Shown in pieces: positions 1 through 64,000 of a DNA stretch of 64,000 nucleotides. Source of the DNA: a virus; IMG/VR virus record IMGVR_UViG_3300023199_000051, positions 1 through 64,000 of that record. One strand, written 5' to 3'. Under the pieces are notes generated by a model, which had not been told where the DNA came from, made no database searches, and was given only the letters and a program-made list of their open reading frames with translations. The translations under genes were made by a program, and so were the position numbers. Numbering within the stretch: position 1 is the first letter of the stretch; the number at the start of each line of letters is the position of its first letter.

Positions 1-537
1 CTGGCCGTCGCCGACCTGCGCTACGCCGTCCTGCGCGACGCCAACCTGCGCGGCGCCGACCTGCACGGCGCCAACCTGCACGGCGCCAACCTGTACGACG
101 CCGACCTGCGCTACGCCGACCTGCACGGCGCCAACCTGCACGGCGCCAACCTGCACAATGCCGACCTGTACGGTGCCGACCTGACCGGGGCCCACCTGAC
201 CGCCGCCAACCTGACCGGGGCCCACCTGCACAATGCCGACCTGGGCGGCGCCGACCTGCGCGGCGCCGACCTACGCGACGCCGACCTACGCGACGCCACC
301 GGCATCGCAGCCTCGGAACCCGTCGGTGCCGAGCCGCGCACTGTCTACGCCGTCGCGGGTCACGACGACGGCGTGATGATCAAGGCCGGCTGCCGGTGGG
401 CCACGGTCGAGGTGACGATCGAGGCCATCGAAGAGCGGTACGCCGACGGCACCGGCAGAGAGAGCCACCGGGCCAAGTATATCGAGGCCGTGCGTGATGT
501 CGCTCGGCGAGCTGTTGCGACACTGGAGACGACATGA
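1..537 (+). CDS. Pentapeptide-repeat protein with phage-type C-terminal domain (5' truncated)
   Basis: Frame 1 open from base 1. About 20 A(D/N)LxG-type repeats in 15-bp units, then [11 protein letters not shown]...MIKAGCRW (DUF5758-like from memory). TGA at 535-537 overlaps the next ATG. Confidence 0.85.
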
Positions 538-1073
538 CCCCCCACGACCGACTCGACCTGTACATTGAAGAAGGCCGGCTCATCCGGCACGCTTGGACCC
601 GCGAGGAGGAGGGCCGGCACCACGCCTGTCTCCTCGCGGCACTCGCGCCAGAGACAGGCGAGGTCGAGAGCGCCGATGCGTGCCCCGCCGACCTGATGCC
701 AGTCTGGCTTGCCCACGTCACCGTGTGGCTCGACGACGCCGGAACCGAGGAGGCATGGTCCGGTCACGTCCGTCGCTACGCCAGCCTTGCTCGCCGATGG
801 CACGTCCTCGACAAAGAGACGTGGGAGCAAGTGCGCGTGGACTGGCTCACTGACGATGTGCTCCCCGAGGCGCTGGCTCACGTCACCGTCGATGAGTGGG
901 GCGTGCGTGAGGCTGTGGAAGGCGTGCGTCGCGCGCTGCGAGGAGACGGTGATTTGGATGCGGCGGCGGCGGAGGCGGATGCGGCGGATGCGGCGGAGTG
1001 GGCGACGACGGCGGCAGGCGAGTCACCGCTCCGGCGGCGTGTACGCGGTGTCACGGCTCCGTGGGCACCCTGA
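534..1073 (+). CDS. Phage hypothetical protein (ACLLAAL..CPADLMP family) with Ala-rich tail
   Basis: ATGA-coupled to the upstream gene; helical, Trp-rich sequence. Confidence 0.7.
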
Positions 1074-1150
1074 TCGTACAGTTCGACGGATCCCTGTTCG
1101 GCCCCGAGGAAGACGCTCGCGTGCTCAGCGGTCGGTGCAGGGTGTATTGA
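998..1150 (+). CDS. Possible 50-aa protein with CxxC (CTRCHGS)
   Basis: GTG 998 to TGA 1148-1150, TGATG-coupled to the next gene; overlaps the 3' end of 534..1073. Confidence 0.35.
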
Positions 1151-1971
1151 TGACTGACTATTACCGAGTGACCACTCAGGACCTGCGCCCCCCGGTCCGT
1201 GGCGGAGATCCTACACCCCATCCCGGCCGGCTTCCCAGAGTCGATCTGGACACCAGCGAGCGCGCCTGCGCGCCCGGCTGGCACGTCAGTCTCACCCCCG
1301 AGAATGCGCTTCAGCTCTCCGGCCTGTGGCCAGGCGACCGCCCGGCGCGTCTGTGGCGGTGTCGGGCTGTCAAGGGCGAGCTGATCATCGAACGTGGACG
1401 TAAGCTTCGGGCAGCCACGTGGGACGTGGTGGAGGAGCTGGAGGTCACCGACGAGATCCTCGCTCGCCTGCACGCACCGATGGCGGGCGATGGCCTGACA
1501 GTCGAGGAGATCGTCTCCGAGGTCCAGGCGTGGAGGCATGCGCTGTCGCGGCCGACCAGAGACCGTGAGACGGTGCAGGCGGGGCTGCGTGAGGCGCTTC
1601 GCGTGCGGGAACTGGAGTGGGCCCTGGTTGAATACGACACCTCGCAGGCCGCCTGGGCCGCCTGGGCCGGCTGGGACGCCAGGGATGCCTGGAGTGCCAG
1701 GGCCGCCAGGAACGCCTGGTACGCCTGGGCCTCCAGGGACGCCTGGGCCTCCAGGGCCTCCAGGGGCGCCTGGGACGCCAGGGCCTCCTCCAGGGCCGCC
1801 TGGGCCGCCCTCACCGTGTACGTCGCCGCCCGACGCGGCTGGACGCAGCAGGACCCCCACCTGCTCACGACCGGCCTGCGCGACGCGTACGCCGCCGGGC
1901 TCGGTGTGACGGTGCCCGTTGATGGTGAACTCAGGTGGACGATGTACCCGAAGCAAGACAATGAGCAATGA
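1150..1971 (+). CDS. Phage protein with CAPGWH..KLRA N-terminal domain and AW-rich tripeptide repeats
   Basis: ATG 1150 in the 709..1971 frame; [15 protein letters not shown] repeats at about 1645-1810. Confidence 0.75.
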
Positions 1972-2332
1972 CCTCCCCCGCTACTGCATCCACGGCCGCA
2001 GCGAGCTGATGGATTGTCCCAAGTGTGGTGCCGGGGACGAGGCGCTACTTGAGAGCATGCGTGTCCGCCGCCCCGACGCACACACGCTACGTCCTGGCGA
2101 GGTGGCGGTGCCCCGAGAGTGGCTGGAGCGCTTGCGGGGCCTGCCAGCTGGGTGGGAGCGCATGGCCGACATTGCCGGACCTTCCCTGGCACTTGCGGGA
2201 GCGGGGCTGGAGGCGGCTGCCGACGAGCTGGAGCAGCTTCTCACCTTGCTGGATGGTGAGGGTGCTGCGAGCGAGGACACCAGTGACGGACAAGACCCAA
2301 CGACAGTCCCGGAAACCCCCACTGCCACGTGA
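1961..2332 (+). CDS. Hypothetical protein, N-terminal CxH..CxxC
   Basis: ATG 1961 overlaps the upstream gene end; CIHG...CPKC. Confidence 0.6.
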
Positions 2333-2393
2333 CATAGTGGCTATCTGGTCCACAACAGGCTACGGTGGCTGTGTAGCCAGGGAGCAGTAGCCG

Positions 2394-2756
2394 TTGTCAC
2401 GCAATCACATCCTTCGGTACCGACTCGCGCAGAACGAGGTTGACCTGATCGATAAGGTCCGCGGCAGCTTGGCCCGGAGTCTGTGGATGCGGGAAGCCGC
2501 ACTGCGGTATGCCGGGCGCCAGGTGGAGGGCAGTGCAGCTTCCATCGAGAAGGCGGCGATCCGAGCGCGCTCGCGGAAGGGCACCAGCAACCGCACCACC
2601 TTCATCCGCTTCCGCCTCAATGATGACGAGATGGCCCAAGTGAACGCGCTACGGGGCCGAGGCAAGAAAGCGCCGTCTGCAGCATCATGGATGCGGGAAG
2701 CTGCACTGCGGTATGCAGAAGCCGCGGCCAAGCACCCGCACCAGATTGCGCTGTGA
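2394..2756 (+). CDS. Tandem ribbon-helix-helix (MobC/NikA-like) DNA-binding protein
   Basis: Two copies of (L/I)R(Y/F)RLxxxE...WMREAALRYA; follows the promoter-like motif at 2338-2366. Confidence 0.7.
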   Translation: MSRNHILRYRLAQNEVDLIDKVRGSLARSLWMREAALRYAGRQVEGSAASIEKAAIRARSRKGTSNRTTFIRFRLNDDEMAQVNALRGRGKKAPSAASWMREAALRYAEAAAKHPHQIAL

Positions 2757-3214
2757 AGCGGGTTGGAAGCCGCGTCTACCTCCATCGTGGTGCCCTCCAC
2801 GAGCTGACGAACGCCCAGCAGCAGACGGTGGAAGCAGCAGCGGATCACCTGCTGGTGTCGGGGTGGGACATTGTACGGCTCAACCTGGACTTGCAGGCGG
2901 TCATGTTCGGGTGGACCACGAGCTGGGACACCGACCCCCACCCGAAGCTCCAGCAGAGCCAGGTGGTGCACAAGGTCCGAGGGCGGTGGGTGGCGCAGCC
3001 GCGTGCGCACTACAAGGATCGGCCCGTCTACCACCGCAAGGACTTGATGGTGGCCAAAGACCATCCAGACCGGGAGCTGTTTGCCAAGCTCACCAGGCAG
3101 GAAGCAGATGCGGGCCTGCTCGGCCGCCCGGACATCGGCCGTGAATCGTCTTGGGAGCGCCTGCTCGAACAGGAAGGCTGGAAGGTGGTCGGGCATAGGC
3201 TTGTGCGGCGCTAG
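2753..3214 (+). CDS. Stand-alone accessory domain of the DNA phosphorothioation-associated putative methyltransferase family (TIGR04096-like)
   Basis: KRVGSRVYLH..AL, DTDPHPKL..S, YHRKD.MV..DHP...FAKLT.QE..AGLL...IG....W..LL...G....GH.L match my recollection of that family. GTGA-coupled. Confidence 0.7.
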   Translation: MKRVGSRVYLHRGALHELTNAQQQTVEAAADHLLVSGWDIVRLNLDLQAVMFGWTTSWDTDPHPKLQQSQVVHKVRGRWVAQPRAHYKDRPVYHRKDLMVAKDHPDRELFAKLTRQEADAGLLGRPDIGRESSWERLLEQEGWKVVGHRLVRR

Positions 3215-3262
3215 CCCTCACGGCGTAGCCCTGGTGGCATTCGGCGTGCTAGTTTGAAGGCC

Positions 3263-4081
3263 ATGCCCCACCAGCCTCCCGCCCTGTCTCTCCCTGCCCG
3301 CCTGGAGCTTGTGAAGGTGGATCCGTGCATCCGGTCCAGCTTCAAAGGAAGCGACGGCACGTACTGGTCGCTGTCGAAGCTCTCGACCTTCACCGGATAC
3401 GCGCCTCCAGATCACGCCGAAGCTCTCCTCAAGCTCCACCATCTCGTAGAAGGGGCTGGCGGCACTCTGTACGCCACAGAGCTGTGGCGCGATCGAACTG
3501 TCAGCGACCGCGAGCATGCGAAGTGGGCTCGGTGGCAGGAGGACCAGAAGAACGGGGTAGCTTTCAACAAGGCCAAGCACCGGAAGGCGTACGCGAAGCC
3601 TGGAGGCCTGTCGAACCACAATGCAGGCCGTGCGGCCGACTTCTGGGTGACGGACCGCAGTGACAGCGGTGCTCGTGTCCCCGTCATGTTCCCTGGCCTG
3701 CCTGCCAACAAGAACCTCGACAAGCTGTGGGAGCTGGCGATGCCACTGGGCTTTACGCCCATCATCGACTACCCAGACGAGAACCGGGAAGAGAGCTGGC
3801 ACATGGACTTCATGGGGCCCTGGACACACGTTCAGGAGCGACGAGGTGTCGATGAAGCAGCCATGGCCGCGTGCCTCGACGTCGGTCTCGGGGGCTACCC
3901 TGGAGACCGTGACCTGGCGCGCGCTCTGCAGGCTCAGGTCCATCGGTGCGGGCAAGACATCGGGAAGATCGATGGGTACCTCGGAGGCAAGACGAAGGAA
4001 GGCCTGCGTTGCCTCGGGCTCCCCGAAGACACCACGGACCCTTGTGAGCTGTTCGGTCTGCCCACAGCTGCCTACGGGTAG
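3263..4081 (+). CDS. Endolysin, peptidase M15-like plus C-terminal peptidoglycan-binding domain
   Basis: PGGLSNHNAGRAADF and ESWHMDF zinc motifs; LQAQV...IDGYLGGKT PG-binding motif. Confidence 0.8.
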   Translation: MPHQPPALSLPARLELVKVDPCIRSSFKGSDGTYWSLSKLSTFTGYAPPDHAEALLKLHHLVEGAGGTLYATELWRDRTVSDREHAKWARWQEDQKNGVAFNKAKHRKAYAKPGGLSNHNAGRAADFWVTDRSDSGARVPVMFPGLPANKNLDKLWELAMPLGFTPIIDYPDENREESWHMDFMGPWTHVQERRGVDEAAMAACLDVGLGGYPGDRDLARALQAQVHRCGQDIGKIDGYLGGKTKEGLRCLGLPEDTTDPCELFGLPTAAYG

Positions 4082-4119
4082 CACTGGCCCGCGTAGCGTG
4101 CGCGGAGTACACTGGCGGC

Positions 4120-4479
4120 ATGCCGAAAGACAAGATCATGTGGATCGCCGTCGCGGTGGCCGTACTGCTGGTCATCATTGCTGCCCTGGTGTTCTTCACG
4201 GGCGGGGGTAGCCAGAACTCCCAGCTGGCAGCTGGTGCAGCTGCTGGCGCTCTTGCAGCTGCTGCAGCTCGCGGCAGGGCTAAGCAGAAGGCCGACAAGG
4301 CGCTGGACGCCAACGAGCGCACCCAGGGGGACCTCGAAGGGATTACGGGTGACCTGTCCGACAATGCTGCCGGGGTTGAAGAGGACGCGGCCCGCAACCG
4401 TGAAACCACCGCGAAGATGTCCGATGCCGCCAAGTTAGAAGCCGGCAACAACCGCCTCAAACCGAGAGACCCCTCATGA
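4120..4479 (+). CDS. N-terminally anchored membrane protein with coiled tail (holin/spanin-like)
   Basis: Strong TM segment WIAVAVAVLLVIIAALVFF; follows the endolysin. Confidence 0.6.
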   Translation: MPKDKIMWIAVAVAVLLVIIAALVFFTGGGSQNSQLAAGAAAGALAAAAARGRAKQKADKALDANERTQGDLEGITGDLSDNAAGVEEDAARNRETTAKMSDAAKLEAGNNRLKPRDPS

Positions 4480-5096
4480 CACGCCGACAAGTCGTAAGCC
4501 TCGCATCCACCCTGATCACGCTCATCGTTGTGGGCGTGCTGCTTCGGCTGCACACGCAGATCCCCCACGTGCCTGTCCAGGGTGAGTGGGAGTCCGCACC
4601 CGTTGTGCAGGTGTGCAGCACAGCTCCAGAGTGGGTGACGGAGTCGTTGCCTGCAGCGCGAAGCTACTGGGAGCGGCTCGGGTACGAGACGGGCAGCGTC
4701 GAGCTTGGCGACTGTGCTTCTCTGTGCAGTGTCGGGGATGAGCGTGAAGTACCTTGCAGCGAAGGGAAGATCCTGATCGACCTTCGTGACCAAGGCTTCG
4801 ACGGCAGCCATGGAGGCGAGACGGTGTCTCCCACCAGTGCTGACCGGGAGTGGGCGACTGTGCTGGCGCCTGGCGCTGTGGTGGTGGGATCCGACAACCC
4901 TGCCGACACAAGGACGCTTCCCGAGGACATCCAGGACATCATGCTCGCTCACGAGCTGGGGCACGCGCTCGGCTTCGGGCATGCTACGACACGCGTGTGC
5001 GGCCCCGTGGCAGGCCACCCCACCGGCCACATCATGCACCCCGAGATGCACAGCATGGGGTGGAGCAGTACAGGTATCCCAGGCGAAGCATCGTGA
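4476..5096 (+). CDS. Membrane-anchored zinc metalloprotease (metzincin/matrixin-like)
   Basis: HELGHALGFGH (HExxHxxGxxH), Met-turn HIMHP, N-terminal TM/signal. Confidence 0.8.
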   Translation: MTRRQVVSLASTLITLIVVGVLLRLHTQIPHVPVQGEWESAPVVQVCSTAPEWVTESLPAARSYWERLGYETGSVELGDCASLCSVGDEREVPCSEGKILIDLRDQGFDGSHGGETVSPTSADREWATVLAPGAVVVGSDNPADTRTLPEDIQDIMLAHELGHALGFGHATTRVCGPVAGHPTGHIMHPEMHSMGWSSTGIPGEAS

Positions 5097-5590
5097 GGTT
5101 TGAAACCCTCACCGTGGCCATCGGTATCCTGCTCGGTCTTCTCATCCCAGGCATCGCGTACAGCGCTCCCCCCGAGCCGTCGAAGGCCATCAGCGGCCCA
5201 CACCCCCCAGGCACCACGCTCACGGTCCCTGTGGAGTCCTGGGTGCTTCCTACTCCCTTCTACGATGAATGTCTAGCCATCACCTACGACGTGGATGATC
5301 TGCAGACGCGACTGGACCGCTGCACCGAGCTGGGGTCCCACAGTGCCGAGCAGGCAATGCAGGCCCTCGACCTGTCCAGCAAGGCGCTGAAAGCCGCGAA
5401 TGCTCAGATGGACGACGACGGGAACCGCGTCGAGGAGCTGACCCTGAAGCTGCTCGATGCGCAGCGCGTAGTCGATGAGAAGAACGCGAAGATTGGGCAG
5501 CTCAAGAGTCAGCGAAACACGGCTGTTGCCGTGACGACTGGCGTCGTGATCACACTGGGCACCATCGCCGCGGTGAGCCTGTCCCCGTAA
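5093..5590 (+). CDS. Signal peptide + coiled coil + C-terminal TM protein (spanin-like)
   Basis: GTGA overlap; hydrophobic N- and C-termini with heptad-like middle. Confidence 0.6.
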   Translation: MRFETLTVAIGILLGLLIPGIAYSAPPEPSKAISGPHPPGTTLTVPVESWVLPTPFYDECLAITYDVDDLQTRLDRCTELGSHSAEQAMQALDLSSKALKAANAQMDDDGNRVEELTLKLLDAQRVVDEKNAKIGQLKSQRNTAVAVTTGVVITLGTIAAVSLSP

Positions 5591-5905
5591 GGCACGTTCG
5601 GCACCACTTCATACCAGCACGTGATCCTGTCTTCTGCTGTGCTCTCCTCTCTCGGCCACAGAAGAAACAGGTTGCCACTAGTTAGCTTCTAGCGTGGTTA
5701 TGCCGCAGCATGCGGACAGCCCGATGCGCGGCAAGGACAAAAAAGTCACGGTGAATAGTGCACACGGACCCAGGTACATGCTATGCAGTGGGTGCACGTC
5801 CCGTGCTCCTGCCTTGCGGCGGGGTGTTCAGTCAAACGGTGTTGGGGGCGTCGAGGCAGTTGTCGCAGGCTTCCTCGGCGTCCTCACTTCGTTGTGGGTG
5901 CGCTG

Positions 5906-6403
5906 TCAATCTGCTTGGGACTTCTCGGCGGCTACCTGGGACTTCTCGATGACGGAGGTAGCACCCGGCGGCTTCAGGCAGCTGACACCTGCACGCGCCA
6001 GCCAGCCATTCCACGTGGCCGCGACTATGTAGTGGTCCGCGATGTCCTTGCCAGCTACCACTGCACTGCCGAAGCACCACCAGCGCGTCTTCTTGAACCG
6101 CTCGAACTCGCGCTGCGTGCCGGGGCTCATGCTGCCGTCATCCCGCAGGAGCACCCACAGCTCACCGTAGCGGTGCTCCGCGACCAGGTCGACCAGCGCA
6201 CACACCGCACGCAACCCGCGCTCGCGCTCGGAGGGGCTGCCGTCATCTCCGTAGGCTCCGGCCGCAATGCCTGGGTGCACAACAATGGGAGCAAGGCCTA
6301 TCTTGACGGCAAGCATGGACAGCTGACAGGCGCGCTGCACATTGACATCGACGTCGCCTGCGAAGGGGGCTGCGATGTAGACGGGTGAGGGTGCGAGGGT
6401 CAT
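5906..6403 (-). CDS. DUF4406/DUF7768-like (nucleoside deoxyribosyltransferase fold) protein
   Basis: VYIAAPFAGDVDVNVQRA...ELWVL...SPGTQRE; GGAG RBS before ATG 6403. Confidence 0.7.
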   Translation of the reverse strand: MTLAPSPVYIAAPFAGDVDVNVQRACQLSMLAVKIGLAPIVVHPGIAAGAYGDDGSPSERERGLRAVCALVDLVAEHRYGELWVLLRDDGSMSPGTQREFERFKKTRWWCFGSAVVAGKDIADHYIVAATWNGWLARAGVSCLKPPGATSVIEKSQVAAEKSQAD

Positions 6404-6467
6404 CGTCAAACTCCTACCCATTCGGGCTGATACTGATCACTGATTTCGATGTCGTTGTAGGGTCCAT

Positions 6468-7562
6468 TCATTCGATGAAGCCCAGCATGCGCAGGAAGGC
6501 TCCCCGCTCCCGCTTGCTCCCGGCGCCGTGCCGGTCGAGGAGGGGGCGCAGGTGGTCTAGGACCACCTTGCGGTTGACCTCGGCCGGCACGTCGTCGCAC
6601 AAGCCGTCGATGACATGTACCTCCAGCAGCTCTCGAAGCACAGCCAGCTCCTGCCGGCTGAAGGTGTAGGCCTCGAAGGTGTAGTCGTTCCACGCCTCGA
6701 AGGTCATGGGGGCCCAGGCGGCCACAACCTGGCCGATGACATTGGCGTAGCTGCGGATCTCCAGCTGCGCGTGGTCGTCCATCCGCAGCGACAGGTAGTG
6801 CAGCAGGTTCCGAAGGTCGACCTTCCAGTAGTACTCAGTGAAGGTGGACAGCGGCAGGTCCTTGCGGGCCTGCTCCTTGGCCACACCGAACGTCAGGCGC
6901 TCGTTGTAGATCTCACCACACAGCTCGTGCAGCTCGCGCTCGCGGCTCGTCAGGTACTCACCGGGCGACAGTGCTTCTTCCCCCTCGGGGATTCCGTAGC
7001 GAGCCTCATCCCCGAAGATGTCTCCCCAGTCCTCCGGGAGGAAGCCGCCGCTGCCCTGCTTGTTGTGCCTGGCCTGCACCCGCCAGGCGTCCGGCGGTGT
7101 CTCCTGCCGCGCGTCGATGGCCGGCTGGTAGCGCGTGCTGTACTCATTGACGTTCGCGGTCCGGTGGCGGATCTGCTGCCGGTGTGCGTCCATCGGCATG
7201 CGGATGTGGAACTTGGCCTCGGCCATCTCGAAGGGGGTGCCGTGTCTGTGCCGCATCATGTAGCGGATGAGCCCTCGATCCCCGAGCTTGCAGTGTCCAG
7301 GTGAATCCACGTGCTTGGGGTGGAGCATATCGAGGGCGGCCGTCTCCCTGCAGGTGGCACACGTGGCACCCTCACCCTCCTGCTTCCACTTGTGCTCCGA
7401 CAGCCCCTTGCCGTAGCTCACGCGGGCGGCCTGCACGACGGCGTAGTCGTCACCCATGACGTCGACCAGGCGCACGTGGCCCTGGTCGAGCACTTGATGA
7501 GCCTCGGTGAAGTGCCGCAGGCGTGCAGGGATGTTCGGTTCGAGAGGGTCCGGGTAGTCCAT
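6468..7562 (-). CDS. thyX: Flavin-dependent thymidylate synthase with insertions
   Basis: VVQAARVSY, RHRHGTPFEM, ThyX motif RHRTANVNEYSTRY, EQARKDLP, DLRNLLHYL.LR...AQLEIR. Confidence 0.95.
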   Translation of the reverse strand: MDYPDPLEPNIPARLRHFTEAHQVLDQGHVRLVDVMGDDYAVVQAARVSYGKGLSEHKWKQEGEGATCATCRETAALDMLHPKHVDSPGHCKLGDRGLIRYMMRHRHGTPFEMAEAKFHIRMPMDAHRQQIRHRTANVNEYSTRYQPAIDARQETPPDAWRVQARHNKQGSGGFLPEDWGDIFGDEARYGIPEGEEALSPGEYLTSRERELHELCGEIYNERLTFGVAKEQARKDLPLSTFTEYYWKVDLRNLLHYLSLRMDDHAQLEIRSYANVIGQVVAAWAPMTFEAWNDYTFEAYTFSRQELAVLRELLEVHVIDGLCDDVPAEVNRKVVLDHLRPLLDRHGAGSKRERGAFLRMLGFIE

Positions 7563-7566
7563 GGTG

Positions 7567-8115
7567 TCAGTCCTCGGGGGTCAGTGGTGTCTCCCCCTCA
7601 CCAGAGGGAGAGCTTACCGTGGCATGTTGGAGAGAGGGGTGAGCTGGGGCTCCTGCCGTGACACGCCAAACATGCCACTCAGGCCACGCGCTAGTCAGGA
7701 GGTGCGCGAAGGTCTTGGTGTTCTCGATGTGGCTGCCTGGCGGGTTGTTGGCCATGTCAGGAGAAGCAAAGTAGGTGACGCGGCCCGGTTGCTTGGCAGC
7801 TGCCACCGAGAACGCACGTGGAGGCTCTGGAGCTGCGCGTTCTTCTTCTCGGGCACCACTCCCGTCTTTCAGGTGTTGCACATTGGAGTTGAGCCACTTG
7901 TAGCACTCGGTGAACCACCGTATGGCCTGGACACGCAGCTCCAGGCTGCCCCGGTGCCCCTCAACAACCTCGTGGAAGATCATGCCGGAGCGGCCTAGCT
8001 TCGGGTGCTTCACAGCGCACACAAGCACCCACCTGCGGTTCGTCTCGGGGTCTACGCCTGCATCAGCAGACAGGAACCACACACCGTTGTCGAGGGAGGG
8101 GGGCTGCTTGCTCAT
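7567..8115 (-). CDS. Hypothetical protein
   Basis: ATG 8115 overlaps the stop of the upstream gene; part of a - strand run. Confidence 0.6.
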   Translation of the reverse strand: MSKQPPSLDNGVWFLSADAGVDPETNRRWVLVCAVKHPKLGRSGMIFHEVVEGHRGSLELRVQAIRWFTECYKWLNSNVQHLKDGSGAREEERAAPEPPRAFSVAAAKQPGRVTYFASPDMANNPPGSHIENTKTFAHLLTSAWPEWHVWRVTAGAPAHPSLQHATVSSPSGEGETPLTPED

Positions 8116-8669
8116 GCTGCATCCCCAGGAGCCCAGTCCAGCAAGCTGCGGTAGTCCCACTTCTCACCGAGTGCGTCGATGATGCTGATCCTGTTGAGAC
8201 ACCACCCACCCCGGTACTCCCGAGCGGGCCGCACGCCTACGGTGCCCTCCACTGCGCACACCTTGCCGTTGTACAGCAGCACGTGAGATGGAACCTGGAT
8301 GCGGTGGTACACGAAGTCGATGCCCTTGTCGGTGGGACGCCACATGCCCGAGGTGCGCTTGTTGGCTGGTGTGGCCGGAGACAGCTCAGCCATGCCCCAG
8401 TACACGAGCTTGGCGTAGTCTCCCCCACGGACCGGGAAGGCCTTGATGTCAACCCAGGTGCCCGTGACCTCGTAGGTGCGGACGAGGAACACGAGCCACG
8501 CCGCCATCTTGTCGTACAGGCCGCGAGGGTAGATGGCGCAGGTCTGTGAGCAGCAAGGGCACTCGGCCTGGTCCCCTTCGAGCATGATGTCGAGCAGCTT
8601 CTTGGCGCCCTCACCGATGGTGTGCATGGGGGTGAGTCCCGTCGATCTGGACTTGCCTTTCGTGCTCAT
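8112..8669 (-). CDS. Phage protein with CPCC knuckle and probable winged helix
   Basis: ECPCCSQ...GGDYAKLVYWG...SGMWRPTDKG. Confidence 0.65.
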   Translation of the reverse strand: MSTKGKSRSTGLTPMHTIGEGAKKLLDIMLEGDQAECPCCSQTCAIYPRGLYDKMAAWLVFLVRTYEVTGTWVDIKAFPVRGGDYAKLVYWGMAELSPATPANKRTSGMWRPTDKGIDFVYHRIQVPSHVLLYNGKVCAVEGTVGVRPAREYRGGWCLNRISIIDALGEKWDYRSLLDWAPGDAA

Positions 8670-8697
8670 GGTTCGTCTCCAGGTGAAGGGGCTGTGG

Positions 8698-8922
8698 TCA
8701 CGAGGGCACTTCCAAGTCGAGAGCTACCATCTGCTTCTCGATGAGCGCTGTGATCTCCCCGTCTTCTTTCTCAACCGCGACTCGGTGCCAGGCCGGCAGT
8801 AGCTTGCGGAGCGTCTTCACGATCGTGATGCGAGGCCCGCTAAGGCACTCCTGGTAGCCACTCGACGTGCGGAGGTAGAACCGGCCGTGTCGCCAGCCAC
8901 AGAACGGTGTAGGGATGGACAT
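8698..8922 (-). CDS. Hypothetical protein
   Basis: Coupled to the upstream ORF at 8922. Confidence 0.45.
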   Translation of the reverse strand: MSIPTPFCGWRHGRFYLRTSSGYQECLSGPRITIVKTLRKLLPAWHRVAVEKEDGEITALIEKQMVALDLEVPS

Positions 8923-9227
8923 CAGGAATCACCACTGTTCGTATCGAGTCCCTCAATCCCTTCCATGACGTCGGCCACAAGCTTCTCCCGCCAGCCACGG
9001 CCCTTGTACCGCTTTCCTTTGGCCAGGGGCTTCGCCCACGATGAGGCGCTGTTGCGGAGGATGTACCAGTGCCGCACTCCGTAGTGAGTGCTCCTGATGG
9101 TCAGGTTGTGCGTATCACTGCGCGCCTTCACTTTGTACCGCGGAGGACGCACCGACCATCCAGAGGGCAGCTGGTCCTCCAGCATGGCAACAATCTTCTT
9201 GCAGTCGTCTTTGGTCAGTTCAGGCAC
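8922..9227 (-). CDS. Hypothetical basic protein
   Basis: GTG 9227 overlaps the upstream gene end. Confidence 0.55.
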   Translation of the reverse strand: MPELTKDDCKKIVAMLEDQLPSGWSVRPPRYKVKARSDTHNLTIRSTHYGVRHWYILRNSASSWAKPLAKGKRYKGRGWREKLVADVMEGIEGLDTNSGDS

Positions 9228-9609
9228 TGTAGAGTTTCCCGTTGGTGTTGAGGAAGATGAGACGGCCACTTGGGACGTGCGCCGTGACGAGAGCCTGCAG
9301 GCGGGCAGGCTCGTTCTCGCTGATGGCCTCCCAGACTGCGCCTAGCACTGCACGGAAGGTCGCCACGCTGCGCTCGTCGCGATCGATGTTGTCTGCCAGC
9401 GCCAGGCAGCCGTGCCGATGCACTGTGTTGTCAGCGGCGAGTACGAGAGCGTCACGACGATACCCGTCGAAGTCCCAAGCCCTTGGAGTGAACCCGTCGT
9501 GGAATGCCGTCGGAGTGCACGGGCCATCAAGCATCGTTGAGTCCTCACCAGGCTCAAGCAGGATGTGAGTAGGTGTCGTCTTGCTGTTCATTGGCTGAGT
9601 CTCGCTCAT
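9220..9609 (-). CDS. Hypothetical protein
   Basis: ATG 9609 with GGAGG RBS, overlapping the upstream stop. Confidence 0.6.
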   Translation of the reverse strand: MSETQPMNSKTTPTHILLEPGEDSTMLDGPCTPTAFHDGFTPRAWDFDGYRRDALVLAADNTVHRHGCLALADNIDRDERSVATFRAVLGAVWEAISENEPARLQALVTAHVPSGRLIFLNTNGKLYSA

Positions 9610-9947
9610 CGCCAGTCCTCCGGGTCGCTGGTGTCCAACAGGTAGAAGGTGCGGGATGCGCGATCGAAGCCGAAGGCGTCTGCGCCTCCAAGGAAGGAAG
9701 GCACTCCGCTGTCCAAGTGGGGGAAGCCCAGCCACCCACGGCATGGAGCCGCGTCGCTGAGAGCGTCGACGGTGCGGGCCAGCAGCTCTCCAGTGTCGCG
9801 CATGTGAGAGGTGAAGGTGGCAGGGATGCCTTCGAGGGGCAGTACACGGCCGCGCTGCTTCAGGCGGTCGAGACCGTCTTCGTCGAGACTGACAAAGTCG
9901 CGGACGTCGGGGAAGGCAGGGAGCCCACTGGTTGAGTTCTCGGACAT
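9606..9947 (-). CDS. Hypothetical protein
   Basis: ORF in a coupled run, with RBS. Confidence 0.6.
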   Translation of the reverse strand: MSENSTSGLPAFPDVRDFVSLDEDGLDRLKQRGRVLPLEGIPATFTSHMRDTGELLARTVDALSDAAPCRGWLGFPHLDSGVPSFLGGADAFGFDRASRTFYLLDTSDPEDWR

Positions 9948-9977
9948 GGTCGCAGTCTCCGAGGGGGTGTTGGTGGT

Positions 9978-10451
9978 TCAGTCTTGGCGGGGGGTATCAG
10001 TCTGGTGGTTGTCAGCGGCGGCTCGTTCGTCGGTGTCAGAGGTGTAGCAGCCGTCGGGGCCTACAGCGGCCTGCTGGTGTGCCTCACCGGCCTCGATATG
10101 AGCCGCAACGCTGCGGAGCTGGCTTTGGAGCTGCTCGAACAATTCGGGGTCATCCTGTTCCAACTGCTGGATGTAGCTCTTGAGAGCGTTGAAGGCCGCT
10201 GTGCGGCCTGCTTCTCCCTGCTCGGCGATGGCTGCCAAGGGGCGGAGCATGGGGCCCGCGAGCTGCCAGATGCTTCCGCTTTCGGCAGTGCGTTCCTCGC
10301 GCTTCTTTGTCAGCAGGGGCCGCAAGTCCGGGGGGGCCAGCTTGATGATCAGATCAAGGACCATGCTGGCGAACACGGCCAGGCTCTCTTCGGCTGGCGT
10401 GGCTGGCGGTAAAATTGGGGGAGAAGGTGCCTTTTTGCTGGTCTCGGGCAT
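9978..10451 (-). CDS. Hypothetical helical protein
   Basis: ATG 10451 after GGAGG. Confidence 0.6.
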   Translation of the reverse strand: MPETSKKAPSPPILPPATPAEESLAVFASMVLDLIIKLAPPDLRPLLTKKREERTAESGSIWQLAGPMLRPLAAIAEQGEAGRTAAFNALKSYIQQLEQDDPELFEQLQSQLRSVAAHIEAGEAHQQAAVGPDGCYTSDTDERAAADNHQTDTPRQD

Positions 10452-10456
10452 GGGAT

Positions 10457-10930
10457 TCAGCCCTCCGGGATACGGGTGCTCAGCGTGATGGTTGTAGCGG
10501 CACGCCACTTCCACTGCACATCGAACGGCAACTCGGACCACAATGGACACGGCTCGCCTTGGTAGTTGAGGCCCTTGCGCAGACCGGCCCGGTTGTAGGC
10601 GCAGTACAGCTCCTCGGCGAGCGAGGCGTGCTCACTCGGGAAGCAGCAAGGAGGGAGGAAGTCGGGGCCCAGCTCCAGGAGGAGGTCAACCCTGTTCTCC
10701 AGCCCCCACGCAGACAGGGTCTCTCCGGCGGTGTGAACCTGCGCATTGAACCGAGGCGGGGTGGAGTCGCCCAAGGTGCGGTGAACGACCCCTCCTTCAA
10801 TGAGGGCGAACAGCGTCCACTGGTGGCCATTCTGGAGCTGCCGTACAGCTTCACGCCAGGTCTCGACGTCGGTGACAACACCGCGCCACCCATTGGTGTC
10901 GAGGTGGAAGGTAGGCCAGGGCTGCATCAC
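10457..10930 (-). CDS. Hypothetical protein
   Basis: Coupled ORF with GC3-biased codons. Confidence 0.6.
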   Translation of the reverse strand: MMQPWPTFHLDTNGWRGVVTDVETWREAVRQLQNGHQWTLFALIEGGVVHRTLGDSTPPRFNAQVHTAGETLSAWGLENRVDLLLELGPDFLPPCCFPSEHASLAEELYCAYNRAGLRKGLNYQGEPCPLWSELPFDVQWKWRAATTITLSTRIPEG

Positions 10931-11271
10931 TCACCCCCACCTGGAAGCATGGGGAGGAGGAGGGGAATGGCGGGGGCCACTGCAGCCTCCGTCGCTTCCG
11001 GGTTGGTCTTGATGGCATCGACGACACCTGCAACAGCGTCTCGTACCTCGTCGGAGATGGAGAGCTGCTGGTAGGCCGTGAACCACGAGATGATGGCCTG
11101 CGACAGCTCGACCTGCCCGGACTGGACCTGGGTGATCAAGGGGCGCAGCTTCATCAAGTGGTCGACGAGCAGCGCGCCAGAAGCTGGGTGGTTGCCGATA
11201 GCTACGGAGAGGCGATCAGCCGCCTCTTTCTGTGGTCCTTCGGGCAGAAGGCGCAGGAGCATGGCGATCAT
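10927..11271 (-). CDS. Hypothetical helical protein
   Basis: Coupled ORF. Confidence 0.6.
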   Translation of the reverse strand: MIAMLLRLLPEGPQKEAADRLSVAIGNHPASGALLVDHLMKLRPLITQVQSGQVELSQAIISWFTAYQQLSISDEVRDAVAGVVDAIKTNPEATEAAVAPAIPLLLPMLPGGGE

Positions 11272-11672
11272 GGCACCGCTCCCTGTTCGCTAGCGTGGTC
11301 CTCTTCGGCGTCATCGAGGCGCGGGAAGGGGCCGCTGCCGCTGGGCGTGTACCATGCGTCGTTGCGCCAGGTGTAGCCGGCTTCCTTGGCATCTTCGACA
11401 CGCTGTCGGAAGGCCTCTCGGTCTTCGGGGCTCGGCTCTGGGGGAAGGGGCTCGGTGTGCGGGGCAGCGGTTTGGGCTTCACCTTTGCGGGCCTCGCCTT
11501 CGAGGACGTCGAGCCCTTTCTGCACAGCGACACGGAGCACGAGGGCGCGGGAGATGCCGCTGCGGCCAGCGATGGCCTCGGCGTAGGGAAGCGCCTCGAA
11601 GTACGTGATGAGGTTGTCTGCGCGCTGCACCTCAGCATCATCCAGTCGTATACTGGTGACGGTCTTGGCCAC
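11268..11672 (-). CDS. CopG/RHH-like regulator divergent from the recombinase
   Basis: MAKTVTSIRLDDAEVQRAD...ISRALVLRVAVQKGL; GGAGG RBS. Confidence 0.65.
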   Translation of the reverse strand: MAKTVTSIRLDDAEVQRADNLITYFEALPYAEAIAGRSGISRALVLRVAVQKGLDVLEGEARKGEAQTAAPHTEPLPPEPSPEDREAFRQRVEDAKEAGYTWRNDAWYTPSGSGPFPRLDDAEEDHASEQGAVP

Positions 11673-11744
11673 TACGGCCTCCTTGCGAGTGTGGTTGATG
11701 TGAGGCTGACACTACTGCGGTTACACCCGTGTGTCAACGTACAT

Positions 11745-11880
11745 GATCGTGTACGGACGTGATCTCGACGAAAATCAAACCCGTGATAATTTTCCGGCGG
11801 GTATACTGACCCGTGATATTGTATCGCAATCACGGGTTGGCTCCGAGCGGGTCGATTTTGTGGTTACGATCGTGTACGTA
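11745..11880. promoter_or_regulatory. Repeat-rich AT-richer site between the RHH gene and the recombinase (candidate recombination/operator site)
   Basis: ACCCGTGAT at 11779-11787 and 11809-11817; inverted ATCACGGGT at 11829-11837; GATCGTGTAC at both ends. Confidence 0.6.
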
Positions 11881-11904
11881 CACACACAGTGAGGTGGTGA
11901 CTAG

Positions 11905-12897
11905 ATGACGAAGCAAGACGATGGTAGGCAGCTGCTCACTCGACACCGCCCTGCGGGCCTGGCAACGTACAAGGAGGTCCAGGAGGACCTGGAAGGGTAC
12001 GAGCAGGCTGCCCTGGCCCCGAACACGCGCAGGATGTACACCAGCGCCCTGCGCCGCTTCAAGGCCTGGTGCACGTCCCAGGGCATCGAGTGGCTACCCG
12101 CTGCACCTCGAACGGTGGCCTCCTACCTCAGCGCCCGCGCGCGCGAGGGTAGGAAGGCCGGGACCATCAACATGGACCGCCAGGCCATCCGCCACGCCCA
12201 CGACAGCCGGGGCTACCCGAGCCCGACCACCCACCCTGCAGTGCAGCGGGTTGTGAGGGGGCTGCACCGCACAAAGGGCACCCGGCGCGACAAGTCTGCC
12301 GCTGTGCGCGTCTCCGAGCTGCGTCAGGCGCTCGACGCGCTCCCCGTCACCGACCTTCGAGCCGTCCGCAACCGAGCACTACTGGCTGTCGGCTTCGCGG
12401 GTGCTTTCCGCCGCTCCGAGCTGGTGGGCATCCACCACGAGCACCTGGCCTTCAAGCACGGCGGCTGCGCTGTGTTCCTCCCCAGCTCGAAGACTGACCA
12501 GGAACGCAAGGGAAGCACCGTCTCTCTGCACCGGACCACGGATCGCCGCTACTGCCCCGTCTCGTTGCTTCGGGACTGGCTGCTCCAGAGCGGTATCGAA
12601 GCGGGGCCTGTCTTCCGGGGCGTCGGGCGGTACGGGGGCCTGCGAGAAGCAGCACTGCACCCTGACACGGTCAACGAGCTGGTGAAGAAGCACCTTGCCC
12701 CCTTCTGCGAGGACCCCAGCAGCGTGACCGCGCACTCCCTCCGTGCAGGCTTCATCACAGAGGCCGTGGCCAAGGGAGTCCCCGAGCACATCGTGCAGGA
12801 CCACTCCCGCCACAAGAGCCGTGCTGCCATGCACGGCTACATCCGCGACGCCCGCGAGTTCCGGCCCGACACGCTTGGCCGCGTGCTCGACGACTAG
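11905..12897 (+). CDS. Tyrosine recombinase, Cre-like subfamily
   Basis: N-terminal SAM-like domain; RNRALL..GFAGAFRRSEL, SKTDQ, HSLRAGF, SRHKS, GY give the R-K-H-R-H-Y catalytic set. Confidence 0.92.
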   Translation: MTKQDDGRQLLTRHRPAGLATYKEVQEDLEGYEQAALAPNTRRMYTSALRRFKAWCTSQGIEWLPAAPRTVASYLSARAREGRKAGTINMDRQAIRHAHDSRGYPSPTTHPAVQRVVRGLHRTKGTRRDKSAAVRVSELRQALDALPVTDLRAVRNRALLAVGFAGAFRRSELVGIHHEHLAFKHGGCAVFLPSSKTDQERKGSTVSLHRTTDRRYCPVSLLRDWLLQSGIEAGPVFRGVGRYGGLREAALHPDTVNELVKKHLAPFCEDPSSVTAHSLRAGFITEAVAKGVPEHIVQDHSRHKSRAAMHGYIRDAREFRPDTLGRVLDD

Positions 12898-12923
12898 CGC
12901 TGGGAGCCGCCGATCCCGTAGCG

Positions 12924-13271
12924 CTATGGGCCGTCAATCCCGAACATGCTGCGGAGGTGGGGCAGAACGCGGCGGAGGTCTTCTGCAGCTGCAGCCCCGT
13001 CCGCTTCGATGGCCGCGACCAGGCTTGAAGGTGCGCTCTTCGCACCCGCGGACACATCTCTCCCCTCCTGGTAGTCCCTCAACCACTGCTTGGCAGCACC
13101 CACCAACGTCCGATCTCCAGCTGCTACATCCTCCACGAGTGCTTCGAGCTGCGCGAGGTGTGCTCCGAGAGCCTTCTCGGATAGCTCGTTTCCGCTGATC
13201 TCGGCAGAGAGGACCTGTGCCGCTTCTCTCGCGGTACTGTTCCGCAGCACGTTGGCAGCCAAGTTGATCAT
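12924..13271 (-). CDS. Hypothetical helical protein
   Basis: ORF downstream of the spike gene. Confidence 0.55.
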   Translation of the reverse strand: MINLAANVLRNSTAREAAQVLSAEISGNELSEKALGAHLAQLEALVEDVAAGDRTLVGAAKQWLRDYQEGRDVSAGAKSAPSSLVAAIEADGAAAAEDLRRVLPHLRSMFGIDGP

Positions 13272-13296
13272 AGGTTCTCTGTGGGGGGGTACCTGA

Positions 13297-14799
13297 CTAG
13301 CTCTTGTTAGCGCTTAATGTTGTCGCGATACCGTTGTCCAGTAGATTGATCCCGGTATTACCTCGCGTGTTGTTGAGACCTACGATGGTCTGGCTCGCCG
13401 TGGCTGTGATCTCGATGCCGTTCGAGACGTTCGCTCGGACCCGGTTGGCGTTCAGTACGTTCTCGTCGCCGGACACGAGAACCCCCACGCCTCCATTCTG
13501 CCGGACGGCGTTGTTCCCGATCATGTTGCTGTTCGAGGCCAGCTCGATACCGCCTGATCCGTTGTTCCCGACAATGTTTCCAGTGATCGTGTGCTCGCCG
13601 CCACCAGCGGGCGCACGCAGTCCCCACACGCTGTTGAAGCCAAAGTGATTGCCGACAACGGTGGCAAGGACGCTGCCAGCTACGATGTTGAGCCCGGCAC
13701 CTCCATTGAGCTTGGAGTGGCACCCATCAACGCTCGCGTTCACGCCAGCAATCTGCACACCGTGTGACGCGTTGGCGCAGAAGCAGCACCCCGCAAACTG
13801 CACACGGAACGATGTCGCGGCGGTGGTTGCTCCTATTCCAGCACCCTGTGCGATAGTCGAGCTGCTGACGCGGATGTCCTCTGAGGTGTCCTCGACCGTG
13901 ATGCCGGTGCCGTCGCACTGCAGGATCTGGCATGCTGTGATGTTGATGATCTGACTGGCGCCGCGCACGCGGATGCCGATGCCGCCTTGGGCCTCGACAA
14001 CGCTGCCGCTGATTGTGACCGCACTGGAGTCTACGAAGTGCAGGCCACATCCAGTGCCATCTTCAACCCGCACGTTGTCGATGGATACTGCACCGGACTT
14101 CTCAATGAGAATGCTCGGAGTTCCCGGAGCAATCGTGCCCGCTGTGACAGTGACGTCCTCGACTCGTCCATGAAGAGCTTGAAGGAACAGGAGGGCGGTG
14201 TCCGAGGGGCTCACGAGGGTCACGCTGCGCACGTAGACGCGATCGAGCATCGACTGGCCAACGAATGCTGCTCCAGTTGCTCCCCGACCTCGGAAATCGT
14301 GGTGGATGCGGAGGTTCAGGTTGTCCGTGATCTCGACGATCTCGTGGTAGATGCCTCCCAGCGAGATCCAGTCTCCGACCTGCAGCGTCGTGAAGCTGGT
14401 GCCGACCCCTACCACTGCGTCTGAGCCGTTGGCGTAGGTGACTGTGCCGGCTGTGATCCGGCGTCCGGAGCCATCAGCCCGGATTGTAGCTCCGCCCGTC
14501 AGGGTAATGCGGACGCCGCCCTCAGCTTCACCTTCGAGCAGGCCGCCAGCCGGAAGGTCGACATCGGAGGAGACAACGTAGGAGCCCGAACGCACAAAGA
14601 CGGAGGTCGCGCCGCTCGCGAAAGCCTCTCCGATGCCTGGGAAGTCCCCCGAGCCGTCCGCGGCGACCACTGCGTCGTACAGAGGTGGCGATGTCTCGAC
14701 CGCGGCTGGGATCCTTCCTGGCCCCCGCCCAGTCGGGAGGTCTTGGATGCCGTGGTTGTGCGGGGCTGGCAGGTCGTTCGCTATCGTGCAGCCTTGCAA
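13297..14799 (-). CDS. Right-handed beta-helix (pectin-lyase-like) spike/depolymerase
   Basis: VVAADGSGDF..I..A N-cap, many I(T/S)GN..xxN rungs; start uncertain (TTG 14799 or ATA 14784). Confidence 0.8.
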   Translation of the reverse strand: MQGCTIANDLPAPHNHGIQDLPTGRGPGRIPAAVETSPPLYDAVVAADGSGDFPGIGEAFASGATSVFVRSGSYVVSSDVDLPAGGLLEGEAEGGVRITLTGGATIRADGSGRRITAGTVTYANGSDAVVGVGTSFTTLQVGDWISLGGIYHEIVEITDNLNLRIHHDFRGRGATGAAFVGQSMLDRVYVRSVTLVSPSDTALLFLQALHGRVEDVTVTAGTIAPGTPSILIEKSGAVSIDNVRVEDGTGCGLHFVDSSAVTISGSVVEAQGGIGIRVRGASQIINITACQILQCDGTGITVEDTSEDIRVSSSTIAQGAGIGATTAATSFRVQFAGCCFCANASHGVQIAGVNASVDGCHSKLNGGAGLNIVAGSVLATVVGNHFGFNSVWGLRAPAGGGEHTITGNIVGNNGSGGIELASNSNMIGNNAVRQNGGVGVLVSGDENVLNANRVRANVSNGIEITATASQTIVGLNNTRGNTGINLLDNGIATTLSANKS

Positions 14800-14885
14800 G
14801 AGAAAGGTAGGGACGGTTGAGAATCTGCAGCGCCCTAACCTACCTCAGCCCGGAAGGTGCTGACTATGAACTGAAACAATACACG

Positions 14886-14959
14886 AAAACACAGTTAGAA
14901 CCTGCATTTTCAGTAGATGTTAGCCAACTGTGCCACGACAGGCTACATTACTAGTGTCT
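14886..14959 (+). repeat. 74-bp promoter-containing repeat, copy 1
   Basis: Matches 17026-17099 with 4 mismatches; contains TAGCCA-N17-TACATT. Confidence 0.9.
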
Positions 14960-15006
14960 GACGGGGAACCTGTCACCACCCTCCTCGCCACACAGGAGCT
15001 TCCACC

Positions 15007-15417
15007 ATGTTCGGACCCTATGACGACAGCACGCCCTGGACACCCTCGGACCTGGAGGACGACACCGGCGACTACAGCCTGTGCGTCGACACGGCCGGCT
15101 CGACTGACGGGCCATTTCCAGAGCCCGCCGAGGACTGCTACATCGTCGGCATCAACGGTCCCTACGGATACGAGCTGGTTCTCGTGTCCAGTCGCTACGT
15201 CGGCGCCGTCGACGCGGCCGACGCGGCTACGACCGCTGTCGATGCCTACCACGAGCGCAAGGGCCACGAAGTGCCCTGGACGGGCGCCTTCGGGGGTCCC
15301 ACCTACAACGTCGACGTCTGGCCGGCGACCGATCCCGACGACAGCAACAAGGTGACGCTCACCGTCGCCATGGACACCGACACCGGTGATTGGGAGGTGG
15401 CCAGTGCCGAGCGCTGA
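15007..15417 (+). CDS. Acidic hypothetical protein, first gene after a promoter
   Basis: AGGAG RBS; ORF. Confidence 0.7.
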   Translation: MFGPYDDSTPWTPSDLEDDTGDYSLCVDTAGSTDGPFPEPAEDCYIVGINGPYGYELVLVSSRYVGAVDAADAATTAVDAYHERKGHEVPWTGAFGGPTYNVDVWPATDPDDSNKVTLTVAMDTDTGDWEVASAER

Positions 15418-15679
15418 TTCTCCCTGGTGGTCGGGCCTCTCTCTGGCCGAGCGCGAAGAAGCCTTCGAGGACGCGCTCGTGTCCTGGCACGAGTGCTACG
15501 CCGAAGCCGGGTCCTCCTGGGTCTGCGGTGGCGGCAACCCGCATGACGCCTACCTCGCGGCCTCCAGGGGTGCAGGTAGCAAGCCGAAGCGCGCTGACTA
15601 CGGACTGCCCCCCGTCGAGTACGCAGCACCTCCCACACCCCCTTCGCCCGTCTCCACCGACGACGAGATCCCCTTCTAG
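15404..15679 (+). CDS. Small protein ending in DDEIPF
   Basis: GGAGG then GTG 15404; acidic-PF C-terminus. Confidence 0.6.
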   Translation: MPSADSPWWSGLSLAEREEAFEDALVSWHECYAEAGSSWVCGGGNPHDAYLAASRGAGSKPKRADYGLPPVEYAAPPTPPSPVSTDDEIPF

Positions 15680-15688
15680 GACACCGCG

Positions 15689-16087
15689 ATGACCACGGAC
15701 GCAAAGGTCGAAACCTGGCAAGACGCGCCTCCCATCCGTCCCCTCGCAGGGAGTGTACCGGTGGTGCTTCCTGAGACTGGTCAGCGCGGCATCGTCACAG
15801 AAGCGATACGCAATGACCAAGGCGACGTCGACGCTGTGTCAATTTGCTGGTCGTCCGGTGTGCAGATGCTCTGCTACCTTGACGAGGCTCCATGGGCAGA
15901 CGGGCTGCACGTCGATCTCGACCGTTCACAGGGCTTCGCCTACGCACTGCAGCTGTGGCAGTCCACGGTTGACTGGAGCCTGATGTACAACCAGCCGGCT
16001 GATCTCATTGAGCGTCACCTCCGGGGCACGACCACTGAAGCCGACAAGCGCGCCGTCTACCACGCATACAGGAAAACACGGCAATGA
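15689..16087 (+). CDS. Hypothetical protein
   Basis: ORF in a coupled run. Confidence 0.65.
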   Translation: MTTDAKVETWQDAPPIRPLAGSVPVVLPETGQRGIVTEAIRNDQGDVDAVSICWSSGVQMLCYLDEAPWADGLHVDLDRSQGFAYALQLWQSTVDWSLMYNQPADLIERHLRGTTTEADKRAVYHAYRKTRQ

Positions 16088-16275
16088 CAAGCTCCTTCCC
16101 CTCCTACGCCCCGCAACGACGCTACGCCTACATCGTGTCGGATGCTCCAACGGTGCAGGGCCGCATCATCCATGCCAGTGACAAGGCTGACGCCGAGCAC
16201 CTCGCCGAGCACCTCTTTGGCCGCAACCCTTACCGGCGGGTCCTTCGCGCCCCTTCCTACGACTGGAGACCCTAG
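16084..16275 (+). CDS. Small hypothetical protein
   Basis: ATGA coupling. Confidence 0.5.
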   Translation: MTSSFPSYAPQRRYAYIVSDAPTVQGRIIHASDKADAEHLAEHLFGRNPYRRVLRAPSYDWRP

Positions 16276-16562
16276 TGACCGACACGATCCCACGCCAAAA
16301 GAAGACCTGGTCGAGCCAGCCCGACGATGTCGAGTACGCCAGGGTGGTTTCCACCTTTCGCATCCGCAAGTTTACGGTCGAAGTGCGCCACGAGAAGCCC
16401 GGTACCTACTTGCTGTCTTCGGGCGACCTGTTTGGCTCGCAGACCCTGCGCTGTGAGACGGCCGAAGTGGTGTTCCGTGCGCTGGGGTTGATCAGCACAG
16501 CGGACACCACCAAGGCGGGAGTGAAGCTGCCGCACGGCGCTGCTATTCTGGAGAACGGATGA
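16275..16562 (+). CDS. Hypothetical protein
   Basis: GTG start at the upstream stop. Confidence 0.55.
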   Translation: MTDTIPRQKKTWSSQPDDVEYARVVSTFRIRKFTVEVRHEKPGTYLLSSGDLFGSQTLRCETAEVVFRALGLISTADTTKAGVKLPHGAAILENG

Positions 16563-16993
16563 CGCGTAGATCCTGCATGTCCAACGGTGATGGCGAAGCG
16601 GTCTGCGGCGCCAGGGGGACCGAAACCGCGATGAGCTGGGGCTACGTCGGCTGTCCAGACTGCATCGCACTCCGGCCGCCTGCCGGCCACCTTGTCTCCC
16701 TGGAGGTGTGGTACCCCGACGACGAGGACGGCGAGCAGCGCGCCGAGGAGCTGGAGCAGTGCCTGCACCTCTTCTTCGCCCGGCACTCACCGCCCGCATC
16801 CGCGCAAGTAAAGCTGCGCGTTGGGAGCCCTATCTACAGGAAGAAGCCCGCCCACGATCGCGTGTGCTTGCTCTGGCAGGCCACCTGGACAGCCTGTGGT
16901 CGGGGCGTGCTCTACGCCCTTCCCGACGACGTGACCCGTGATCGTGAAGAGGTGACATGCCCGGCCTGCCGAGTGCGGATGCGCCGTGGCTGA
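16559..16993 (+). CDS. Cys-rich probable zinc-binding protein
   Basis: VCG...VGCPDC and TACG...VTCPAC. Confidence 0.6.
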   Translation: MTRRSCMSNGDGEAVCGARGTETAMSWGYVGCPDCIALRPPAGHLVSLEVWYPDDEDGEQRAEELEQCLHLFFARHSPPASAQVKLRVGSPIYRKKPAHDRVCLLWQATWTACGRGVLYALPDDVTRDREEVTCPACRVRMRRG

Positions 16994-17025
16994 TCTCGAT
17001 CTGGTGTTGTGGGCAGCTCTGCACT

Positions 17026-17099
17026 AAAACACAGTTAGAACCTATATTTTCAGTAGATGTTAGCCGACTGTGCCACGACAGGCTACATTACTGGTGTCT
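17026..17099 (+). repeat. 74-bp promoter-containing repeat, copy 2
   Basis: See 14886-14959; offset 2140 bp. Confidence 0.9.
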
Positions 17100-17146
17100 C
17101 CGGGGATACTTCTTCCACCATCCCCCCGGCGACGAGGACACCCGCC

Positions 17147-17707
17147 ATGGCCCGAATGCACCCGGTCAACCTCGAAAGTTCCCGCACCATCGACCTGCTC
17201 GTCGACGGTCTCAACCCCGGCGAGGCACGACGCCTCGGACATGGCGAGTGGGGTGACGGCGGCACCATGCCGCTCGCCATCGAGCGTCTTGATGAGAACC
17301 GTTTCTCCCTCGCCCACTACGGCAAGCAGAACGGCGACCTCATGGCCGATCCCGACGTCGAGCTGTGGCGCCATCCGAAGACGGGCCGCTACTACCCCGT
17401 CAACATGACGCAGCACTACATCGGGCGCTTCGAGCGTGCGGTCATCGACTGGGAGGACGGCCAGCCGCATCGCTTCCAGCCGCGCACCATGCGGTCAATC
17501 TCCGTGTTCATGCGCACCTGGATGAAGAACGTGCAGCGGCAGCAAGCCGACGGCATCAAGCGCCTGCGGAGCGGCGAGCGCTGGGTGGGACACATGCCCA
17601 AGGTCGAGGAGTCCGAGCCGGAGACGGCCGACACCAGCACCGAGATGGCCGACACCGAGACCGTGCCCAACTACCCGTCCTCCATCCCCACCGCGTGGCT
17701 GCGCTAG
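17147..17707 (+). CDS. DUF6908/DUF1249-like protein
   Basis: FSLAHYGKQNGDLMADPDV...FMRTWMKNV motif recalled from mobile-element proteins; GAGG RBS. Confidence 0.65.
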   Translation: MARMHPVNLESSRTIDLLVDGLNPGEARRLGHGEWGDGGTMPLAIERLDENRFSLAHYGKQNGDLMADPDVELWRHPKTGRYYPVNMTQHYIGRFERAVIDWEDGQPHRFQPRTMRSISVFMRTWMKNVQRQQADGIKRLRSGERWVGHMPKVEESEPETADTSTEMADTETVPNYPSSIPTAWLR

Positions 17708-17767
17708 AAGAGCACCCCCTCTGCACCTGCACTCCTACAGCATCCCTCTTCACACCAGGATCCCCTC

Positions 17768-19027
17768 ATGAGCACCCCCGCCACCGTCCACAGCGCCATC
17801 ATCATTGGTGTCCACGCCTACCCTGCCACCATCAAGGTGCAGATTCTCGACCGTCCCGCACAGATCAGCATCGACGGCCTGAGCGCTGGGGCTGTACGGG
17901 AGGCCACCGAGCGTGTTCGCAGCGCCCTCGTGGCCAGCGGCTTCGCGGTGCCGCGCAAGCGCATCATCGTCAGTATCGACGCGGACGGGTATCCGCTGCA
18001 CAGCACCGGGCTTGACCTGCCCATCGCAGTCGGTATCCTCGCCGCGAGCGGCCAGCTCGACCACGACGTGAGCGATCAGGACATCATCACTGGAGAGCTG
18101 GCCCTCAACGGCTACCTTCGCCCCGTACGCGGAGCTGTCCCGATGGCACTGCTCGCGGCAGCCAAGAGCCCACACAAGCGCCTCATCGCCCCACAGAGCA
18201 CCTCGGACCTCCGCGCTGCGGCACAGGCCGCCCTCGACAGCGACGTGGTCTACGGCGTGCGGAACCTGCGTGATGCGCTCGCAGTCTTGGCCGACAAGCC
18301 GGGTCACGTAGACCCTGAGCCTGCGGTGCCTGTAGAGCACGGGGCCTGCAGCCCTGGTTGCGACTTCTCCGACATCCGCGGACGCACCGACAAGGTCAAC
18401 GAGCTGATCGACGCGGTTGCTGGCGGCGCTCGCCGCATCCTGCTGGTGGGCCCCCCTGGCACGGGCAAGTCGATGATCGCCCGTCGCCTGGCTGACGCGC
18501 TCCCGCCGTTGACGGCCCAAGAGAGATGCGACATCGGTGCCATCTACAGCGCAGCTGGGCTCCCGACCAGCCCCAGCCTCCCGACCCGCCGCCCCTTTCG
18601 AGCGCCGCACCACACTGTCTCCGTGGGGGGTATGCTGGGGAGCCGCCGATACAACATGCGCCCTGGTGAGCTGACGCTCGCTCACCACGGGGTGCTCTTC
18701 CTCGACGAAGCGGCCGAGTTCTCTCGACCCATGCTGTCTCAGGTTCGCGTGTCTCTGGAGAGGGGGTGGATCCCAATGAGCAGACTCCCCTGCACGGCTC
18801 AGCGCCTGCCTGCCAAGCCGGCCGTGACCATCGTCGCCGTCAACAGCGCGGCCCATGCCAAGCGCTTGTCGGACGCAGACTTCGCCTTCGATGTCACCCT
18901 CCACCTGCCGGAGCTGTCCACCGACAAGGTGTTGAAGGGTGAGCGCGCTCCCAGCACTGCAGAGCTGCGTGAGCGCATCATCGCTGGCTGGACCAAGCGC
19001 AGCGAAGGTGAGGGCTGCGGTGGCTGA
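17768..19027 (+). CDS. ComM/YifB (Mg-chelatase-like) AAA+ protein, C-terminally degenerate
   Basis: Lon-like N-domain (GLDLPIAVGILAASG, GELALNGYLRPVRG), Walker A GPPGTGKS, RRPFRAPHHT, Walker B LFLDE; lacks PCPCG and the C-terminal domain. Confidence 0.85.
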   Translation: MSTPATVHSAIIIGVHAYPATIKVQILDRPAQISIDGLSAGAVREATERVRSALVASGFAVPRKRIIVSIDADGYPLHSTGLDLPIAVGILAASGQLDHDVSDQDIITGELALNGYLRPVRGAVPMALLAAAKSPHKRLIAPQSTSDLRAAAQAALDSDVVYGVRNLRDALAVLADKPGHVDPEPAVPVEHGACSPGCDFSDIRGRTDKVNELIDAVAGGARRILLVGPPGTGKSMIARRLADALPPLTAQERCDIGAIYSAAGLPTSPSLPTRRPFRAPHHTVSVGGMLGSRRYNMRPGELTLAHHGVLFLDEAAEFSRPMLSQVRVSLERGWIPMSRLPCTAQRLPAKPAVTIVAVNSAAHAKRLSDADFAFDVTLHLPELSTDKVLKGERAPSTAELRERIIAGWTKRSEGEGCGG

Positions 19028-19886
19028 TACCGAGCACTTCACCTTCCAGGGAGCCACCTTCGACGTCGAGTTCCGGCGTGACGACGTCGTGCTCATTGGC
19101 ACGGATGACGCGGGCCGTACCTGGGAGTTTCGGTATCCCACCGAGATGTGGGGGGGTGCGTTCCGGTTCGAGGGGCTGCGATGGCGCAGCCGTAGGCCGC
19201 ACAACTGGGAGTACAGCGGTCAGTGGCCTCCGGGGTGCATCTACCAGGATGATGTGGAGGAAGGCACCAAGCTGCACCGCACTGTGGGAGCCCTCATCGA
19301 CGCTGTTGCAGCACGGGAGCTGGTCTCCAAGGTGCGCGGGATCCGGGGCCAGGTACGTGACCGGCTGCAGAAGCACATCGAGGCAGCGGGCGAGCAAGTG
19401 CTCCAGGCTGTGCGGGAGGCCGACACGCTCATCGCAGAGCACGGACAGCTGCCGTTTGGCTTGGAGCGAGCCTTTACGTCATACCGCGCCAGGCTGGCTG
19501 ACTACCACAGCGACCACTGGCGCAACCATCTCACGGCTGAAGAGGCCGAACAGCTGGCCGATCTGGAATCAGGTGGGTACGAGCCGCGCGCAGAAGCATA
19601 CCGCCACCGGCCAGTGAAGAAGCGGCGCCTCCCAGAAGGTGAAGCTCGCACAGCTATAGAGTCCTTCCTGTCGACCGAGCTGGAGCTATCCCAGGAGGAA
19701 GCAGAGCAGCTGCCGCTCATCATGGTGCCGGAAGGGCATGAGCTGCACTCCCCTGCGGGAGAATGCGGCTGGGCGTTCTGGCTGCTGTCCGACGACACCA
19801 CATCGTACCTACATGAAGACTCCACGGTGGAGTGGTATGGCACGGCTTACCGCGCGGACCGGACTGGTAGCAGTAGTGCAGGATAG
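19020..19886 (+). CDS. Hypothetical protein
   Basis: GTG 19020 overlaps the end of the ComM-like gene. Confidence 0.6.
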   Translation: MADTEHFTFQGATFDVEFRRDDVVLIGTDDAGRTWEFRYPTEMWGGAFRFEGLRWRSRRPHNWEYSGQWPPGCIYQDDVEEGTKLHRTVGALIDAVAARELVSKVRGIRGQVRDRLQKHIEAAGEQVLQAVREADTLIAEHGQLPFGLERAFTSYRARLADYHSDHWRNHLTAEEAEQLADLESGGYEPRAEAYRHRPVKKRRLPEGEARTAIESFLSTELELSQEEAEQLPLIMVPEGHELHSPAGECGWAFWLLSDDTTSYLHEDSTVEWYGTAYRADRTGSSSAG

Positions 19887-19943
19887 GGCTGATACAAAGC
19901 TCACTACTGCTGGACGCACCCAGGTACCAGGCCGCAAGGGTAC

Positions 19944-20414
19944 GTGGTAGGGAGGAGGCCTCTCTTGCCCTACACCGACCTGCTTGTCGGCTTCACATCA
20001 TCCGTACCCCGTTGTGCACTGGCTGCCTGGGGTGTGCGGCTGCCTCGCACCCCTGCCGATGACGCACTTGTGTGGCCTACACCAGACCAGGTGCACGAAG
20101 CTGGGGACCCCCTGTCCCGATCAGTGCTTCGGCGACTCCTCAACGAGCCTGGAGGTGCATGGAAGGATGCATCCAGCAAGCTGAAGGCTTGGATGTCGCT
20201 GGGGCTGCTAGCGCCCCGGTCATCATGCCCCGTCGTGCTCCACCATGGACAGGTAATGATCGCAGCTTCCTGTCAAGGCAGCCACGACTACGTGTACGTA
20301 GCTGCGTGGCTACCTGGTCAGCGCACTCCGGGTCTGCTACACCCATACTACCCCCCACAACGCCGGAAGGACCATGAGCACTCCAGAGACACCACAATCC
20401 CCTCCAACAGCTGA
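19944..20414 (+). CDS. Possible hypothetical protein
   Basis: Only plausible ORF filling the gap; weak start. Confidence 0.3.
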   Translation: MVGRRPLLPYTDLLVGFTSSVPRCALAAWGVRLPRTPADDALVWPTPDQVHEAGDPLSRSVLRRLLNEPGGAWKDASSKLKAWMSLGLLAPRSSCPVVLHHGQVMIAASCQGSHDYVYVAAWLPGQRTPGLLHPYYPPQRRKDHEHSRDTTIPSNS

Positions 20415-21141
20415 AGCTGCACCTCAGCCTGCCCCAGAGCATGCGCCTCCTCAGGTGCAGTGGGTGACACCCGACCAGGCCCCCGATGATACAGCCCTGC
20501 TGTGCCGGTGGAACACTGGTGCGCAAGCCTGGGCATGGCGTGTGGGGCCACAGGGGCGCCACATCGCGCCGGAGGCTGAGATCGGCATGTGGCTCGATGC
20601 CCAGACAGGGGCAGTGCTCGAAGCACCTGACCAGTGCGCCCTGCAGCAAGACGACGTGGACCCGCAGGAAGCCATCGCGGACTACGAGCAAGCGTTGCGC
20701 CTGTCCAAGCGGTCGATCTCGGCTCTCCTGGGCCGCATGCAGAGTGCACAGCGCATCGTGCAGGCTCTGAGGTTCGCGGAGGGGCACACTCCAGAGTGGG
20801 CGGCCGAGCTGCAGCGGCTTCTCAGTGAACCCCTCGACGACTCCGAAGGAGAGTGGCCCGGCCCCGAGCAGTGGGAAGCCCTCGACACACTTCGACAGGA
20901 GGGCTTCACGATCGTGGTGGGCCTCCTGCCCCGGGAACAGACCTACGTCGACGAGTTCGGCCGACCGGTCCCCTACAGCATCGACCTCCGCGACGAGCAG
21001 GGACAGTCCGTCCACGGTGTGAAGTCGACCACCCTCTTCGACGGTATCGAGGACGTACTCGAAGCCGTCGAGACAGTCTTTCGGGGTGAGGAGCCTTCCG
21101 AAGAGGACAAGGCGGGGGGCGACAACAGCGGAGAGCTGTAG
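20374..21141 (+). CDS. Acidic hypothetical protein
   Basis: GGAAGG RBS; ORF. Confidence 0.65.
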   Translation: MSTPETPQSPPTAEAAPQPAPEHAPPQVQWVTPDQAPDDTALLCRWNTGAQAWAWRVGPQGRHIAPEAEIGMWLDAQTGAVLEAPDQCALQQDDVDPQEAIADYEQALRLSKRSISALLGRMQSAQRIVQALRFAEGHTPEWAAELQRLLSEPLDDSEGEWPGPEQWEALDTLRQEGFTIVVGLLPREQTYVDEFGRPVPYSIDLRDEQGQSVHGVKSTTLFDGIEDVLEAVETVFRGEEPSEEDKAGGDNSGEL

Positions 21142-21185
21142 CGGCGGTGCACGAAAGTGTAGGTTGCAGCTAACTTTTTTGTTCT

Positions 21186-21267
21186 TTGCTGCGGGGTGTA
21201 GCACATCAGGCTACATTGTTAGTGTTGCCGGGAACCTCTCTCACCATCCCCCCGGCGAGGAGCCACG
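21186..21267 (+). promoter_or_regulatory. Early promoter family member plus shared leader
   Basis: CAGGCTACATT at 21207-21217; leader TCACCATCCCCCCGGCG also at about 17115. Confidence 0.75.
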
Positions 21268-21636
21268 ATGTTCAGCAAGGGAGACCAAATCAAGGTCACG
21301 GGCCGCGTCAAGCTGTCCGACCGCGACAAGATGATCAGCTACAACGGCGGGACTGGCCGCGAGGTCGAGATCATCTCCGACGACGACAGCACCCTGTTCG
21401 TCCGCGCCGTCGACTGGAAGCAGAAGTACCGCGACGGCGACCGCGTCCAGGTCAGCGGCACCGCCCGCTACATCCGAGAGTGGGGGGCGGACAACCAGAC
21501 CGTCTACCTCGACAACCAGCGCCTCAAGGCCGCTCCGGCTGCGCCTGCCTCCACAACCAAGGCTGCGCCTGCCTCCACAACCAAGGCTGCGCCTGCCTCC
21601 ACCGACGGCGCACCCTACGAGCCCCTGCCCTTCTAG
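21268..21636 (+). CDS. OB-fold-like beta protein with AAPASTTK repeats, ending in EPLPF
   Basis: KGDQIKVTGRV and DGDRVQVSGT half-repeats; 24-bp tandem repeat at 21537-21602. Confidence 0.65.
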   Translation: MFSKGDQIKVTGRVKLSDRDKMISYNGGTGREVEIISDDDSTLFVRAVDWKQKYRDGDRVQVSGTARYIREWGADNQTVYLDNQRLKAAPAAPASTTKAAPASTTKAAPASTDGAPYEPLPF

Positions 21637-21643
21637 GACCCCT

Positions 21644-22873
21644 ATGACTCTCTCCGACCGACAGATCGAAGTCCTGCGCGCCCTGCGCGATGGTGGTAAG
21701 CACGAGGTGTGGGCCGCTTCCCGCATCGAGCAGACGCTCAACTCCCTGGAGTGCAAGGGTCTCATCGCCTCCAACGGCTGCGCCTGGCAGCTCACCGACG
21801 CGGGGCATCATGAGCTGGCGCTTACCGAGTACAGCGCCGACCGGCTGACCATCCTCCGCTGCGGGCTGGGTCGTGACTCCATCGCCATGCTCTGCCTGCT
21901 CGTCGAGGACGGGCTCATTGCGGGAGGACGGTCGCTCACAGCCGACGACATCGACGCGGTGGTCTTCACCGACACGGGCGCCGAGTGGTCCAGCACCTAC
22001 CAGGTCATCCCGCGCATCCGCGAGATCTGCGAGGATCACGGACTGTGCTTCCTCGTGCAGGCCAAGCCGCACCCCGACCTGCAGCGCGAGTACATCAACG
22101 CCTGTCGCGAAGCTGGAGGGACGCTGCTCAAAGAGCGTCCCTGGCGCCGGTTCGAGCCTGCAACGGTCGAGAAGAAGGCCGCCCTGGGTTGGTACCACCT
22201 GCGTGCCGACATCATGGACGACTACGCAAGCCGGGACTCGATCATCGCATTCTCCGATGCGGGATGTACGGAGAACCACAAGGTCGCGCCGATGCGCGCC
22301 ATGCTCTCCGACATGACTGAAGAGCGCTACGGCGTCGACAACCGCGGGTGGGGCACGCTTGTCCGCAAGGGGCTGCGCAAGCCGCACCGGACACTGCTCG
22401 GCATTGCGTCGGATGAAGCGCACCGCGTCCTGCTCGACGCGGGCCCGAGCTATGAGCAGTCGCTGTACCCCCTGGTCGAGATGGGCATTGCCAAGTCCGA
22501 CGAGTCCGAGATCCTGGCGCGGTGGGGGCTGGGCCACGTGCACAAGAGCGGTTGCGTCATGTGCAAGTTCGCGCCTGTCTCCTGGTACTGGGCCTTGCTC
22601 GTGACCGAGCCCGAAGAGTTCGCCCGTGTCGAGAAGTACGAGGCCAACGCACTCGACAACGGCCGCAAGGCGAGTAACCGCCAGTACATCTTCCCCAAGA
22701 GCAAGGGCGACGATGGTGAGCCGCTCCGCATCCGTGAGGCCGTGAAGCAGTGGCGCCGCGACAACCCCGACGCCACGCTCGATGCCGTCATGCGCAAGGA
22801 CTACAAGCGCTGCGACCGTGGTGGGCGTCCGCTGACCAAGGCCGAGCGCGAAGCGCTGAAGCTCGTCGCATGA
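21644..22873 (+). CDS. wHTH + PAPS-reductase/adenine-nucleotide alpha-hydrolase family protein
   Basis: PP-loop-like CGLGRDS, VVFTDTGAE, CT..HK..P, GI..DE..R, YPL, KSGCVMCKF. Confidence 0.8.
   Translation: MTLSDRQIEVLRALRDGGKHEVWAASRIEQTLNSLECKGLIASNGCAWQLTDAGHHELALTEYSADRLTILRCGLGRDSIAMLCLLVEDGLIAGGRSLTADDIDAVVFTDTGAEWSSTYQVIPRIREICEDHGLCFLVQAKPHPDLQREYINACREAGGTLLKERPWRRFEPATVEKKAALGWYHLRADIMDDYASRDSIIAFSDAGCTENHKVAPMRAMLSDMTEERYGVDNRGWGTLVRKGLRKPHRTLLGIASDEAHRVLLDAGPSYEQSLYPLVEMGIAKSDESEILARWGLGHVHKSGCVMCKFAPVSWYWALLVTEPEEFARVEKYEANALDNGRKASNRQYIFPKSKGDDGEPLRIREAVKQWRRDNPDATLDAVMRKDYKRCDRGGRPLTKAEREALKLVA
22822..22864 (+). repeat. 43-bp perfect direct repeat, copy 1
   Basis: TGGGCGTCCGCTGACCAAGGCCGAGCGCGAAGCGCTGAAGCTC, identical to 23831-23873. 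Confidence 0.95.
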
Positions 22874-22934
22874 GCATCGCAGCCGCCGAGACACATTCCC
22901 TGTACTTCTGGGACCTACACAGGCAACAAAAACC

Positions 22935-23159
22935 ATGAGCACTGGCAAGCACACCGCCAACCCCGAGATCATCAAGGCTGCCAGGGCCGCCACCGACGCC
23001 ATGGCCGATGGCGGGCAGTCCTTCCGCTTCATGGAGGGCGAGACGCTGCTCGACGCCGCAAAGCGCGCTGCCGACCCGATGGACCCCAACGCCTTCGACA
23101 AGGTGCAGGGCGCCCTGGTGGGGGCCGAGGTCACACTACGCTTCGACCCGGAGGACTGA
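22935..23159 (+). CDS. Small hypothetical protein inside the repeat-bounded cassette
   Basis: ORF with GC3-biased codons. Confidence 0.55.
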   Translation: MSTGKHTANPEIIKAARAATDAMADGGQSFRFMEGETLLDAAKRAADPMDPNAFDKVQGALVGAEVTLRFDPED

Positions 23160-23250
23160 TGAGCACCACCCACCCCCAGCCCGCCATCCTGCCACCGTTC
23201 CCGCACACGCTGTCGGACACCCCCTGATCCTTGACCCCTGGAGAACCTCC

Positions 23251-23844
23251 ATGACCCTGATGCTGTTGACCCTGGCGCTCACCGCGAGCGCTGCTGACAC
23301 CCCTGCGACCACCGAGGACGGCCGCAAGGTCGTACTGCATGACGATCACACATGGTCGGAAGCGGGGGCCGAGCCCGTGGCCCCTACCGAGCCGGGTGCG
23401 CCCAAGACCTGCGACGACCTCGTGGCGACGGATACCGACAAGATGAGCGGGAGGACGAGCACGTCCACCAAGGCACCGCTGATCGTTAGCGAGGACGGAA
23501 AGACCGGGCTCGTCATCATGGCGTTCACCGGGTCCAACAGTCTGATCTGGAGCGTCAAGGCGATTGGTGCGAGCAGCTGCATCGACGACGACGCCAAGGC
23601 GCTGGTCCTGTTCACCGACGGCTCACGCCTAGAATTGGAGAACGACTCCAAGTTCAACTGTGACGGCTCCTGGGTAGCCTACTTCGGTGGCTCCTTCGGC
23701 AAGAAGAAGGAGCAGCGGGCCCTCTCCGAGAAGGAGATCGACGCGATGCGCGTGTGGACCCATGACGGGTTTGTCGAGCGCACCTTCACCGAGGAGCAGC
23801 GCGCCGACCTGCGCCAGTCCTTCGCCTGCCTGGGCGTCCGCTGA
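23251..23844 (+). CDS. Secreted/periplasmic protein
   Basis: Signal peptide MTLMLLTLALTASA; TTEDGRKVVLHDDHTW N-terminal motif; stop lies within repeat copy 2. Confidence 0.7.
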   Translation: MTLMLLTLALTASAADTPATTEDGRKVVLHDDHTWSEAGAEPVAPTEPGAPKTCDDLVATDTDKMSGRTSTSTKAPLIVSEDGKTGLVIMAFTGSNSLIWSVKAIGASSCIDDDAKALVLFTDGSRLELENDSKFNCDGSWVAYFGGSFGKKKEQRALSEKEIDAMRVWTHDGFVERTFTEEQRADLRQSFACLGVR

Positions 23845-23873
23845 CCAAGGCCGAGCGCGAAGCGCTGAAGCTC
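23831..23873 (+). repeat. 43-bp perfect direct repeat, copy 2
   Basis: See 22822-22864. Confidence 0.95.
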
Positions 23874-23910
23874 CAGGAAGCCGCATGAACACCACCAAAG
23901 GACGAACACC

Positions 23911-24401
23911 ATGACCGAAGAAGTACCCGACAGCGTTGATCTGGTCGCCCGTGTACCAGTCACCGAAGGCCGTAAGGACAACCTCTACATGCGGTCCCGC
24001 CTGGGATCTGCCAGCTACGAGGGAGCCGACATCGAGATCTGTGTGCTGACCAATGGGGGCTGCACTTCGAGATCGACAAGAGCGGCCAGGCCCCCGCGAT
24101 CTACCTCGTGGACCTGAGCCGGCTCACTCGGGCCATCTGCCAGGTGCATAGCCGCCGCCAGAAGTGTGCAGAGGTGTCGCAGGTGTGCAGCAAGCACCCC
24201 GAAGTGGTCGAAGCGGCACGCACCTACCTCCGCGCCCGGAATCCCGGTTTCGAGGAAGACGACCCCGAAGGCTTTGCCGCTGACACCGACGCCCGCGCTC
24301 GCGATTGGCTGCTCGACGAGGCCACGCCGGCCGAGGCTATCGCAAAGGAGATCGAGGCGCTGACCGCGGCCCTGGACGTGCTCAAGGAAGGTGCGCAGTG
24401 A
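23911..24401 (+). pseudogene. One gene split by a frameshift at a G5 run
   Basis: Adding one G at 24055-24059 joins ...VLTNG to GLHFEIDKSGQAPAIYLVDLS...KEGAQ. Confidence 0.6.
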
Positions 24402-25933
24402 GTCAGCCAACAGCCGAGGTCCGCACCGAGTCGGTCTACTTCTGGACGACCGGCGAGGACATGACGCGCCTTGCCCGTGGCCGTGTTCTCGACGGAGACC
24501 CCGACCACGCCGCTCGGCTCTTGCGGAGCGGTCTCGGGATGGACTGGAACCAGGCATACAGTGTGCTTGACGGCTCCAAGAAGCTCGTCGGAGACTCGCG
24601 CCGTGTCGAAGATGGCGGCGACGGTGGCCTGGCGCTGGTCGAGGATGCCGACTCCGGGGAGTACAAGCAGAGCCTCAAGTACCTGTTCGCGGGCCGCGTG
24701 AAGCACGGCGACAAGTGGTACCGCCCTCGTGTCTACGTTGCGGTCCTCGGAGAGGAGGATGCACGATGGGCCGCAAAGTCCATCGATCGTCGCCTCGGCG
24801 AGATCGGACGCTTTGGCGATGCGGACCTGTGGAGCCGCTTCAACCGGCAGCGTGCGGCCTACTACGCTCGGGACGGAGAGCCGATCTTCATTCTCTCCAT
24901 CCCCGGCCGGTCGACCCAGTCCTGGGTGATCTTCGAGCCCGTCTCCGCACCCCCGGTCTGGTGGACGGACAATCACTACATCGAGAACATGTCCGGCAAG
25001 TGGCAGCATGCCCTCAACGAGTACATGTCCGCAGGACGCACCCTGGCGAAGACCGGTGCAGTGAGCGTTTGGAACCCTCCAGCGGTCGATCTGGAAGCGC
25101 CCCTGGAGGCAGGGACCACGGACGATGCGGAGAGACAGGCTGCTCGAAAGAAGCGCGAGGCCGAGCTTGAGGCTGAAGAGGAGCAGCGAGATCAGGAGTA
25201 CCGGGAGAGGATCGACAGCTATCGCCAGCGCATCCGTGAGCAGGCCGAGGCTGGCATCGGCTACTTCACCCTGGAGGTCGAGCGTCCCGAGGGCAGCGAG
25301 CATCCGACGAGCTACCAGATCCCCCGCGCCCCCTTCGAGGTCTGGACGCTGCAGCGCACCAGCGCCAGGCACGTCGCCCCCAAGTGGGAGGCCGTCTGCC
25401 CGTTCGGACTCAAGCTGCCGATGGACGTTCCCGAGCACTCTGACTGGATGGTGGGTGCCGAGCCGGCGATCCCCTTCGATGACTGGTACGGCTCCAAGGA
25501 TCACCAGCAGGCGTTGCAGCGAGCCGTCTACGGCGCCCAGCGCAGGGTTCAGAAACAGGTGGCCGGCTTCAGCTGCCTCGTGCTCTGTGGCACCGGCTAC
25601 ATCTCCGAGGGCAAGGTCCGGCACCCCGAGCCCGACGAGGAGGTGCCGGCCGGTTCCACCATCGTCATCCCTCACGCCAGTCCGAAGTACGCGATCCCAG
25701 CCATGAGCGCCGGCCCCGAAGGACTCATCATCTGCGAGCAGGGCGGCGAGCTGTCGCACATCGCGGTGGTGGGGCGCGAGCAGGGCCTGCGGCTCGTACA
25801 GGTGCCCGATGCGCTCCAGCGGTTCCCGGCCGGCTGCTGGGTGAGCGGAGACCTGGACGAGGGCCGCGTTGGCATCACCAGTCGCCACGTGCGCGGGATC
25901 CTGGCGCCGCCGGACACCGAGGAGACGAGCTGA
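24398..25933 (+). CDS. Large protein with C-terminal PEP-utilising enzyme mobile (phospho-His) domain
   Basis: IVIPHASP...IICEQGGELSHIAVVGREQGL matches GGxxSHxA(I/V)xxRE. Confidence 0.75.
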   Translation: MSQPTAEVRTESVYFWTTGEDMTRLARGRVLDGDPDHAARLLRSGLGMDWNQAYSVLDGSKKLVGDSRRVEDGGDGGLALVEDADSGEYKQSLKYLFAGRVKHGDKWYRPRVYVAVLGEEDARWAAKSIDRRLGEIGRFGDADLWSRFNRQRAAYYARDGEPIFILSIPGRSTQSWVIFEPVSAPPVWWTDNHYIENMSGKWQHALNEYMSAGRTLAKTGAVSVWNPPAVDLEAPLEAGTTDDAERQAARKKREAELEAEEEQRDQEYRERIDSYRQRIREQAEAGIGYFTLEVERPEGSEHPTSYQIPRAPFEVWTLQRTSARHVAPKWEAVCPFGLKLPMDVPEHSDWMVGAEPAIPFDDWYGSKDHQQALQRAVYGAQRRVQKQVAGFSCLVLCGTGYISEGKVRHPEPDEEVPAGSTIVIPHASPKYAIPAMSAGPEGLIICEQGGELSHIAVVGREQGLRLVQVPDALQRFPAGCWVSGDLDEGRVGITSRHVRGILAPPDTEETS

Positions 25934-26322
25934 TGGCCGACGAACACGACGACACCGGCTACGACGCTGCACCCACGCGGTACACCGCCCACGGGCGCGA
26001 GACCATCGACCGGATGCGGGACTTCTGCTACAGCACTGCCGTTCAGCAGCGCCGGTCTTCTCCCTCCCTTCCAGAGAAGTACATACAGGGACAGGCCGAT
26101 CTCCTGTTTGCTACTCACTGCACGCTGGCGGCGATGAAGTACCGAGACCGCATTGGCCGCAAGGAGGGTGTCGACCCTGCACGCGATGCCCGTGCTGCTC
26201 AGTGGTACACGCAGATGGCGAGGCACGTACTCAACCCCGACGACGAGCCTGATCCTCGCGCAGGGCGTCCCGACTTCCAACCCTACAGGCGGCAGCCCCA
26301 GGCACCCGAGGAGACGAGCTGA
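25933..26322 (+). CDS. DUF3310-like phage protein
   Basis: RYT..GRETID...AMKYRDRIGRK....D..AA.WY. Confidence 0.7.
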   Translation: MADEHDDTGYDAAPTRYTAHGRETIDRMRDFCYSTAVQQRRSSPSLPEKYIQGQADLLFATHCTLAAMKYRDRIGRKEGVDPARDARAAQWYTQMARHVLNPDDEPDPRAGRPDFQPYRRQPQAPEETS

Positions 26323-26546
26323 TGCCCAGACCTCCCTACCGTATCCACGCTACACGCGACGACAGGGGAGCCAGCCACCCGGAGGCCCGGTCGGCCTGCG
26401 GGTCCATCACGTCCAAGCAGACAGAGGTGGGTGGTCCGCTGATGGTTCACCGCACGGCGTACACCCTCGCTGCGGCTGAAGCACTGGCGGCGCGGGTGAA
26501 CATCCCGCTCTGCCGGCGGTGTTTCCCCTCCGAGGAGACAAGCTGA
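26322..26546 (+). CDS. Small protein with C-terminal CxxC
   Basis: TGATG-coupled; SACG...LCRRC. Confidence 0.6.
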   Translation: MPRPPYRIHATRDDRGASHPEARSACGSITSKQTEVGGPLMVHRTAYTLAAAEALAARVNIPLCRRCFPSEETS

Positions 26547-26905
26547 TGTCCGATGATGATCGAAGAGCAAGTGCAGCGCAAGGCGCCCCAGACATGGCCG
26601 CGCCTGACCCTCTCGACGAGCTGCCCGATCAGCCTCCAGCCGTGCCGCCGAGCTTCGGGCTGGTCGTTCTGGCACTGGCGCTCACCCTTGCAGTGGGCAT
26701 GCACAGCATTCCACTGGCGCTGGTTGTTGCAGTGTGGACCTACAGCCTCGACCTGCGCAGGCGTCAGTGGCAAGCATTGAGTGAGCATATCTACATGCTC
26801 CAGAAGCGCTCCGTCGAGCGCTACTACACACTGCACGACAGGTATGCAGCGCTGTGCCTTGTGATGGAGCTTCAAGCACAGGAGATGAGAGAGCATGAGC
26901 ACTGA
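26546..26905 (+). CDS. Membrane protein
   Basis: Two hydrophobic stretches. Confidence 0.55.
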   Translation: MSDDDRRASAAQGAPDMAAPDPLDELPDQPPAVPPSFGLVVLALALTLAVGMHSIPLALVVAVWTYSLDLRRRQWQALSEHIYMLQKRSVERYYTLHDRYAALCLVMELQAQEMREHEH

Positions 26906-27374
26906 TGTGAGCACACCCGAGACTTCTTCACTGCCCGAGACCCGCCCGCTGCATCCCAGCGAGGCCGAGATCGAAGCTGTGCTCGCACTGCCCGAGCATG
27001 TGCGGAAGCTCCTGGAGCGCCATGGCCCAGGCTGGGGCATCCTCGACACAGCCGAGGCCGGGCGTGTGGTCGTGCTCGCCTGTTGCCTTGACAGCCATGT
27101 CGACAGTGCTGTGAGCCTCACGGGCCAGTGGGCAACTGGCTACAAGGCGCTTGCGTGGCTGCCTGCCAATCCCCTGCACATCTTGGAGGCGGTCTGGCCC
27201 GAGTGCCCCTCCAAAGATCAGCTGCTACGCATCGAGTCGGCCGAGGTCAGATCCGAAGTCAGGTGGCAGGCTAGCGCCTTTGCATATCCGTCTGAGGGCA
27301 CTGCCTATGGCTGGGGCAGCACGCCGCGTCTCGCGGCTCTTACAGCTCTTCGCAGCTCGCTGGGAGAGCGCTGA
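26895..27374 (+). CDS. Hypothetical protein
   Basis: Coupled ORF. Confidence 0.6.
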   Translation: MSTDVSTPETSSLPETRPLHPSEAEIEAVLALPEHVRKLLERHGPGWGILDTAEAGRVVVLACCLDSHVDSAVSLTGQWATGYKALAWLPANPLHILEAVWPECPSKDQLLRIESAEVRSEVRWQASAFAYPSEGTAYGWGSTPRLAALTALRSSLGER

Positions 27375-27625
27375 TGCGCTGGCTCATCTGCATGCTCATG
27401 GGCCATTGCTGGTTCCACGTTGCCAACACGGTCGAGCGCTTCTGGACTCCCGATGGCGACCTGATGCAAGCCAGGGTGGGGCACACAAGCTGCACCCGCT
27501 GCTACACCTCGGAAGAGCACTACACCGAGCACACCGTGCTGTGGGACTGTGAGGGCGGCTCGTGGCACGGCGTTCCCCGCCCCGTCCTTGCAGCCGTCGA
27601 GTATGAACAACAGGAGGCGTTCTGA
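27374..27625 (+). CDS. Small Cys/His-rich protein
   Basis: LICMLMGHCW...CTRC. Confidence 0.55.
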   Translation: MRWLICMLMGHCWFHVANTVERFWTPDGDLMQARVGHTSCTRCYTSEEHYTEHTVLWDCEGGSWHGVPRPVLAAVEYEQQEAF

Positions 27626-28440
27626 TGGAACCTGACACACCTTCGAGCCCGCTGTGCCATGTCGCACCACCCGGCTCGGACACCTACTGTGGCATCCCGG
27701 CCGGCACCGAGGGCGTCCGGGCTTACGACCTGTGCAGCCTGCCGGCCAGCAACGACTTCGAGGGCTGGTGCTCCGAGTGTATCGCCGAGGTGAAGCGGGA
27801 GACGTTCGACTACGCCTCCATCGAGACGCGCATCCTCGACGACCTGGTGGTGCGGTCGTTGGCCGGCAGCTTCGACGGCGACGAGGGCGAGGCCCGTGCC
27901 TTCTACACCGAGATCAAGCGCGGTGTGCTCGAAGAGCAGATGGAGCGTGGAGAGCGCGACGACCCGTCTGGCACCTACCACTCCTGGCAGGAAGCCAAGG
28001 GCACCATCGAGGCCACCAAGCGCGCTGCCGAGGAGCTGGAGCGGCCTGTGTACTTCACCATCCCCACCGGACCGCTTGACCTGGGCCGAGCACTGCATGC
28101 TGGCCTCGCAGAGCACTATGTCGGAGAGCACACTACGGTGAGCGGTCGCTTTGGTAGTCGGGGTGACTACCCCCGTACTGCCAAGGAGTTCTCGGCCGCA
28201 GTGCGGGCGGTCGAGCAGGGGCGTGACTGGCGACGCAACTCCGATGAGGTCAAGCGGCAGCGCAAGCTCGTTGGGGCGGACTTGGTGCAAGGGGGGCCCG
28301 ACCCGTGCCGCATCATGGACCCCTTGGAGAGCTACAATCGGGTGGATGCCAACCTCGTGTTCCACGTGCTGTTCGGGCACTCGAACGTGCTGGACATCTC
28401 ACCTGAAGATGATCCTTCAGAGGAGAACCCTGATGAGTAG
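27625..28440 (+). CDS. Hypothetical protein
   Basis: TGATG-coupled 271-aa ORF. Confidence 0.7.
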   Translation: MEPDTPSSPLCHVAPPGSDTYCGIPAGTEGVRAYDLCSLPASNDFEGWCSECIAEVKRETFDYASIETRILDDLVVRSLAGSFDGDEGEARAFYTEIKRGVLEEQMERGERDDPSGTYHSWQEAKGTIEATKRAAEELERPVYFTIPTGPLDLGRALHAGLAEHYVGEHTTVSGRFGSRGDYPRTAKEFSAAVRAVEQGRDWRRNSDEVKRQRKLVGADLVQGGPDPCRIMDPLESYNRVDANLVFHVLFGHSNVLDISPEDDPSEENPDE

Positions 28441-28873
28441 CTCCTCTACCGGAGACCGCTTGCCCCTGTCCGATACTCCCTGTCCGCGGTGCCTGCCGCT
28501 CGCCTACCAGGGTCGCATGAACCTGGAGGGGCTGGGCCGGCTGCCAGACGTTCCAGATGGTGTGGGGCCCACCGCGCGTGATGGTTCTGGGCCCTGCTGC
28601 CAGGACTGTGCCACAGCCGACGCCCTGCTGCGAGCTGTGCCTCAGGTGCCAGGATTCGCAGCTGCTCGCTGCGCTGTTGCCAACGACCGCGGCGAGCAGT
28701 ACCGCCTTCCGGGCGTGCCGAAGGGGCTGGTGCAGGTAGGGATCATGGCACCCTCCCGAGAGGGGGACTTCGAGGAGCAGCTTGCGTGGCTGGAGCGCGC
28801 GAAGATCGTGAAGGGCGGTGACACTCCGGCTGGGCATGAACACCTGGAAGAGGCCGAAGATGGGGACTGGTAG
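28433..28873 (+). CDS. Cys-rich hypothetical protein
   Basis: GAGGAG RBS; CPRC...CCQDC. Confidence 0.6.
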   Translation: MSSSSTGDRLPLSDTPCPRCLPLAYQGRMNLEGLGRLPDVPDGVGPTARDGSGPCCQDCATADALLRAVPQVPGFAAARCAVANDRGEQYRLPGVPKGLVQVGIMAPSREGDFEEQLAWLERAKIVKGGDTPAGHEHLEEAEDGDW

Positions 28874-29693
28874 TACGAGGGGCACTCTGCACCATGGACA
28901 GCGTGTTTGCTACCAGGACTGGGGTGGCCCCTACAACGGAGGCGTCTTCCCTCGGAAGGCGGACCGGGAAGATCTGGGCACCGTCGAGGTGGTGCCGGCC
29001 GAGCAGACCCATGGCGACGGACCGGCCTACAGCGTGCTGTGGGACACCGGTGACGCTGACCCCATCACCGAGACGGGATGGTGCGAGCTGTACAACTACC
29101 GGGTCCTGCCCGTGAAGGAGAGCATCATGGCGAGGACACCCGAGGATCTGTACGCTTTGATGGATGACATGCCCTGGCCGAATCGGTGGGTGCGGCGGTC
29201 CTGGTGGGATGCCGTGCGCCCGGTCACTCAGAGCAAGCTCCACGGCGACCTGCTCGCGCGCATCTACCTCAACGGAAGCGGCACCGACGACGAGCTGCGG
29301 TTCATTGTGTGGCACCGCAAGGCCGACCGGGAATACGGTGGGATCCCGTGCCCGGACTGTAGGGGCGCCGGACGTGTGCAGCGCAAGCCCCGCAGGATGC
29401 GCAGCCACTTCCGGGTCAACGCCTCCCCGGACTGTGTGGAGGAGCCGGGTGCCGACGGCCTGCTCCCCTGCACTCGACGCGACTGCCGCAAGGGGCTCAT
29501 TCCGGCCCGCTACGGGGCAAGCAACGACTTCATCCACGTTCCCGGCCTGGACTACCTGAGGGGGTCCGCAGGGCCTCTGCGTGACCTCGGGGCTCGCGGA
29601 CTGCCCCATCCTACTCGCGGTCACCTGCAGCTCATCCGCGACTGGTGCGACGAGATGATCGAGCGCATCTACCGCGATGGGGAGACACCATGA
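28860..29693 (+). CDS. Hypothetical protein with DnaJ-type CxxCxGxG finger
   Basis: PCPDCRGAG...PCTRRDCRKG; possible internal start at about 29128. Confidence 0.6.
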   Translation: MGTGSTRGTLHHGQRVCYQDWGGPYNGGVFPRKADREDLGTVEVVPAEQTHGDGPAYSVLWDTGDADPITETGWCELYNYRVLPVKESIMARTPEDLYALMDDMPWPNRWVRRSWWDAVRPVTQSKLHGDLLARIYLNGSGTDDELRFIVWHRKADREYGGIPCPDCRGAGRVQRKPRRMRSHFRVNASPDCVEEPGADGLLPCTRRDCRKGLIPARYGASNDFIHVPGLDYLRGSAGPLRDLGARGLPHPTRGHLQLIRDWCDEMIERIYRDGETP

Positions 29694-29962
29694 GCGTCGT
29701 GCCTCTGCTGAAGAAGGGCGACCGCTGCCGAGTCATCGCGGAGAATGCGCCTCCCTGTCGAGAGGGGACCATCATGGAGGTCTGCTACCGGCACGGGCGC
29801 TTTGTGGGCTACCGGGTCTTGCACGACGAGAGCCCCTGGCCCGAGCCGGGGCAGCTCCACAGCAATCTCGAAGAGCTGTTCCCGAACGGCATCTTCACCG
29901 GCAAGCGAGACTTCAACTGGAGCCCCCGCGAGGTTGTCCCTGTGAGAGAAGAAATACCATGA
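29690..29962 (+). CDS. Small SH3/KOW-like protein
   Basis: KKGDRCRV...GTIMEV...YRVLHD. Confidence 0.55.
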   Translation: MSVVPLLKKGDRCRVIAENAPPCREGTIMEVCYRHGRFVGYRVLHDESPWPEPGQLHSNLEELFPNGIFTGKRDFNWSPREVVPVREEIP

Positions 29963-30372
29963 TCCTCCCGGCCAGCTCTCCGCTGTCCTACGGCGGCTGC
30001 AGGCCCATTGGGTACTGGATGCCCACCAGGACGGCCGACTCGATCACCCGCGCTACCCTGGGCATGCTCTATTGGGCTTTCGGTGTGAAGCTTGAGCCAC
30101 TGCCGAACCCAGCTGACCACGTCGAACCTGACTGGGATCCCACCCTGCGCCAGGCCATCGCCGACTACCTCAACAGCGGCATGCAGTGTGACGCTGAAGC
30201 GGGCTACGCTGGCTGCCGGTTGTGCGACAAGTGGGACAACGGCTCGACGACGCTCACCGACGGCACCTACAACTGGCCACAGGGCTTCGCCCACTACGTC
30301 GACGTTCACCATGTCCGGCCGCCCGACGAGTTCATCACACATGTCCTGCAGCAGCTTCGAGAGGTGCCCTAG
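29959..30372 (+). CDS. Conserved hypothetical protein (CRLC..NG...TDG..WP.G..HYV..H..PP family)
   Basis: Recognisable Cys/His motif. Confidence 0.65.
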   Translation: MILPASSPLSYGGCRPIGYWMPTRTADSITRATLGMLYWAFGVKLEPLPNPADHVEPDWDPTLRQAIADYLNSGMQCDAEAGYAGCRLCDKWDNGSTTLTDGTYNWPQGFAHYVDVHHVRPPDEFITHVLQQLREVP

Positions 30373-30674
30373 TGCAGCTGACTTCCCTCCCTCCCTCCAA
30401 GCGGTACTCCAGGCGGTTCCTTGCGGAGAACAGGCCCGTGTGCCTGACCGACAAAGCGGTGGAACGGTCACAACAGTACCAGATCACCCTGCTGGAGATC
30501 GCCGAGGCACTGTCCAGCCACGATCCGAGTGAATATCGGAAGGGTGACAAGCTCGAAGCCACGTGCGACGGCATCTGCGTAGTCGCTCGCTGTGGAGCTG
30601 GCCCACACGATGGTCGCCGGACAGGCTGGGTGGTCATCACGGCCTGGCGACGCTCACCGGACACCGGTGAGTAG
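30372..30674 (+). CDS. DUF4258/RelE-like small protein
   Basis: LTDKAVERSQQYQITLLEI...VVITAW pattern. Confidence 0.45.
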   Translation: MQLTSLPPSKRYSRRFLAENRPVCLTDKAVERSQQYQITLLEIAEALSSHDPSEYRKGDKLEATCDGICVVARCGAGPHDGRRTGWVVITAWRRSPDTGE

Positions 30675-30728
30675 CTTGTCGCCACACTACGCCGGGTGCA
30701 CACTCTCACCCCATTCATGGAGGCCCTG

Positions 30729-31034
30729 ATGCCCCAACGCTACACCTTCGAGATCGAGCGTGCTGTCACCGTCGACGTCATCGCACCCGACCACACCACT
30801 CAGGCAGAGGTCGAGGTGCTGGTGGAGGCAGACGCCGAACGCCTGCTGTCCCTAGAAGACATCGACGTGTCGGTCGAGGGCACGCGTCCTGTGAGTGCGC
30901 GGCGTGCCCTCCGCGACCCCAGTGCTCTCGTGGTCACCGACGACGAGGACGGCGTGACCCTCGACAGCACGCTGTGGCTGGAAGCGCTCGAAGAGGACGA
31001 CTGGACCGCAGACGAGGACGACGAAGAATACTAG
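30729..31034 (+). CDS. Highly acidic small protein
   Basis: GGAGG RBS; D/E-rich. Confidence 0.6.
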   Translation: MPQRYTFEIERAVTVDVIAPDHTTQAEVEVLVEADAERLLSLEDIDVSVEGTRPVSARRALRDPSALVVTDDEDGVTLDSTLWLEALEEDDWTADEDDEEY

Positions 31035-31069
31035 GTCGATAGCAGCGGGCATGCAGTGCATGAAAAGAA

Positions 31070-31181
31070 TGGTTAAACCTGCGTTTTGGGCATCTTCTGG
31101 CTATCTGTACCACAGCAGGCTACATTGTTGGTGTCGCTGGGACATTCTCTCACCCCATCCCCCAGCGCCGGAGCAACCCAG
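31070..31181 (+). promoter_or_regulatory. Early promoter family member plus leader
   Basis: TGGCTA(31098)-N17-TACATT(31121); upstream GTTAAACCTGCGTTTT resembles the 74-bp repeat. Confidence 0.75.
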
Positions 31182-31379
31182 ATGTTCACCAAGGACGACG
31201 ACTACGGAAGGCTGGCCAACAACCCCGAGCTGCAGGCCCGCCTGCGCAATGTGCAGACCGACAAGGTCAACCCCCTCCACATGCCCACCCTCAACGACGA
31301 GCCGGTCGATCTGGTCGATATCCTCGACCGCGCCCGGGCTGTCCGCAACGGCTACCGCGCCGTGCTGTGGGGGGAGTGA
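31182..31379 (+). CDS. Small hypothetical protein
   Basis: GGAG RBS; first gene after a promoter. Confidence 0.55.
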   Translation: MFTKDDDYGRLANNPELQARLRNVQTDKVNPLHMPTLNDEPVDLVDILDRARAVRNGYRAVLWGE

Positions 31380-31381
31380 TC

Positions 31382-31897
31382 ATGCTCGACGCCACGACCC
31401 TCGACTTGATGGATGCACACACTGACGTCGCGACCCTCCTTGCCGAGCGTCCCGATCTTGCTGCCCGTCTTCTACTGCTAGCCGACAAGCCCATGGGCAA
31501 GGCGATCACGAACCCGGAGCAGGCCCACAAGGCCCTGACACCCCTCCTGGGCGGTCGGGACCGGGAACACTTCGTGGCGCTCGCCCTGGACCGCCGACAC
31601 CGCATCATCGCGGCCGAGATCCTGACCGTGGGCTCCGACGGCTACACAGTCGTCGACCCGCGCATGGTCTACCGCTGGGCACTGCAGCAGGGCACCAGCG
31701 CGGGGGGAGCATCGGCCATCATCATTGCCCACAACCACCCGAGCGGCGACCCGTCACCCAGCACCATGGACCGCACGGTCACCGACCGTGTGTCGCGTGC
31801 CGGGCGTATGCTCGGCATCCCTCTGCTCGACCACATCGTCTACACCGACCACAATGGCTGCACGTCCCTTGCCGAAGAAGGGCGGTGCGACCTGTGA
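31382..31897 (+). CDS. RadC-like JAB/MPN+ domain protein
   Basis: REHF.ALALD, VDPR.VYR.AL, intact HNHPSGDPSPS..D, LLDHIV. Confidence 0.9.
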   Translation: MLDATTLDLMDAHTDVATLLAERPDLAARLLLLADKPMGKAITNPEQAHKALTPLLGGRDREHFVALALDRRHRIIAAEILTVGSDGYTVVDPRMVYRWALQQGTSAGGASAIIIAHNHPSGDPSPSTMDRTVTDRVSRAGRMLGIPLLDHIVYTDHNGCTSLAEEGRCDL

Positions 31898-31952
31898 TCG
31901 TAAGCTAGTAGGTAGTACACACACCTACGAACCTTCTCTCGGAGCACCCCCC

Positions 31953-32582
31953 ATGAGCCAGCCCCACAACCAGTTCGCGCGCGTCGACCTCGGACTTCCG
32001 CCGCAGATGAATGCCCGTCCGCGTCCCATCCGCTCGATGTTCCCTGGCGGTCCTGGGTTCGACAACCTCTTGCTGCCCGACTTCCAGCGCGAATACGTGT
32101 GGGAACCAAAGCAGGCAGCCGCCTACCTCAACAGCGTTCTGCGCGGTGTGCCTGGTGGCTCCTACCTCTTCTGGCGCCCCCAGCTACGCGGCGTCATCTA
32201 CGTCGTGGACGGGCAGCAGCGCCTCACCACGCTGGGCGCTCCGATCAAGCGCAGCGACGGCGACATCAACAAGCCACACGATGAGGTCCGGTTCTCGCTG
32301 GAGACGATGCGATTCGCGGTAGAACCACGCGGCAAGTCCGTGCACCTCCGACTCGTCACCTACGGCGGCCTGCACACACGGGCCGCGCTTGAAGCACTGC
32401 CACGGCATCTCCAGAACGTCGTCATGGAGGTCCGACGTCGCATGCAGGACCACCGCACCCCGGTCATCACCATGACCGAGTGCAGCGCCGAGGACGTGGC
32501 CGAAGCGTTCATCAACCTCAACGCAGGCGGAACCCCGTTCGATCGAGGCATGATCGAGAAGCTGCTGGGAGAGCTGGCGTGA
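31953..32582 (+). CDS. Stand-alone DUF262 (ParB-like) protein
   Basis: LPDFQREYVW, VVDGQQRLTT, F..LN.GGTP. Confidence 0.85.
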   Translation: MSQPHNQFARVDLGLPPQMNARPRPIRSMFPGGPGFDNLLLPDFQREYVWEPKQAAAYLNSVLRGVPGGSYLFWRPQLRGVIYVVDGQQRLTTLGAPIKRSDGDINKPHDEVRFSLETMRFAVEPRGKSVHLRLVTYGGLHTRAALEALPRHLQNVVMEVRRRMQDHRTPVITMTECSAEDVAEAFINLNAGGTPFDRGMIEKLLGELA

Positions 32583-32660
32583 GCGTGTCGGAGCTTCCGC
32601 GGTCGACACCCTGATTTGACAGGAGTGCACGAAAGCGCAGGGCACTACGCCACTACCAGC

Positions 32661-32700
32661 TGTCTGATGTCTGGTGTATCACAGCAGGCTACATTGTAGG
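32661..32700 (+). promoter_or_regulatory. Early promoter family member
   Basis: CACAGCAGGCTACATTGT; core at 32685-32695. Confidence 0.7.
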
Positions 32701-32746
32701 GGCTGGCGGGATGATCCTGTCAGCCAGACGCAACGGAGACCCCCTG

Positions 32747-33025
32747 ATGAGTGACAAACCTGCTGTTCTGACGCTGACCGAGCTGAAGCGCCGCGCTGAC
32801 GAAGCTGGTACTGACATCGAGCTGTGGGACCGGGACTCTGGCTTCGTCCAGTTCGAGACCGAAGTCAATGGCGAGTGGCTGGGCAGCCAGTGGTACGACA
32901 TCTCCACCCTTCCGCCCTGGGCGCGGGCGATCGTCAACGGCGACCTGGAGGCTCGTAGCCAGGTCCCCTCCGACCACAACGCTCGCATGGCCGAGCGTCG
33001 CCAGCTGGGCCTGGTGCGCTTCTAG
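32747..33025 (+). CDS. Small hypothetical protein
   Basis: GGAG RBS then ATG 32747. Confidence 0.6.
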   Translation: MSDKPAVLTLTELKRRADEAGTDIELWDRDSGFVQFETEVNGEWLGSQWYDISTLPPWARAIVNGDLEARSQVPSDHNARMAERRQLGLVRF

Positions 33026-33067
33026 CCGACACCGACACCAACACCGACACCGACACCGACACCGACA
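33026..33067. repeat. Intergenic hexamer tandem repeat (CCGACA)x7
   Basis: Six exact units plus one CCAACA. Confidence 0.9.
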
Positions 33068-33081
33068 CCCTGGAGGCTTCC

Positions 33082-33570
33082 ATGCCCGACAAGGCCAAGC
33101 TCGACAAGACCCTTCTGCGCTTCCACCGGCGCCTCAACCAACCCGAATGCCTGCTTGTCATGGCGCTGCTGCGGCGTGCCGCTGCGGACTGCTTCGTGGT
33201 CGCCGGGCTCAACGACTGCAACGAGCCAGTGTACACCCGACGCGACCGGCCGGGTCTGCTGTGCAGCAAGGGCTTCAGCTTCCGGCTGCGGCACTTCGGA
33301 AACAATGCCGATCTGTCCAGCAACGCCCGCACCGAGTTCATCCTCAACCTCTCCCAGGGAGACACCACGGCAGCTTTCCACCGAGGCGCGGTCGGGTGGG
33401 CTCGCAAAGCACTGGAGCTGCTGACGGCCGAGGCGCGACAGCACTCGCCGAAGCCCCGACCCACCCTCTACGAAGGCGACATGCTGGGCCTGATTGGGCT
33501 GGCCGAGGGGGACTTGGAGCGCCTCGAAGCCGTCGATCGCACCGTCGGACCCTACATCACCAGGAGCTGA
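33082..33570 (+). CDS. Hypothetical protein
   Basis: GGAGG RBS. Confidence 0.65.
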   Translation: MPDKAKLDKTLLRFHRRLNQPECLLVMALLRRAAADCFVVAGLNDCNEPVYTRRDRPGLLCSKGFSFRLRHFGNNADLSSNARTEFILNLSQGDTTAAFHRGAVGWARKALELLTAEARQHSPKPRPTLYEGDMLGLIGLAEGDLERLEAVDRTVGPYITRS

Positions 33571-33573
33571 GCC

Positions 33574-34149
33574 GTGAAGCTGTCCAATGCCATGCGCCGC
33601 GAGCTGCACCGCTACACGCTTCATCAGCGCGGCTGGAAGGGTGAGCGCCCCTCGTACTACCGAGCCTCCAACGCTGGGGAGCGTGCGCTCCTCTTCAAGA
33701 CCGCCCTCCTCAAGCAATCTGCCGAAGCGCTCGTCCGCCGCGGGCTGCTGGAGAGTACGGAGGTTCGAGAGGACTCCCCCTACGTACCTGAGCGAGAGCA
33801 GAATCGTATCAGGGTGTACCGCCTCACCGACAAGGGATGGAGCACTGTGGTCAAGGATCGCGGCTGGCTGGCCTTTGACAAGACGGGCTCTGGCGCTGAT
33901 ACCAACTACGTGCTCACGGGACCCGACGGCAGGCGCCTCGGCATCGCTACTGCTATCCCCTACATCAGCCCCTGCACATGCGGCTACGAGTGCCAGGAGG
34001 CTGGTGAGTGTGTCAACCCCGATGGGGTGTACCGGGGCACTAAGGGTTGGCGCCTCTTCCCCGGCGGCGACGTCGTGGTCGACAATCTCTCCATGGCCCG
34101 CGAGGCGCTGCTCGACTTGTGTCTTCCGCTGGAGCGTGGCAATGGGTGA
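33574..34149 (+). CDS. Protein with N-terminal wHTH-like segment
   Basis: ALVRRGLLE...YRLTDKG. Confidence 0.55.
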   Translation: MKLSNAMRRELHRYTLHQRGWKGERPSYYRASNAGERALLFKTALLKQSAEALVRRGLLESTEVREDSPYVPEREQNRIRVYRLTDKGWSTVVKDRGWLAFDKTGSGADTNYVLTGPDGRRLGIATAIPYISPCTCGYECQEAGECVNPDGVYRGTKGWRLFPGGDVVVDNLSMAREALLDLCLPLERGNG

Positions 34150-34230
34150 ATCCGACATATCTTCGAGGGCTCTCCTGGGGCTCCCGGCACGCTGGAGCGG
34201 CTGGAGAAGCTGGCCCGAGTCATCGAGTAG

Positions 34231-34259
34231 TTGTCATATGTGCCACACTAGACTACACT
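34231..34259 (+). promoter_or_regulatory. Near-consensus sigma70-like promoter
   Basis: TTGTCA(34231)-N17-TACACT(34254). Confidence 0.75.
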
Positions 34260-34283
34260 GCAACCATACCGAAGGACTGCGAC

Positions 34284-35021
34284 ATGCTCTGCACGCGAAA
34301 CCCGGTCAGCCTCCCGCAGCTGGCCAACATCGAGATCCCAGACGCGACGTCGACCTACCAGCCTGTCTCGCACATCGTGCTGGCTCGGCGCGTGAAGCAT
34401 GCGTTCACCAGGTCCACAGGGCTGCACCTCGAAGACGAGAGGTATGGCACCAGCAAAGCAGGCAAGCGCATGTTTGGTGCGCTCCGCTTCGCGCCTCTCG
34501 ACTATGAGGGCAACCCGGACCGTAGCTCGCCGGTAGCTCTCGCTGTGGGGCTACGCAACAGCTACGACAAGAGCGTGAGCGCTGGTGTGGCCGTCGGCGG
34601 CTCGGTGTTCGTGTGCGACAACCTCTGCTTCGCAGGTTCGGGCATCACCTACATGCGGCGGCACACCCGCCACGTCTGGCATGACCTCGACCGCATCATC
34701 ACCATTGCCGCGGATGGTGCGAAGCGCAAGTACCGCAACCTCCTGGACCAGCTGGAGAGGATGCAGCAAGCTCCCTGCTCCAACGATCGGGCCTACAGAC
34801 TCATCGGGCTCCTGCGCGGTCGCGGGGTGTTGATGCCGTCCATGATGTCCCCGGCCTACGACGCCTGGGACAATCCGCCTCACCCAGACTTCGATGAACC
34901 GACCTTCTGGCGGCTGTACAACGCCTGCAACCACGCGCTGAAGGTCTCGACGGCGGACAGCATGATCGACCGGCACGCCAAGCTCCACCACCTGCTGCTG
35001 AGGAACGCTGATGTCGGTTGA
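34284..35021 (+). CDS. DUF932 family protein
   Basis: YQPVSH, VGLRNSYDKS, VFVCDNL.F, RRHT, W.LYNA. Confidence 0.85.
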   Translation: MLCTRNPVSLPQLANIEIPDATSTYQPVSHIVLARRVKHAFTRSTGLHLEDERYGTSKAGKRMFGALRFAPLDYEGNPDRSSPVALAVGLRNSYDKSVSAGVAVGGSVFVCDNLCFAGSGITYMRRHTRHVWHDLDRIITIAADGAKRKYRNLLDQLERMQQAPCSNDRAYRLIGLLRGRGVLMPSMMSPAYDAWDNPPHPDFDEPTFWRLYNACNHALKVSTADSMIDRHAKLHHLLLRNADVG

Positions 35022-35739
35022 TCGTGAGCTGCTCTGGAAGGCGTGGCCTGACGGCTACCTGGCCGCACGCGGTGTAAGCACCATCGGCGGCTGGAGGTGC
35101 CTTAGCGTGGTGCTGCCCCGAGACCCGGCAGAGGTCGCGAAAGACCTTGAAGACTTTGTCCGTGGCAATGCGATGGAGCAAGATGAAAGTGGCTTCATCT
35201 GGGACTCCAACGGCTACATACATTCCCCTGATGCCTTCTCTGAGGATGTAGCTGTCCCGACGAGCCGCTGGACTGATGACGTGCATGCCTGCACCGGATC
35301 GATGCAGCTGTCCCACGTCGTCGTGTCTGATCCTGATCACTGGGTTGCCCTCGACGATCTCATCTGTGAAGCCCTAGACCGCGGAGACCTCCTCCCCAAC
35401 GTCGACCCTGCAGACCGCGCGACATGGGCGTGCCTACTTGAAGACCTTGCCGAGGCTTTAGGTGATCGGTTCGAGCGCCCCGTTGCAGCAAATGATGCCA
35501 TCACAGCCTACGTGTGGAAGACCAACTGCTGCGATGGCCGGGAGGACAGCATCGAGATGCTGCAGTGGCGTCTGGAGGCACACACCTTCCAGGGCTTGGT
35601 GTGGGTCTTCCACTTTGATTACGACATCGACACTGACGATCCCGCCGAAGCTCTCGTCCGAGCCCGTATCCAAGTGCGGGAAGGACGGGGGGCCCCTGGA
35701 TCCCAGGGGACCAGTACCTCCCAGGGGCCACAACAGTGA
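35011..35739 (+). CDS. Acidic hypothetical protein
   Basis: GAGG RBS; overlapping start. Confidence 0.65.
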   Translation: MSVDRELLWKAWPDGYLAARGVSTIGGWRCLSVVLPRDPAEVAKDLEDFVRGNAMEQDESGFIWDSNGYIHSPDAFSEDVAVPTSRWTDDVHACTGSMQLSHVVVSDPDHWVALDDLICEALDRGDLLPNVDPADRATWACLLEDLAEALGDRFERPVAANDAITAYVWKTNCCDGREDSIEMLQWRLEAHTFQGLVWVFHFDYDIDTDDPAEALVRARIQVREGRGAPGSQGTSTSQGPQQ

Positions 35740-35966
35740 GCGGCGAGAAGTCTACAGCGCACAAGACGGTCACCTACAGGAGCGGCCCCGAAGGGGAGGG
35801 GTGCCTCATTGCTGTCGCCCTCTTCAGTGTGACATGCAGTGGGCTCATCCCCATTGGAGCCAGCCTCAACCGAATTGCCGCGGCCATCAACAACTACACT
35901 GAGCAATGCGGCTGCGAAGCGGCCGATCACGAACACCCCCTCAGAGGAGCCTCCGATGAGCACTGA
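35736..35966 (+). CDS. Small hypothetical protein
   Basis: GTGA coupling. Confidence 0.4.
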   Translation: MSGEKSTAHKTVTYRSGPEGEGCLIAVALFSVTCSGLIPIGASLNRIAAAINNYTEQCGCEAADHEHPLRGASDEH

Positions 35967-36654
35967 CTGTGGCGACTACGGCGACCCCGGTTCAGCCCCT
36001 ATCCGGGCTGGCGTCACCAACTACGAGATGGACGAAGGGGAACGCTGGCTCGGCTGGGTATCAGGGGTGCCGCTAAACAGGCAACAGGTAGCCCATGGCC
36101 GAAGTCGCTACTTCGACACGCAAGAGGAAGCAGCGGAGTGGGTAGCGCAGCAGCAGGCGGGTGATCCGGTGTTCCGCCTCGGTGACTTGCTGGCCTACCA
36201 GCGCCACCGAGATGGCGAGATCATCGCGGGGGTAGTGCGCACGATCATTCCGATTCCGCATGACTACTGCAAGCAGTGGCCCAAGATGCGCCACTGCCCC
36301 TACGCCTACCGCCTTGCTGTGCCTCCAGATGCAGGGGGGTACCGCACCGTCGATGAGTGCCGTCTGTCGTACTGGCGTGACGGCCCCGATGGCTGGCGGC
36401 AGCTGGCCGACGATCAGGAGGCGCTCCTACATCGCATCCACGAGCACAGAGACACCCCAACTTCGAGCTTCCGCCTCGACACCACAGGCGCACAGCGCGC
36501 CCGAGACATGCGAGCTGCTCGGGGCCTGGCCACGCACGGCTTCGTTCGCATCGAGCGGACCATGGCCACCATCAACAGAACGCGGGCTGATTGCACCCTC
36601 CTGGACCTCACCAGCGCTGGCACCGAGTACGCAGAGAAGCGCTTGTGTCCCTGA
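35956..36654 (+). CDS. Hypothetical protein
   Basis: GAGGAG RBS then ATG 35956. Confidence 0.6.
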   Translation: MSTDCGDYGDPGSAPIRAGVTNYEMDEGERWLGWVSGVPLNRQQVAHGRSRYFDTQEEAAEWVAQQQAGDPVFRLGDLLAYQRHRDGEIIAGVVRTIIPIPHDYCKQWPKMRHCPYAYRLAVPPDAGGYRTVDECRLSYWRDGPDGWRQLADDQEALLHRIHEHRDTPTSSFRLDTTGAQRARDMRAARGLATHGFVRIERTMATINRTRADCTLLDLTSAGTEYAEKRLCP

Positions 36655-36977
36655 TGAGCTGTGGCGAGGCGTCCAACCTGATCCTGCACGTACTGTTGCG
36701 GCACCTGGGTAGCCTGGCCCTCTCAAGTGCATCGCCGCCCTGGTACCTGGAGAAAGCCTTCATCCACGTCCCAGGCCTTGCCGGTAAGCGCAGGGCGGCT
36801 GTTGCTACCGAGATGCACCCGGGTACGAGGTTCGTTCGGGTCCGGCCTCACGGCCAGATCTCCATCTTCGACGGTGAGCAGGAACATGTCGTGGACCTGA
36901 GCAGTGTCCGAAGCTCAGGCCAGGCGGCTGCCATCCTAGAAGTGCTGTCCGAGCACTTTCCACCCCTCGGCGAGTAG
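36654..36977 (+). CDS. Hypothetical protein
   Basis: TGATG coupling. Confidence 0.5.
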   Translation: MSCGEASNLILHVLLRHLGSLALSSASPPWYLEKAFIHVPGLAGKRRAAVATEMHPGTRFVRVRPHGQISIFDGEQEHVVDLSSVRSSGQAAAILEVLSEHFPPLGE

Positions 36978-36982
36978 AGGGC

Positions 36983-37543
36983 ATGTTCGAGCTGTCCCCA
37001 TACCCCATTGCAGGTCCATGGGTCCGGTACAGGGTCGCAGATGGAGATGCGCGCTACCCGGAGCCCGAGATTCCATTGCCCGGCTCCTGGCTTGGCGTAG
37101 TCCCCGAGCACATCCTTAGGGCCATATCCCCCGCCAGCACGGCGGAGAGTGCTAGGGACCAGCTCGCTGACAGTCTGCAGTTCACGTCACACCGGGGCGG
37201 CTCGTTCGCAGCGGTGCACCTAGGCGTGCTGCTGCATCCCTGGACGGCCCTGTCCACCTCACCACGCCACACCCATGCAGCAGGGGCGCTGGTGGTCCGT
37301 GTGGGTGCCGTAGTGGCCGTGCAGCAGACATGGGAGCCCCCGCCCGAGAAGCTCCGCCTTCCCTTCCACGGTGTTGCGGAGGAGATGAAGGCTGTCCAGC
37401 AAGCACGGGACTGGGACAAGCTGTCACTGCTCTGCCCCGACCTCCCCCTGGGAGCCGCACGCCTGGTCATGCTTGGCCAGTGGACCCTTGGAGATCAGAG
37501 ACTTGTCGTCCCCAACCCCGCATTCAGGAAGAACATCGCATGA
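36983..37543 (+). CDS. Hypothetical protein
   Basis: ORF in the run. Confidence 0.55.
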   Translation: MFELSPYPIAGPWVRYRVADGDARYPEPEIPLPGSWLGVVPEHILRAISPASTAESARDQLADSLQFTSHRGGSFAAVHLGVLLHPWTALSTSPRHTHAAGALVVRVGAVVAVQQTWEPPPEKLRLPFHGVAEEMKAVQQARDWDKLSLLCPDLPLGAARLVMLGQWTLGDQRLVVPNPAFRKNIA

Positions 37544-38091
37544 AGAAAGCCACCGCTGACATCACAGCTTTCCACCGGGCTGGAAATGCCCCTGTCCTCG
37601 ACCACCCGCAGATCCCACCCTCCGATCGGGTTGAGCTGCGCAAGCGTCTCATCCGAGAAGAGGTCGGGGAGACCTTGACCGCCATCGACGAAGAAGACCT
37701 TGTCGAGCTTGCAGACGGCATCGCAGACAGCATCGTCGTTCTCATCGGCACCGCCTTGGAGTACGGCATCCCTCTCGAAGAGGTGTGGGAGGAGGTCCAC
37801 CGGGCGAACATGGACAAGTTCCCACCGTGCAGCAACACGCACTGTCACAGCGGTCGCGTCTACATCTACGATGACAGCCCAAGCTCCACCGATCCGTGTC
37901 CTGACTGCAACGGCCGCGGCACTCAGCTGCTGCTTCGGGATGATGGCAAGATCCTCAAGCCGGAAGGGTGGGAGCCGCCTGACATCGCCAAGGTGCTCTC
38001 AGCGGTCGCCTCGGCCTCCGCCCCGGCCCCCTCCGACGAACCCGAGGGTGACGCGGCCCCTGGAGCCACGTCCTCGGGAGCGTCCTCCTGA
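37540..38091 (+). CDS. MazG-like NTP pyrophosphohydrolase (PRA-PH/DR2231-like) with inserted Zn finger
   Basis: LIREEVGE, ELADGIADSIVV, EVHRANMDK, RDDGKILKPEGWEPPD. Confidence 0.85.
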   Translation: MKKATADITAFHRAGNAPVLDHPQIPPSDRVELRKRLIREEVGETLTAIDEEDLVELADGIADSIVVLIGTALEYGIPLEEVWEEVHRANMDKFPPCSNTHCHSGRVYIYDDSPSSTDPCPDCNGRGTQLLLRDDGKILKPEGWEPPDIAKVLSAVASASAPAPSDEPEGDAAPGATSSGASS

Positions 38092-38985
38092 GGTGCGGTG
38101 CTGGCGCCGCCCCGCTGGACGCCCGGTAGGCGGTTGGGTGCCATGCGATGACTGGGTTTGATGCCTACCGGACGCCGTGAACGGAGAGTGGGGACGCTGG
38201 CGTGGGGGTCTGTACCCCTCCATCGGAGGAAGGGGGCGTTGATCGTACAGTACCTCTTCCCACGATGGCTCTGGCTCAGGGGGAGGGGGCGGAGGTGAAG
38301 CGGGCACAGGTAGAGCATGCTCTTGGGCATGGGCGTCACCCATCACGTGGATGTGGACCTCCACACCAGCCCCTGACATGAGGTCTGTGAAGATCCCCTC
38401 GATAGCGTCAGCGATCTCCCGGAAGCTGCTGTCTGGGGGTCGCTCACCGGGATGCACCGCGTGCATGTGGTGGAAGGCCCCCATGATGTCGTCCATGGCA
38501 GCCGACCGCCGATGTCGCCTTGACCGGCGGTGCCGTCCCGGCCCCCGTCCTGGCCCCCGTCCCGGCCCCTGTCCCGCCCCCCGTGCCTGCTGACTGCGCG
38601 CCTTGCGAGCCTTCGCCTCTGCTTCCCTGGCCTTCGCCTCCGCGCGCTGCTGTGCTTCTCGCGCCCTGGCTTGCTGCTCAGCCCATGCTGCAAAGCTGTC
38701 TGGGTCGAACCCGAAGCCGCTGCTGCTAGGAGGGGGAGGTGGTGGAGGGTTCTTTGGCTGCGCCTTGCGCCGCACAGCCTTGAGCCCCTTGAGATAGTCG
38801 TAGGCCGCTTGCTTCTGCTTGAACACACCCTCGTCACCGTCAGGCCGGTCGGGGTGCCATTGCTTGGCTGCCTCCTTCCACGCCTGGCGGAGCGGTCCAC
38901 TCTTCCACGCCTGGAGGTCTTGTTCGGCCGTCTTCCCCTTCAACTCCGGGGCTTCGAGACCGAGCCTCTTGAGGGCTTCGGCCAT
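37999..38985 (-). CDS. J-domain protein with long low-complexity tail
   Basis: AWKEAAKQWHPDR...F.....AY..L (HPD motif); 12-bp x4 repeat at 38535-38582; 3' end overlaps the MazG-like gene, so the end is uncertain. Confidence 0.75.
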   Translation of the reverse strand: MAEALKRLGLEAPELKGKTAEQDLQAWKSGPLRQAWKEAAKQWHPDRPDGDEGVFKQKQAAYDYLKGLKAVRRKAQPKNPPPPPPPSSSGFGFDPDSFAAWAEQQARAREAQQRAEAKAREAEAKARKARSQQARGAGQGPGRGPGRGPGRHRRSRRHRRSAAMDDIMGAFHHMHAVHPGERPPDSSFREIADAIEGIFTDLMSGAGVEVHIHVMGDAHAQEHALPVPASPPPPPPEPEPSWEEVLYDQRPLPPMEGYRPPRQRPHSPFTASGRHQTQSSHGTQPPTGRPAGRRQHRTSGGRSRGRGSRGRVTLGFVGGGRGGGRGDR

Positions 38986-39047
38986 GGTGATCTTCAACGG
39001 CCCTCCTCGACTACACTGTAACGGACACACTGCACGGGAAGCTGCAT

Positions 39048-39833
39048 ATGCCTGCGATCATCCACCCGAAGTTCATCTACATCCACGTTCCGAAGTGCGG
39101 CGGCTACTACGTAGTCGAAGCGCTGAAGCGTGCTGGGATCATCGACCCAGAGCACCTGGTTGCCGCACCTACACACGTCAGCCTCTCGGATCTGTACCAG
39201 CTGTACGGCGCTGATCGCGGCCTGCCTGTGCTGGGAGGTGTCCGCAAGCCCCCGAGCTGGTATGCCTCATGGGTCCGGTACTTCTCGTGCCCTCCTGGTC
39301 ACAAGGGACCACCAGCATGGCCAGAGGCCCAGCGTGTGTGGGCTGCTGGCGGGCATGACCCAGTGCAGCTGATCAGCGCCATGTCCGACCCCACTCGCGC
39401 TGGCGTCCCCCACGAAGCCCAGCTGTACTCGGACTACACACTGCCCGTGATGTTCGGGGGCGGCTTCCGCGAACCGCTCGACGGGATGCGGCGCTGCAGC
39501 ATCGGCCTGTGCACCTGGTTCCATCTCTACGCCTTCTCCACAGTGCAGCACCCTCCTGCCGAGCTGGGCGCATGGCAAGACACCGTCCGCCTCGACCACG
39601 CGCTCCATACCGAGCAGCTGTCCTGGAACCTGAGCAAGGCCCTGGCCCGACTTGGCATCCGAACCGACCAGGTCACCCGCGCCATCAACACCACACCGAA
39701 GCAGAACACGACGGCCTCGCATGACACCGCGGAGGACAACCCGTGGCGCGTGCGCCCCGAAGACCTGCCACCTGGCCTGGTCGATCAGATCATGCAGCGT
39801 GACCGCTTCATTGTGGAGCGGTACTACCGCTAG
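39048..39833 (+). CDS. Sulfotransferase family protein
   Basis: FIYIHVPKCGG (5'-PSB-like), VRKP.SWY.S (3'-PB-like), LHTEQL. Confidence 0.7.
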   Translation: MPAIIHPKFIYIHVPKCGGYYVVEALKRAGIIDPEHLVAAPTHVSLSDLYQLYGADRGLPVLGGVRKPPSWYASWVRYFSCPPGHKGPPAWPEAQRVWAAGGHDPVQLISAMSDPTRAGVPHEAQLYSDYTLPVMFGGGFREPLDGMRRCSIGLCTWFHLYAFSTVQHPPAELGAWQDTVRLDHALHTEQLSWNLSKALARLGIRTDQVTRAINTTPKQNTTASHDTAEDNPWRVRPEDLPPGLVDQIMQRDRFIVERYYR

Positions 39834-40267
39834 GGCTGTCCTGGCGGGCGTCCAGGAGTCTGCTCTGCTGGCTCGCCTTCAGGCGCTTCACCCTCGTCTG
39901 ACGCCTGCACGGGTGCTGTGCTCACCGAGCCGAGCCCGAAGGGCAGCTCGATGGTGCCGCGGCCCACACCGATCATCGCCAGCGCAGCGAGGGCGGCCAT
40001 CATGACGAGGGAGGCCAGGAGCATGAACACCATCTTGCGGAAGCGCTCGGCGTCTTCCCGCGCCTGCTTGTTCTGCTTCTCCAACAGCGAGATCACGCGG
40101 TCAGTGGTCTCGTCTTCTCGCTGGTTGCGCTCCTTCTCGGCCCGCTTCGACTCGATGAACTGGCGCTTGACGAAGCCAGTCCACCCCTTCTGCCTCGTCG
40201 GCTCAGGCTCCGGCGTCGCTACCTCGCCTGCGGTTTCCGGCTCGCTGCCTGCATCATCGGTACCCAC
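39830..40267 (-). CDS. Coiled-coil membrane protein
   Basis: TM segment VFMLLASLVMMAALAALAMIGV. Confidence 0.6.
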   Translation of the reverse strand: MGTDDAGSEPETAGEVATPEPEPTRQKGWTGFVKRQFIESKRAEKERNQREDETTDRVISLLEKQNKQAREDAERFRKMVFMLLASLVMMAALAALAMIGVGRGTIELPFGLGSVSTAPVQASDEGEAPEGEPAEQTPGRPPGQP

Positions 40268-40321
40268 TGCGCACTCTCCTGCACCTCTATGTTAGCCCAG
40301 CGCAGCTCTACCTGGTAGCGG

Positions 40322-43300
40322 TCAGCCGTCTAGCCGGTAGATCACGCCCCCAGATACCCGGCCCTCTATGGGGAGCTTGAGCTTGACCTTCCGCTGGTAG
40401 GTTCCTCGTGAAGTGCGGCCCGTCTTCACGTCAGAGCGAACCGTGATGAAGGCCGCTCCACCCGGCTTGAGGCGGTCCCGAATCTCGCGCAGCAGTCCCG
40501 CTTGTGCCTTCTTCGGCACCGTGTTGAAGACGTAGGTGGCGAGGACCGTGTTGTACTTCGTGTCTGGCAGGTCGAAGGGACCATGGCAGGGGTCGTAGCC
40601 CTTCACCTGAAGACGCTGTCCTCGCAGCCACTCCACATCCGCACCGTGCCCCGAGCCGTAGTCGAGCACCGGTCCGCGAATCAGACCACGCTCATGCAGC
40701 CACCGCACAGGCGCCGAGGACCCGTTGCGGTGCAGAGCAGTCGGACACGACCGGTCGAGGTCCGCTTCAGTCTGCGCAGCAGGCAGCCGTTCGATGGGGC
40801 CAAGGCCCTGCGCGATTTGGTCCTCGGCCTGGCTATGCGCGTGCAGGTGCTTGGTCAGCTCACGAATCTGCAGCACCGGTCTCGCCCCACCTTCAGCCAG
40901 CGCCTCGACACTGCGTAGCATCCGAAGCAGGGGGTCATGCTGCGCCACAAGCGCATCAAAGGCGCCGGGCCGCCCCAGCTGCTGTTCCAGCATTGGGAAG
41001 ACATCATCTTCCTCGCCGACGAAGTGCTGCTCGCAATCGACCCGGAGCGCGCGCATGCACTTGGTGACCCGCTCCCAGTCGCCGGCCTCCGCGTACCGGA
41101 TCAGCGCAGCACACATGCCACGGATCTCATCATGGTCGTCGGTCAACCACTTCACCGGGTTGGAACCAGGAACATAGGGGCACTTCTCCACCCCAGAGTG
41201 TCCACTCTTGTAGGCCGCGGCGACCTGCTTCAGTGCTTGCTGTGCAGGAACACCGTCCTTGATCATCTTGCTCTGCTCGCGCGCCAGCTTCGTGACGGGC
41301 TCACCGATGATGTCCTCATACGACAGGCCGGCACGACGGGCCACGTCGTAGTTGTGCCGCCGTACCGGACTGAAGGTGTCGTCCAGCGTCTGATCTGTCA
41401 GGGGGCCCATCGGCTGCACGTCAACCCAGTGCGGGCCGCCGTACTCCTGGTGGTGCTCGGGGTGGTGCTGTTGCGCCTTCACCTGCTGCGCATACCCACG
41501 CTGCACCCTCTTCACGAAGGGGGACTCCTCGATCAGATCGACCCCCCAGCCCCACTCGCGCTCATGAGACTCGCCGAACTTCGGCCGGATGGTGATGACC
41601 ACTGGCACGGCCGGCAACCCGAGCTGCATGGCCGCCGCGGCGCGGTGCCTTCCCTCGTGACTCGTGATCTGCTTCTTGTCCCGGTCGTACTGCATCCACG
41701 GCACCGGGAAGCGGTCGCCAGACCGCATGGCCTGTGTGTACTGCGCCACCTTGTCAGGCCGAAGGATATCCACGAGATGCTTCAAGGGGGTTGAGGTCAG
41801 CTCCAGGAAGGCAGTCGGCTTCAGGAGGACGTGCACCGTGTTCCGGTCGTCGTACACGATGGGGATGTTGCGCCTTCGATCTTCATAGTCGAACTGCGGG
41901 GGCACCACCTCCGGCTTGTCCTTGAACCACAGCCGCGGCGCCATCTCGGAGATGAAGGTGTAGCGGAGCGGATCTTCAGAGGGCAACGCCTCAACCGACT
42001 CCTTCAGACGCCCAACGGCCGCTGGGATGGTGTCAAGTCCGTAGACCTGCGCGACGGCGCTCCGATGCCAACCATCCCAGATGCCGATCGCCTGGCCCCT
42101 TGGGTCCTCTATGACGACGATCTCCTCGATGTCACCGCGGCGGATTGCCTCTGCCATAGCCGCAGGGTCGTAGCCCCGCTGCTCGTACGCCCACTGCTCC
42201 TCCTCGAACCATTGCTGCCAGTCGTTGAGGTGGTCGAGCTTTGCAACGGGGTACCGCTCCACGCGCCAATCCATCTCTGCGGGATCGGCCTCTGGTGGGT
42301 TGTCGTAGCGGTACGCAGACGCCCACTCGATCTCCTGTGCGGTTGCAGCGCGTGACGCTCCAGCCGGCAGCTTCTCGATCGGCACTGACGCTTGCTGATG
42401 CACACGCCAGGCAGTCACCTGCGCAAATGGGTATTCCTGCGAGTCAGTAGGCACCCAGACATCGAGAACCCACTGATCAGCTCCAGCTGGAGCCCCATCC
42501 GGCTCTCCGGGCCGGATGACAGACGCCCTGATCTGAGCTTCGGCCATCGCTAGGGGCAGGTAGTCCGATTCGTCGGTTGTGGGGCAGAGCCAGCTTCCCC
42601 ACTCTCCTTCTTCCGCCTCCCACGGGGGCTCCTCAGCCCAGCCTCCCCACCCTCGCAGCAGACAGCGCTCACCCCAACCCTCAGTGGTGACCACCCACCC
42701 ATCTTGCAAGTGCTGCTGTGTCTGAGTGCCAAGGGGTATGGACGCGCCATCAACCCCCCTCACAGCACCTAAAACGGCGCCCCACACCGTATTCGGAACG
42801 CCTGAAGGGCGCCTCTTAGGTAGTCCAGCACTTCGGTGGAGAGGGGCATAGGATCTCTGACCACCACCAACCTCGCGCATCTCCTCGAAGTAAGGGGCTG
42901 CTTCGTCCACTGCCGCTTCTACAGTAGCAGCATCGAAGCTGCGCTCAGACGCCCCCTCGATCTCCTGTGCGGTCGCGGCGGCGGGCACAGCGGTAGCTGC
43001 AGCTGGAAGGCAGTCCCGCCCATCGAAGCAGATGCCAGAGTCGAGCACATCTTGAGCTGGAAGGGCCTCGACACCCGACTTGAACTGCTCCAACTGGATG
43101 ACGGGGATGTACCGCAGTCCCAACAGGCGAGCAGCGAAGGCCCGATGCCGTCCATCTACGAACTGGCCGTCGACGAAGATGATGGGCGGCATCTGCATCG
43201 AGGGGGCTTCACCCATGTTCACACCGGCAGCGCGCCAGGCTTCGCGGGCGAAGTAGGGAGAGTCGTACTCCAGCTTGACAGCTGGCTGTTCCCACTTCAA

Positions 43301-44938
43301 GGGGTAGGCGTCTTCCAGCCAGGTGTTCAGGATCTCGCCGGCGCTGCTATGCGGCCCGAGCCCGGCGGTCTGGAGTACCTGCACGATCTCCATGACGGCC
43401 GCGGGGCCCCGCTCGTCCCAGTGCTCCTCGGCGTCAATGTTGGTGGGCATACCCTGTGAGGTGTCTGCACCTGGAAAGTGCTTGCGGATCTCACGCCACA
43501 CCTCATCCATGGGCAGGGCATCCACTGTGACGCGCGTGTCCGAAGGTAGGAAGGCAACGCCGTAGTCCGGGTCTGGCGGGAGCCCGACGTCATCGGTGAG
43601 CGCCTGGAGGATGAACCCGTCCTCCTGGAAGTGCTGCGGCAGGTCGCCCCACCGGATCGTGCGAGATGTTGCAGTGGGCAGCGTCTCGATACCCAGCTCG
43701 CGGAGTAGGGCGTCGTCCTCTGCAGCCTGGGCCTCCACCTTCAAGGCGTGCGCCATACGCATCCAGTGCAGCTCTTCTCCAGACAGCCCCAGCGTTCGCA
43801 ACTCCCCGGCGCTCAGGTCGGTGCCCAGCTCGGGCACGTCGGACCCGGGGGCGTGGCTCACGCCCAGGTCCGTGATGCGCCACTCCCCAGCCGCGTTCCG
43901 CATCACGTTGCCGCCACGGATGTCGTCGGTCCACACCCCGCGCTCAGCGAGCTGTACCAGGGCGCTCCAGAGCAGCCTCACGTTGTCCTCGATGTTGGGG
44001 GCGAAGTAGGCACTCGCCTTGGCAGTGAAGACTTCCACACCCCTACGACTGTGGCGGCCCTCGACAGCTTCGCGTGCGTCGTGCGCCATGCGACGACCGT
44101 GGTTGTCGAGGTAGCGTTCCCCCGATGATGACAAGGGCTCCAAGTGCTCCTGTACGACACCATACAGACGTCTAGGACCCTGGTACACCGATGGAAGCTC
44201 GACCCCCGGCAGTGTGGAAGGGAAGGCGAACACCAGCGGTGCCCGAGCAACGCCCTTGATACCGAGACGTCCAACGAAGGCCCAGGCCGCAGCGTCGGTG
44301 GGATCTCCGGTGATCTTCAACACCCAACCAGGATAGTCAGGCAACGCATAGGCACAGCCGTAGTTGCCGCAGCCGAGCGCCATCGGGTTGTCGTAGCCGA
44401 CGTCGAGGTCGTAGGGCTTACGCTGGAGCATGATCAGGGCGGCGCGCTGCCACTTGTTGAAGTTGTCGCTGCCCCAGTCATGCTTTCCGAGCCCCCGCGA
44501 TTCGGCATAGGTGCGGGGATTGCCCTTTGGAGGGGCGCCACGAACGGGCAGCTCCTCCTGCCTCTTCGCATACCGCTTCAGCTTCGCTGGCTCTGGTGAG
44601 TAGGCCCATGCCGCCAGGGCCAGGTGCCGGCGGGTGGGGCGGCCGTCGTCCTCCCACAGCGGCTCACGGCCCTCCTGAACCTGTGCCATGTGGCGGGCGA
44701 TGAAGGCGTTGCGGCGACTGCGCCAGTGCTGACCGCTGTGACTGTCTTCGGTGAGCTTGTCGGGGTCACCATCAGCGCGGCGGTACGCGGCGATGAAGCC
44801 TCGCTTGCTCCGTGCAACCTTGCTCACTTTGCGATCCTGCATCTGCGGGACCAGGGCTTCGACCATGGTGAGTGGCAGCCATGCACGCTCGCCGGCCGGC
44901 AGCCCCTCGGTCGTCGTTGCGGTGGAGATCAGCTTCAT
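40322..44938 (-). CDS. About 1538-aa polyvalent protein: N-domain, protein kinase, three ParB-like domains, hemerythrin, SAM methyltransferase
   Basis: LGCGNYG/VLKIT/DIRGGN/TDLG; DGRHR, DGWHR, EGRHR; H..HF..EE..H..H..E; VLDYGSGHG..YDP..YVFN. Confidence 0.85.
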   Translation of the reverse strand: MKLISTATTTEGLPAGERAWLPLTMVEALVPQMQDRKVSKVARSKRGFIAAYRRADGDPDKLTEDSHSGQHWRSRRNAFIARHMAQVQEGREPLWEDDGRPTRRHLALAAWAYSPEPAKLKRYAKRQEELPVRGAPPKGNPRTYAESRGLGKHDWGSDNFNKWQRAALIMLQRKPYDLDVGYDNPMALGCGNYGCAYALPDYPGWVLKITGDPTDAAAWAFVGRLGIKGVARAPLVFAFPSTLPGVELPSVYQGPRRLYGVVQEHLEPLSSSGERYLDNHGRRMAHDAREAVEGRHSRRGVEVFTAKASAYFAPNIEDNVRLLWSALVQLAERGVWTDDIRGGNVMRNAAGEWRITDLGVSHAPGSDVPELGTDLSAGELRTLGLSGEELHWMRMAHALKVEAQAAEDDALLRELGIETLPTATSRTIRWGDLPQHFQEDGFILQALTDDVGLPPDPDYGVAFLPSDTRVTVDALPMDEVWREIRKHFPGADTSQGMPTNIDAEEHWDERGPAAVMEIVQVLQTAGLGPHSSAGEILNTWLEDAYPLKWEQPAVKLEYDSPYFAREAWRAAGVNMGEAPSMQMPPIIFVDGQFVDGRHRAFAARLLGLRYIPVIQLEQFKSGVEALPAQDVLDSGICFDGRDCLPAAATAVPAAATAQEIEGASERSFDAATVEAAVDEAAPYFEEMREVGGGQRSYAPLHRSAGLPKRRPSGVPNTVWGAVLGAVRGVDGASIPLGTQTQQHLQDGWVVTTEGWGERCLLRGWGGWAEEPPWEAEEGEWGSWLCPTTDESDYLPLAMAEAQIRASVIRPGEPDGAPAGADQWVLDVWVPTDSQEYPFAQVTAWRVHQQASVPIEKLPAGASRAATAQEIEWASAYRYDNPPEADPAEMDWRVERYPVAKLDHLNDWQQWFEEEQWAYEQRGYDPAAMAEAIRRGDIEEIVVIEDPRGQAIGIWDGWHRSAVAQVYGLDTIPAAVGRLKESVEALPSEDPLRYTFISEMAPRLWFKDKPEVVPPQFDYEDRRRNIPIVYDDRNTVHVLLKPTAFLELTSTPLKHLVDILRPDKVAQYTQAMRSGDRFPVPWMQYDRDKKQITSHEGRHRAAAAMQLGLPAVPVVITIRPKFGESHEREWGWGVDLIEESPFVKRVQRGYAQQVKAQQHHPEHHQEYGGPHWVDVQPMGPLTDQTLDDTFSPVRRHNYDVARRAGLSYEDIIGEPVTKLAREQSKMIKDGVPAQQALKQVAAAYKSGHSGVEKCPYVPGSNPVKWLTDDHDEIRGMCAALIRYAEAGDWERVTKCMRALRVDCEQHFVGEEDDVFPMLEQQLGRPGAFDALVAQHDPLLRMLRSVEALAEGGARPVLQIRELTKHLHAHSQAEDQIAQGLGPIERLPAAQTEADLDRSCPTALHRNGSSAPVRWLHERGLIRGPVLDYGSGHGADVEWLRGQRLQVKGYDPCHGPFDLPDTKYNTVLATYVFNTVPKKAQAGLLREIRDRLKPGGAAFITVRSDVKTGRTSRGTYQRKVKLKLPIEGRVSGGVIYRLDG

Positions 44939-44999
44939 AGAGACCAATCTAGCACTGCGGTCCCCAGCGCGCTCGGAGCTACCAGGCTACACTTCTGGC

Positions 45000-46754
45000 A
45001 TGGCTACATGGTCCCTCGGTCAGCTCTTCCACTTCATTGCCACCTCGCCAAAGGTTCCAGATGACCGGCGCGAGGCGACGCTGCAGATGATTCTGTCAGA
45101 GCCGGACAAGGCCCGAGCTGCGTTTAGCGGGAAGGGGGAGATCACGAGCGCGTTCTACCCGGAGGCGGAGCTGCGGGCAGGTGCGTGCCCTGTCGGCATG
45201 GAGCACGTTGGACCCGGCGGCGAGTGTCAAGAGAAGCCCGACCTCCCGCGGTTGGCCTACAGCGAGTACGACAAGATCCTGGTGGCCTTCAGTGGTGGCA
45301 AGGACTCCGTGGCCTGCGCGCTTGCGCTGTATGAGCGGCTGGTCGATGAGGGGGTGGACCCTCGCAAGAAGATGGAGCTGTGGCACCACAACGTCGATGG
45401 CTCCGAGGACCAGCCCGTCATCTGGGACTGGCCTTGCACCGAGAGCTACTGTCGGGCCTTCGCCGAGCACCTTGGGGTCCCCTTCCTCCTGCAGTACCGC
45501 AAGGGTGGCATCCACCGCGAGATGTGGCGCACTGACCAGTGTAGTGAGGCTGTGCACTTCCAGACCTGGGAGGACGGGCAGCTCGTGTGGCGTCGGCAGA
45601 AGCGGGATGAGGAGAGGTGCAGTCGCAACACGCGGCGCCGCTTCCCTCAGGTCACCGCGAACCTCGCCACGCGGTGGTGCACGGCCTACGTCAAGATCAT
45701 GGTGGCCGAGTCCGCCATCACCAACGACGAGCGCTTCGACTATGCCACCTACACCATGGTCAGCGGTGAGCGCCGGGAGGAGTCCAACAACCGGAGCAAG
45801 TACGCCGGCAACGAGGAGCACCGCACCAACACGGCCCACCGACCAACCTGGAACAAGGTCTACGAGGTGCGCTTCCTCGACTCCGAGGGGCGTCCCCTCA
45901 AGCCAGGCAAGGCGGGCCGCAAGAAGCGTGTCGACTTCGAGCGTCACAGCGCCATCGTGCATCGTGCCCTGGGCCTTGATCCTGAGATCGGCGTGTGGCT
46001 GTTTGCCAGAGAGGACTTCGCAAAGGCGGCCCGCAGCCAGCTCGTCGAGCGTGTCCTCACTGCCCATGATGAGTACGAGACGTCACGGGGCAAGAAGAAG
46101 AAGCGAATCGAGAAGGAGGCCAAGGCCAATGTAGCGTTCACCGAACGGTGGGAGCTGGTCGAGAACTGGACCTGGGGGAAGGTGAAGAGTGGAAAGGATC
46201 CGGCGAAGGTGCGACGCGGTACCCAGCGGACGCAGAGGTACGCCGATCAGTACCGGCCTGTCATCGACTGGCTAGAAGAGGACGTCTGGGAGATCATGCG
46301 GCGCTGGGGCATCGTCCCACACCCGTGCTACTGGCTCGGGTACTCGCGGGCCAGCTGCATGACGTGCATCTTCCTCCGCGACACTGACCTCACGAACCTG
46401 CGCCAGATCGACCCCGAGCGCTTCGAGCTGCACGTCAAGATGGAGAAGGAGACGGGCTACACCGTCGACCGGGAGATCTCGCTCACCGAGCGAGCCAACC
46501 AGGGCCAGTTCTTCGTCCCACAGCCGGGGCAGGAAACCTACAGTGTGCTCGACCACAACAAGCGCGTACGCCTCGGCCGCACCGCCTTTGAAGAGCTGAC
46601 GTATGAAGAGCGGCACGTCCAATGGCCCCGGTCCATCTACGACTACTGGGAGCCCGTTGCACTCTCTCGCGGTTACACTGGTCCCATCTACACGAAGCCT
46701 GACGAGTGGTACTACCCCGCGGGCGCGTTCCGGCACAGCGGAGGACCTGACTGA
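45000..46754 (+). CDS. PAPS-reductase family protein with a basic insertion
   Basis: AFSGGKDS, WHHNVDG, RWCTAYVK, SGERREES..RSKY, RPVIDW, HPCY.LG.SR.SC..CIF; ATG 45000 follows the promoter motif at 44983. Confidence 0.88.
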   Translation: MATWSLGQLFHFIATSPKVPDDRREATLQMILSEPDKARAAFSGKGEITSAFYPEAELRAGACPVGMEHVGPGGECQEKPDLPRLAYSEYDKILVAFSGGKDSVACALALYERLVDEGVDPRKKMELWHHNVDGSEDQPVIWDWPCTESYCRAFAEHLGVPFLLQYRKGGIHREMWRTDQCSEAVHFQTWEDGQLVWRRQKRDEERCSRNTRRRFPQVTANLATRWCTAYVKIMVAESAITNDERFDYATYTMVSGERREESNNRSKYAGNEEHRTNTAHRPTWNKVYEVRFLDSEGRPLKPGKAGRKKRVDFERHSAIVHRALGLDPEIGVWLFAREDFAKAARSQLVERVLTAHDEYETSRGKKKKRIEKEAKANVAFTERWELVENWTWGKVKSGKDPAKVRRGTQRTQRYADQYRPVIDWLEEDVWEIMRRWGIVPHPCYWLGYSRASCMTCIFLRDTDLTNLRQIDPERFELHVKMEKETGYTVDREISLTERANQGQFFVPQPGQETYSVLDHNKRVRLGRTAFEELTYEERHVQWPRSIYDYWEPVALSRGYTGPIYTKPDEWYYPAGAFRHSGGPD

Positions 46755-47200
46755 TGGCTGACACCAGCACAATCTTGATTGGACTTGGGCTCCTGGGTGC
46801 AGCAGGGGCTGTTGCATACGCCGTCTCCACTGCCAAGGAGGAGGTCGATGAGACCCGCGCGGAGTGGAAGAAGAGCAAGGAGGAGTGGAAGGAGCTGTAC
46901 CGTGAGGGGTACGAGACGGCGACTGCCCCCATCACAGCTGCGCGCGAGACGAAGGAAGCCCTCAAGAAGAAGGGGCGCGTGGTGGTGAAGTCCGTCAGGG
47001 ACACAGCGCAAGACGCAGCCTCGACCCCCGGTAAGAGGGCAGCTGCCCGCGCAGATGCACAGCTGCAAGAGGCCGTCCGCAAAGGAGCTGCGCAGTCGGC
47101 CGCGGAAGCAGCCCGCAGTCCCGAGCCCAGCTCCAGCGGATTCGGTGCCCGCCCTGCTCACTACCGCTACATCGTTCGCCGCGCACGGATCCGTGCTTGA
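46754..47200 (+). CDS. N-terminally membrane-anchored virion-like protein
   Basis: TM segment ILIGLGLLGAAGAVAYAV; C-terminal SGFGARPAHYRYIVRR. Confidence 0.7.
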   Translation: MADTSTILIGLGLLGAAGAVAYAVSTAKEEVDETRAEWKKSKEEWKELYREGYETATAPITAARETKEALKKKGRVVVKSVRDTAQDAASTPGKRAAARADAQLQEAVRKGAAQSAAEAARSPEPSSSGFGARPAHYRYIVRRARIRA

Positions 47201-47994
47201 TGACGACGGATGCTTCCATGCTGCTCTACGGCGCTGTCGGTGCTGCTCTGCTCGGCGGCACTCTTTGGTACCTCTCACGCGACGAGGACGAGGAGGGAGG
47301 GCCAGCCCCCGCGCCGGCTCCGCCGCCGACTCCGAAGACGATCGTCAAGAAGGTCGTTGACGAGCTGACTCCAGGTACGCAAGCTGCGAGGATCTACGCG
47401 GCTTACAAGGGACGCTCGGGCATGTCTCCTGCCCTAGCTAAGCGCATCGTGGATGTTGCCCACGCAGTCGGCGCACATCCCTTCGACCTGGCCAACCTCA
47501 TCAACTGGGAGTCGGGCCGCACGTTCCGCTCCGACATCCAGAACAAGGAGGGGGACCCTCCTAGCTTGGCGACGGGCCTCATCCAGTTCACACCGAGTAC
47601 AGCCAAGAAGCTAGGCACCACCGTCGATGCACTCGCGAAGCTCACCCCGGTGCAGCAGATGTCGTGGGTTCGGAAGTACCTGATGCGCGTGAAGGCCGGG
47701 CAGTGGGACGACAAGACGCCGGGCCCCCTCAACTCGCCGCAGCGCCTGGCAATGGCCGTGTTCTACCCCTGGGCGCGAGAGTGGGATCCCAACGCGAGCT
47801 TCGCCGCGAAGGGGCATGGTCGCGTGCTGGAGTGGAACCCCGGCATCACGAGCCCCGCGGCGTACCTCAACAAGATGGCCCGCGCCGCGAAGCTCTCGTT
47901 CGGTTCGACCATCCCCGAGATCGCAGAGCCCAAGCTGTCCGGGTTTGGCGCTCGCCCCGCCCATTACCGGTACCTGGTGCGCAGGACAGCGTAG
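47200..47994 (+). CDS. Membrane-anchored lytic transglycosylase (lysozyme-like fold)
   Basis: INWES catalytic Glu, ATGLIQFTPSTA, QQ.SWV.KY; N-terminal TM; same C-terminal motif as the upstream gene. Confidence 0.8.
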   Translation: MTTDASMLLYGAVGAALLGGTLWYLSRDEDEEGGPAPAPAPPPTPKTIVKKVVDELTPGTQAARIYAAYKGRSGMSPALAKRIVDVAHAVGAHPFDLANLINWESGRTFRSDIQNKEGDPPSLATGLIQFTPSTAKKLGTTVDALAKLTPVQQMSWVRKYLMRVKAGQWDDKTPGPLNSPQRLAMAVFYPWAREWDPNASFAAKGHGRVLEWNPGITSPAAYLNKMARAAKLSFGSTIPEIAEPKLSGFGARPAHYRYLVRRTA

Positions 47995-48078
47995 TCCGTG
48001 AGGGGGTTGCAGCCTACTAAGTAGTAGGAAGCCGCTTCTTCGGTTACCATGGCTGCACCACCAACCAGGAGCACCACT

Positions 48079-48273
48079 ATGCTGTCCGATCGCGCAATCG
48101 CTGGAATCCTCTTCGGCTCCATCGCCGGAGTCATCATCCAGGACAACAGCAAGACCATCCAGAAGAGCGTCACCAAGAACCCCGCAGCCGCCGCGGCCGG
48201 TGGCGCCGCTCTCCTGTCGGGCGGCGACTACGCCTACCGCAAGTTCTCCGAGAAGAAGAAGAAGAGCGCCTGA
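48079..48273 (+). CDS. Small membrane protein, paralogue A
   Basis: SDRAIA...DYAYR; AGGAG RBS. Confidence 0.65.
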   Translation: MLSDRAIAGILFGSIAGVIIQDNSKTIQKSVTKNPAAAAAGGAALLSGGDYAYRKFSEKKKKSA

Positions 48274-48476
48274 TGATCAGCGACCGCACCATCGCGCTGT
48301 CCATCTTCAGCGTCATCACTGGCGCTGTGCTCTCCGACAAGAGCAAGTTGTACCAGGAGTACGTGACGGACCGTCCAGAGGTGGCAGCACCTCTGTTCAC
48401 TGGAAGCGTGCTCGCGGCTGACTACGCCTACCGGACCCTCACCGAAGACGGATCACAGACACCCTCGGAGACCTAG
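48273..48476 (+). CDS. Small membrane protein, paralogue B
   Basis: SDRTIA...DYAYR; TGATG-coupled. Confidence 0.65.
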   Translation: MISDRTIALSIFSVITGAVLSDKSKLYQEYVTDRPEVAAPLFTGSVLAADYAYRTLTEDGSQTPSET

Positions 48477-50408
48477 ATGGCCAAGCTCCCCGTCCGGCAG
48501 ACGCAGACCGACGCGGAGCGCCACATCTTCGGGGCGCTTGTAGGAGGAGCAGCCGGCACAGCCCTCGGGCAGGTGATCGGCGTGCCCTTCATGCCCAGCG
48601 GGGTCGCGGGTGCTCTTGGTGGCATCGCGCTCGCACGCTGGGACATTGAGCAGGACAAGAAGGACACAGGGGTCTCGATCGGCCAGATCGAAGAAGACCC
48701 ACAGCTGTCCGACAACGAGCGGCTGAACATCCGAGAGCGCATCAAGCTCTTTCGTGCACGGCAGCAGCAGCGCAAGGATGCGCTGGCCCTCGCAGGGCAG
48801 CAGGCTAACCAGCTGGCCGATGACCTGGGCGCCACCGCCGAAGCTGTCGAAGCAGCGGCGGAGGAAGGGCACGACATTGGTGATGCGCCTACAGCCCTGT
48901 CGAGCAGGCTGCAGCGGGTGCGCAGCGCCTTCGGCCGCATCAAGCGGGCAGCGCAGGCCGCTGCCGATGAGGAAGAGGAACGAGCGCAAGAGCTGTACGA
49001 GGAGCTGGAGGCCACGCGCAAGCGCAACAAGACGCTTGGCTACATCGCACTTGGCGGCACACTCGGCGCGCTGGCTGGGTACATGGTCAACGACACCGAA
49101 GGGAGCGTAGCTGGCAGCTTCTTCGGTGCCGCGGCAGGCCTGATCACAGCGGGCATCATCACGTCCGAGCCCACCGCCGAGGACGATCTGGTGGTGTCTG
49201 GCCTCGACGACGAGGTGGGGTTCGGACCTGGTGGCGCCATTCCGTACCGGTCGTGGGCCGAGCTGCAAGGAGGCCCCGGCCCTTGGTCCATGGAGCGCTT
49301 GTTCCTGGCCAGTCAGTACAAGCCAGACCGCTTCGGCTGGGCTGCACTGCCCTCCACGCAGAGCGCGTACGGGCCAGCCTTCGCCAACACCCCGGCCGCC
49401 ATCCCCGGCCCTGGCGGCGTGCCACAGTTCGGTACGGGCTTCGGCCCTGCCTACCTGAACATGCCGCACGACACAGCACCTGGCCTTGTCACACCGCCAA
49501 GCTACGCCTACCAGCAGGACGTCTCTCCGCGAGCTGCAGAGGCAGCGCGAGTCTTCTCCGGCCACCTGCGGCGCCGCGGCATCGAGGTCAAGCACGCTTT
49601 CTTCCGATGGCCTGGCCCCGCCCGCGCGCACGGCACGACCTATGCGCCAAGCTGGGGTGAGCATGCTGCTGCACAGCGCATCGCCAAGCGCGTGGCGCAG
49701 CGTGCCAACCTGCACGCGGTCCTCTTCACCGGATCGGAGCCGGGCACCTACACCATCCACTTCACCGACAACCCCACCGTGCTGATGGCGCAAGCTCAAG
49801 GTAGAGGCGCACAGACGTCGCAGATCGCAGGTGTCGGGTTCCTCGGCGAGGAGAGCATCTCCAGCGCTACCTCATACGCCGCAGAAGGTCTCGATGGCTT
49901 TGGAGACTACATCCTTGGCGGCCTTGCTGGTGCAACCGCTGGGGCCTACCTCGCTGGAGAGAAGCAGCGCACCTCTGGCGGGGTCGCTGGGTTCTTGTCC
50001 GGCATTGCTTTGACGTGGCTCACGGATCCCGGCCCCCTCCCTCCCGTCGTCACCGAGCGCGGGGACATCGCCCGCGACGCCTTGGAGATGATCGAGGATG
50101 GCAACGTGGGCCGCGTGCTCACCATGGGCATCTGGGGACCTGCCGCCTACTGGGCTGCCACAGAGGCCGAGCATCCCATCCTGGCAGTCGGGTTGGCGGT
50201 TGGTGGTGTGGGCATGGTGGCGGGTGCTGCGCGGAGCTACGCGCGCACACAGCGGCTCCGCTCACGTCTCGAAGCTGCCACCAAGCGTGGTCCTCAAGCC
50301 AAGCTCATCACAGAGGAGGAGGCAGCAGCTGGGCGCATCATCGACGATCCCGAGATCCTGGAGAAGCTAGCGACTCCCAAGAAGCAACTGCGGAGGTTAT
50401 CGCTATGA
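48477..50408 (+). CDS. 643-aa glycine-zipper/coiled-coil membrane protein (virion or ejection-like)
   Basis: Several GxxxG hydrophobic hairpins, coiled coil, recurring GFG motifs. Confidence 0.65.
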   Translation: MAKLPVRQTQTDAERHIFGALVGGAAGTALGQVIGVPFMPSGVAGALGGIALARWDIEQDKKDTGVSIGQIEEDPQLSDNERLNIRERIKLFRARQQQRKDALALAGQQANQLADDLGATAEAVEAAAEEGHDIGDAPTALSSRLQRVRSAFGRIKRAAQAAADEEEERAQELYEELEATRKRNKTLGYIALGGTLGALAGYMVNDTEGSVAGSFFGAAAGLITAGIITSEPTAEDDLVVSGLDDEVGFGPGGAIPYRSWAELQGGPGPWSMERLFLASQYKPDRFGWAALPSTQSAYGPAFANTPAAIPGPGGVPQFGTGFGPAYLNMPHDTAPGLVTPPSYAYQQDVSPRAAEAARVFSGHLRRRGIEVKHAFFRWPGPARAHGTTYAPSWGEHAAAQRIAKRVAQRANLHAVLFTGSEPGTYTIHFTDNPTVLMAQAQGRGAQTSQIAGVGFLGEESISSATSYAAEGLDGFGDYILGGLAGATAGAYLAGEKQRTSGGVAGFLSGIALTWLTDPGPLPPVVTERGDIARDALEMIEDGNVGRVLTMGIWGPAAYWAATEAEHPILAVGLAVGGVGMVAGAARSYARTQRLRSRLEAATKRGPQAKLITEEEAAAGRIIDDPEILEKLATPKKQLRRLSL

Positions 50409-50785
50409 GTGCCGCAGCAGCAGCCGTTGCAGCCAGCTCTGACGTCCGTATCGAGCCTTCCTCGGTTGCCGGCTTCGTCGCGGTCGCCGGTCCCCGTCGA
50501 GGGCGCCGTCGCGGCCGTCGAGGGCGCCGTCGCCGTGGCCGCTGGAGCCGACCTCTCCCTGGACCCGGCGGCGGAACCTTCCGGCGATGGGTAGGGCCTG
50601 GAGGCATCAGGCCACGCAGGCGTAGAAGGCGCCGCCGTCACTGGCGTCGTGGGTTCTCATACGGCCCGTACTACTACGGTGCGCCGTGGTGGTGGTACGG
50701 GTACGGGCCCTACATGCGCTGGCTGATGTGTCGGCGCCGCGGCTACCCCTGGTGCCCACCACCGCCTCCACGCTACTGGTACTAG
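50405..50785 (+). CDS. Arg-rich protein with Ala-rich leader and aromatic tail (candidate DNA-condensing core protein)
   Basis: PRRGRRRGRRGRRRRG...RRRRRRRRHW...YYYGAPWWWYGY; ATGA-type overlap. Confidence 0.55.
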   Translation: MSAAAAAVAASSDVRIEPSSVAGFVAVAGPRRGRRRGRRGRRRRGRWSRPLPGPGGGTFRRWVGPGGIRPRRRRRRRRHWRRGFSYGPYYYGAPWWWYGYGPYMRWLMCRRRGYPWCPPPPPRYWY

Positions 50786-50793
50786 GAGGCTGC

Positions 50794-51192
50794 ATGCTGT
50801 TCCCTGACAGCTACGAAGGCGCACTTGAAGACGCACCACCTTGGGTCCGCGAAGCGTGGAGCGCGTACCAGCAGCTGCCCGAGGACGAGCAACTTGCAGT
50901 CCCCTTTCTGTACTTCGTCCTGGGTCGGAAGGGGACACCCCCCTTCAAGGTGAGCAAGGACAACGCGCTGTACTTTGACCCAAGCCCCGTGAAGGGTGCA
51001 CAGTGCAGTGGGTGTCCCTTCGCCTACGAGAAGGTCACGAAGCGCGGTCGCTTCATCTGCTCGCAGATCCGCGGCACCATCGAGCCGGACGGGTGGTGCG
51101 TCATTCCACACCTACGAGGGGTCTGGAAGTCGTTGAAGGCATCGACGATCAACAAGCTGATCGACCGCGTTGAAGATCGGCGATCTGCGTAG
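50794..51192 (+). CDS. HiPIP-like 4-Cys (4Fe-4S) protein
   Basis: ALY..P...QCSGC...CSQIRGTIEPDGWC; GGAGG RBS. Confidence 0.65.
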   Translation: MLFPDSYEGALEDAPPWVREAWSAYQQLPEDEQLAVPFLYFVLGRKGTPPFKVSKDNALYFDPSPVKGAQCSGCPFAYEKVTKRGRFICSQIRGTIEPDGWCVIPHLRGVWKSLKASTINKLIDRVEDRRSA

Positions 51193-51261
51193 AGGTGCGG
51201 GAGGCACCGTGCTAGGTTGAGGCTGCCGTCTCACCAACAGCACCACTCCAGGAACACCGCC

Positions 51262-53802
51262 ATGTCAGACAGGTTCATCCCCCCGCACAACCACTCCGTG
51301 GATGACCTCCCTGTAGGGAAGGGGCCAGGCAAGGTGGCCCTCTGGGTCGATGTCGCGTCCCTGATCAGTGCTCCCTCTCTGGATAATGCCTACCAGAACG
51401 GCAGTGTGATCACCACCACCCCAGGCAGTGGGGACGTGGTGATCGGAGGCGATCAAGACTTCATCCTCTCGACGTCCGGGGCTGTCAACCAGACCGGATC
51501 GGGCCAAGTCACGTTCAGCGGCAACGTTGACGCAGACGCGGGGCTCGACGTTGTTGGAGGCAGCTTCACCCATGCAGCTGGAGGTACAGGTGACGTAGAC
51601 GTGGCCTGGGACTTCTCGGGTGGCGTCACCATCAGCGGCGACAACCTGACCGTCAATGACGGTGTGCCTGTGGTCTTCGGCGACGACAGCAACTGGAGCG
51701 TGCAGTACGACGAGGCGGGTAGTGATGCCCTGGAGGTTGCCGGTGCGGCCCAGACGGCCGACAACACAGCCGGCTACGGTCTCTCCGTCACCGGTAGCCA
51801 GGGTGGATCCACACCAGACGGGACAGCTGCTGGTGATGGCGGTCCGCTGTCCTTCACCTCTGGCGCTGGTGGTGCAGGCAGCGCCACGGGAGCTGGTGGT
51901 GACTCTGGAGACGTGCTCCTCGACGTTGGTGCAGCTGGCGCTGATGGTGGTGGAGGGGCAGGTAGCACGGGCACCGTCAAGATCGGCGGCACGACGGTCA
52001 ACCCGATCGAAGCCACGACGGCTGCCGACGAGCTGACCGCCATCGCCCTGCTCACCAACACCACCGAGTCTGCGGGCTTCTTCGTGGGGTCCAGCGACCC
52101 CAGTGGCACGGTCACTGGGGCCGCCGCCTCGCTGTTCCTACGCGACACCGGAGCTGGCGGCGAGGTCTACGTCAACACCTCAGCCGGCAGCGGTACGACG
52201 TGGACACAGCTCGGGTCTGGAGGCGGCGGCATCGGAGGCAGCGTCGGCACGATAGACAACGCCATCCCCCGCGCGGATGGTGCGGGTGGTTCCACGCTTC
52301 AAGGTGGCGCTTCCAACGACAATGTGATCCTGGAGGACAACGGCCACCTGCGTCCAGAGGTGGACAGCGGCGGCCGGCTCGGTACGGCGACCTTCGGCTG
52401 GCAGGAGCTGCATCTCTCATCCGGCGGTGACATCATCTTCAACAACGACATCACCATCCGAGATGCCTTCGGTCCGCTGTTCTTCGAGGACGCGACGGCC
52501 TACCGGTTCGATTCTGATGTGACTCCCCGGACGGACGGTGGAGGCAGTCTCGGATCGGCCGGTGTCCCGTGGGGCAGTGTCTACATCAACGAGGGTGATG
52601 ACATCAACTGGATTGTCAGCTCGGCGACCGACGTAGCGATCAACCACATCGAAGACAAGCTGACCTTCACCGGCGCGACCATTGGCTACGTCTTCGAAGA
52701 CGGCCCTGTCGGCATCGATCGTCTCGCAGCCAAGCCCGCAGCCATCAACGGCTCCATCCAGCTGTGGGGCGGGCAGATGTCAGGGGGTGTGCTGCAGCTC
52801 GGGATGATCGATGGCATCAACGACTTCGAGCGTGCCGTTGTCGGGGTCTGGGACTTCGGCATCCTACACTCCGCACAGCTCCGTGACTCGGGCTTCTCGA
52901 ACAACCTCTCGATCCGCCAGGCCACTGGATGGTGGTTCCAGGGTGTCGCCGCTCCGACGTCCGGGGACACCTTCACTGTCACCGACGGGTCGACCTCGCG
53001 TGTCTACGGGTTCGACGCTGGCGGTGACGTCGTAGTTGCCCTGGGCGCTGACAACACCGAGACCATGCGCAACTTCGTCGCAGCTGTGAATGGGGACGGG
53101 TCGAGCCTATGGGGAGCACGCTTCATCTCCCACCTGCGAAACGCGGCCGACGGTGCAGTGGTGATGTACCGCCTCGACCAGTCGAGCAACAGCTTCGACG
53201 ACCGGATCTTCGCTTCGCTGTCGACGGGTACCATCCAATACTTCAACCTGGAGAACGACGTCGACTACCGGGCCTTCGGCGTGAGTGGGTCGACCAGCAT
53301 CCCCAGCTCCGATCCGGGCGTCAAGACGTTCGGGCCCGGCCGCCGCTTCAACGAGACGACGGGCGGCCTGGTCTTCTTCAGCTTCCTCGAAGGCCGCATG
53401 TTCTACGCGGACTACACGAGAGCTGAGGGTGCCTGGGAGGAGATCGACCCGATGGTGCGCCGGTTCGTCCGTGTTGCCACGGACAGCAACATCGCCGATC
53501 TGTCAGCAGGTGCCCCTGACACCACCGACATGATAGCCCTTGCCGCTGGGGACCTTGTGCTGGTCCGATCACAGACGGCCACCGCGGAGAACGGCGTGTA
53601 CTTCGTCGAGTCGGTGGGCACGGGCTCGGACGGCACCTGGGAGCGCGTGAGCTGGTTCAACGCTACCTCGGAGGATGGGCTGTCTGCCGGGCTGGAGATC
53701 TACGTCCAAGAGGGCGCTGTCCGCGAGAAGACCACCTACACGCTCACCACGACGGGCGCGGTTACCATCGACACCACAGGCCTCACCTTCGAGGCACTGT
53801 AG
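51262..53802 (+). CDS. Long fibre/spike protein
   Basis: Gly/Thr-rich beta repeats; C-terminal VRVAT...GDLVLVRSQT...ENGVY...W.R...V.EG fibre module. Confidence 0.75.
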   Translation: MSDRFIPPHNHSVDDLPVGKGPGKVALWVDVASLISAPSLDNAYQNGSVITTTPGSGDVVIGGDQDFILSTSGAVNQTGSGQVTFSGNVDADAGLDVVGGSFTHAAGGTGDVDVAWDFSGGVTISGDNLTVNDGVPVVFGDDSNWSVQYDEAGSDALEVAGAAQTADNTAGYGLSVTGSQGGSTPDGTAAGDGGPLSFTSGAGGAGSATGAGGDSGDVLLDVGAAGADGGGGAGSTGTVKIGGTTVNPIEATTAADELTAIALLTNTTESAGFFVGSSDPSGTVTGAAASLFLRDTGAGGEVYVNTSAGSGTTWTQLGSGGGGIGGSVGTIDNAIPRADGAGGSTLQGGASNDNVILEDNGHLRPEVDSGGRLGTATFGWQELHLSSGGDIIFNNDITIRDAFGPLFFEDATAYRFDSDVTPRTDGGGSLGSAGVPWGSVYINEGDDINWIVSSATDVAINHIEDKLTFTGATIGYVFEDGPVGIDRLAAKPAAINGSIQLWGGQMSGGVLQLGMIDGINDFERAVVGVWDFGILHSAQLRDSGFSNNLSIRQATGWWFQGVAAPTSGDTFTVTDGSTSRVYGFDAGGDVVVALGADNTETMRNFVAAVNGDGSSLWGARFISHLRNAADGAVVMYRLDQSSNSFDDRIFASLSTGTIQYFNLENDVDYRAFGVSGSTSIPSSDPGVKTFGPGRRFNETTGGLVFFSFLEGRMFYADYTRAEGAWEEIDPMVRRFVRVATDSNIADLSAGAPDTTDMIALAAGDLVLVRSQTATAENGVYFVESVGTGSDGTWERVSWFNATSEDGLSAGLEIYVQEGAVREKTTYTLTTTGAVTIDTTGLTFEAL

Positions 53803-53827
53803 TCACCCCCTGACCTCGGAGGCCTCC

Positions 53828-54136
53828 ATGGCCCTGCAGCTGTCCTACGACGACAAATACGGCTCCACGCACAAGGCCGCCTACCACATGGTCGGCAGCT
53901 TGAGGATCAGCCGACCCCGACAAGTCGGGATCTTCGTGATCTGGACGTACGTCGACCAGGCCGCACGGGCCAAAGGCGCGAAGCCGCTCCGCAGGCTGGA
54001 GTACATCCTCACAGGCGACGACTACGAGGCAGTCTTCGGCGAGAAGGCCACGAGCCCTGCAGGCGCCAACGTAGTAGCGAACATCTACGGGCACCTCAAG
54101 AAGCTCGAAGAGTGGTCGGACGCCCTAGACGTGTAG
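53828..54136 (+). CDS. Fibre-associated small protein (assembly chaperone-like)
   Basis: MAL..Y...AY...Y.D.AAR...Y.HLK.L.EW.DA.DV pattern; directly after the fibre gene. Confidence 0.55.
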   Translation: MALQLSYDDKYGSTHKAAYHMVGSLRISRPRQVGIFVIWTYVDQAARAKGAKPLRRLEYILTGDDYEAVFGEKATSPAGANVVANIYGHLKKLEEWSDALDV

Positions 54137-54161
54137 GACTGCCGCAGGGGCGCTGTACGTC

Positions 54162-54761
54162 CTACTGCTTGCCGGTTGCCGCGACTTCCTGCCGGAGCTT
54201 GACTGACCTGGGATCGAAGCGCAGCTCGACCCGCTGCCCTTCACGGCTGATGGGTAGGTCGATACCAGCGTGAATCACCCAGGCCTTGACGAACTCCAGC
54301 AGCTCACCGGCTGGAGCGTGCAGACCAGGACCGCAGTGGTCTTCGCTGTCCTCTGCGCTGTGAGGGGGGATTGGGAGATGGAAGGCGCCCCTGGCCCCCT
54401 CGAAGCGCCAGTTGACGTTCCACCTACGGAGGGCCTCCTCCGCGGTCCACGCCCACGCCATGTCGAGGTACACGACGGTGGGGAAGATGATCGCGTCGAC
54501 TGCGTCCGAGACATCCCGCACGCAGGTCCATACGCGCGCGTTCCGGCCATCGGACACGCTGATGGGTTGCCACCCGTGAGCGAGCACGTCCTCCAAGCTC
54601 CGGTAAGCTGGACCCCCCCAGCTCGTGCCGGCCGGTGTGATGAAGCTCGCCTTGAGCGGTGGTGGGGAGTTTGGCGTCGCGAGGGGGCGTCTGTGCGGCA
54701 CCTCAAACTCGGCCACGGCGAAGTAGCAACCACGCAGGGGTGGCTTGTGCTGCTGTCTCAC
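54162..54761 (-). CDS. Hypothetical protein
   Basis: GTGA-coupled to the macrodomain gene. Confidence 0.5.
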   Translation of the reverse strand: MRQQHKPPLRGCYFAVAEFEVPHRRPLATPNSPPPLKASFITPAGTSWGGPAYRSLEDVLAHGWQPISVSDGRNARVWTCVRDVSDAVDAIIFPTVVYLDMAWAWTAEEALRRWNVNWRFEGARGAFHLPIPPHSAEDSEDHCGPGLHAPAGELLEFVKAWVIHAGIDLPISREGQRVELRFDPRSVKLRQEVAATGKQ

Positions 54762-55465
54762 TGACGTACTCCGATTCCTAGTGGGTCATCTTCTCTGAAC
54801 GGAGGCTTGCCCGTGCTGAGTACACCTGATCCGCTGCACACAGTGCATGGCACGATTGTGTAAGCAGGGGGGCTGATCGTGTCGTCGTGCGCCTCCCCCA
54901 TCCCTGCACACTCTGGGCAGGTGACACCCTCGACGTCGGCATGCCTCACCACGAGTGTGATCCGGGCCTCTCGATCCCCGAGTGCCCAGAGGTGGGGCAG
55001 GATGTCTTCGGGGGCCAGGCCGCCATTGCCGCACCCCACGAGCGGCATCAACACGCGCCCGCGCCGCAGCTGTGGGATCAGAGTCAGCAGCTCTTCGCAG
55101 GACTGCTCGATGCGCTCCAACGTGCTTGGCCCTCTCCATGACATCCAGGGCTGCTTGGCGTTCATCGGCTTGGTCGGGAAGAGGATGAACCGCCAGTCGG
55201 GATGGGCCAGTGTCGGGATCTCGGCTCCATGCTCAGCGCAGAGGCGTCCGTACCAGGCGGGCAGTGGCGCGCACAGTCGGTGGGCTTGCTTTGCGAGGCC
55301 GCGCCCCATGACCGCTGTGCGGTCCTGCTTCCACCCGATGTTGGTCGGGATGACGACCCAGTCCCGCGTGCGGCGGTGATCCCAGATGTCCCCGAACAGG
55401 ACACGCTTTCGAGTTCTTGGCATTGGGCTTCCGGTGGTGCGAAGTGCTGTGGACATCGGGTCCAT
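54758..55465 (-). CDS. DarG-like macrodomain (ADP-ribosylhydrolase) with C-terminal Zn finger
   Basis: GDIW, VIPTN, VMGRGLA.Q, FPTK..W...S.LE.I, MPLVGCGNGGL. Confidence 0.8.
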   Translation of the reverse strand: MDPMSTALRTTGSPMPRTRKRVLFGDIWDHRRTRDWVVIPTNIGWKQDRTAVMGRGLAKQAHRLCAPLPAWYGRLCAEHGAEIPTLAHPDWRFILFPTKPMNAKQPWMSWRGPSTLERIEQSCEELLTLIPQLRRGRVLMPLVGCGNGGLAPEDILPHLWALGDREARITLVVRHADVEGVTCPECAGMGEAHDDTISPPAYTIVPCTVCSGSGVLSTGKPPFREDDPLGIGVRQ

Positions 55466-55504
55466 AACACCTGTTGCACATCATGCACAGGTCACGCACT
55501 CATG

Positions 55505-57127
55505 TCAAGGGGCATCCACTGTGCTGAAGCTGAGAGCCCCCAGCGAGAAGAATGTCGTGTCCCCGAGGCGAGGATTGACCCGTCCATTGGCTTCGATGCG
55601 AACGCTTCCAACCGTGGTGGGTGCCCCGCCTGTGATCACAGGCATGTCGACGTTCTTGGAGGGGCGGCACCCTGCCGGCAGGGTGAAGGCTGAAGATCCC
55701 AGCGCACCCCCCTTGATGGTGCCTCTCAGGTAGACAAAGCCCTGAGCGTCCTTGGCGTACTCTGCCTCGTACACGGCCACTCCCCCGTGGTCCTGCCAGC
55801 CATTCTCGAAGCCGAGCGTGTCCCCGACATCCAGCCACAGCAGACCAATTGAGGGAGAGCCGTTTCGGACCTGTGTGAGGTCTGCAGCCTGAGCTACGTT
55901 GTTCGCTCCGCCGTCAGCGCTCACGGCGTTGTTGGTGCCGAAGGCAGTCACCAGGTCCGAGTCTGGGCCCAGGCCCCCCTGCCAGCCATCCTCGGCCTCG
56001 ATCGCGTAGGTCGTGCCCACCTCGCCGTAGAGGTTCGGCAGTGCACCACCGCCATTGCTCCCTTCTCCGCGTGTGTTCATCTTGAACCCGGCACTCAAGG
56101 TGGAGTCGGGATCGAAGAGGAGCGAGTCGTATGCCCCGAGTGCCGCTGCGGCAGCCCAGCTCACGCCATCGAAGAGCTGGTCGTCTGTCATCTCGGTGAG
56201 CACGCACTGGCCTCGGTAGGTCCAGAAGCCGCCAGCCTCACCGCTGATGAATGCCCGCCCGGCTGTCGCGAAGCTGCCATCGAACACGGTGCCGCTGGCT
56301 ATGCGTAGGTTGCCCTTGCGTGTAACCACCGCCATTCCATCACTGGCGCTTCCTGAACACCGGACGTAGCACGTGGTGAGGAACATGGAGCCACCGAAGC
56401 CCCCCCGTACAAGGCTTGTGCGGACGGAGCAGCTCTCCAGGTCGATCTTGTCGCTGGCATTGATCGAGAACACCCGCTTTGCCGCCGGGTTGTCGATGAT
56501 CAGGTCCTTGAAGTTGAGCTGCACGCTGGTCTGGATGATGGTGCTGCCGTCGCTTGAGAGCGACAACGTGGCTCCCAAGGAGAGCAGGTCGATGGTGTCG
56601 GCGGGCGCTGGTGCGAGCAGGGACGTGGACCCGAGCGTGCACCAGATGCGCGTGGTGCCCCCGCCCGTGGCCGTGTTCTTGTAGATCCATCCCCGGACAC
56701 CACTCGGTGCGCCAGATGTGTACTCGATGAGGGTGTCTTTGAGTCCATCCTCGGCCACGGAAAGCCCCGTGACGTCGAGGATGATGCCCCCTTCAGTGGT
56801 CGCAGCCACAACGGCATCGACCGTAGCTGTGTCGGTCACTGTCGGGGTCGGACCCTGCACGGTGATGTTGTTGAACTCACCGAGGACTCGGGGGATCGTG
56901 GCTTCCCCTTCTTGGATGTTGATGGTGACCGTGCTGCTGTTGGCCGTGCCGATGTCCAGCGCGGCTCGCATGATCGTCTCGTAGGGGTTGCTGGCTGAGC
57001 CATCTCCAGAGTCATCACTGCCCGTGTTCGGGTTGACGAACAGGTCAGTGCCAAGACTGGGATCGTTCTCCAGCGGCCGTGAGGTGCCGTCCACAGAGAC
57101 CTCTTGGTTGGGCCGAATCCACGCCAT
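55505..57127 (-). CDS. Spike/fibre protein with beta-helix and C-terminal receptor-binding-type domain
   Basis: LFVNPNTGSD..GDGS..NPY.TI N-cap; C-terminal FENGW...GFVYLRG...FTLPAG.RP. Confidence 0.75.
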   Translation of the reverse strand: MAWIRPNQEVSVDGTSRPLENDPSLGTDLFVNPNTGSDDSGDGSASNPYETIMRAALDIGTANSSTVTINIQEGEATIPRVLGEFNNITVQGPTPTVTDTATVDAVVAATTEGGIILDVTGLSVAEDGLKDTLIEYTSGAPSGVRGWIYKNTATGGGTTRIWCTLGSTSLLAPAPADTIDLLSLGATLSLSSDGSTIIQTSVQLNFKDLIIDNPAAKRVFSINASDKIDLESCSVRTSLVRGGFGGSMFLTTCYVRCSGSASDGMAVVTRKGNLRIASGTVFDGSFATAGRAFISGEAGGFWTYRGQCVLTEMTDDQLFDGVSWAAAAALGAYDSLLFDPDSTLSAGFKMNTRGEGSNGGGALPNLYGEVGTTYAIEAEDGWQGGLGPDSDLVTAFGTNNAVSADGGANNVAQAADLTQVRNGSPSIGLLWLDVGDTLGFENGWQDHGGVAVYEAEYAKDAQGFVYLRGTIKGGALGSSAFTLPAGCRPSKNVDMPVITGGAPTTVGSVRIEANGRVNPRLGDTTFFSLGALSFSTVDAP

Positions 57128-57130
57128 CGA

Positions 57131-57529
57131 TCACCACCCCGCTTTGATGTGGTACTGCGTGCTCACCACGTTGTCGGCTCCGGCGTTGGGCCTCGACTGG
57201 TGAAACAGCGACGTCGACGGCTGCCCGACTGCCGCAGCATCCTGGTCGAAGTAGGTGGCAGCTCCTGCGTTGTCGACGGTCTCCGCAGCCGTCTCGTTCT
57301 CCACAGCCACCGCTTCTGGGTTGTTGGCCGGGTCTGACTTCCAGCCCAAGATGGGATTGACCACGGCCGCTGTGCCGCTGTCAAGGATGCACACCTGGCG
57401 CCGGACCGTTCCTCGGATGGGCATGTTCGGAATCTCGACTTCCGTTGCAGCTCCGACGTTGTCTTCCTCGATGCTGACGAAGAACTCGCCAGGCCCGATC
57501 TGCCTTGCAGTGATCTGGGTGACCGCCAT
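57131..57529 (-). CDS. Beta-rich structural protein
   Basis: Strand-rich composition; in the structural run. Confidence 0.55.
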   Translation of the reverse strand: MAVTQITARQIGPGEFFVSIEEDNVGAATEVEIPNMPIRGTVRRQVCILDSGTAAVVNPILGWKSDPANNPEAVAVENETAAETVDNAGAATYFDQDAAAVGQPSTSLFHQSRPNAGADNVVSTQYHIKAGW

Positions 57530-57567
57530 GGCCCCTCCTCAGGATCTTGTGAGTCGGGAGCGCGCGG

Positions 57568-57936
57568 CTATCCGACCAGCACGCTCACTTTGAAGCCGCC
57601 CTCGTTGACCGGCACGTTGGAGAGGTCAACGGACACGTTGACGCTGTCTGCCGAGAAGATCGGGGCGTCTGCGGGCATCTGGTTGCCCAGGCTGTTCGAC
57701 CCTCCGTCGGTGCCTGCGACGATGGAGCCGTGTACGATGCTCGGCGTGCGGCCGAGGCCGTGTGCTCCGAGGATTGCTTCGCCGGATCCGCCGTTGCCGA
57801 CCGTACCCTCGACCACAGCGAAGCCTGTGCCTGCGAGGGCGGGGATGTCCGACGTCGCCGGGATCTTGCCGGTGCCTTCCCCCACAGGGAGGTCTTCGAT
57901 GGAATGCGAATGAGGTGGAATGGTGTTGTTGGGCAT
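57568..57936 (-). CDS. Small structural protein with PHSH..DLP.G.G N-terminus
   Basis: Motif shared with two other spike/fibre genes; HGLGRTP..V gp53-like segment. Confidence 0.6.
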   Translation of the reverse strand: MPNNTIPPHSHSIEDLPVGEGTGKIPATSDIPALAGTGFAVVEGTVGNGGSGEAILGAHGLGRTPSIVHGSIVAGTDGGSNSLGNQMPADAPIFSADSVNVSVDLSNVPVNEGGFKVSVLVG

Positions 57937-57945
57937 GGAAGCCTC

Positions 57946-58305
57946 CTACGCGGCGATGACACGAGAGTCGGACCGGACATCGAGCTTGACGCTGCCGTCG
58001 AAGCCGCCACCAGGGGTCAGCTGGAAGCGCACGAACTTCGGGATGGCACGCTGCAGCTCGATGTAGGCGATGCCGTTCGCGTTGATGGTGGTGGCGAACT
58101 CGGCGGGGAGATCGAACCAGGTGTTGTTGTCGATGGACCCTTGAGCCTGCACGATGACGGTGCCGGCTGTGCGTCCGGTGGTCGTGAGGACGCCGATGAG
58201 GCCACCTGCGGTGGTGTCCACCAAGGTGCCCACGGAGATGTCATCAATGACGTCAACGGTGGCGGAGTCACGCAAGGTGCGCCGAGAAGAGAGATTGACG
58301 AACAT
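57946..58305 (-). CDS. Single beta-sandwich structural protein
   Basis: VIVQAQGSIDNNTWFD...PKFVRFQL. Confidence 0.6.
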   Translation of the reverse strand: MFVNLSSRRTLRDSATVDVIDDISVGTLVDTTAGGLIGVLTTTGRTAGTVIVQAQGSIDNNTWFDLPAEFATTINANGIAYIELQRAIPKFVRFQLTPGGGFDGSVKLDVRSDSRVIAA

Positions 58306-58323
58306 GGTGAAGTGCTCCTGGAG

Positions 58324-58953
58324 CTAGATGAGGTCGAAGCTGCGGTCGAAGGTCCAGTGCGTACGGAGCTGACAAGTCAGCGTGCCTCCACCCGCATCTA
58401 GGCGGAGTCGCACCTTGTCGAGGACGGGGTCGGTGATCTGCAGGTTGAAGACGCCCGCTGCGCTGATGTTGTTCTGGCGCGTGTTGGTGTCGAGCCAGTC
58501 GGCCGAGCCGTCGTTGAAGCTCGTCACGTCTGCGGTGGCGCCGCTCGTACCGCCGGTGATGGTGTTGCCGACACCGAAGACGAGGCCCGGCGAGACGGTC
58601 GTGATGAACATGGTGCCCGCGCTGTCCGGGGGCCCGGAGACGATGGCTGTGGCACCCGTGGTGCCGTCGGTGATGGTCTCGCCGTCGACGAAGGTGCCAG
58701 AGACGTTGTTGAGGACGAGCAGGGGACCTGCACCCTCCACCGCTGTCTGCACGATGGCATCGAACTGATCACCGAAGCCGTCGACGGGGTGGTCTTCCAC
58801 TTCGAGGACGAAGCCGCCCGCACCGAACCCGCCGAATCCGCGCCCGGTGGCGAACAGCTTCGCGCCAGGCGTGACCTGCGCAGATAGGGCGTCTGCAGCA
58901 GGGATGACGGTGTCTGCTTCTGTCAGCCCTTGGGGCAAGCGATCGAAGGCCAT
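58324..58953 (-). CDS. Beta-sandwich structural protein with two inserted GTF..GETIT.G..GATA repeats
   Basis: Internal duplication; DWLD...KVRLRL resembles the neighbouring gene. Confidence 0.6.
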   Translation of the reverse strand: MAFDRLPQGLTEADTVIPAADALSAQVTPGAKLFATGRGFGGFGAGGFVLEVEDHPVDGFGDQFDAIVQTAVEGAGPLLVLNNVSGTFVDGETITDGTTGATAIVSGPPDSAGTMFITTVSPGLVFGVGNTITGGTSGATADVTSFNDGSADWLDTNTRQNNISAAGVFNLQITDPVLDKVRLRLDAGGGTLTCQLRTHWTFDRSFDLI

Positions 58954-59067
58954 GTGGAACGCTCCTGTTCTTGGCCCCCATGATAGCTCGACACGGCAAG
59001 CACTGCAAGCCGATTAGTACGGGTCTAAGTGGCTTATACAGGACTGTAGACTTCTAGTAGCCTCGGC

Positions 59068-60660
59068 TCATAGCGCAGGCACTGCGATGACGAACTGCAC
59101 ACCGAACGGCGCCCCGTCCCGCTCTGGCGTGATGGTGCGGAAGGTACCCGGCTCGGCATCTTCTGGCGCAAACTGCCGGAACCGAAGCTGGTTGACGGTC
59201 TTGTCCACCTTCCCATACCGGAAGTCGTGATCACTGAGCCAGTCCTTCGCCTTTTGGACGGACCACTCCCCGCGGTCGAAGCGGACAGACTGCACCTTGG
59301 TCGAGCCGTAGAAGCGGCCCGTCTCGGGATCCTGGACGCCCCGCTCGACGAGGTCTTCTTCCACCTCGTACGTGGCCAGGTTGTCCGCTGACAGGGTCTC
59401 CACTGATGCGTGCCGACGTCGGCCGCGACGTGCTCCGCGACGGGGTCGAGCGGCTTCATAGAGGTGCGCTGCGACGGCAGCACCCTCGGGGCTGTGGTGC
59501 AGTCTCCCCTTGTACTCGGAGGACCGCCTGCTGCAGACCCCTTGGCGGTCGATGTACTTGGGATCCGGGTTTCCTCGGCTGTGCTCCACCTGGAGGTAGG
59601 TCCCCGTCCGTGTCTTGCTGATGGTGTACCGCCGCCCGTCGGCATCGTACTTCCACTGCTTGAGCAAGCCTCCCTTCCGGGCGCCATAGGAAGGAGCCAC
59701 AGGCTCCCAGCTGCCGAGGCTTCCTACAGACCCGAGGTCGTGGGAGTTGACGACAGCTTCGTGCAGACGCGCTGCGTCCTGATCGCCCTGTTCGAGCGCC
59801 TTCCAGTACACCTCGACCAGCGGCACGTTGCGAGAGCCGCGCTCCCTCTTCGCTGCGTAGGCGAAGGACTTGGCCTCCTGCTCTACGCGCTCGGGTGAGG
59901 AGGCCCCGATGGCCAGCACCCAGGACTGCGCATCCTGCAGGGCCTCCACGAGATTCCCTGATCCCCAGGTCACCGCCTCCTCTCCGTGAGCATTCAGCTT
60001 CTTCGCGAGCTGCTTGGCTGCTCGGTACCCGAGTGCCTCGGATACGATCTGCCCAGTGGGGGAGACGACGATGTACAGGTTGCCATCCTCCTCGACTTGG
60101 TATGGGCCGCCCACACCCCGGACTTCCAGCTTCTCGACGCCAGGCGCGTACTCTGCGTCCTGTGTCGCGATGGCGCCGGCCTCCAGGTAGTCGAAGTCCG
60201 AGTCATCGGGCTCGAAGGCTTGCCAGTCGACCAGCTTCTCTGTGATGTGCGGCTCCTCACCCCGAAGCTCTTGACTTGCCACCGTGAACACATCCGCGAT
60301 CTGCTGCAGCGTCGACGCTGTCCCTTCACGTGCATCCTCTCGCCACCGGTCGACGCGCTGTCCGACGCGCTGCCGGAGAGTAGAATCCTTGGTCCGCAGG
60401 AACTCTGCGTGCCCCGTGCGGCCATAGGCTGCTGCAAGCACTGGACGCATCCGTGCTAGCGTCTCGTACGCTCCTGGCTGCCCCCCGAAGTTGTCTTCGA
60501 GCCATGTGAGAATGCCCTCACATCGATCAGCACCGTACTGCTTGATGCACTGGCGGAGCAGGGACGCTTGCCGATCGGCAGGCATGCGCAGGAAGCGCTT
60601 GCTGTGGATGGTCCTCCAGATGTTGGAGGGTTGGCGCGGGGTGAGGGTGCGCATGCTCAT
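59068..60660 (-). CDS. 530-aa multidomain hypothetical protein
   Basis: Modular; C-terminal VQSVRF...W....A..WL..H...VD.T...LRFRQ motif. Confidence 0.7.
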   Translation of the reverse strand: MSMRTLTPRQPSNIWRTIHSKRFLRMPADRQASLLRQCIKQYGADRCEGILTWLEDNFGGQPGAYETLARMRPVLAAAYGRTGHAEFLRTKDSTLRQRVGQRVDRWREDAREGTASTLQQIADVFTVASQELRGEEPHITEKLVDWQAFEPDDSDFDYLEAGAIATQDAEYAPGVEKLEVRGVGGPYQVEEDGNLYIVVSPTGQIVSEALGYRAAKQLAKKLNAHGEEAVTWGSGNLVEALQDAQSWVLAIGASSPERVEQEAKSFAYAAKRERGSRNVPLVEVYWKALEQGDQDAARLHEAVVNSHDLGSVGSLGSWEPVAPSYGARKGGLLKQWKYDADGRRYTISKTRTGTYLQVEHSRGNPDPKYIDRQGVCSRRSSEYKGRLHHSPEGAAVAAHLYEAARPRRGARRGRRRHASVETLSADNLATYEVEEDLVERGVQDPETGRFYGSTKVQSVRFDRGEWSVQKAKDWLSDHDFRYGKVDKTVNQLRFRQFAPEDAEPGTFRTITPERDGAPFGVQFVIAVPAL

Positions 60661-60696
60661 GGTGGTGCTCGCAGAGAGGTGGTGGTTGTCTACATC

Positions 60697-61773
60697 CTAA
60701 CCGGCATGCAGCACAGGTACGCGCGTGCTTGGTCCCGATGAGAATCCGAGATCGACGTAGACCAGCTCGCGGACGCCCGAGCTGCTCACACGGGCCATGA
60801 CGTTGTCGCTATGACCATCGGTGTACTCGATGCCCAGGTCGTACATGCAGTCGAGGGCCACCACCAGCGATGACACCTCAGTCCCCCCACGCCACGGAAT
60901 CAGGTAGTCGAGGATGCTACTCGGTGCGTCGTCCATGGCCTCCTCAACCAGCTCCTCGTACTCGTCTTGGGTCATGTCTCCACCTTCCACGTCGGCACGG
61001 CTGTCGTCCAGCGCCCACTCATCGACCCAGTCCTTCTCCCGCTTCGTCAGGGGTTCTAGCGGCTCCATGAGGATGGCATACAGCCCGGAGTCACTGAGGC
61101 CGTACACCGCGTAGATATGCACCACTCCCAGGCACTGTCCGGCCTGCATCACGGTGTGCGCATTGGCGGCTTCGGTCGGATCCCCTGTGATCTTGATTAC
61201 GTAGGGACGCCCCGCGAAGACGCACCCAAACATGCCGCACCCCTGCTGCCTCGGATCGAAACGGAAGCCCAGCTCCTGCAGCTCGAACAGGCCTCGCGCC
61301 GCCTTCTTCCTCCACGCCTTCGTCTCGCGCCGCACGGAGCCGGGCGGCTTCCTCTCACGGCCCTGGGGCGGCCTCGACCGGACGGTGCGTGTCTTGAGCT
61401 TCAGGCTCTCCACCTTTCGGCTCTCCATCCAGGCCCGTGCCTTGTCCTTGTGCTCACCCCTGGTGACAGTGGCCGTCACCTTCATAGCGGCCGCCACAGC
61501 TGCGGCGTCGTCGATCTGCCCGACCCCCGCCAGCCAGTCGGGGATGAGGTCGAGGGGCAGCACGACAGCGCCAAGGCCGGTCGCGATGGTTGCACGGGCC
61601 CACAGCGGTGTCTTGGGGTCCATCATCACGTAGTACAGCGCGACCATGTCGACGCCGAAGGGGACCTTGAGTCCTTGCCGCTTGATCCAGGGCCAGAACC
61701 GCTTCTTCACCTTGCGGATCAGCTTGCGGACCTTGCTCCTCTCCTGCGGTGTCATGTCGCGGTCAATGGCCAT
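60697..61773 (-). CDS. DUF1232 (YkvA-like) plus protein kinase fusion
   Basis: DPKTPLWA...PLDLIPDW..GVGQIDD; GCGMFG, KITGDPTEA, DGHSDN, VDLG. Confidence 0.8.
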   Translation of the reverse strand: MAIDRDMTPQERSKVRKLIRKVKKRFWPWIKRQGLKVPFGVDMVALYYVMMDPKTPLWARATIATGLGAVVLPLDLIPDWLAGVGQIDDAAAVAAAMKVTATVTRGEHKDKARAWMESRKVESLKLKTRTVRSRPPQGRERKPPGSVRRETKAWRKKAARGLFELQELGFRFDPRQQGCGMFGCVFAGRPYVIKITGDPTEAANAHTVMQAGQCLGVVHIYAVYGLSDSGLYAILMEPLEPLTKREKDWVDEWALDDSRADVEGGDMTQDEYEELVEEAMDDAPSSILDYLIPWRGGTEVSSLVVALDCMYDLGIEYTDGHSDNVMARVSSSGVRELVYVDLGFSSGPSTRVPVLHAG

Positions 61774-61775
61774 GC

Positions 61776-61994
61776 TCACCCTGCCTGCATCAGCGCGCCC
61801 ATGACGTCCCCCATCTCTGGGAGCCGCCCCTCGCTGTGTACGACCGTGAACAGCTGATCCATCACCGTGTAGGAGGGATCCCCCTCCGTGATGCGGTGCT
61901 CGGTGACCCCTTCTGAAGACTGCAGGAACAGGGCGAGGCAGCCCTGTTCTCTTCGGATCCGTACTGTGACCTCTTGTACCTCTTCCACTCTCAT
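61776..61994 (-). CDS. Small hypothetical protein
   Basis: AGGGG RBS before ATG 61994. Confidence 0.45.
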   Translation of the reverse strand: MRVEEVQEVTVRIRREQGCLALFLQSSEGVTEHRITEGDPSYTVMDQLFTVVHSEGRLPEMGDVMGALMQAG

Positions 61995-62038
61995 CCCCCT
62001 TGATCCGCCTGCCCGAACCGGGCAGATCTCCGCCCCAT

Positions 62039-64000
62039 TCACAGCCCTTCGAGCTTGCCGACCCGCTTGCACTGGTAGCAACCTGATGCACGCTTGCACC
62101 GCACTCGGTTCCCCGCGTTCACTTGGACCTCGTTCAGCTTCTCACGGTGTCCCTGCTCGCAGGTCGTCCATACGCGAAGGGGCAGCGCTTCGAGTCGCCC
62201 GACATCGGCGCCGGCACTCTTGGACACGCCAAGGTCGATGATCTTCCAGTTGCCCTCGGCGTCCTGCATCACGTTGCCGCCGTGCAGATCGCCCCACTGC
62301 ACACCGACTTCGTTGTGTAGCGCCTCGATGGTCGAGATCACGCGCTTGTACTGCTGGAGCTGATCGCTGTCGAGCATGGCTCGGGCCCAGCCATCCAGGT
62401 TCTCCAGGGCCTCATCCAGCTCGGGATCTTGCCTGTCCCATCCACGGGTGAGGAGGATAGCAGCCAGGGACCCGGCTGCGGATGAGCCCAGGAAGTCCTC
62501 GGCTCTCCAGTCCAGCGGCTTCAGCTTCTGCTGTACGATGGCCCACAGCGGCTCGCCGTCAGGCATGGGAGTCAGCGCGTAGACGCAGTCGATGCGGGCC
62601 AGTGCGGGTAGCTCGGTCCAGTCTTCGTGATCGAGGACCACTTGTGCAGCAGCTGCCTCACTCCAGTCCGTTGTGAGCTTCACGACCTTGTCGGGATCAT
62701 TCGTCAGGTCGTAGACGCAGCCGTAGGTTCCACACCCGAGGTGCTTGTCTCCAAGCGGGTAGCCGTGCTTGGCGAGGATGCTCTTGGCCGCGCGCTCCAG
62801 CCGGGGCCACTGCGCGCGTCGCAGGTAGGCGCTGGTCGACACGACGTCATCCCCATCACCAGAGACGCGGATGCGATCGCCCCCTGCAACGCAGGCTACG
62901 GCACCAGCGGGCAGCCGCTCGATGGCACGCTGTACACCACGCTGCTGCCCCACGCGGTCTTCTGCCTCGCTGAACTTGCGGAAGGTCACCTCAACGGGGC
63001 CTTCGAGCGACCAGTCCCATTCCCAGTCCCGGGTGCCGCTTCCGAAGGCGAAGCCCGTGTCGAAGGTGACGCCGAGCCGGCGCAGCAGCTGCTCGACCTC
63101 GAAGAGGGTGCCCAGCTGCTCGCGGGTGAGGTTGGGCCCGAAGCTGATACCGACATCGACCGGACGTCCACGGTCATCATGTGCGTGACCACGCCCCGAC
63201 TGCTCGGCATCCAGCAGCATCTCGGCGAGCCTGCCCTTGAGCCGCTTCTGTGCACCCCGACGCGCCTTGTGCTCAGTCCTGCCTCGGGCGACCATGTTGC
63301 CGTGCTGGTCATACACCACCGTGTACTTGCGCGTAGCGCCTACGCGGTAGCCTGGCGGTAGTTGCGGCTTCAGAGCGCTCTCGATGGAAGACTGCGGCAC
63401 GCGGAGCGCAGCAACCTGGTCTGTCACGAGCGTCGAAGCGTCGATGACGATCTCACCAGGCCGCGGGTCGACGGGCGGCACCATGCTGGCAAATGGGTAC
63501 GGGCTGCCTTGCGGTGGGAGCACGAACACGAGCTGCTGTTCAGTCTGTGGGTTCATCAGGGCCACGAAACCGCGGGAGTGCGGCGGCGGCTCCACGCGCA
63601 CGTTGAGGAGCTTGAAGCCCACCAGCGGCGGCTTTCGACCCTGCACGCGCTCGATCAAGTCTGACAGGTAGCCCTGCTGTGTCTTCGTGAGCAGATCGAC
63701 AGAGCCAGTCCCTACAGCCGCTCTCATGCGGGGGGTTGGGCTTGTCCCCGATGTCCCTCCGTACTCAGCTTCCAGGTAGTCGAGCCAGCGGTCCGGGAAG
63801 ATGGCCGTTGGGGAGGGGACACTCTTCCTGGGAGCCTTGGGCCGCTGCCGTGCCTTGCTTGTCGCGCCGCCTGGTAGCCCCTCCGCGTAGGCTGCGTACC
63901 TCAGTCGCTTCTTCACAGGCCGTACGACGACACCGACTGCGATGGGAGACGATCGGTGTCGCCAGATCGCATTGAGCGTGCTGGCACGCTTTCGCCACTG
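62039..64000 (-). CDS. Multidomain protein with protein kinase and C-terminal Zn ribbon (5' truncated by window edge)
   Basis: Frame stays open from 63916 to 64000; LGCGTYG, VVKLT, DLHGGN, IDLG; terminal CEQGH...C..CYQC. Confidence 0.8.
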   Translation of the reverse strand, partial: QWRKRASTLNAIWRHRSSPIAVGVVVRPVKKRLRYAAYAEGLPGGATSKARQRPKAPRKSVPSPTAIFPDRWLDYLEAEYGGTSGTSPTPRMRAAVGTGSVDLLTKTQQGYLSDLIERVQGRKPPLVGFKLLNVRVEPPPHSRGFVALMNPQTEQQLVFVLPPQGSPYPFASMVPPVDPRPGEIVIDASTLVTDQVAALRVPQSSIESALKPQLPPGYRVGATRKYTVVYDQHGNMVARGRTEHKARRGAQKRLKGRLAEMLLDAEQSGRGHAHDDRGRPVDVGISFGPNLTREQLGTLFEVEQLLRRLGVTFDTGFAFGSGTRDWEWDWSLEGPVEVTFRKFSEAEDRVGQQRGVQRAIERLPAGAVACVAGGDRIRVSGDGDDVVSTSAYLRRAQWPRLERAAKSILAKHGYPLGDKHLGCGTYGCVYDLTNDPDKVVKLTTDWSEAAAAQVVLDHEDWTELPALARIDCVYALTPMPDGEPLWAIVQQKLKPLDWRAEDFLGSSAAGSLAAILLTRGWDRQDPELDEALENLDGWARAMLDSDQLQQYKRVISTIEALHNEVGVQWGDLHGGNVMQDAEGNWKIIDLGVSKSAGADVGRLEALPLRVWTTCEQGHREKLNEVQVNAGNRVRCKRASGCYQCKRVGKLEGL

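What the first reader, a model, noticed from the sequence alone, without database searches (positions are those of the whole stretch)
40322..64000. Recurring [VIAL]-E-x-L-P motif at domain boundaries: candidate polyprotein processing or cargo-targeting system
Seen: in 40322..44938 an exact E-x-L-P occurs 7 times: TEGLP (~44895-44912), QEELP (~44543), IETLP (~43673), VEALP (~43055), IEKLP (~42362), VEALP (~41978) and IERLP (~40778). Variants VDALP and VEKCP (~41174) also occur. The sites mostly sit at the edges of recognisable domains (before and after the kinase, after ParB domains, before hemerythrin, before the MTase). The 62039..>64000 protein has AEGLP, IERLP (just before its kinase) and LEALP (just after), and ends in LEGL. 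The 60697 protein has VESL between DUF1232 and the kinase, and the 59068 protein has VEKL and VETL between modules. A rough composition estimate gives about one chance hit in about 2200 aa versus 10 seen. Known: T4 gp21 and phiKZ gp175 head proteases cut virion proteins after Glu. Inference: these genes are polyproteins packaged in the virion and cut after E into separate effectors, or the motif is a packaging tag.
Basis: partly seen in the sequence, partly recalled or inferred. Interest (0 to 1): 0.9.

Follow-up and report, generated by a model that had tools for sequence, protein, structure and literature searches.

The report
Junction motif in phage effector polyproteins
Two giant multi-enzyme proteins of an uncultured 178-kb phage carry the short peptide [V/I/L]-Glu-x-Leu-Pro at the borders of their enzyme modules; this looks like a cutting or recognition signal that would let one gene deliver many separate effectors, but no cutting has been shown.

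Summary
E-x-L-P occurs 7 times in the 1541-aa protein (40322-44947, minus strand) against 0.69 expected. It occurs 6 times in the neighbouring ORF, which is really 3057 aa long (62039-71212). The rest of the proteome has about 0.46 per 1000 aa. Codons differ between copies, so the signal is in the protein.

All 7 sites in the 1541-aa protein lie within 7 residues of a module border defined independently, by the termini of stand-alone homologues, Pfam limits or an AF2 model (P about 4e-7). The flanked modules are barely alike, so copying alone does not explain the identical 5-mers.

The looser items (VESL, VEKL, VETL) are not above chance, and VDALP lies inside a fold.

These are polyvalent proteins (Iyer 2017) encoded among tail genes. 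Cleavage is plausible but unproven:
- No T4-type (S77), HK97-type (S78) or MPTase protease was found.
- No close relatives exist in which to test conservation.
- The motif does not fit L/I-x-E.

Homologous modules in other phages are bracketed by a different Pro-ending motif, R-x-x-N-P, with module shuffling at those points. That suggests lineage-specific junction codes.

This scan has already noted such junction codes, with other motifs, on other DNA.

The parts
40322..44947 (-). P0001, a 1541-aa polyvalent protein. The start is probably the ATG at 44938. Order of modules: leader, DUF6321-like module, truncated kinase, ParB/Srx-like 1, unknown module, ParB/Srx-like 2, ParB/Srx-like 3, hemerythrin, SAM methyltransferase.
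44897..44911 (-). TEGLP (residues 13-17), the end of an N-terminal leader. Stand-alone homologues of the first module begin at residues 16-21 (94 of 120; mode 19).
44561..44896 (-). Module 1 (residues 18-129), DUF6321-like. More than 120 stand-alone homologues of about 98-120 aa; their C-termini project to residues 120-136 (mode 123).
44546..44560 (-). QEELP (130-134), the junction between module 1 and the kinase. Its Pro lies 58 residues before the G-loop GCG, the same spacing as IERLP in the 3057-aa paralogue.
43826..44455 (-). Kinase module (about residues 165-374). It ends soon after the DLG motif. Paralogues are in the 3057-aa ORF and in P0003.
43676..43690 (-). IETLP (420-424), junction. 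It is a low-pLDDT coil directly before the confident domain in the AF2 model.
43073..43675 (-). ParB/Srx-like module 1 (425-625, motif DGRHR). Eight homologues; the AF2 domain has pLDDT around 90.
43058..43072 (-). VEALP (626-630), junction. The C-termini of 7 of 8 homologues project to residues 623-631.
42380..43057 (-). Unknown module (631-856). No homologues and no confident model.
42365..42379 (-). IEKLP (857-861), junction. The stand-alone homologue P0099 aligns from residue 865.
41996..42364 (-). ParB/Srx-like module 2 (862-984, motif DGWHR).
41981..41995 (-). VEALP (985-989), junction. The C-terminus of P0099 projects to residue 984.
41360..41980 (-). ParB/Srx-like module 3 (about 990-1196, motif EGRHR). 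The homologue P0137 aligns to 1003-1161.
41177..41191 (-). VEKCP (1253-1257), a variant with Cys in place of Leu, 7 residues before the Pfam start of the hemerythrin domain. It is a possible degenerate junction and is not counted in the statistics.
40814..41158 (-). Hemerythrin HHE domain (1264-1378).
40781..40795 (-). IERLP (1385-1389), junction. The N-termini of 103 methyltransferase homologues project mostly to 1388-1399 (mode 1397).
40325..40765 (-). SAM-dependent methyltransferase module (1395-1541).
62039..64000 (-). The last 653 aa of a 3057-aa ORF that runs on to genome position 71212. Contents: unknown region, kinase, Cys-rich tail. NUDIX (residues 2210-2324) and three more E.LP sites lie outside the window.
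63872..63886 (-). AEGLP (residues 2443-2447 of the 3057-aa protein), in a basic, Pro-rich stretch.
62909..62923 (-). IERLP (2764-2768). Its Pro lies 58 residues before the kinase G-loop.
62180..62194 (-). LEALP (3007-3011), directly after the kinase core. The paralogue P0003 ends naturally at this aligned position.
62042..62053 (-). C-terminal LEGL followed by the stop codon. The protein ends on the motif without its Pro.
60697..62091 (-). P0003, DUF1232 plus a kinase paralogue. At the aligned junction it has ERKPP instead of E.LP. Its VESL is not significant.
59068..60660 (-). P0004, 530 aa, no family match. Its VEKL and VETL are not above chance.
51217..53802 (+). Tail-fibre-like protein, given as context for a virion-gene neighbourhood.
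55505..57127 (-). Minor-tail-like protein, in the same minus-strand gene row as the 3057-aa ORF.

Best explanation
P0001 and the 3057-aa protein are polyvalent proteins: strings of independent effector modules made as one polypeptide by a tailed phage. The modules include a kinase, three ParB/Srx-like modules, a hemerythrin, a methyltransferase and NUDIX. The peptide [V/I/L]-E-x-L-P-(small residue) forms almost the whole linker between modules. It also ends a short N-terminal leader on P0001. The most likely reading is that it is the recognition site of a dedicated, still unidentified endopeptidase. That enzyme would cut the chain into separate modules and remove the leader, in the capsid or after injection.

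Shown: the motif, its enrichment, its position at module borders, and the independence of the modules.

Inferred: cleavage, which bond is cut, the protease, and packaging into the virion.
For: 1. Enrichment is about 10-fold over shuffles and over the rest of the proteome.
2. All 7 sites in P0001 lie 0-7 residues from independently mapped borders, P about 4e-7. The borders come from 120 stand-alone homologues of module 1, 103 methyltransferase homologues and 8 ParB1-type homologues, Pfam limits of hemerythrin and the AF2 model, where IETLP is a low-pLDDT coil before the confident domain and VEALP sits at its end.
3. The modules flanked by identical VEALP show no significant similarity to each other (z = 2.0). 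In the two kinase paralogues (31% identity) the motif's Pro lies exactly 58 residues before the G-loop. Both points suggest the motif is kept by selection.
4. The motif also stands where no linker is needed. One case is the end of the leader on P0001 (10 residues up to the Glu, 14 up to the Pro), which homologues lack; the conserved ERAWLPL lies downstream of the leader and upstream of the next start codon, so the leader is translated. The other is the natural C-terminus LEGL-stop of the 3057-aa protein.
5. In other phages the same modules are bracketed by a different motif, R-x-x-N-P. Module order there is shuffled, with 30 of 80 BLAST segment ends within 5 residues of an NP (5.7% expected). 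Fused homologues of module 1 show NP at 10 of 19 junctions. A lineage-specific code of this kind is what co-evolving protease and sites would give.
6. The genes lie among tail genes, and a DarB-like protein is present. Processing of polyvalent proteins has been proposed before (PMC5512222).
Against: - No cleavage data of any kind.
- No protease can be tied to the motif. Pfam S77, S78, MPTase-PolyVal and Transglut_core give no hit in the genome. The candidates are leads only: a transglutaminase-like Cys peptidase at genome 97121-98071 and three HExxH proteins.
- The motif geometry differs from the known Glu-directed head proteases (PMC9026906, PMC10052503).
- The motif is absent from residues 640-2007 of the 3057-aa protein and from the 2517-aa DarB-like protein. 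The ORFs of the presumed head region show no exact [VIL]E.LP.
- P0003 has a decayed version (ERKPP) at the aligned place upstream of its kinase.
- No close relatives were found, so conservation between genomes could not be tested.
Confidence: 0.45

Rival explanations
1. The motif is recognised but not cut. It would be a short linear docking or packaging signal, or a preferred structural linker (helix stop plus Pro). It would keep modules independent, or bind a common partner such as a packaging adaptor, a chaperone or the proteins' own kinase. The proteins would act as intact beads on a string.
For: - The motif lies in coil after helices in the AF2 model.
- N4 vRNAP, ArdC and TraC1 polyvalent proteins are transferred uncut (PMC5512222).
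- No protease was found.
- Ser or Thr often follow the motif.
- The motif at the N-terminal leader and at a C-terminus fits a tag as well as it fits a cut site.
Against: - A pure linker does not explain the leader or the C-terminal LEGL.
- Ordinary linkers are not held to an exact 4-5 residue pattern across unrelated modules.
- Large parts of the 3057-aa protein and the DarB-like protein manage without the motif.
Confidence: 0.3
2. The motif is a relic of how the genes were built. Modules would have been copied or recombined together with a flanking joint, so the motif marks old cassette borders and has no present function.
For: - Sequence after two sites is similar: AATAQEIE-G/W-AS follows sites 627 and 858.
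- Both VEALP copies follow ParB-like modules with a similar K-x-x-VEALP-x-x-D context.
- Cassette-like small genes lie next to the large gene, as described for polyvalent kinase loci (PMC5512222).
- Module shuffling at NP motifs is seen in other phages.
Against: - The modules have diverged beyond detectable similarity while the 5-mer stays exact.
- Codons differ between copies, so there is no DNA homology to recombine on.
- The motif flanks unrelated module types: DUF6321-like, kinase, hemerythrin, methyltransferase.
- The spacing is conserved in kinase paralogues that share only 31% identity.
Confidence: 0.13
3. A chance cluster of a Pro/Glu/Leu-rich pattern in a GC-rich genome.
For: - The motif was chosen after looking at the sequence.
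- E, L and P are common residues here.
- Another tripeptide, NTV, is as enriched in P0001 (4 against 0.07).
Against: - 0 of 5000 shuffles reach 7. The family-wise estimate is about 1% for the count alone.
- Independently, P is about 4e-7 for the placement at borders.
- A second protein shows the same pattern.
Confidence: 0.02
4. A co-translational event: a 2A-like peptide-bond skip or programmed pause at [V/I]-E-x-L-P-(A/G). This resembles the eukaryotic-virus 2A signature D-[V/I]-E-x-N-P-G-P. Modules would be released without a protease.
For: - There is only a formal resemblance of the motif, including the NP-ending code in other phages. The 2A consensus is quoted from general knowledge.
- No protease was found.
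Against: - 2A skipping is known only on eukaryotic ribosomes and needs NPGP (general knowledge).
- The residue after Pro is variable here.
- No conserved upstream nascent-chain element is seen.
Confidence: 0.02

Closest known systems
Polyvalent proteins of phages and conjugative elements (Iyer, Burroughs, Anand, de Souza, Aravind 2017; PMC5512222)
   Same: - One polypeptide carries many unrelated effector domains: a kinase lacking the C-lobe, ParB-like modules, a methyltransferase and NUDIX.
- Smaller cassette-like genes lie beside the large gene.
- The genes are near virion genes.
- Processing into separate domains has been proposed.
   Different: - That paper proposes processing by built-in zincin (MPTase) domains. 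None is found here.
- Its Pfam models Kinase-PolyVal and ddrB-ParB do not match.
- In the passages read, it describes no discrete peptide marking every junction ('linker' occurs 0 times, 'cleavage site' once).
T4 gp21 / phiKZ gp175 / SPN3US gp245 prohead proteases and T4 capsid-targeting sequences (PMC9026906, PMC10052503)
   Same: - A short Glu-containing site is repeated in proteins that are packed in the head and ejected.
- T4 internal proteins carry a 10-residue N-terminal leader that is cut after Glu. P0001 has a leader with Glu at position 11 from the ATG.
   Different: - No S77 homologue is found.
- The known sites are L/I-x-E or A-x-E with nothing required after the Glu. Here the hydrophobic residue is next to Glu, and Leu-Pro follow.
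- No recognisable head protein of this phage carries the motif.
Polyproteins of eukaryotic RNA viruses (3C / NIa-type sites)
   Same: One repeated short motif at each junction between functional units made from one ORF.
   Different: Those are replication or capsid polyproteins with the protease encoded in the chain. Here the units are accessory effectors of a dsDNA phage, and no protease domain is recognised in the chain.
Border motifs of polymorphic toxins (CdiA VENN, Rhs PxxxxDPxGL); quoted from general knowledge
   Same: A short conserved peptide marks where an exchangeable module begins. Spare cassettes lie nearby.
   Different: Those motifs mark a single border before the C-terminal toxin. 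Here a motif brackets each of many modules.
Phage P1 Dar proteins (DarB, DdrB), packaged anti-restriction proteins
   Same: - Large multi-domain proteins that are packed into the head and injected.
- This genome has a DarB-like 2517-aa protein.
- P1 DdrB is processed before packaging (PMC5512222).
   Different: The DarB-like protein here has no E-x-L-P. The P1 proteins are not known to carry a repeated junction motif.

Membership tests
Polyvalent proteins (Iyer et al. 2017) | 2 to 15 functionally unrelated domains in one polypeptide | tested here: met
   P0001 has at least 8 modules: DUF6321-like, kinase, three GRHR-motif modules, an unknown module, hemerythrin and methyltransferase. The 3057-aa ORF has NUDIX plus a kinase plus large unknown parts.
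Polyvalent proteins (Iyer et al. 2017) | Encoded by a phage or mobile element, typically near virion or late genes | tested here: met
   The genome is an IMG/VR virus record. Tail-fibre-like and minor-tail-like genes lie between and beside the two genes. A beta-helix protein is at 13297-14799.
Polyvalent proteins (Iyer et al. 2017) | Kinase of the Kinase-PolyVal type, with the C-terminal lobe lost | tested here: inconclusive
   Pfam PF18762 gives no hit in the genome. However, all three paralogues end shortly after the DLG motif, and P0003 ends there naturally. There are weak Pkinase/APH hits and a hit to a PHROG family annotated as a phage protein kinase that inhibits host transcription.
Polyvalent proteins (Iyer et al. 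2017) | DdrB-like ParB domain | tested here: not met
   PF18763 and PF02195 give no hit. A profile of the module against PDB sequences gives only Spo0J at E = 0.18 and SbnI at E = 0.83, both at the GRHR motif. ParB/Srx-like therefore remains a motif-based label.
Polyvalent proteins (Iyer et al. 2017) | Zincin-like MPTase domain as the predicted processing enzyme | tested here: not met
   PF18818 gives no hit. HExxH occurs in three other proteins, not in the two polyproteins, apart from a chance HEGRH inside the third GRHR module.
Substrates of T4-type (S77) prohead proteases | An S77 protease encoded by the phage | tested here: not met
   PF03420 gives no hit at E <= 1. S78 gives none either.
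Substrates of T4-type (S77) prohead proteases | Site of the form L/I-x-E or A/S/G-x-E (P3-P2-P1) | tested here: not met
   Here the hydrophobic residue is directly before Glu. The residue two before Glu is G, G, P, S, P, A, R, T, R or Y. Known sites are taken from PMC9026906 and PMC10052503.
Substrates of T4-type (S77) prohead proteases | The same site present in the capsid, scaffold or portal proteins of the phage | tested here: inconclusive
   Head genes could not be identified: no PHROG or Pfam hit in the 90-106 kb gene row. No ORF there has [VIL]E.LP.
Substrates of T4-type (S77) prohead proteases | Cleavage observed | not testable with these tools
   Needs proteomics of virions or infected cells.

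The most novel reading that the evidence does not exclude
Phage polyvalent proteins would use lineage-specific 'junction codes': short peptides ending in Pro that bracket every exchangeable effector module. The code is [V/I/L]-E-x-L-P in this phage and R-x-x-N-P in others that carry the same methyltransferase and DUF6321-like modules. Each code would be read by a co-evolving phage protease of a family not yet recognised. One gene could then deliver a customisable set of separate enzymes, and modules could be swapped between phages only together with, or after adaptation of, their junction peptides.
Probability: 0.35. Interest if true: 0.8.

Novelty: new variant of a known kind. Interest (0 to 1): 0.6.

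Why it matters
Polyvalent proteins are widespread in phages and conjugative elements. Whether, where and by what they are cut into working parts is an open question.

A defined junction peptide makes that question directly testable by mass spectrometry, site mutants and a protease hunt. It gives a sequence rule for splitting giant unannotated phage proteins into modules. It could also point to a new protease specificity.

The parallel R-x-x-N-P code in other phages suggests a general principle rather than a quirk of one genome.

Tried and rejected
- DNA-level repeat: rejected, because the codons differ between copies.
- Internal starts or ribosome-binding sites at the junctions: no consistent start codon or Shine-Dalgarno sequence follows the motifs (read).
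- Close relatives, to test conservation: none found in the 5.8-billion-protein word search, IMG/VR, JGI metagenomes, GTDB genomes or GenBank phages.
- Distant kinase loci L008-L011 and the ParB-like locus L015: they lack the motif.
- Homologues of the methyltransferase, ParB1-type and DUF6321-like modules: they lack [VIL]E.LP at their junctions.
- Protease search by Pfam families S77, S78, MPTase-PolyVal and Transglut_core: negative.
- Flank hydrophobicity as a linker test: not informative, because the linkers are only about 10 residues long.
- Recent internal duplication as the cause: rejected, because module pairs are not significantly similar.
- P0004: a search of the ESM Atlas (predicted structures of metagenomic proteins) gave nothing usable.
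- NP as a second code in this phage: counts are near expectation. Two NP dipeptides do lie in junction regions of P0001, at residues 143 and 1263.

Full report
**What the DNA is.** The window is the first 64 kb of a single 178,164-bp contig with 64% G+C, held as an IMG/VR virus record. The genome carries phage-type replication genes: a DNA polymerase with intein-like inserts, helicases, a primase, and a Sak4-like annealing protein. It also has a DarB-like 2517-aa protein, a tail-fibre-like protein, a minor-tail-like protein and a beta-helix protein. No head gene, terminase or portal was recognised by PHROGs or Pfam. I read it as a very divergent tailed phage.

**The two proteins.** ORF 40322-44947 (minus strand) encodes P0001, 1541 aa.

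P0001 contains:
- a DUF6321-like module (weak Pfam hit, but more than 120 stand-alone homologues);
- a kinase that stops soon after DLG;
- three modules with a D/E-G-R/W-H-R motif;
- a hemerythrin domain and a SAM methyltransferase.

The 3057-aa protein has NUDIX and a paralogous kinase. A third kinase paralogue is P0003. This is the architecture that Iyer et al. called polyvalent proteins, including a kinase without its C-lobe and smaller cassette-like genes beside the large one (PMC5512222). However, their Pfam models Kinase-PolyVal, ddrB-ParB and MPTase-PolyVal do not match anything here. ParB_N does not match either. The 'ParB' label therefore rests on the motif and on a weak profile match to Spo0J (E = 0.18).

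**Is the motif real?** Yes.
- E.LP occurs 7 times in P0001 against 0.69 in composition-preserving shuffles (0 of 5000 reach 7).
- [VIL]E.LP occurs 5 times against 0.13.
- It is the most enriched a.bc pattern in P0001. About 1% of shuffles give any a.bc pattern that strong. Over six pattern shapes, 3 of 300 shuffles reach the best observed P.
- The 3057-aa protein has 6 against 1.3 (P about 0.003), three of them in its last 653 aa.
- With ORFs filtered by third-position G+C, the other 143 ORFs hold 20 in 43,142 aa. The two proteins therefore hold 13 of 33 sites in 10% of the residues.
- Codons for Glu, Leu and Pro differ between copies, so the signal is at protein level.

The looser items are not supported. 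[VIL]E.L without Pro occurs 91 times in the genome, so VESL, VEKL and VETL in P0003 and P0004 are at chance level. VDALP (475-479) is a beta strand inside the confident fold and lies in a column conserved in homologues.

**Does it sit at module borders?** I mapped borders without using the motif.
- Module 1: of 120 stand-alone homologues, 94 begin at the position of P0001 residues 16-21 (mode 19), just after TEGLP (13-17). Their ends project to 120-136 (mode 123), just before or at QEELP (130-134).
- First GRHR module: the ends of 7 of 8 homologues project to 623-631, at VEALP (626-630). Small homologues begin at 421-430, at IETLP (420-424).
- AF2 model built on that alignment: a confident domain (pLDDT about 90) spans residues 425-546 and 582-628. 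IETLP is a low-confidence coil directly before it and VEALP is at its end. Regions without homologues were not modelled usefully.
- Second GRHR module: the stand-alone homologue P0099 aligns to 865-980 and would end at 984, between IEKLP (857-861) and VEALP (985-989).
- Last junction: hemerythrin ends at 1378 (Pfam). 103 methyltransferase homologues begin mostly at 1388-1399 (mode 1397). IERLP is at 1385-1389.

All seven sites are 0-7 residues from such a border. Random placement would give this with P about 4e-7. In the 3057-aa protein, LEALP follows the kinase core directly, at the position where P0003 ends naturally. The other sites there could not be checked, for lack of homologues.

**Is it only a copying relic?** Probably not. 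The modules that carry identical VEALP at their ends are not significantly similar to each other (z = 2.0; only the catalytic motif aligns between modules 1 and 3). The motif flanks unrelated folds. In the two kinase paralogues (31% identity) the motif's Pro lies exactly 58 residues before the G-loop GCG. Some local copying is visible: AATAQEIE-G/W-AS follows two sites.

**Features that a plain linker does not explain.**
- P0001 begins with a leader that its stand-alone homologues lack: 10 residues from the ATG up to the Glu of TEGLP, 14 up to the Pro. The conserved ERAWLPL lies upstream of the next possible start codon, so the leader must be translated.
- The 3057-aa protein ends in LEGL-stop, the motif without its Pro. 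About 0.9 of 182 ORFs would end in E.L by chance.

**A parallel in other phages.** The nearest homologues of the methyltransferase module include proteins of 2248-3186 aa (P0012, P0015, P0021). They lack E.LP but are enriched for R..NP (7 against 0.31 in P0012). That motif brackets the methyltransferase module on both sides in P0012, P0015 and P0008.

These three giants share modules in different order, and 30 of 80 BLAST segment ends lie within 5 residues of an NP (5.7% expected, P about 2e-17). Fused homologues of the DUF6321-like module show NP at 10 of 19 junctions. P0012 lies on a phage-like contig where neighbouring proteins also carry R-x-x-N-P.

So the same modules are bracketed by different Pro-ending peptides in different lineages. 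Earlier notes of this scan report junction peptides of other kinds in giant phage proteins on other DNA. These are unverified AI notes, not independent proof, but the pattern here is of the same kind.

**Mechanism.** My best reading (0.45) is that the motif is the site of a dedicated endopeptidase that separates the modules and removes the leader. That fits the border placement, the apparent selection, the terminal copies and the lineage-specific codes.

It is unproven, and several things count against it:
- No S77, S78, MPTase or Transglut_core protease is found.
- Candidate proteases are leads only. They are a transglutaminase-like Cys peptidase at 97121-98071, supported by Atlas look-alikes, and three HExxH proteins. 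One of the HExxH proteins is the GHKL-HExxH protein next to the 3057-aa gene; it gave only a weak GHKL ATPase (HATPase_c) Pfam hit.
- The geometry differs from L/I-x-E and A-x-E sites (PMC9026906, PMC10052503).
- Residues 640-2007 of the large protein and the DarB-like protein lack the motif.
- P0003 has ERKPP at the aligned place.

Which bond would be cut is unknown. The LEGL terminus and the homologue termini allow a cut anywhere within the motif.

The main rival (0.3) is an uncut recognition or linker peptide. A building relic (0.13), chance (0.02) and a 2A-like translational event (0.02) are less likely.

**Novelty.** The protein class and the idea of processing are published. To my knowledge and in the passages read, a discrete peptide bracketing each module is not. 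This instance has a motif different from those the scan noted before, and it comes from a phage with no close relatives.

Noticed in passing
proteins P0012, P0015, P0021, P0008, P0019; locus L012:3082-12331: Giant homologues (2248-3186 aa) from other phages carry an enriched R-x-x-N-P motif (7 against 0.31 expected in P0012). It brackets the methyltransferase module, stands at the N-terminus of small proteins (MRANP...), and coincides with the breakpoints of shuffled modules (30 of 80 BLAST segment ends within 5 residues). Neighbouring proteins on L012 also carry it.
   Followed up: partly
proteins P0191, P0197, P0213, P0218, P0219, P0225, P0234, P0244, P0270, P0273: When the DUF6321-like module is fused to other domains in other phages, an x-x-N-P peptide lies at the junction in 10 of 19 cases. 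P0001 itself has NP in two junction regions (residues 143 and 1263), a few residues after QEELP and VEKCP.
   Followed up: partly
window 13297-14799 (-), 51217-53802 (+), 57568-57936 (-); genome 108716-110299 (+): Four proteins share an N-terminal P-H-x-H-x-[IV]-x-D-L-P-x-G motif. Two are tail-fibre-like or beta-helix proteins. This is a different motif, and it accounts for the IEDLP hit at 57568-57936.
   Followed up: partly
window 9-304 and genome 177823-178162 (L007:17823-18162): Both contig ends are arrays of a 15-bp tandem repeat (about 19 and 23 copies) that would encode pentapeptide repeats (A-D/N-L-x-x). The 'direct terminal repeat' call, and hence the completeness estimate, may rest on this repeat.
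   Followed up: partly
genome 81436-88989 (-) (L002:1436-8989): A 2517-aa DarB-like methyltransferase-helicase protein (PHROG E = 4e-152 and 5e-61), without any E-x-L-P.
   Followed up: partly
genome 97121-98071 (-) (L002:17121-18071): A 316-aa protein with a D-C-E-G-L-A Cys motif. Its Atlas look-alikes are transglutaminase-like cysteine peptidases, many from tailed phages. It gives no Pfam hit. It is a candidate protease in an unannotated gene row.
   Followed up: partly
window 4476-5096 (+): A 206-aa protein with an N-terminal membrane helix and a metzincin-like HELGHALGFGH motif. It also carries TESLP at residues 55-59, the same 5-mer as in the 3057-aa protein. It lies beside a weak VanY-like gene, so it may belong to a lysis cassette.
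   Followed up: no
genome 71663-74734 (+) (L001:9663-12734): A 1023-aa protein with a weak GHKL ATPase match (also a weak RIIA-like PHROG match) and an HEIAH motif. It is transcribed divergently from the 3057-aa gene.
   Followed up: partly
genome 90-106 kb, minus strand: A row of about 14 genes without any PHROG or Pfam match. No terminase, portal or capsid gene was recognised anywhere in the genome, although tail-type genes are present.
   Followed up: partly
genome 134490-139451 (+) (L005:490-5451): A 1653-aa DNA polymerase ORF with matches to a LAGLIDADG homing endonuclease and to intein-bearing proteins, suggesting one or two inteins.
   Followed up: no
window 40322-44947 (-), P0001 residues 719, 1036, 1466, 1475: The tripeptide N-T-V occurs 4 times against 0.07 expected, inside modules. 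Unexplained; possibly chance.
   Followed up: no
window 17768-19027 (+), 6468-7562 (-), 31725-32582 (+), 11905-12897 (+): A ComM/Mg-chelatase-like ATPase, ThyX, a GmrSD_N (DUF262) protein and a tyrosine integrase are encoded in the left part of the window.
   Followed up: no

Follow-up and report, generated by a model that had tools for sequence, protein, structure and literature searches.

A phage polyvalent protein of eight modules, with a hemerythrin domain and a short peptide motif at its module borders

The gene and its genomic setting

The window considered here, a stretch of 64,000 nucleotides from an uncultured phage, carries on its minus strand (40322-44947) a single uninterrupted open reading frame of 4.6 kb, which encodes 1,541 aa when counted from a TTG at 44947 and ends with a stop codon at 40322-40324. 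The probable start is the ATG at 44938, which is also the start in the ESM Atlas record of this protein. The source genome, of 178 kb, is recorded as a virus, has direct terminal repeats, and reaches a CheckV completeness of 100%. Close to the gene, at 47035-57130, are genes that match PHROG families of baseplate-hub/peptidase, tail-fibre, and minor-tail proteins, and the divergent upstream gene (44742-46751) matches the PAPS reductase family phrog_424 (E 1.8e-30). The same genome encodes a giant methylase-helicase of 2,518 aa that resembles DarB, and a second polyvalent protein whose 3,094-aa frame (genome 62042-71323) combines a paralogous kinase module with a NUDIX domain and six E-x-L-P sites.

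As the genome is a metagenomic assembly, the long frame might be suspected of being an assembly chimera, or the product of genes fused through sequencing errors. Such an artefact is most improbable, given the unbroken 4.6-kb frame with a gene-like GC3 (0.76, similar to the remaining genes of the genome), the contig closed by terminal repeats and judged complete, the similarly fused relatives of 1,082-2,310 aa found in independent metagenomes, and the border motif that stands in frame at every junction. The ORF is one real, intact phage gene.

A chain of eight modules

The protein is built of eight modules which, from the N- to the C-terminus, are module A, the kinase, modules C, D, E, and F, the hemerythrin, and the methyltransferase (Table 1). 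The preliminary description of this DNA had proposed the kinase, three ParB-like domains, the hemerythrin, and the methyltransferase; the N-terminal DUF6321-like module A and the orphan module D come in addition to these.

Table 1. Modules and border motifs of the 1,541-aa protein, and the neighbouring second giant, in window coordinates
Feature	Position	Strand	Residues and remarks
Border motif 1, TEGLP	44897..44908	-	E-x-L-P at residues 14-17
Module A, DUF6321-like	44558..44893	-	residues ~19-130
Border motif 2, QEELP	44546..44557	-	residues 131-134, A/kinase
Module B, protein kinase-like	43691..44542	-	residues ~136-419
Border motif 3, IETLP	43676..43687	-	residues 421-424, kinase/C
Module C, ParB/Srx fold (DGRHR)	43070..43675	-	residues ~425-626
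Border motif 4, VEALP	43058..43069	-	residues 627-630, C/D
Module D, Trp/Gly-rich orphan	42377..43057	-	residues ~631-857
Border motif 5, IEKLP	42365..42376	-	residues 858-861, D/E
Module E, second ParB/Srx-like (DGWHR)	41993..42364	-	residues ~862-985
Border motif 6, VEALP	41981..41992	-	residues 986-989, E/F
Module F, third ParB/Srx-like (EGRHR)	41189..41980	-	residues ~990-1253; core ~1030-1125; helical tail
Border motif 7, VEKCP	41177..41188	-	residues 1254-1257, ahead of hemerythrin
Hemerythrin HHE domain	40793..41176	-	residues ~1258-1385
Border motif 8, IERLP	40781..40792	-	residues 1386-1389, hemerythrin/methyltransferase
Class I SAM methyltransferase	40325..40780	-	residues ~1390-1541
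Second polyvalent protein, C-terminal part	62042..64000	-	

Module A looks like a sister family of DUF6321, since 7 of 20 family members match it at E<=0.01, even though the Pfam model (PF19846) gives 24.6 bits and stays under its gathering cut-off of 28.5; this sub-threshold match was also the sole one when six separate segments of the protein were searched against Pfam. Among the best 150 of the 812 hits of an exhaustive search, module A is the most widely conserved module, being covered by 125 matches, in which it either makes up a protein of ~110 aa by itself or forms part of giants reaching 3,186 aa. A search of PDB sequences with its profile returned nothing meaningful.

No homologue of module D was found in Pfam, homologue, or ESM Atlas searches (the latter with the features of residues 631-860), nor was any found by a word-index search of residues 631-1250 against shorter proteins. 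This module has a weak similarity to module E (z 3.6) and shares with it a 48-nt leader repeat located just past the border; it could have arisen as a degenerate duplicate of that module.

The kinase-like module

A profile built from five sequences of module B matched 935 PDB sequences at E<=10 (best E 5e-5), and the top 60 of these were all Ser/Thr kinases, aligned at the catalytic loop and at the DFG-like DLG. The protein itself falls below the cut-off of the Pfam Pkinase model (PF00069), whereas the homologous protein P0002, related to it at E 1e-26, passes this cut-off with 40.9 bits against 31.7, so that the ePK-like kinase of the preliminary description is supported. The motifs conserved in the alignment include the G-loop GCGNYGC, the lysine of VLKIT, VQE, DIRGGN, and DLG. 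The module ends ~60 residues past DLG and is devoid of most of the C-lobe, a condition with precedents in the polyvalent-protein kinases surveyed by Iyer et al. in 2017 (PMC5512222), whose description of the Kinase-PolyVal clade it fits. The Pfam model of that clade (PF18762) gave no match at E<=1, either in the protein or in the whole genome. When the kinase profile was run against 185,579 species genomes, no relative emerged, and those that it retrieved from IMG/VR are all distant, with 23-40% identity.

Three different ParB/Srx-like modules

A joint profile of the three cores (DGRHR, DGWHR, and EGRHR) matches ParB, Spo0J, sulfiredoxin, SbnI, and Noc (best E 0.004), and in the alignment the DG[RW]HR/EGRHR motif falls on the GERR motif of ParB. 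Two AlphaFold models point in the same direction, their fold matches being nearly all to sulfiredoxin, SerK, ParB, KorB, Osa, and PadC (Z 5-6.7). The first one, covering module C (residues 421-630, pLDDT 81), retrieved 13 of 48,161 chains at Z>=2, the nine best of which are without exception ParB/Srx proteins, including sulfiredoxin (Z 6.7) and SerK (Z 5.5). The second, covering modules E and F (residues 858-1260), has a mean pLDDT of 55, with 74-87 in the module E part; here module E matches PadC (Z 5.0), and module F matches sulfiredoxin (Z 6.5) and SerK (Z 5.7). Module F has weak PHROG ParB matches as well. Thus, modules C, E, and F are predicted to adopt a ParB/Srx fold with a conserved arginine motif, as the preliminary description had anticipated, with profile and fold scores that are moderate (E 0.004, Z 5-6.7).

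The same description had called these domains triplicated, which does not hold. The three modules are alike only over a DGxHR core of 20-50 residues, and stand-alone homologues exist for each of them separately. Homologues include the stand-alone proteins P0009, P0011, and P0012 for module C, P0134 (E 5e-26) for module E, and, for module F, the N-terminal domains of P0002 and P0039. They are different subfamilies, with no triplication involved.

With the ParB/Srx enzymes (sulfiredoxin, SerK, SbnI, Osa, PadC, KorB, and ParB), these modules share the predicted fold and the arginine of the G-x-H/R-R motif. Unlike partition ParB, they have neither HTH nor dimerisation domains, and the Pfam ParB_N model (PF02195) reaches only 12.4 bits against a cut-off of 26.3 (E 0.17). 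Module C departs further from these enzymes by a long, disordered insert and by a conserved region, HWDxRGP, that they lack, and its profile retrieved nothing meaningful from PDB by sequence. The DdrB-like ParB model (PF18763) matched nothing in the whole genome at E<=1, and no similarity of the ParB modules to P1 DdrB was detectable by hhalign (probability <2%).

The hemerythrin and the methyltransferase

Both C-terminal domains of the preliminary description pass their Pfam cut-offs. The hemerythrin HHE domain is recognised by PF01814 at residues 1264-1378 (E 3.9e-16, 60.1 bits against 25.3), and its metal ligands (H, HxxxE, H, HxxxE) do not vary across seven polyvalent hemerythrin modules. 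The methyltransferase is recognised by Methyltransf_23 (PF13489) at residues 1424-1504 (E 1.8e-11, 44.5 bits against 27), and the SAM-binding motif of the GxGxG type reads LDYGSGHG in its translation. No DNA-methylase motif of the DPPY/NPPY type was seen in its sequence. Its homologues include P0054 and P0037 (E 1e-38 to 1e-40), as well as P0156, with 63% identity.

The methyltransferase and the PAPS-reductase-like neighbour raise another explanation, by analogy with the Dnd/Ssp systems: a DNA-modification or anti-restriction device, in which the ParB/Srx modules would be DndB-like NTPases, the divergent neighbour a DndC-like PAPS reductase, and the last module a dnd-associated methyltransferase. 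The phrog_424 match of this neighbour would suit such a device, as would the match of the N-terminal part of the methyltransferase to TIGR04096, a DNA phosphorothioation-associated model (E 1.7e-9), and the ParB-superfamily proteins DndB and DpdB do accompany DNA-modification enzymes (PMC10853773, PMC12839542). However, the TIGR04096 match scores 37 bits where the cut-off is 150, and spans only model positions 7-84 of 478, the generic SAM-binding part; the PAPS reductase is absent near the relatives examined; and the pathway offers no place for the kinase, the hemerythrin, or module A. We consider this explanation quite improbable.

Relatives with shuffled modules

The exhaustive phmmer search gave its 812 hits in the blocks 20-130, 127-378, 422-626, and 864-982. 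No protein with an equal domain order was found in the word-index searches, in IMG/VR, or among the best 150 of the 812 exhaustive hits (residues 1-1200), and a word-index search with the whole protein at near lengths found no homologue. No close relatives were found in IMG/VR or, by DNA, in the phage collection; a tblastn search against phages gave a single weak match, in Vibrio phage D479. To that extent, the architecture is as unfamiliar as the preliminary description had it, but the set of modules is not, since it recurs shuffled in the relatives.

The metagenomic phage relatives show the orders ParB-phosphatase-kinase-hemerythrin, hemerythrin-A-kinase, A plus methyltransferase, and NUDIX-kinase-hemerythrin, and carry domains typical of polyvalent proteins, namely ART-PolyVal, 2H-SAK, Metallophos, NUDIX, GGACT, and GNAT. 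The modules are, then, independent evolutionary units, which related metagenomic phage proteins contain singly or in different orders. As the hemerythrin is repeatedly included in this shuffling, it represents a recurrent component of the clade rather than a one-off acquisition.

A peptide motif at the module borders

All eight module borders in Table 1 carry E-x-[L/C]-P. The E-x-L-P form occurs at seven sites, against 0.68 expected from shuffled sequences, none of 20,000 of which reaches seven, and 0.71 expected from other genes. The codons vary from site to site, which indicates that selection acts on the border peptide. Relatives are punctuated in a similar manner by [VI]-E-[RK]-L-P, as in P0003 (which has variants in addition to its seven exact sites), P0021, P0026, and giants nearby, and the E-x-C-P form is kept ahead of every related hemerythrin module. 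The border at 986 falls within a low-confidence linker of the AlphaFold model.

Three other origins of the motif were considered and rejected. A recombination repeat acting at the DNA level is at odds with the codon variation, even if the 48-nt repeat does lie just past two of the borders. A sortase-type LPXTG signal would need a Gly at +5, which is missing, and the context is cytoplasmic. The likeness to a 2A-like ribosome-skipping peptide (D-V/I-E-x-N-P-G-P) is superficial, as NPGP is absent.

The presence of the motif at all eight borders and in the relatives suggests the processing of the chain into separate effectors. Head proteases of the T4-like and phiKZ-like types cleave after L/I-x-E or S/A/G-x-E, and their substrates carry short N-terminal capsid-targeting leaders. 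The protein resembles these substrates in the invariant Glu of a short border motif and in the copy located 10-13 residues from the N-terminus, which is reminiscent of a cleaved leader; the motif differs in being [VI]-E-x-L-P, with conserved residues past the Glu, and the genome has no match to the Pfam models of the T4-type (S77) and HK97-type (S78) head proteases or of the HK97 capsid. Counting the hemerythrin-first relatives, the motif lies 4-13 residues from the N-terminus, a position which fits a cleaved leader and, equally, an uncleaved module-start tag. Pfam searches of the whole protein and of its segments detected no peptidase domain. Pfam and PHROG searches for capsid or protease genes were extended to the large ORFs at 89-106 kb, nine to ten in number, and gave no match.

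The same observations bear on an alternative, according to which the protein would be a cytoplasmic multi-enzyme, neither packaged nor cut. E-x-L-P would then be a conserved linker, a module-start cap, or a short motif that docks a common partner, and the modules would share one scaffold in which the hemerythrin regulates its neighbours in cis. Consistent with this, searches for a protease or capsid-targeting domain returned none (Pfam for the protein; S77/S78 for the genome), the motif is kept where there is no upstream module (P0005 and P0024 begin with the hemerythrin form), and in the stop-to-stop frame of one relative the kinase (974-1185) adjoins the hemerythrin (1193-1318), an arrangement suited to cis regulation; bacterial hemerythrin-diguanylate cyclase fusions are redox-regulated in cis. 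Nevertheless, a five-residue motif common to unrelated folds and distant phages exceeds what a passive linker needs, tail-like genes are found close by and a DarB-like giant is encoded elsewhere in the genome, and relatives split the same modules over several genes, which means that the covalent link between them is not required. On balance, the uncut cytoplasmic enzyme appears unlikely.

A proposed packaging and processing of the polyvalent protein

The preliminary description had placed the protein among the phage polyvalent proteins, and it does belong to the class of Iyer et al. (PMC5512222), whose members are encoded by phages, plasmids, or conjugative elements, in many cases close to virion or transfer genes, and would reach the host along with the DNA as infection starts: disparate domains are joined in one phage-encoded chain and the gene lies near tail-type genes. 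As in the surveyed proteins, there are many unrelated enzymatic domains per chain, among which the kinase, ParB/Srx, and methyltransferase are already catalogued; the modules are also found solo, the gene is close to virion genes, and relatives carry ART-PolyVal and 2H-SAK. The differences are the hemerythrin, which is absent from the main text of the survey, the E-x-[L/C]-P borders, the missing zincin-like peptidase, and the unmatched PF18762 and PF18763. The border motif and a hemerythrin in a polyvalent protein appear to be undescribed so far.

Both processing and packaging of polyvalent proteins have precedents (PMC5512222); that the present protein is packaged, injected, and cleaved is our inference. 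The best explanation overall, and one that we hold to be probably right, is a multi-effector polyvalent phage protein that would be packaged and may be processed at its borders. The chances are roughly even that the protein is produced late in infection and put into the virion, as are DarB and DdrB of P1, to enter the host with the DNA. The P1 proteins DarB, DdrB, and DarA are large anti-restriction proteins that are loaded into the head, delivered together with the DNA and, in some cases, proteolytically processed, and the window genome has its own DarB-like giant; for the protein described here, packaging is a prediction, and its ParB modules show no similarity to DdrB by hhalign. A little less probably, the border motif might serve as a protease or docking site, through which the chain is divided into individual effectors, either within the capsid or once it has entered the host.

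The roles of the modules are less certain still. Once inside the host, the kinase would phosphorylate host proteins, as does the T7 kinase, to which PMC13645617 ascribes broad counter-defence. The ParB/Srx modules may act as NTP-dependent nickases, NTPases, or small-molecule kinases, the methyltransferase would have a substrate that is not typical of DNA-base methylases, and the hemerythrin could be a di-iron module that responds to, or detoxifies, O2, NO, or redox signals.

A more ambitious proposal, which we regard as tentative and somewhat unlikely, is that of an undescribed class of phage polyproteins. In such a class, [V/I]-E-x-[L/C]-P at every border would direct a dedicated candidate protease or loading factor, and the capsid-loaded chain would yield up to eight effectors, one of them a di-iron hemerythrin sensing or detoxifying O2, NO, or redox signals in the newly infected cell. 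If true, this would parallel the hemerythrin cargo of Family 1 encapsulins, which is reported to protect against oxidative and nitrosative stress inside an HK97-fold shell (PMC8346489). Common to both would be a di-iron hemerythrin tied to a virus-type protein shell. In encapsulins, however, the hemerythrin is a small separate cargo of bacterial nanocompartments with a C-terminal targeting peptide, whereas here it is a module of a phage polyprotein.

Polyvalent proteins are regarded as the weapons that a phage delivers first, and few of them have been studied. If the packaged and processed protein is the right reading, a metal- and oxygen-sensing domain would join their known repertoire, three ParB/Srx subfamilies, distinct and so far unmodelled, would come to light along with a widespread DUF6321-like module, and the E-x-L-P border motif, conserved among distant uncultured phages, would provide a testable handle on processing. 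Should the motif be a cleavage signal, the module borders of many uncharacterised phage giants would become predictable, and the protease could be sought.

Modular architecture and relatives

The gene under study forms a single uninterrupted frame of 1,541 codons counted from a TTG, while the existing database record starts at the ATG at 44938, three codons into the frame. Its GC3 (0.76) is typical for the coding frames of this genome, whose record (178,164 bp, the window being its first 64 kb) has direct terminal repeats and is rated complete. The encoded protein belongs to the known polyvalent-protein class, in agreement with the preliminary description, and its domain order, unrecognised there, is unmatched in any relative found: neither word-index homologue searches nor a search of IMG/VR returned a protein of like length or domain order.

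Metagenomic phage-like contigs contain the modules of this protein in different combinations. Among the homologous proteins, P0039 combines ParB-like, Metallophos, kinase and hemerythrin domains; P0005, hemerythrin, module A (DUF6321-like) and kinase; P0024, hemerythrin and module A; P0054 and P0037, module A and a methyltransferase homologous to the studied one (E 1e-38 to 1e-40); and a 1,260-aa neighbour of P0003, NUDIX, kinase and hemerythrin. Further domains in relatives include ART-PolyVal, 2H-SAK, NUDIX, GGACT and GNAT, and one 124-kb contig has this repertoire distributed over four neighbouring genes.

In two related phage-like pieces, L003 (a JGI contig of 123,644 bp) and L005, the same modules are split across several adjacent genes, one of the two carrying an IS605 OrfB/Cas12f-like TnpB gene immediately upstream of the polyvalent gene. 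The sole cultured-phage match, a weak one by tblastn against phages, is in Vibrio phage D479, where it spans two adjacent hypothetical genes that immediately follow those for the major head protein and late sigma factor, and resembles the hemerythrin end together with the methyltransferase.

With residues 1-1200 as query, exhaustive phmmer searching yielded 812 matches, the best 150 of which form discrete blocks along the protein. Module A (residues ~20-130), which scores slightly under the Pfam cut-off for DUF6321, is covered by 125 matches among these 150 and is missing from the preliminary description; its homologues are stand-alone proteins of ~110 aa or parts of giants that reach 3,186 aa. 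The further blocks among the best 150 are the kinase, residues 422-626 (also found as stand-alone proteins of ~200 aa) and residues 864-982.

Kinase, hemerythrin and methyltransferase

The kinase module (residues 131-420) was aligned with a paralogue from the same genome and three short homologues. The glycine loop GCGxxGC, the lysine in V-x-K-x-T, V-Q-E, D-x-x-G-N and D-L-G are invariant in this alignment, whose profile matched 935 PDB sequences at E<=10 (best E 5e-5), and the best 60 of them are without exception Ser/Thr protein kinases, with the catalytic loop and DFG motif in register. These matches, together with the homologue P0002 (E 1e-26 to the studied module), which passes Pfam Pkinase, bear out the kinase proposed earlier; Pfam reported no kinase model on the whole studied protein. 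Since the module ends ~60 residues past DLG, most of the C-lobe is missing. A missing part of the C-lobe and a conserved Gln were described for polyvalent-protein kinases by Iyer et al. (PMC5512222), and the studied kinase shares both. PF18762, the Pfam model of the polyvalent kinase clade, has no match in the whole genome.

The proposed hemerythrin (residues 1264-1378, E 3.9e-16) and class I methyltransferase (residues 1424-1504, Methyltransf_23, E 1.8e-11) both pass curated Pfam cut-offs on the whole protein, a segment-wise scan adding nothing further above cut-off. Seven related hemerythrin modules all keep the metal ligands H, HxxxE, H, HxxxE unchanged, and neither the 2017 survey (PMC5512222) nor the 2021 jumbo-phage survey mentions hemerythrin in its main text.

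ParB/Srx modules and module D

On the whole protein, Pfam ParB_N reaches E 0.17 only. A joint profile of the three cores of modules C, E and F (DG[RW]HR/EGRHR) found ParB, Spo0J, sulfiredoxin, SbnI and Noc in 16 of 22 matches (best E 0.004). For the AlphaFold model of module C (residues 421-630, nine sequences, pLDDT 81.4), an exhaustive structural comparison left no more than 13 chains with Z>=2, of which the nine highest-ranked are all ParB/Srx members: sulfiredoxin on top (Z 6.7, 78 residues aligned, rmsd 3.5), and SerK (Z 5.5), KorB, Osa, SbnI, Atu1540, PadC and pNOB8 ParB among the others. Foldseek against PDB and viral models agrees, with weak E-values. Confidence is lower for the model of E and F (residues 858-1260; mean pLDDT 55, with 74-87 in the E part and 52-74 in the F part). 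Even so, F resembles sulfiredoxin (Z 6.5), SerK (5.7) and SbnI (5.2), while E resembles PadC (Z 5.0). No similarity to P1 DdrB or PF18763 was detected. The three ParB/Srx domains of the preliminary description thus stand; its "triplicated" does not, since likeness among them is confined to a 20-50-residue core and their homologue sets are separate, which makes them three subfamilies with no recent triplication.

Module D (residues 631-857), likewise missing from the preliminary description, gave no homologue among the best 150 of 812 phmmer matches, in the word-index search, in the ESM Atlas or among the relatives' genes. It bears a faint resemblance to module E (z 3.6), of which it may therefore be a degenerate copy. 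A 48-nt direct repeat (83% identical), common to D and E, encodes the leader AATAQEIE[W/G]AS directly after two module borders and points to a joint between D and E produced by duplication or recombination.

The module-border motif

E-x-[L/C]-P occupies every module border and no other position of the protein: E-x-L-P at residues 14, 131, 421, 627, 858, 986 and 1386, and E-x-C-P at 1254. Shuffled sequences give 0.68 E-x-L-P sites against the seven observed, and none of 20,000 shuffles reaches seven; the rest of the genome holds 25 in 54,418 residues, and a second giant of this genome has six. As the border sites use different codons, it is the peptide that is under selection. In relatives the punctuation takes the form [VI]-E-[RK]-L-P or a variant of it bearing M, C, S or R; P0003 contains seven exact copies, which flank its kinase and GGACT modules, and E-x-C-P precedes every related hemerythrin module, first-placed ones included. 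The simplest reading of the motif is a signal for processing or recognition. No protease was found by Pfam on the protein, Pfam and PHROG on large ORFs, or S77 and S78 models on the genome.

A border-type site that fits well also occurs in a 330-aa ORF, which could be another protein with this signal. Three ORFs, at least one with tail-fibre-like PHROG matches, share an N-terminal P-H-x-H-x-[VI]-[DE]-D-L-P type motif, which is probably a tail-fibre motif unrelated to the border one.

Genomic neighbourhood

Features in the window, the genome and phage D479 (L006 and L007, examined DNA pieces)
Feature	Coordinates	Strand	Remarks
Studied gene	window 40322-44947	minus
48-nt repeat	window 42303-42350, 42933-42980
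330-aa ORF	window 11905-12894	plus	GIEWLPAAP, residue 61 of stop-to-stop frame
P-H-x-H-motif ORFs	window 51193-53799, 57571-57945; genome 108686-110296
PAPS-reductase-like gene	window 44742-46751	plus	phrog_424, E 1.8e-30
Tail-protein matches	window 47035-57130		baseplate-hub/peptidase, tail-fibre, minor-tail PHROGs
473-aa frame	window 60700-62118	minus	DUF1232 (E 2e-8), phrog_14750 (E 2e-23); directly downstream of second giant
Second giant, 3,094 aa	window 62042-64000, on to genome 71323 (L006:1043-10324)	minus	NUDIX, C-terminal kinase module
DarB-like methyltransferase-helicase giant, 2,518 aa	genome 81439-88992 (L007:439-7992)	minus	phrog_11801, E 4e-152; phrog_10089, DarB-like antirestriction
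Match in D479 (L020)	record 102424-103005

The tail-protein matches at 47-57 kb, in genes called downstream of the studied one, argue against a tailless virus. Upstream and divergent lies the PAPS-reductase-like gene. As a minor reading, this gene and the studied protein would share a Dnd-style DNA-modification theme, the gene adjoining a protein that carries three ParB/Srx modules along with a methyltransferase whose N-terminal part resembles a dnd-associated methyltransferase; however, this likeness scores far under that model's cut-off, and none of the relatives examined shows the PAPS-reductase pairing.

Alongside the studied polyvalent protein, the second giant carries a kinase module 32% identical to the studied one, and the DarB-like giant is the third polyvalent-type protein of the phage. 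Large, highly expressed-looking ORFs without Pfam or PHROG match lie at genome 89000-106000, one of 342 aa having a GC3 of 0.92. Since HK97 capsid, S77 and S78 protease models have no match in the whole genome, the virion module is very divergent.

Implications

The studied protein may be packaged, injected and cleaved. What it adds to its group is a recurrent hemerythrin module, three so far unmodelled ParB/Srx subfamilies, a conserved border motif and a kinase clade that stands outside PF18762.
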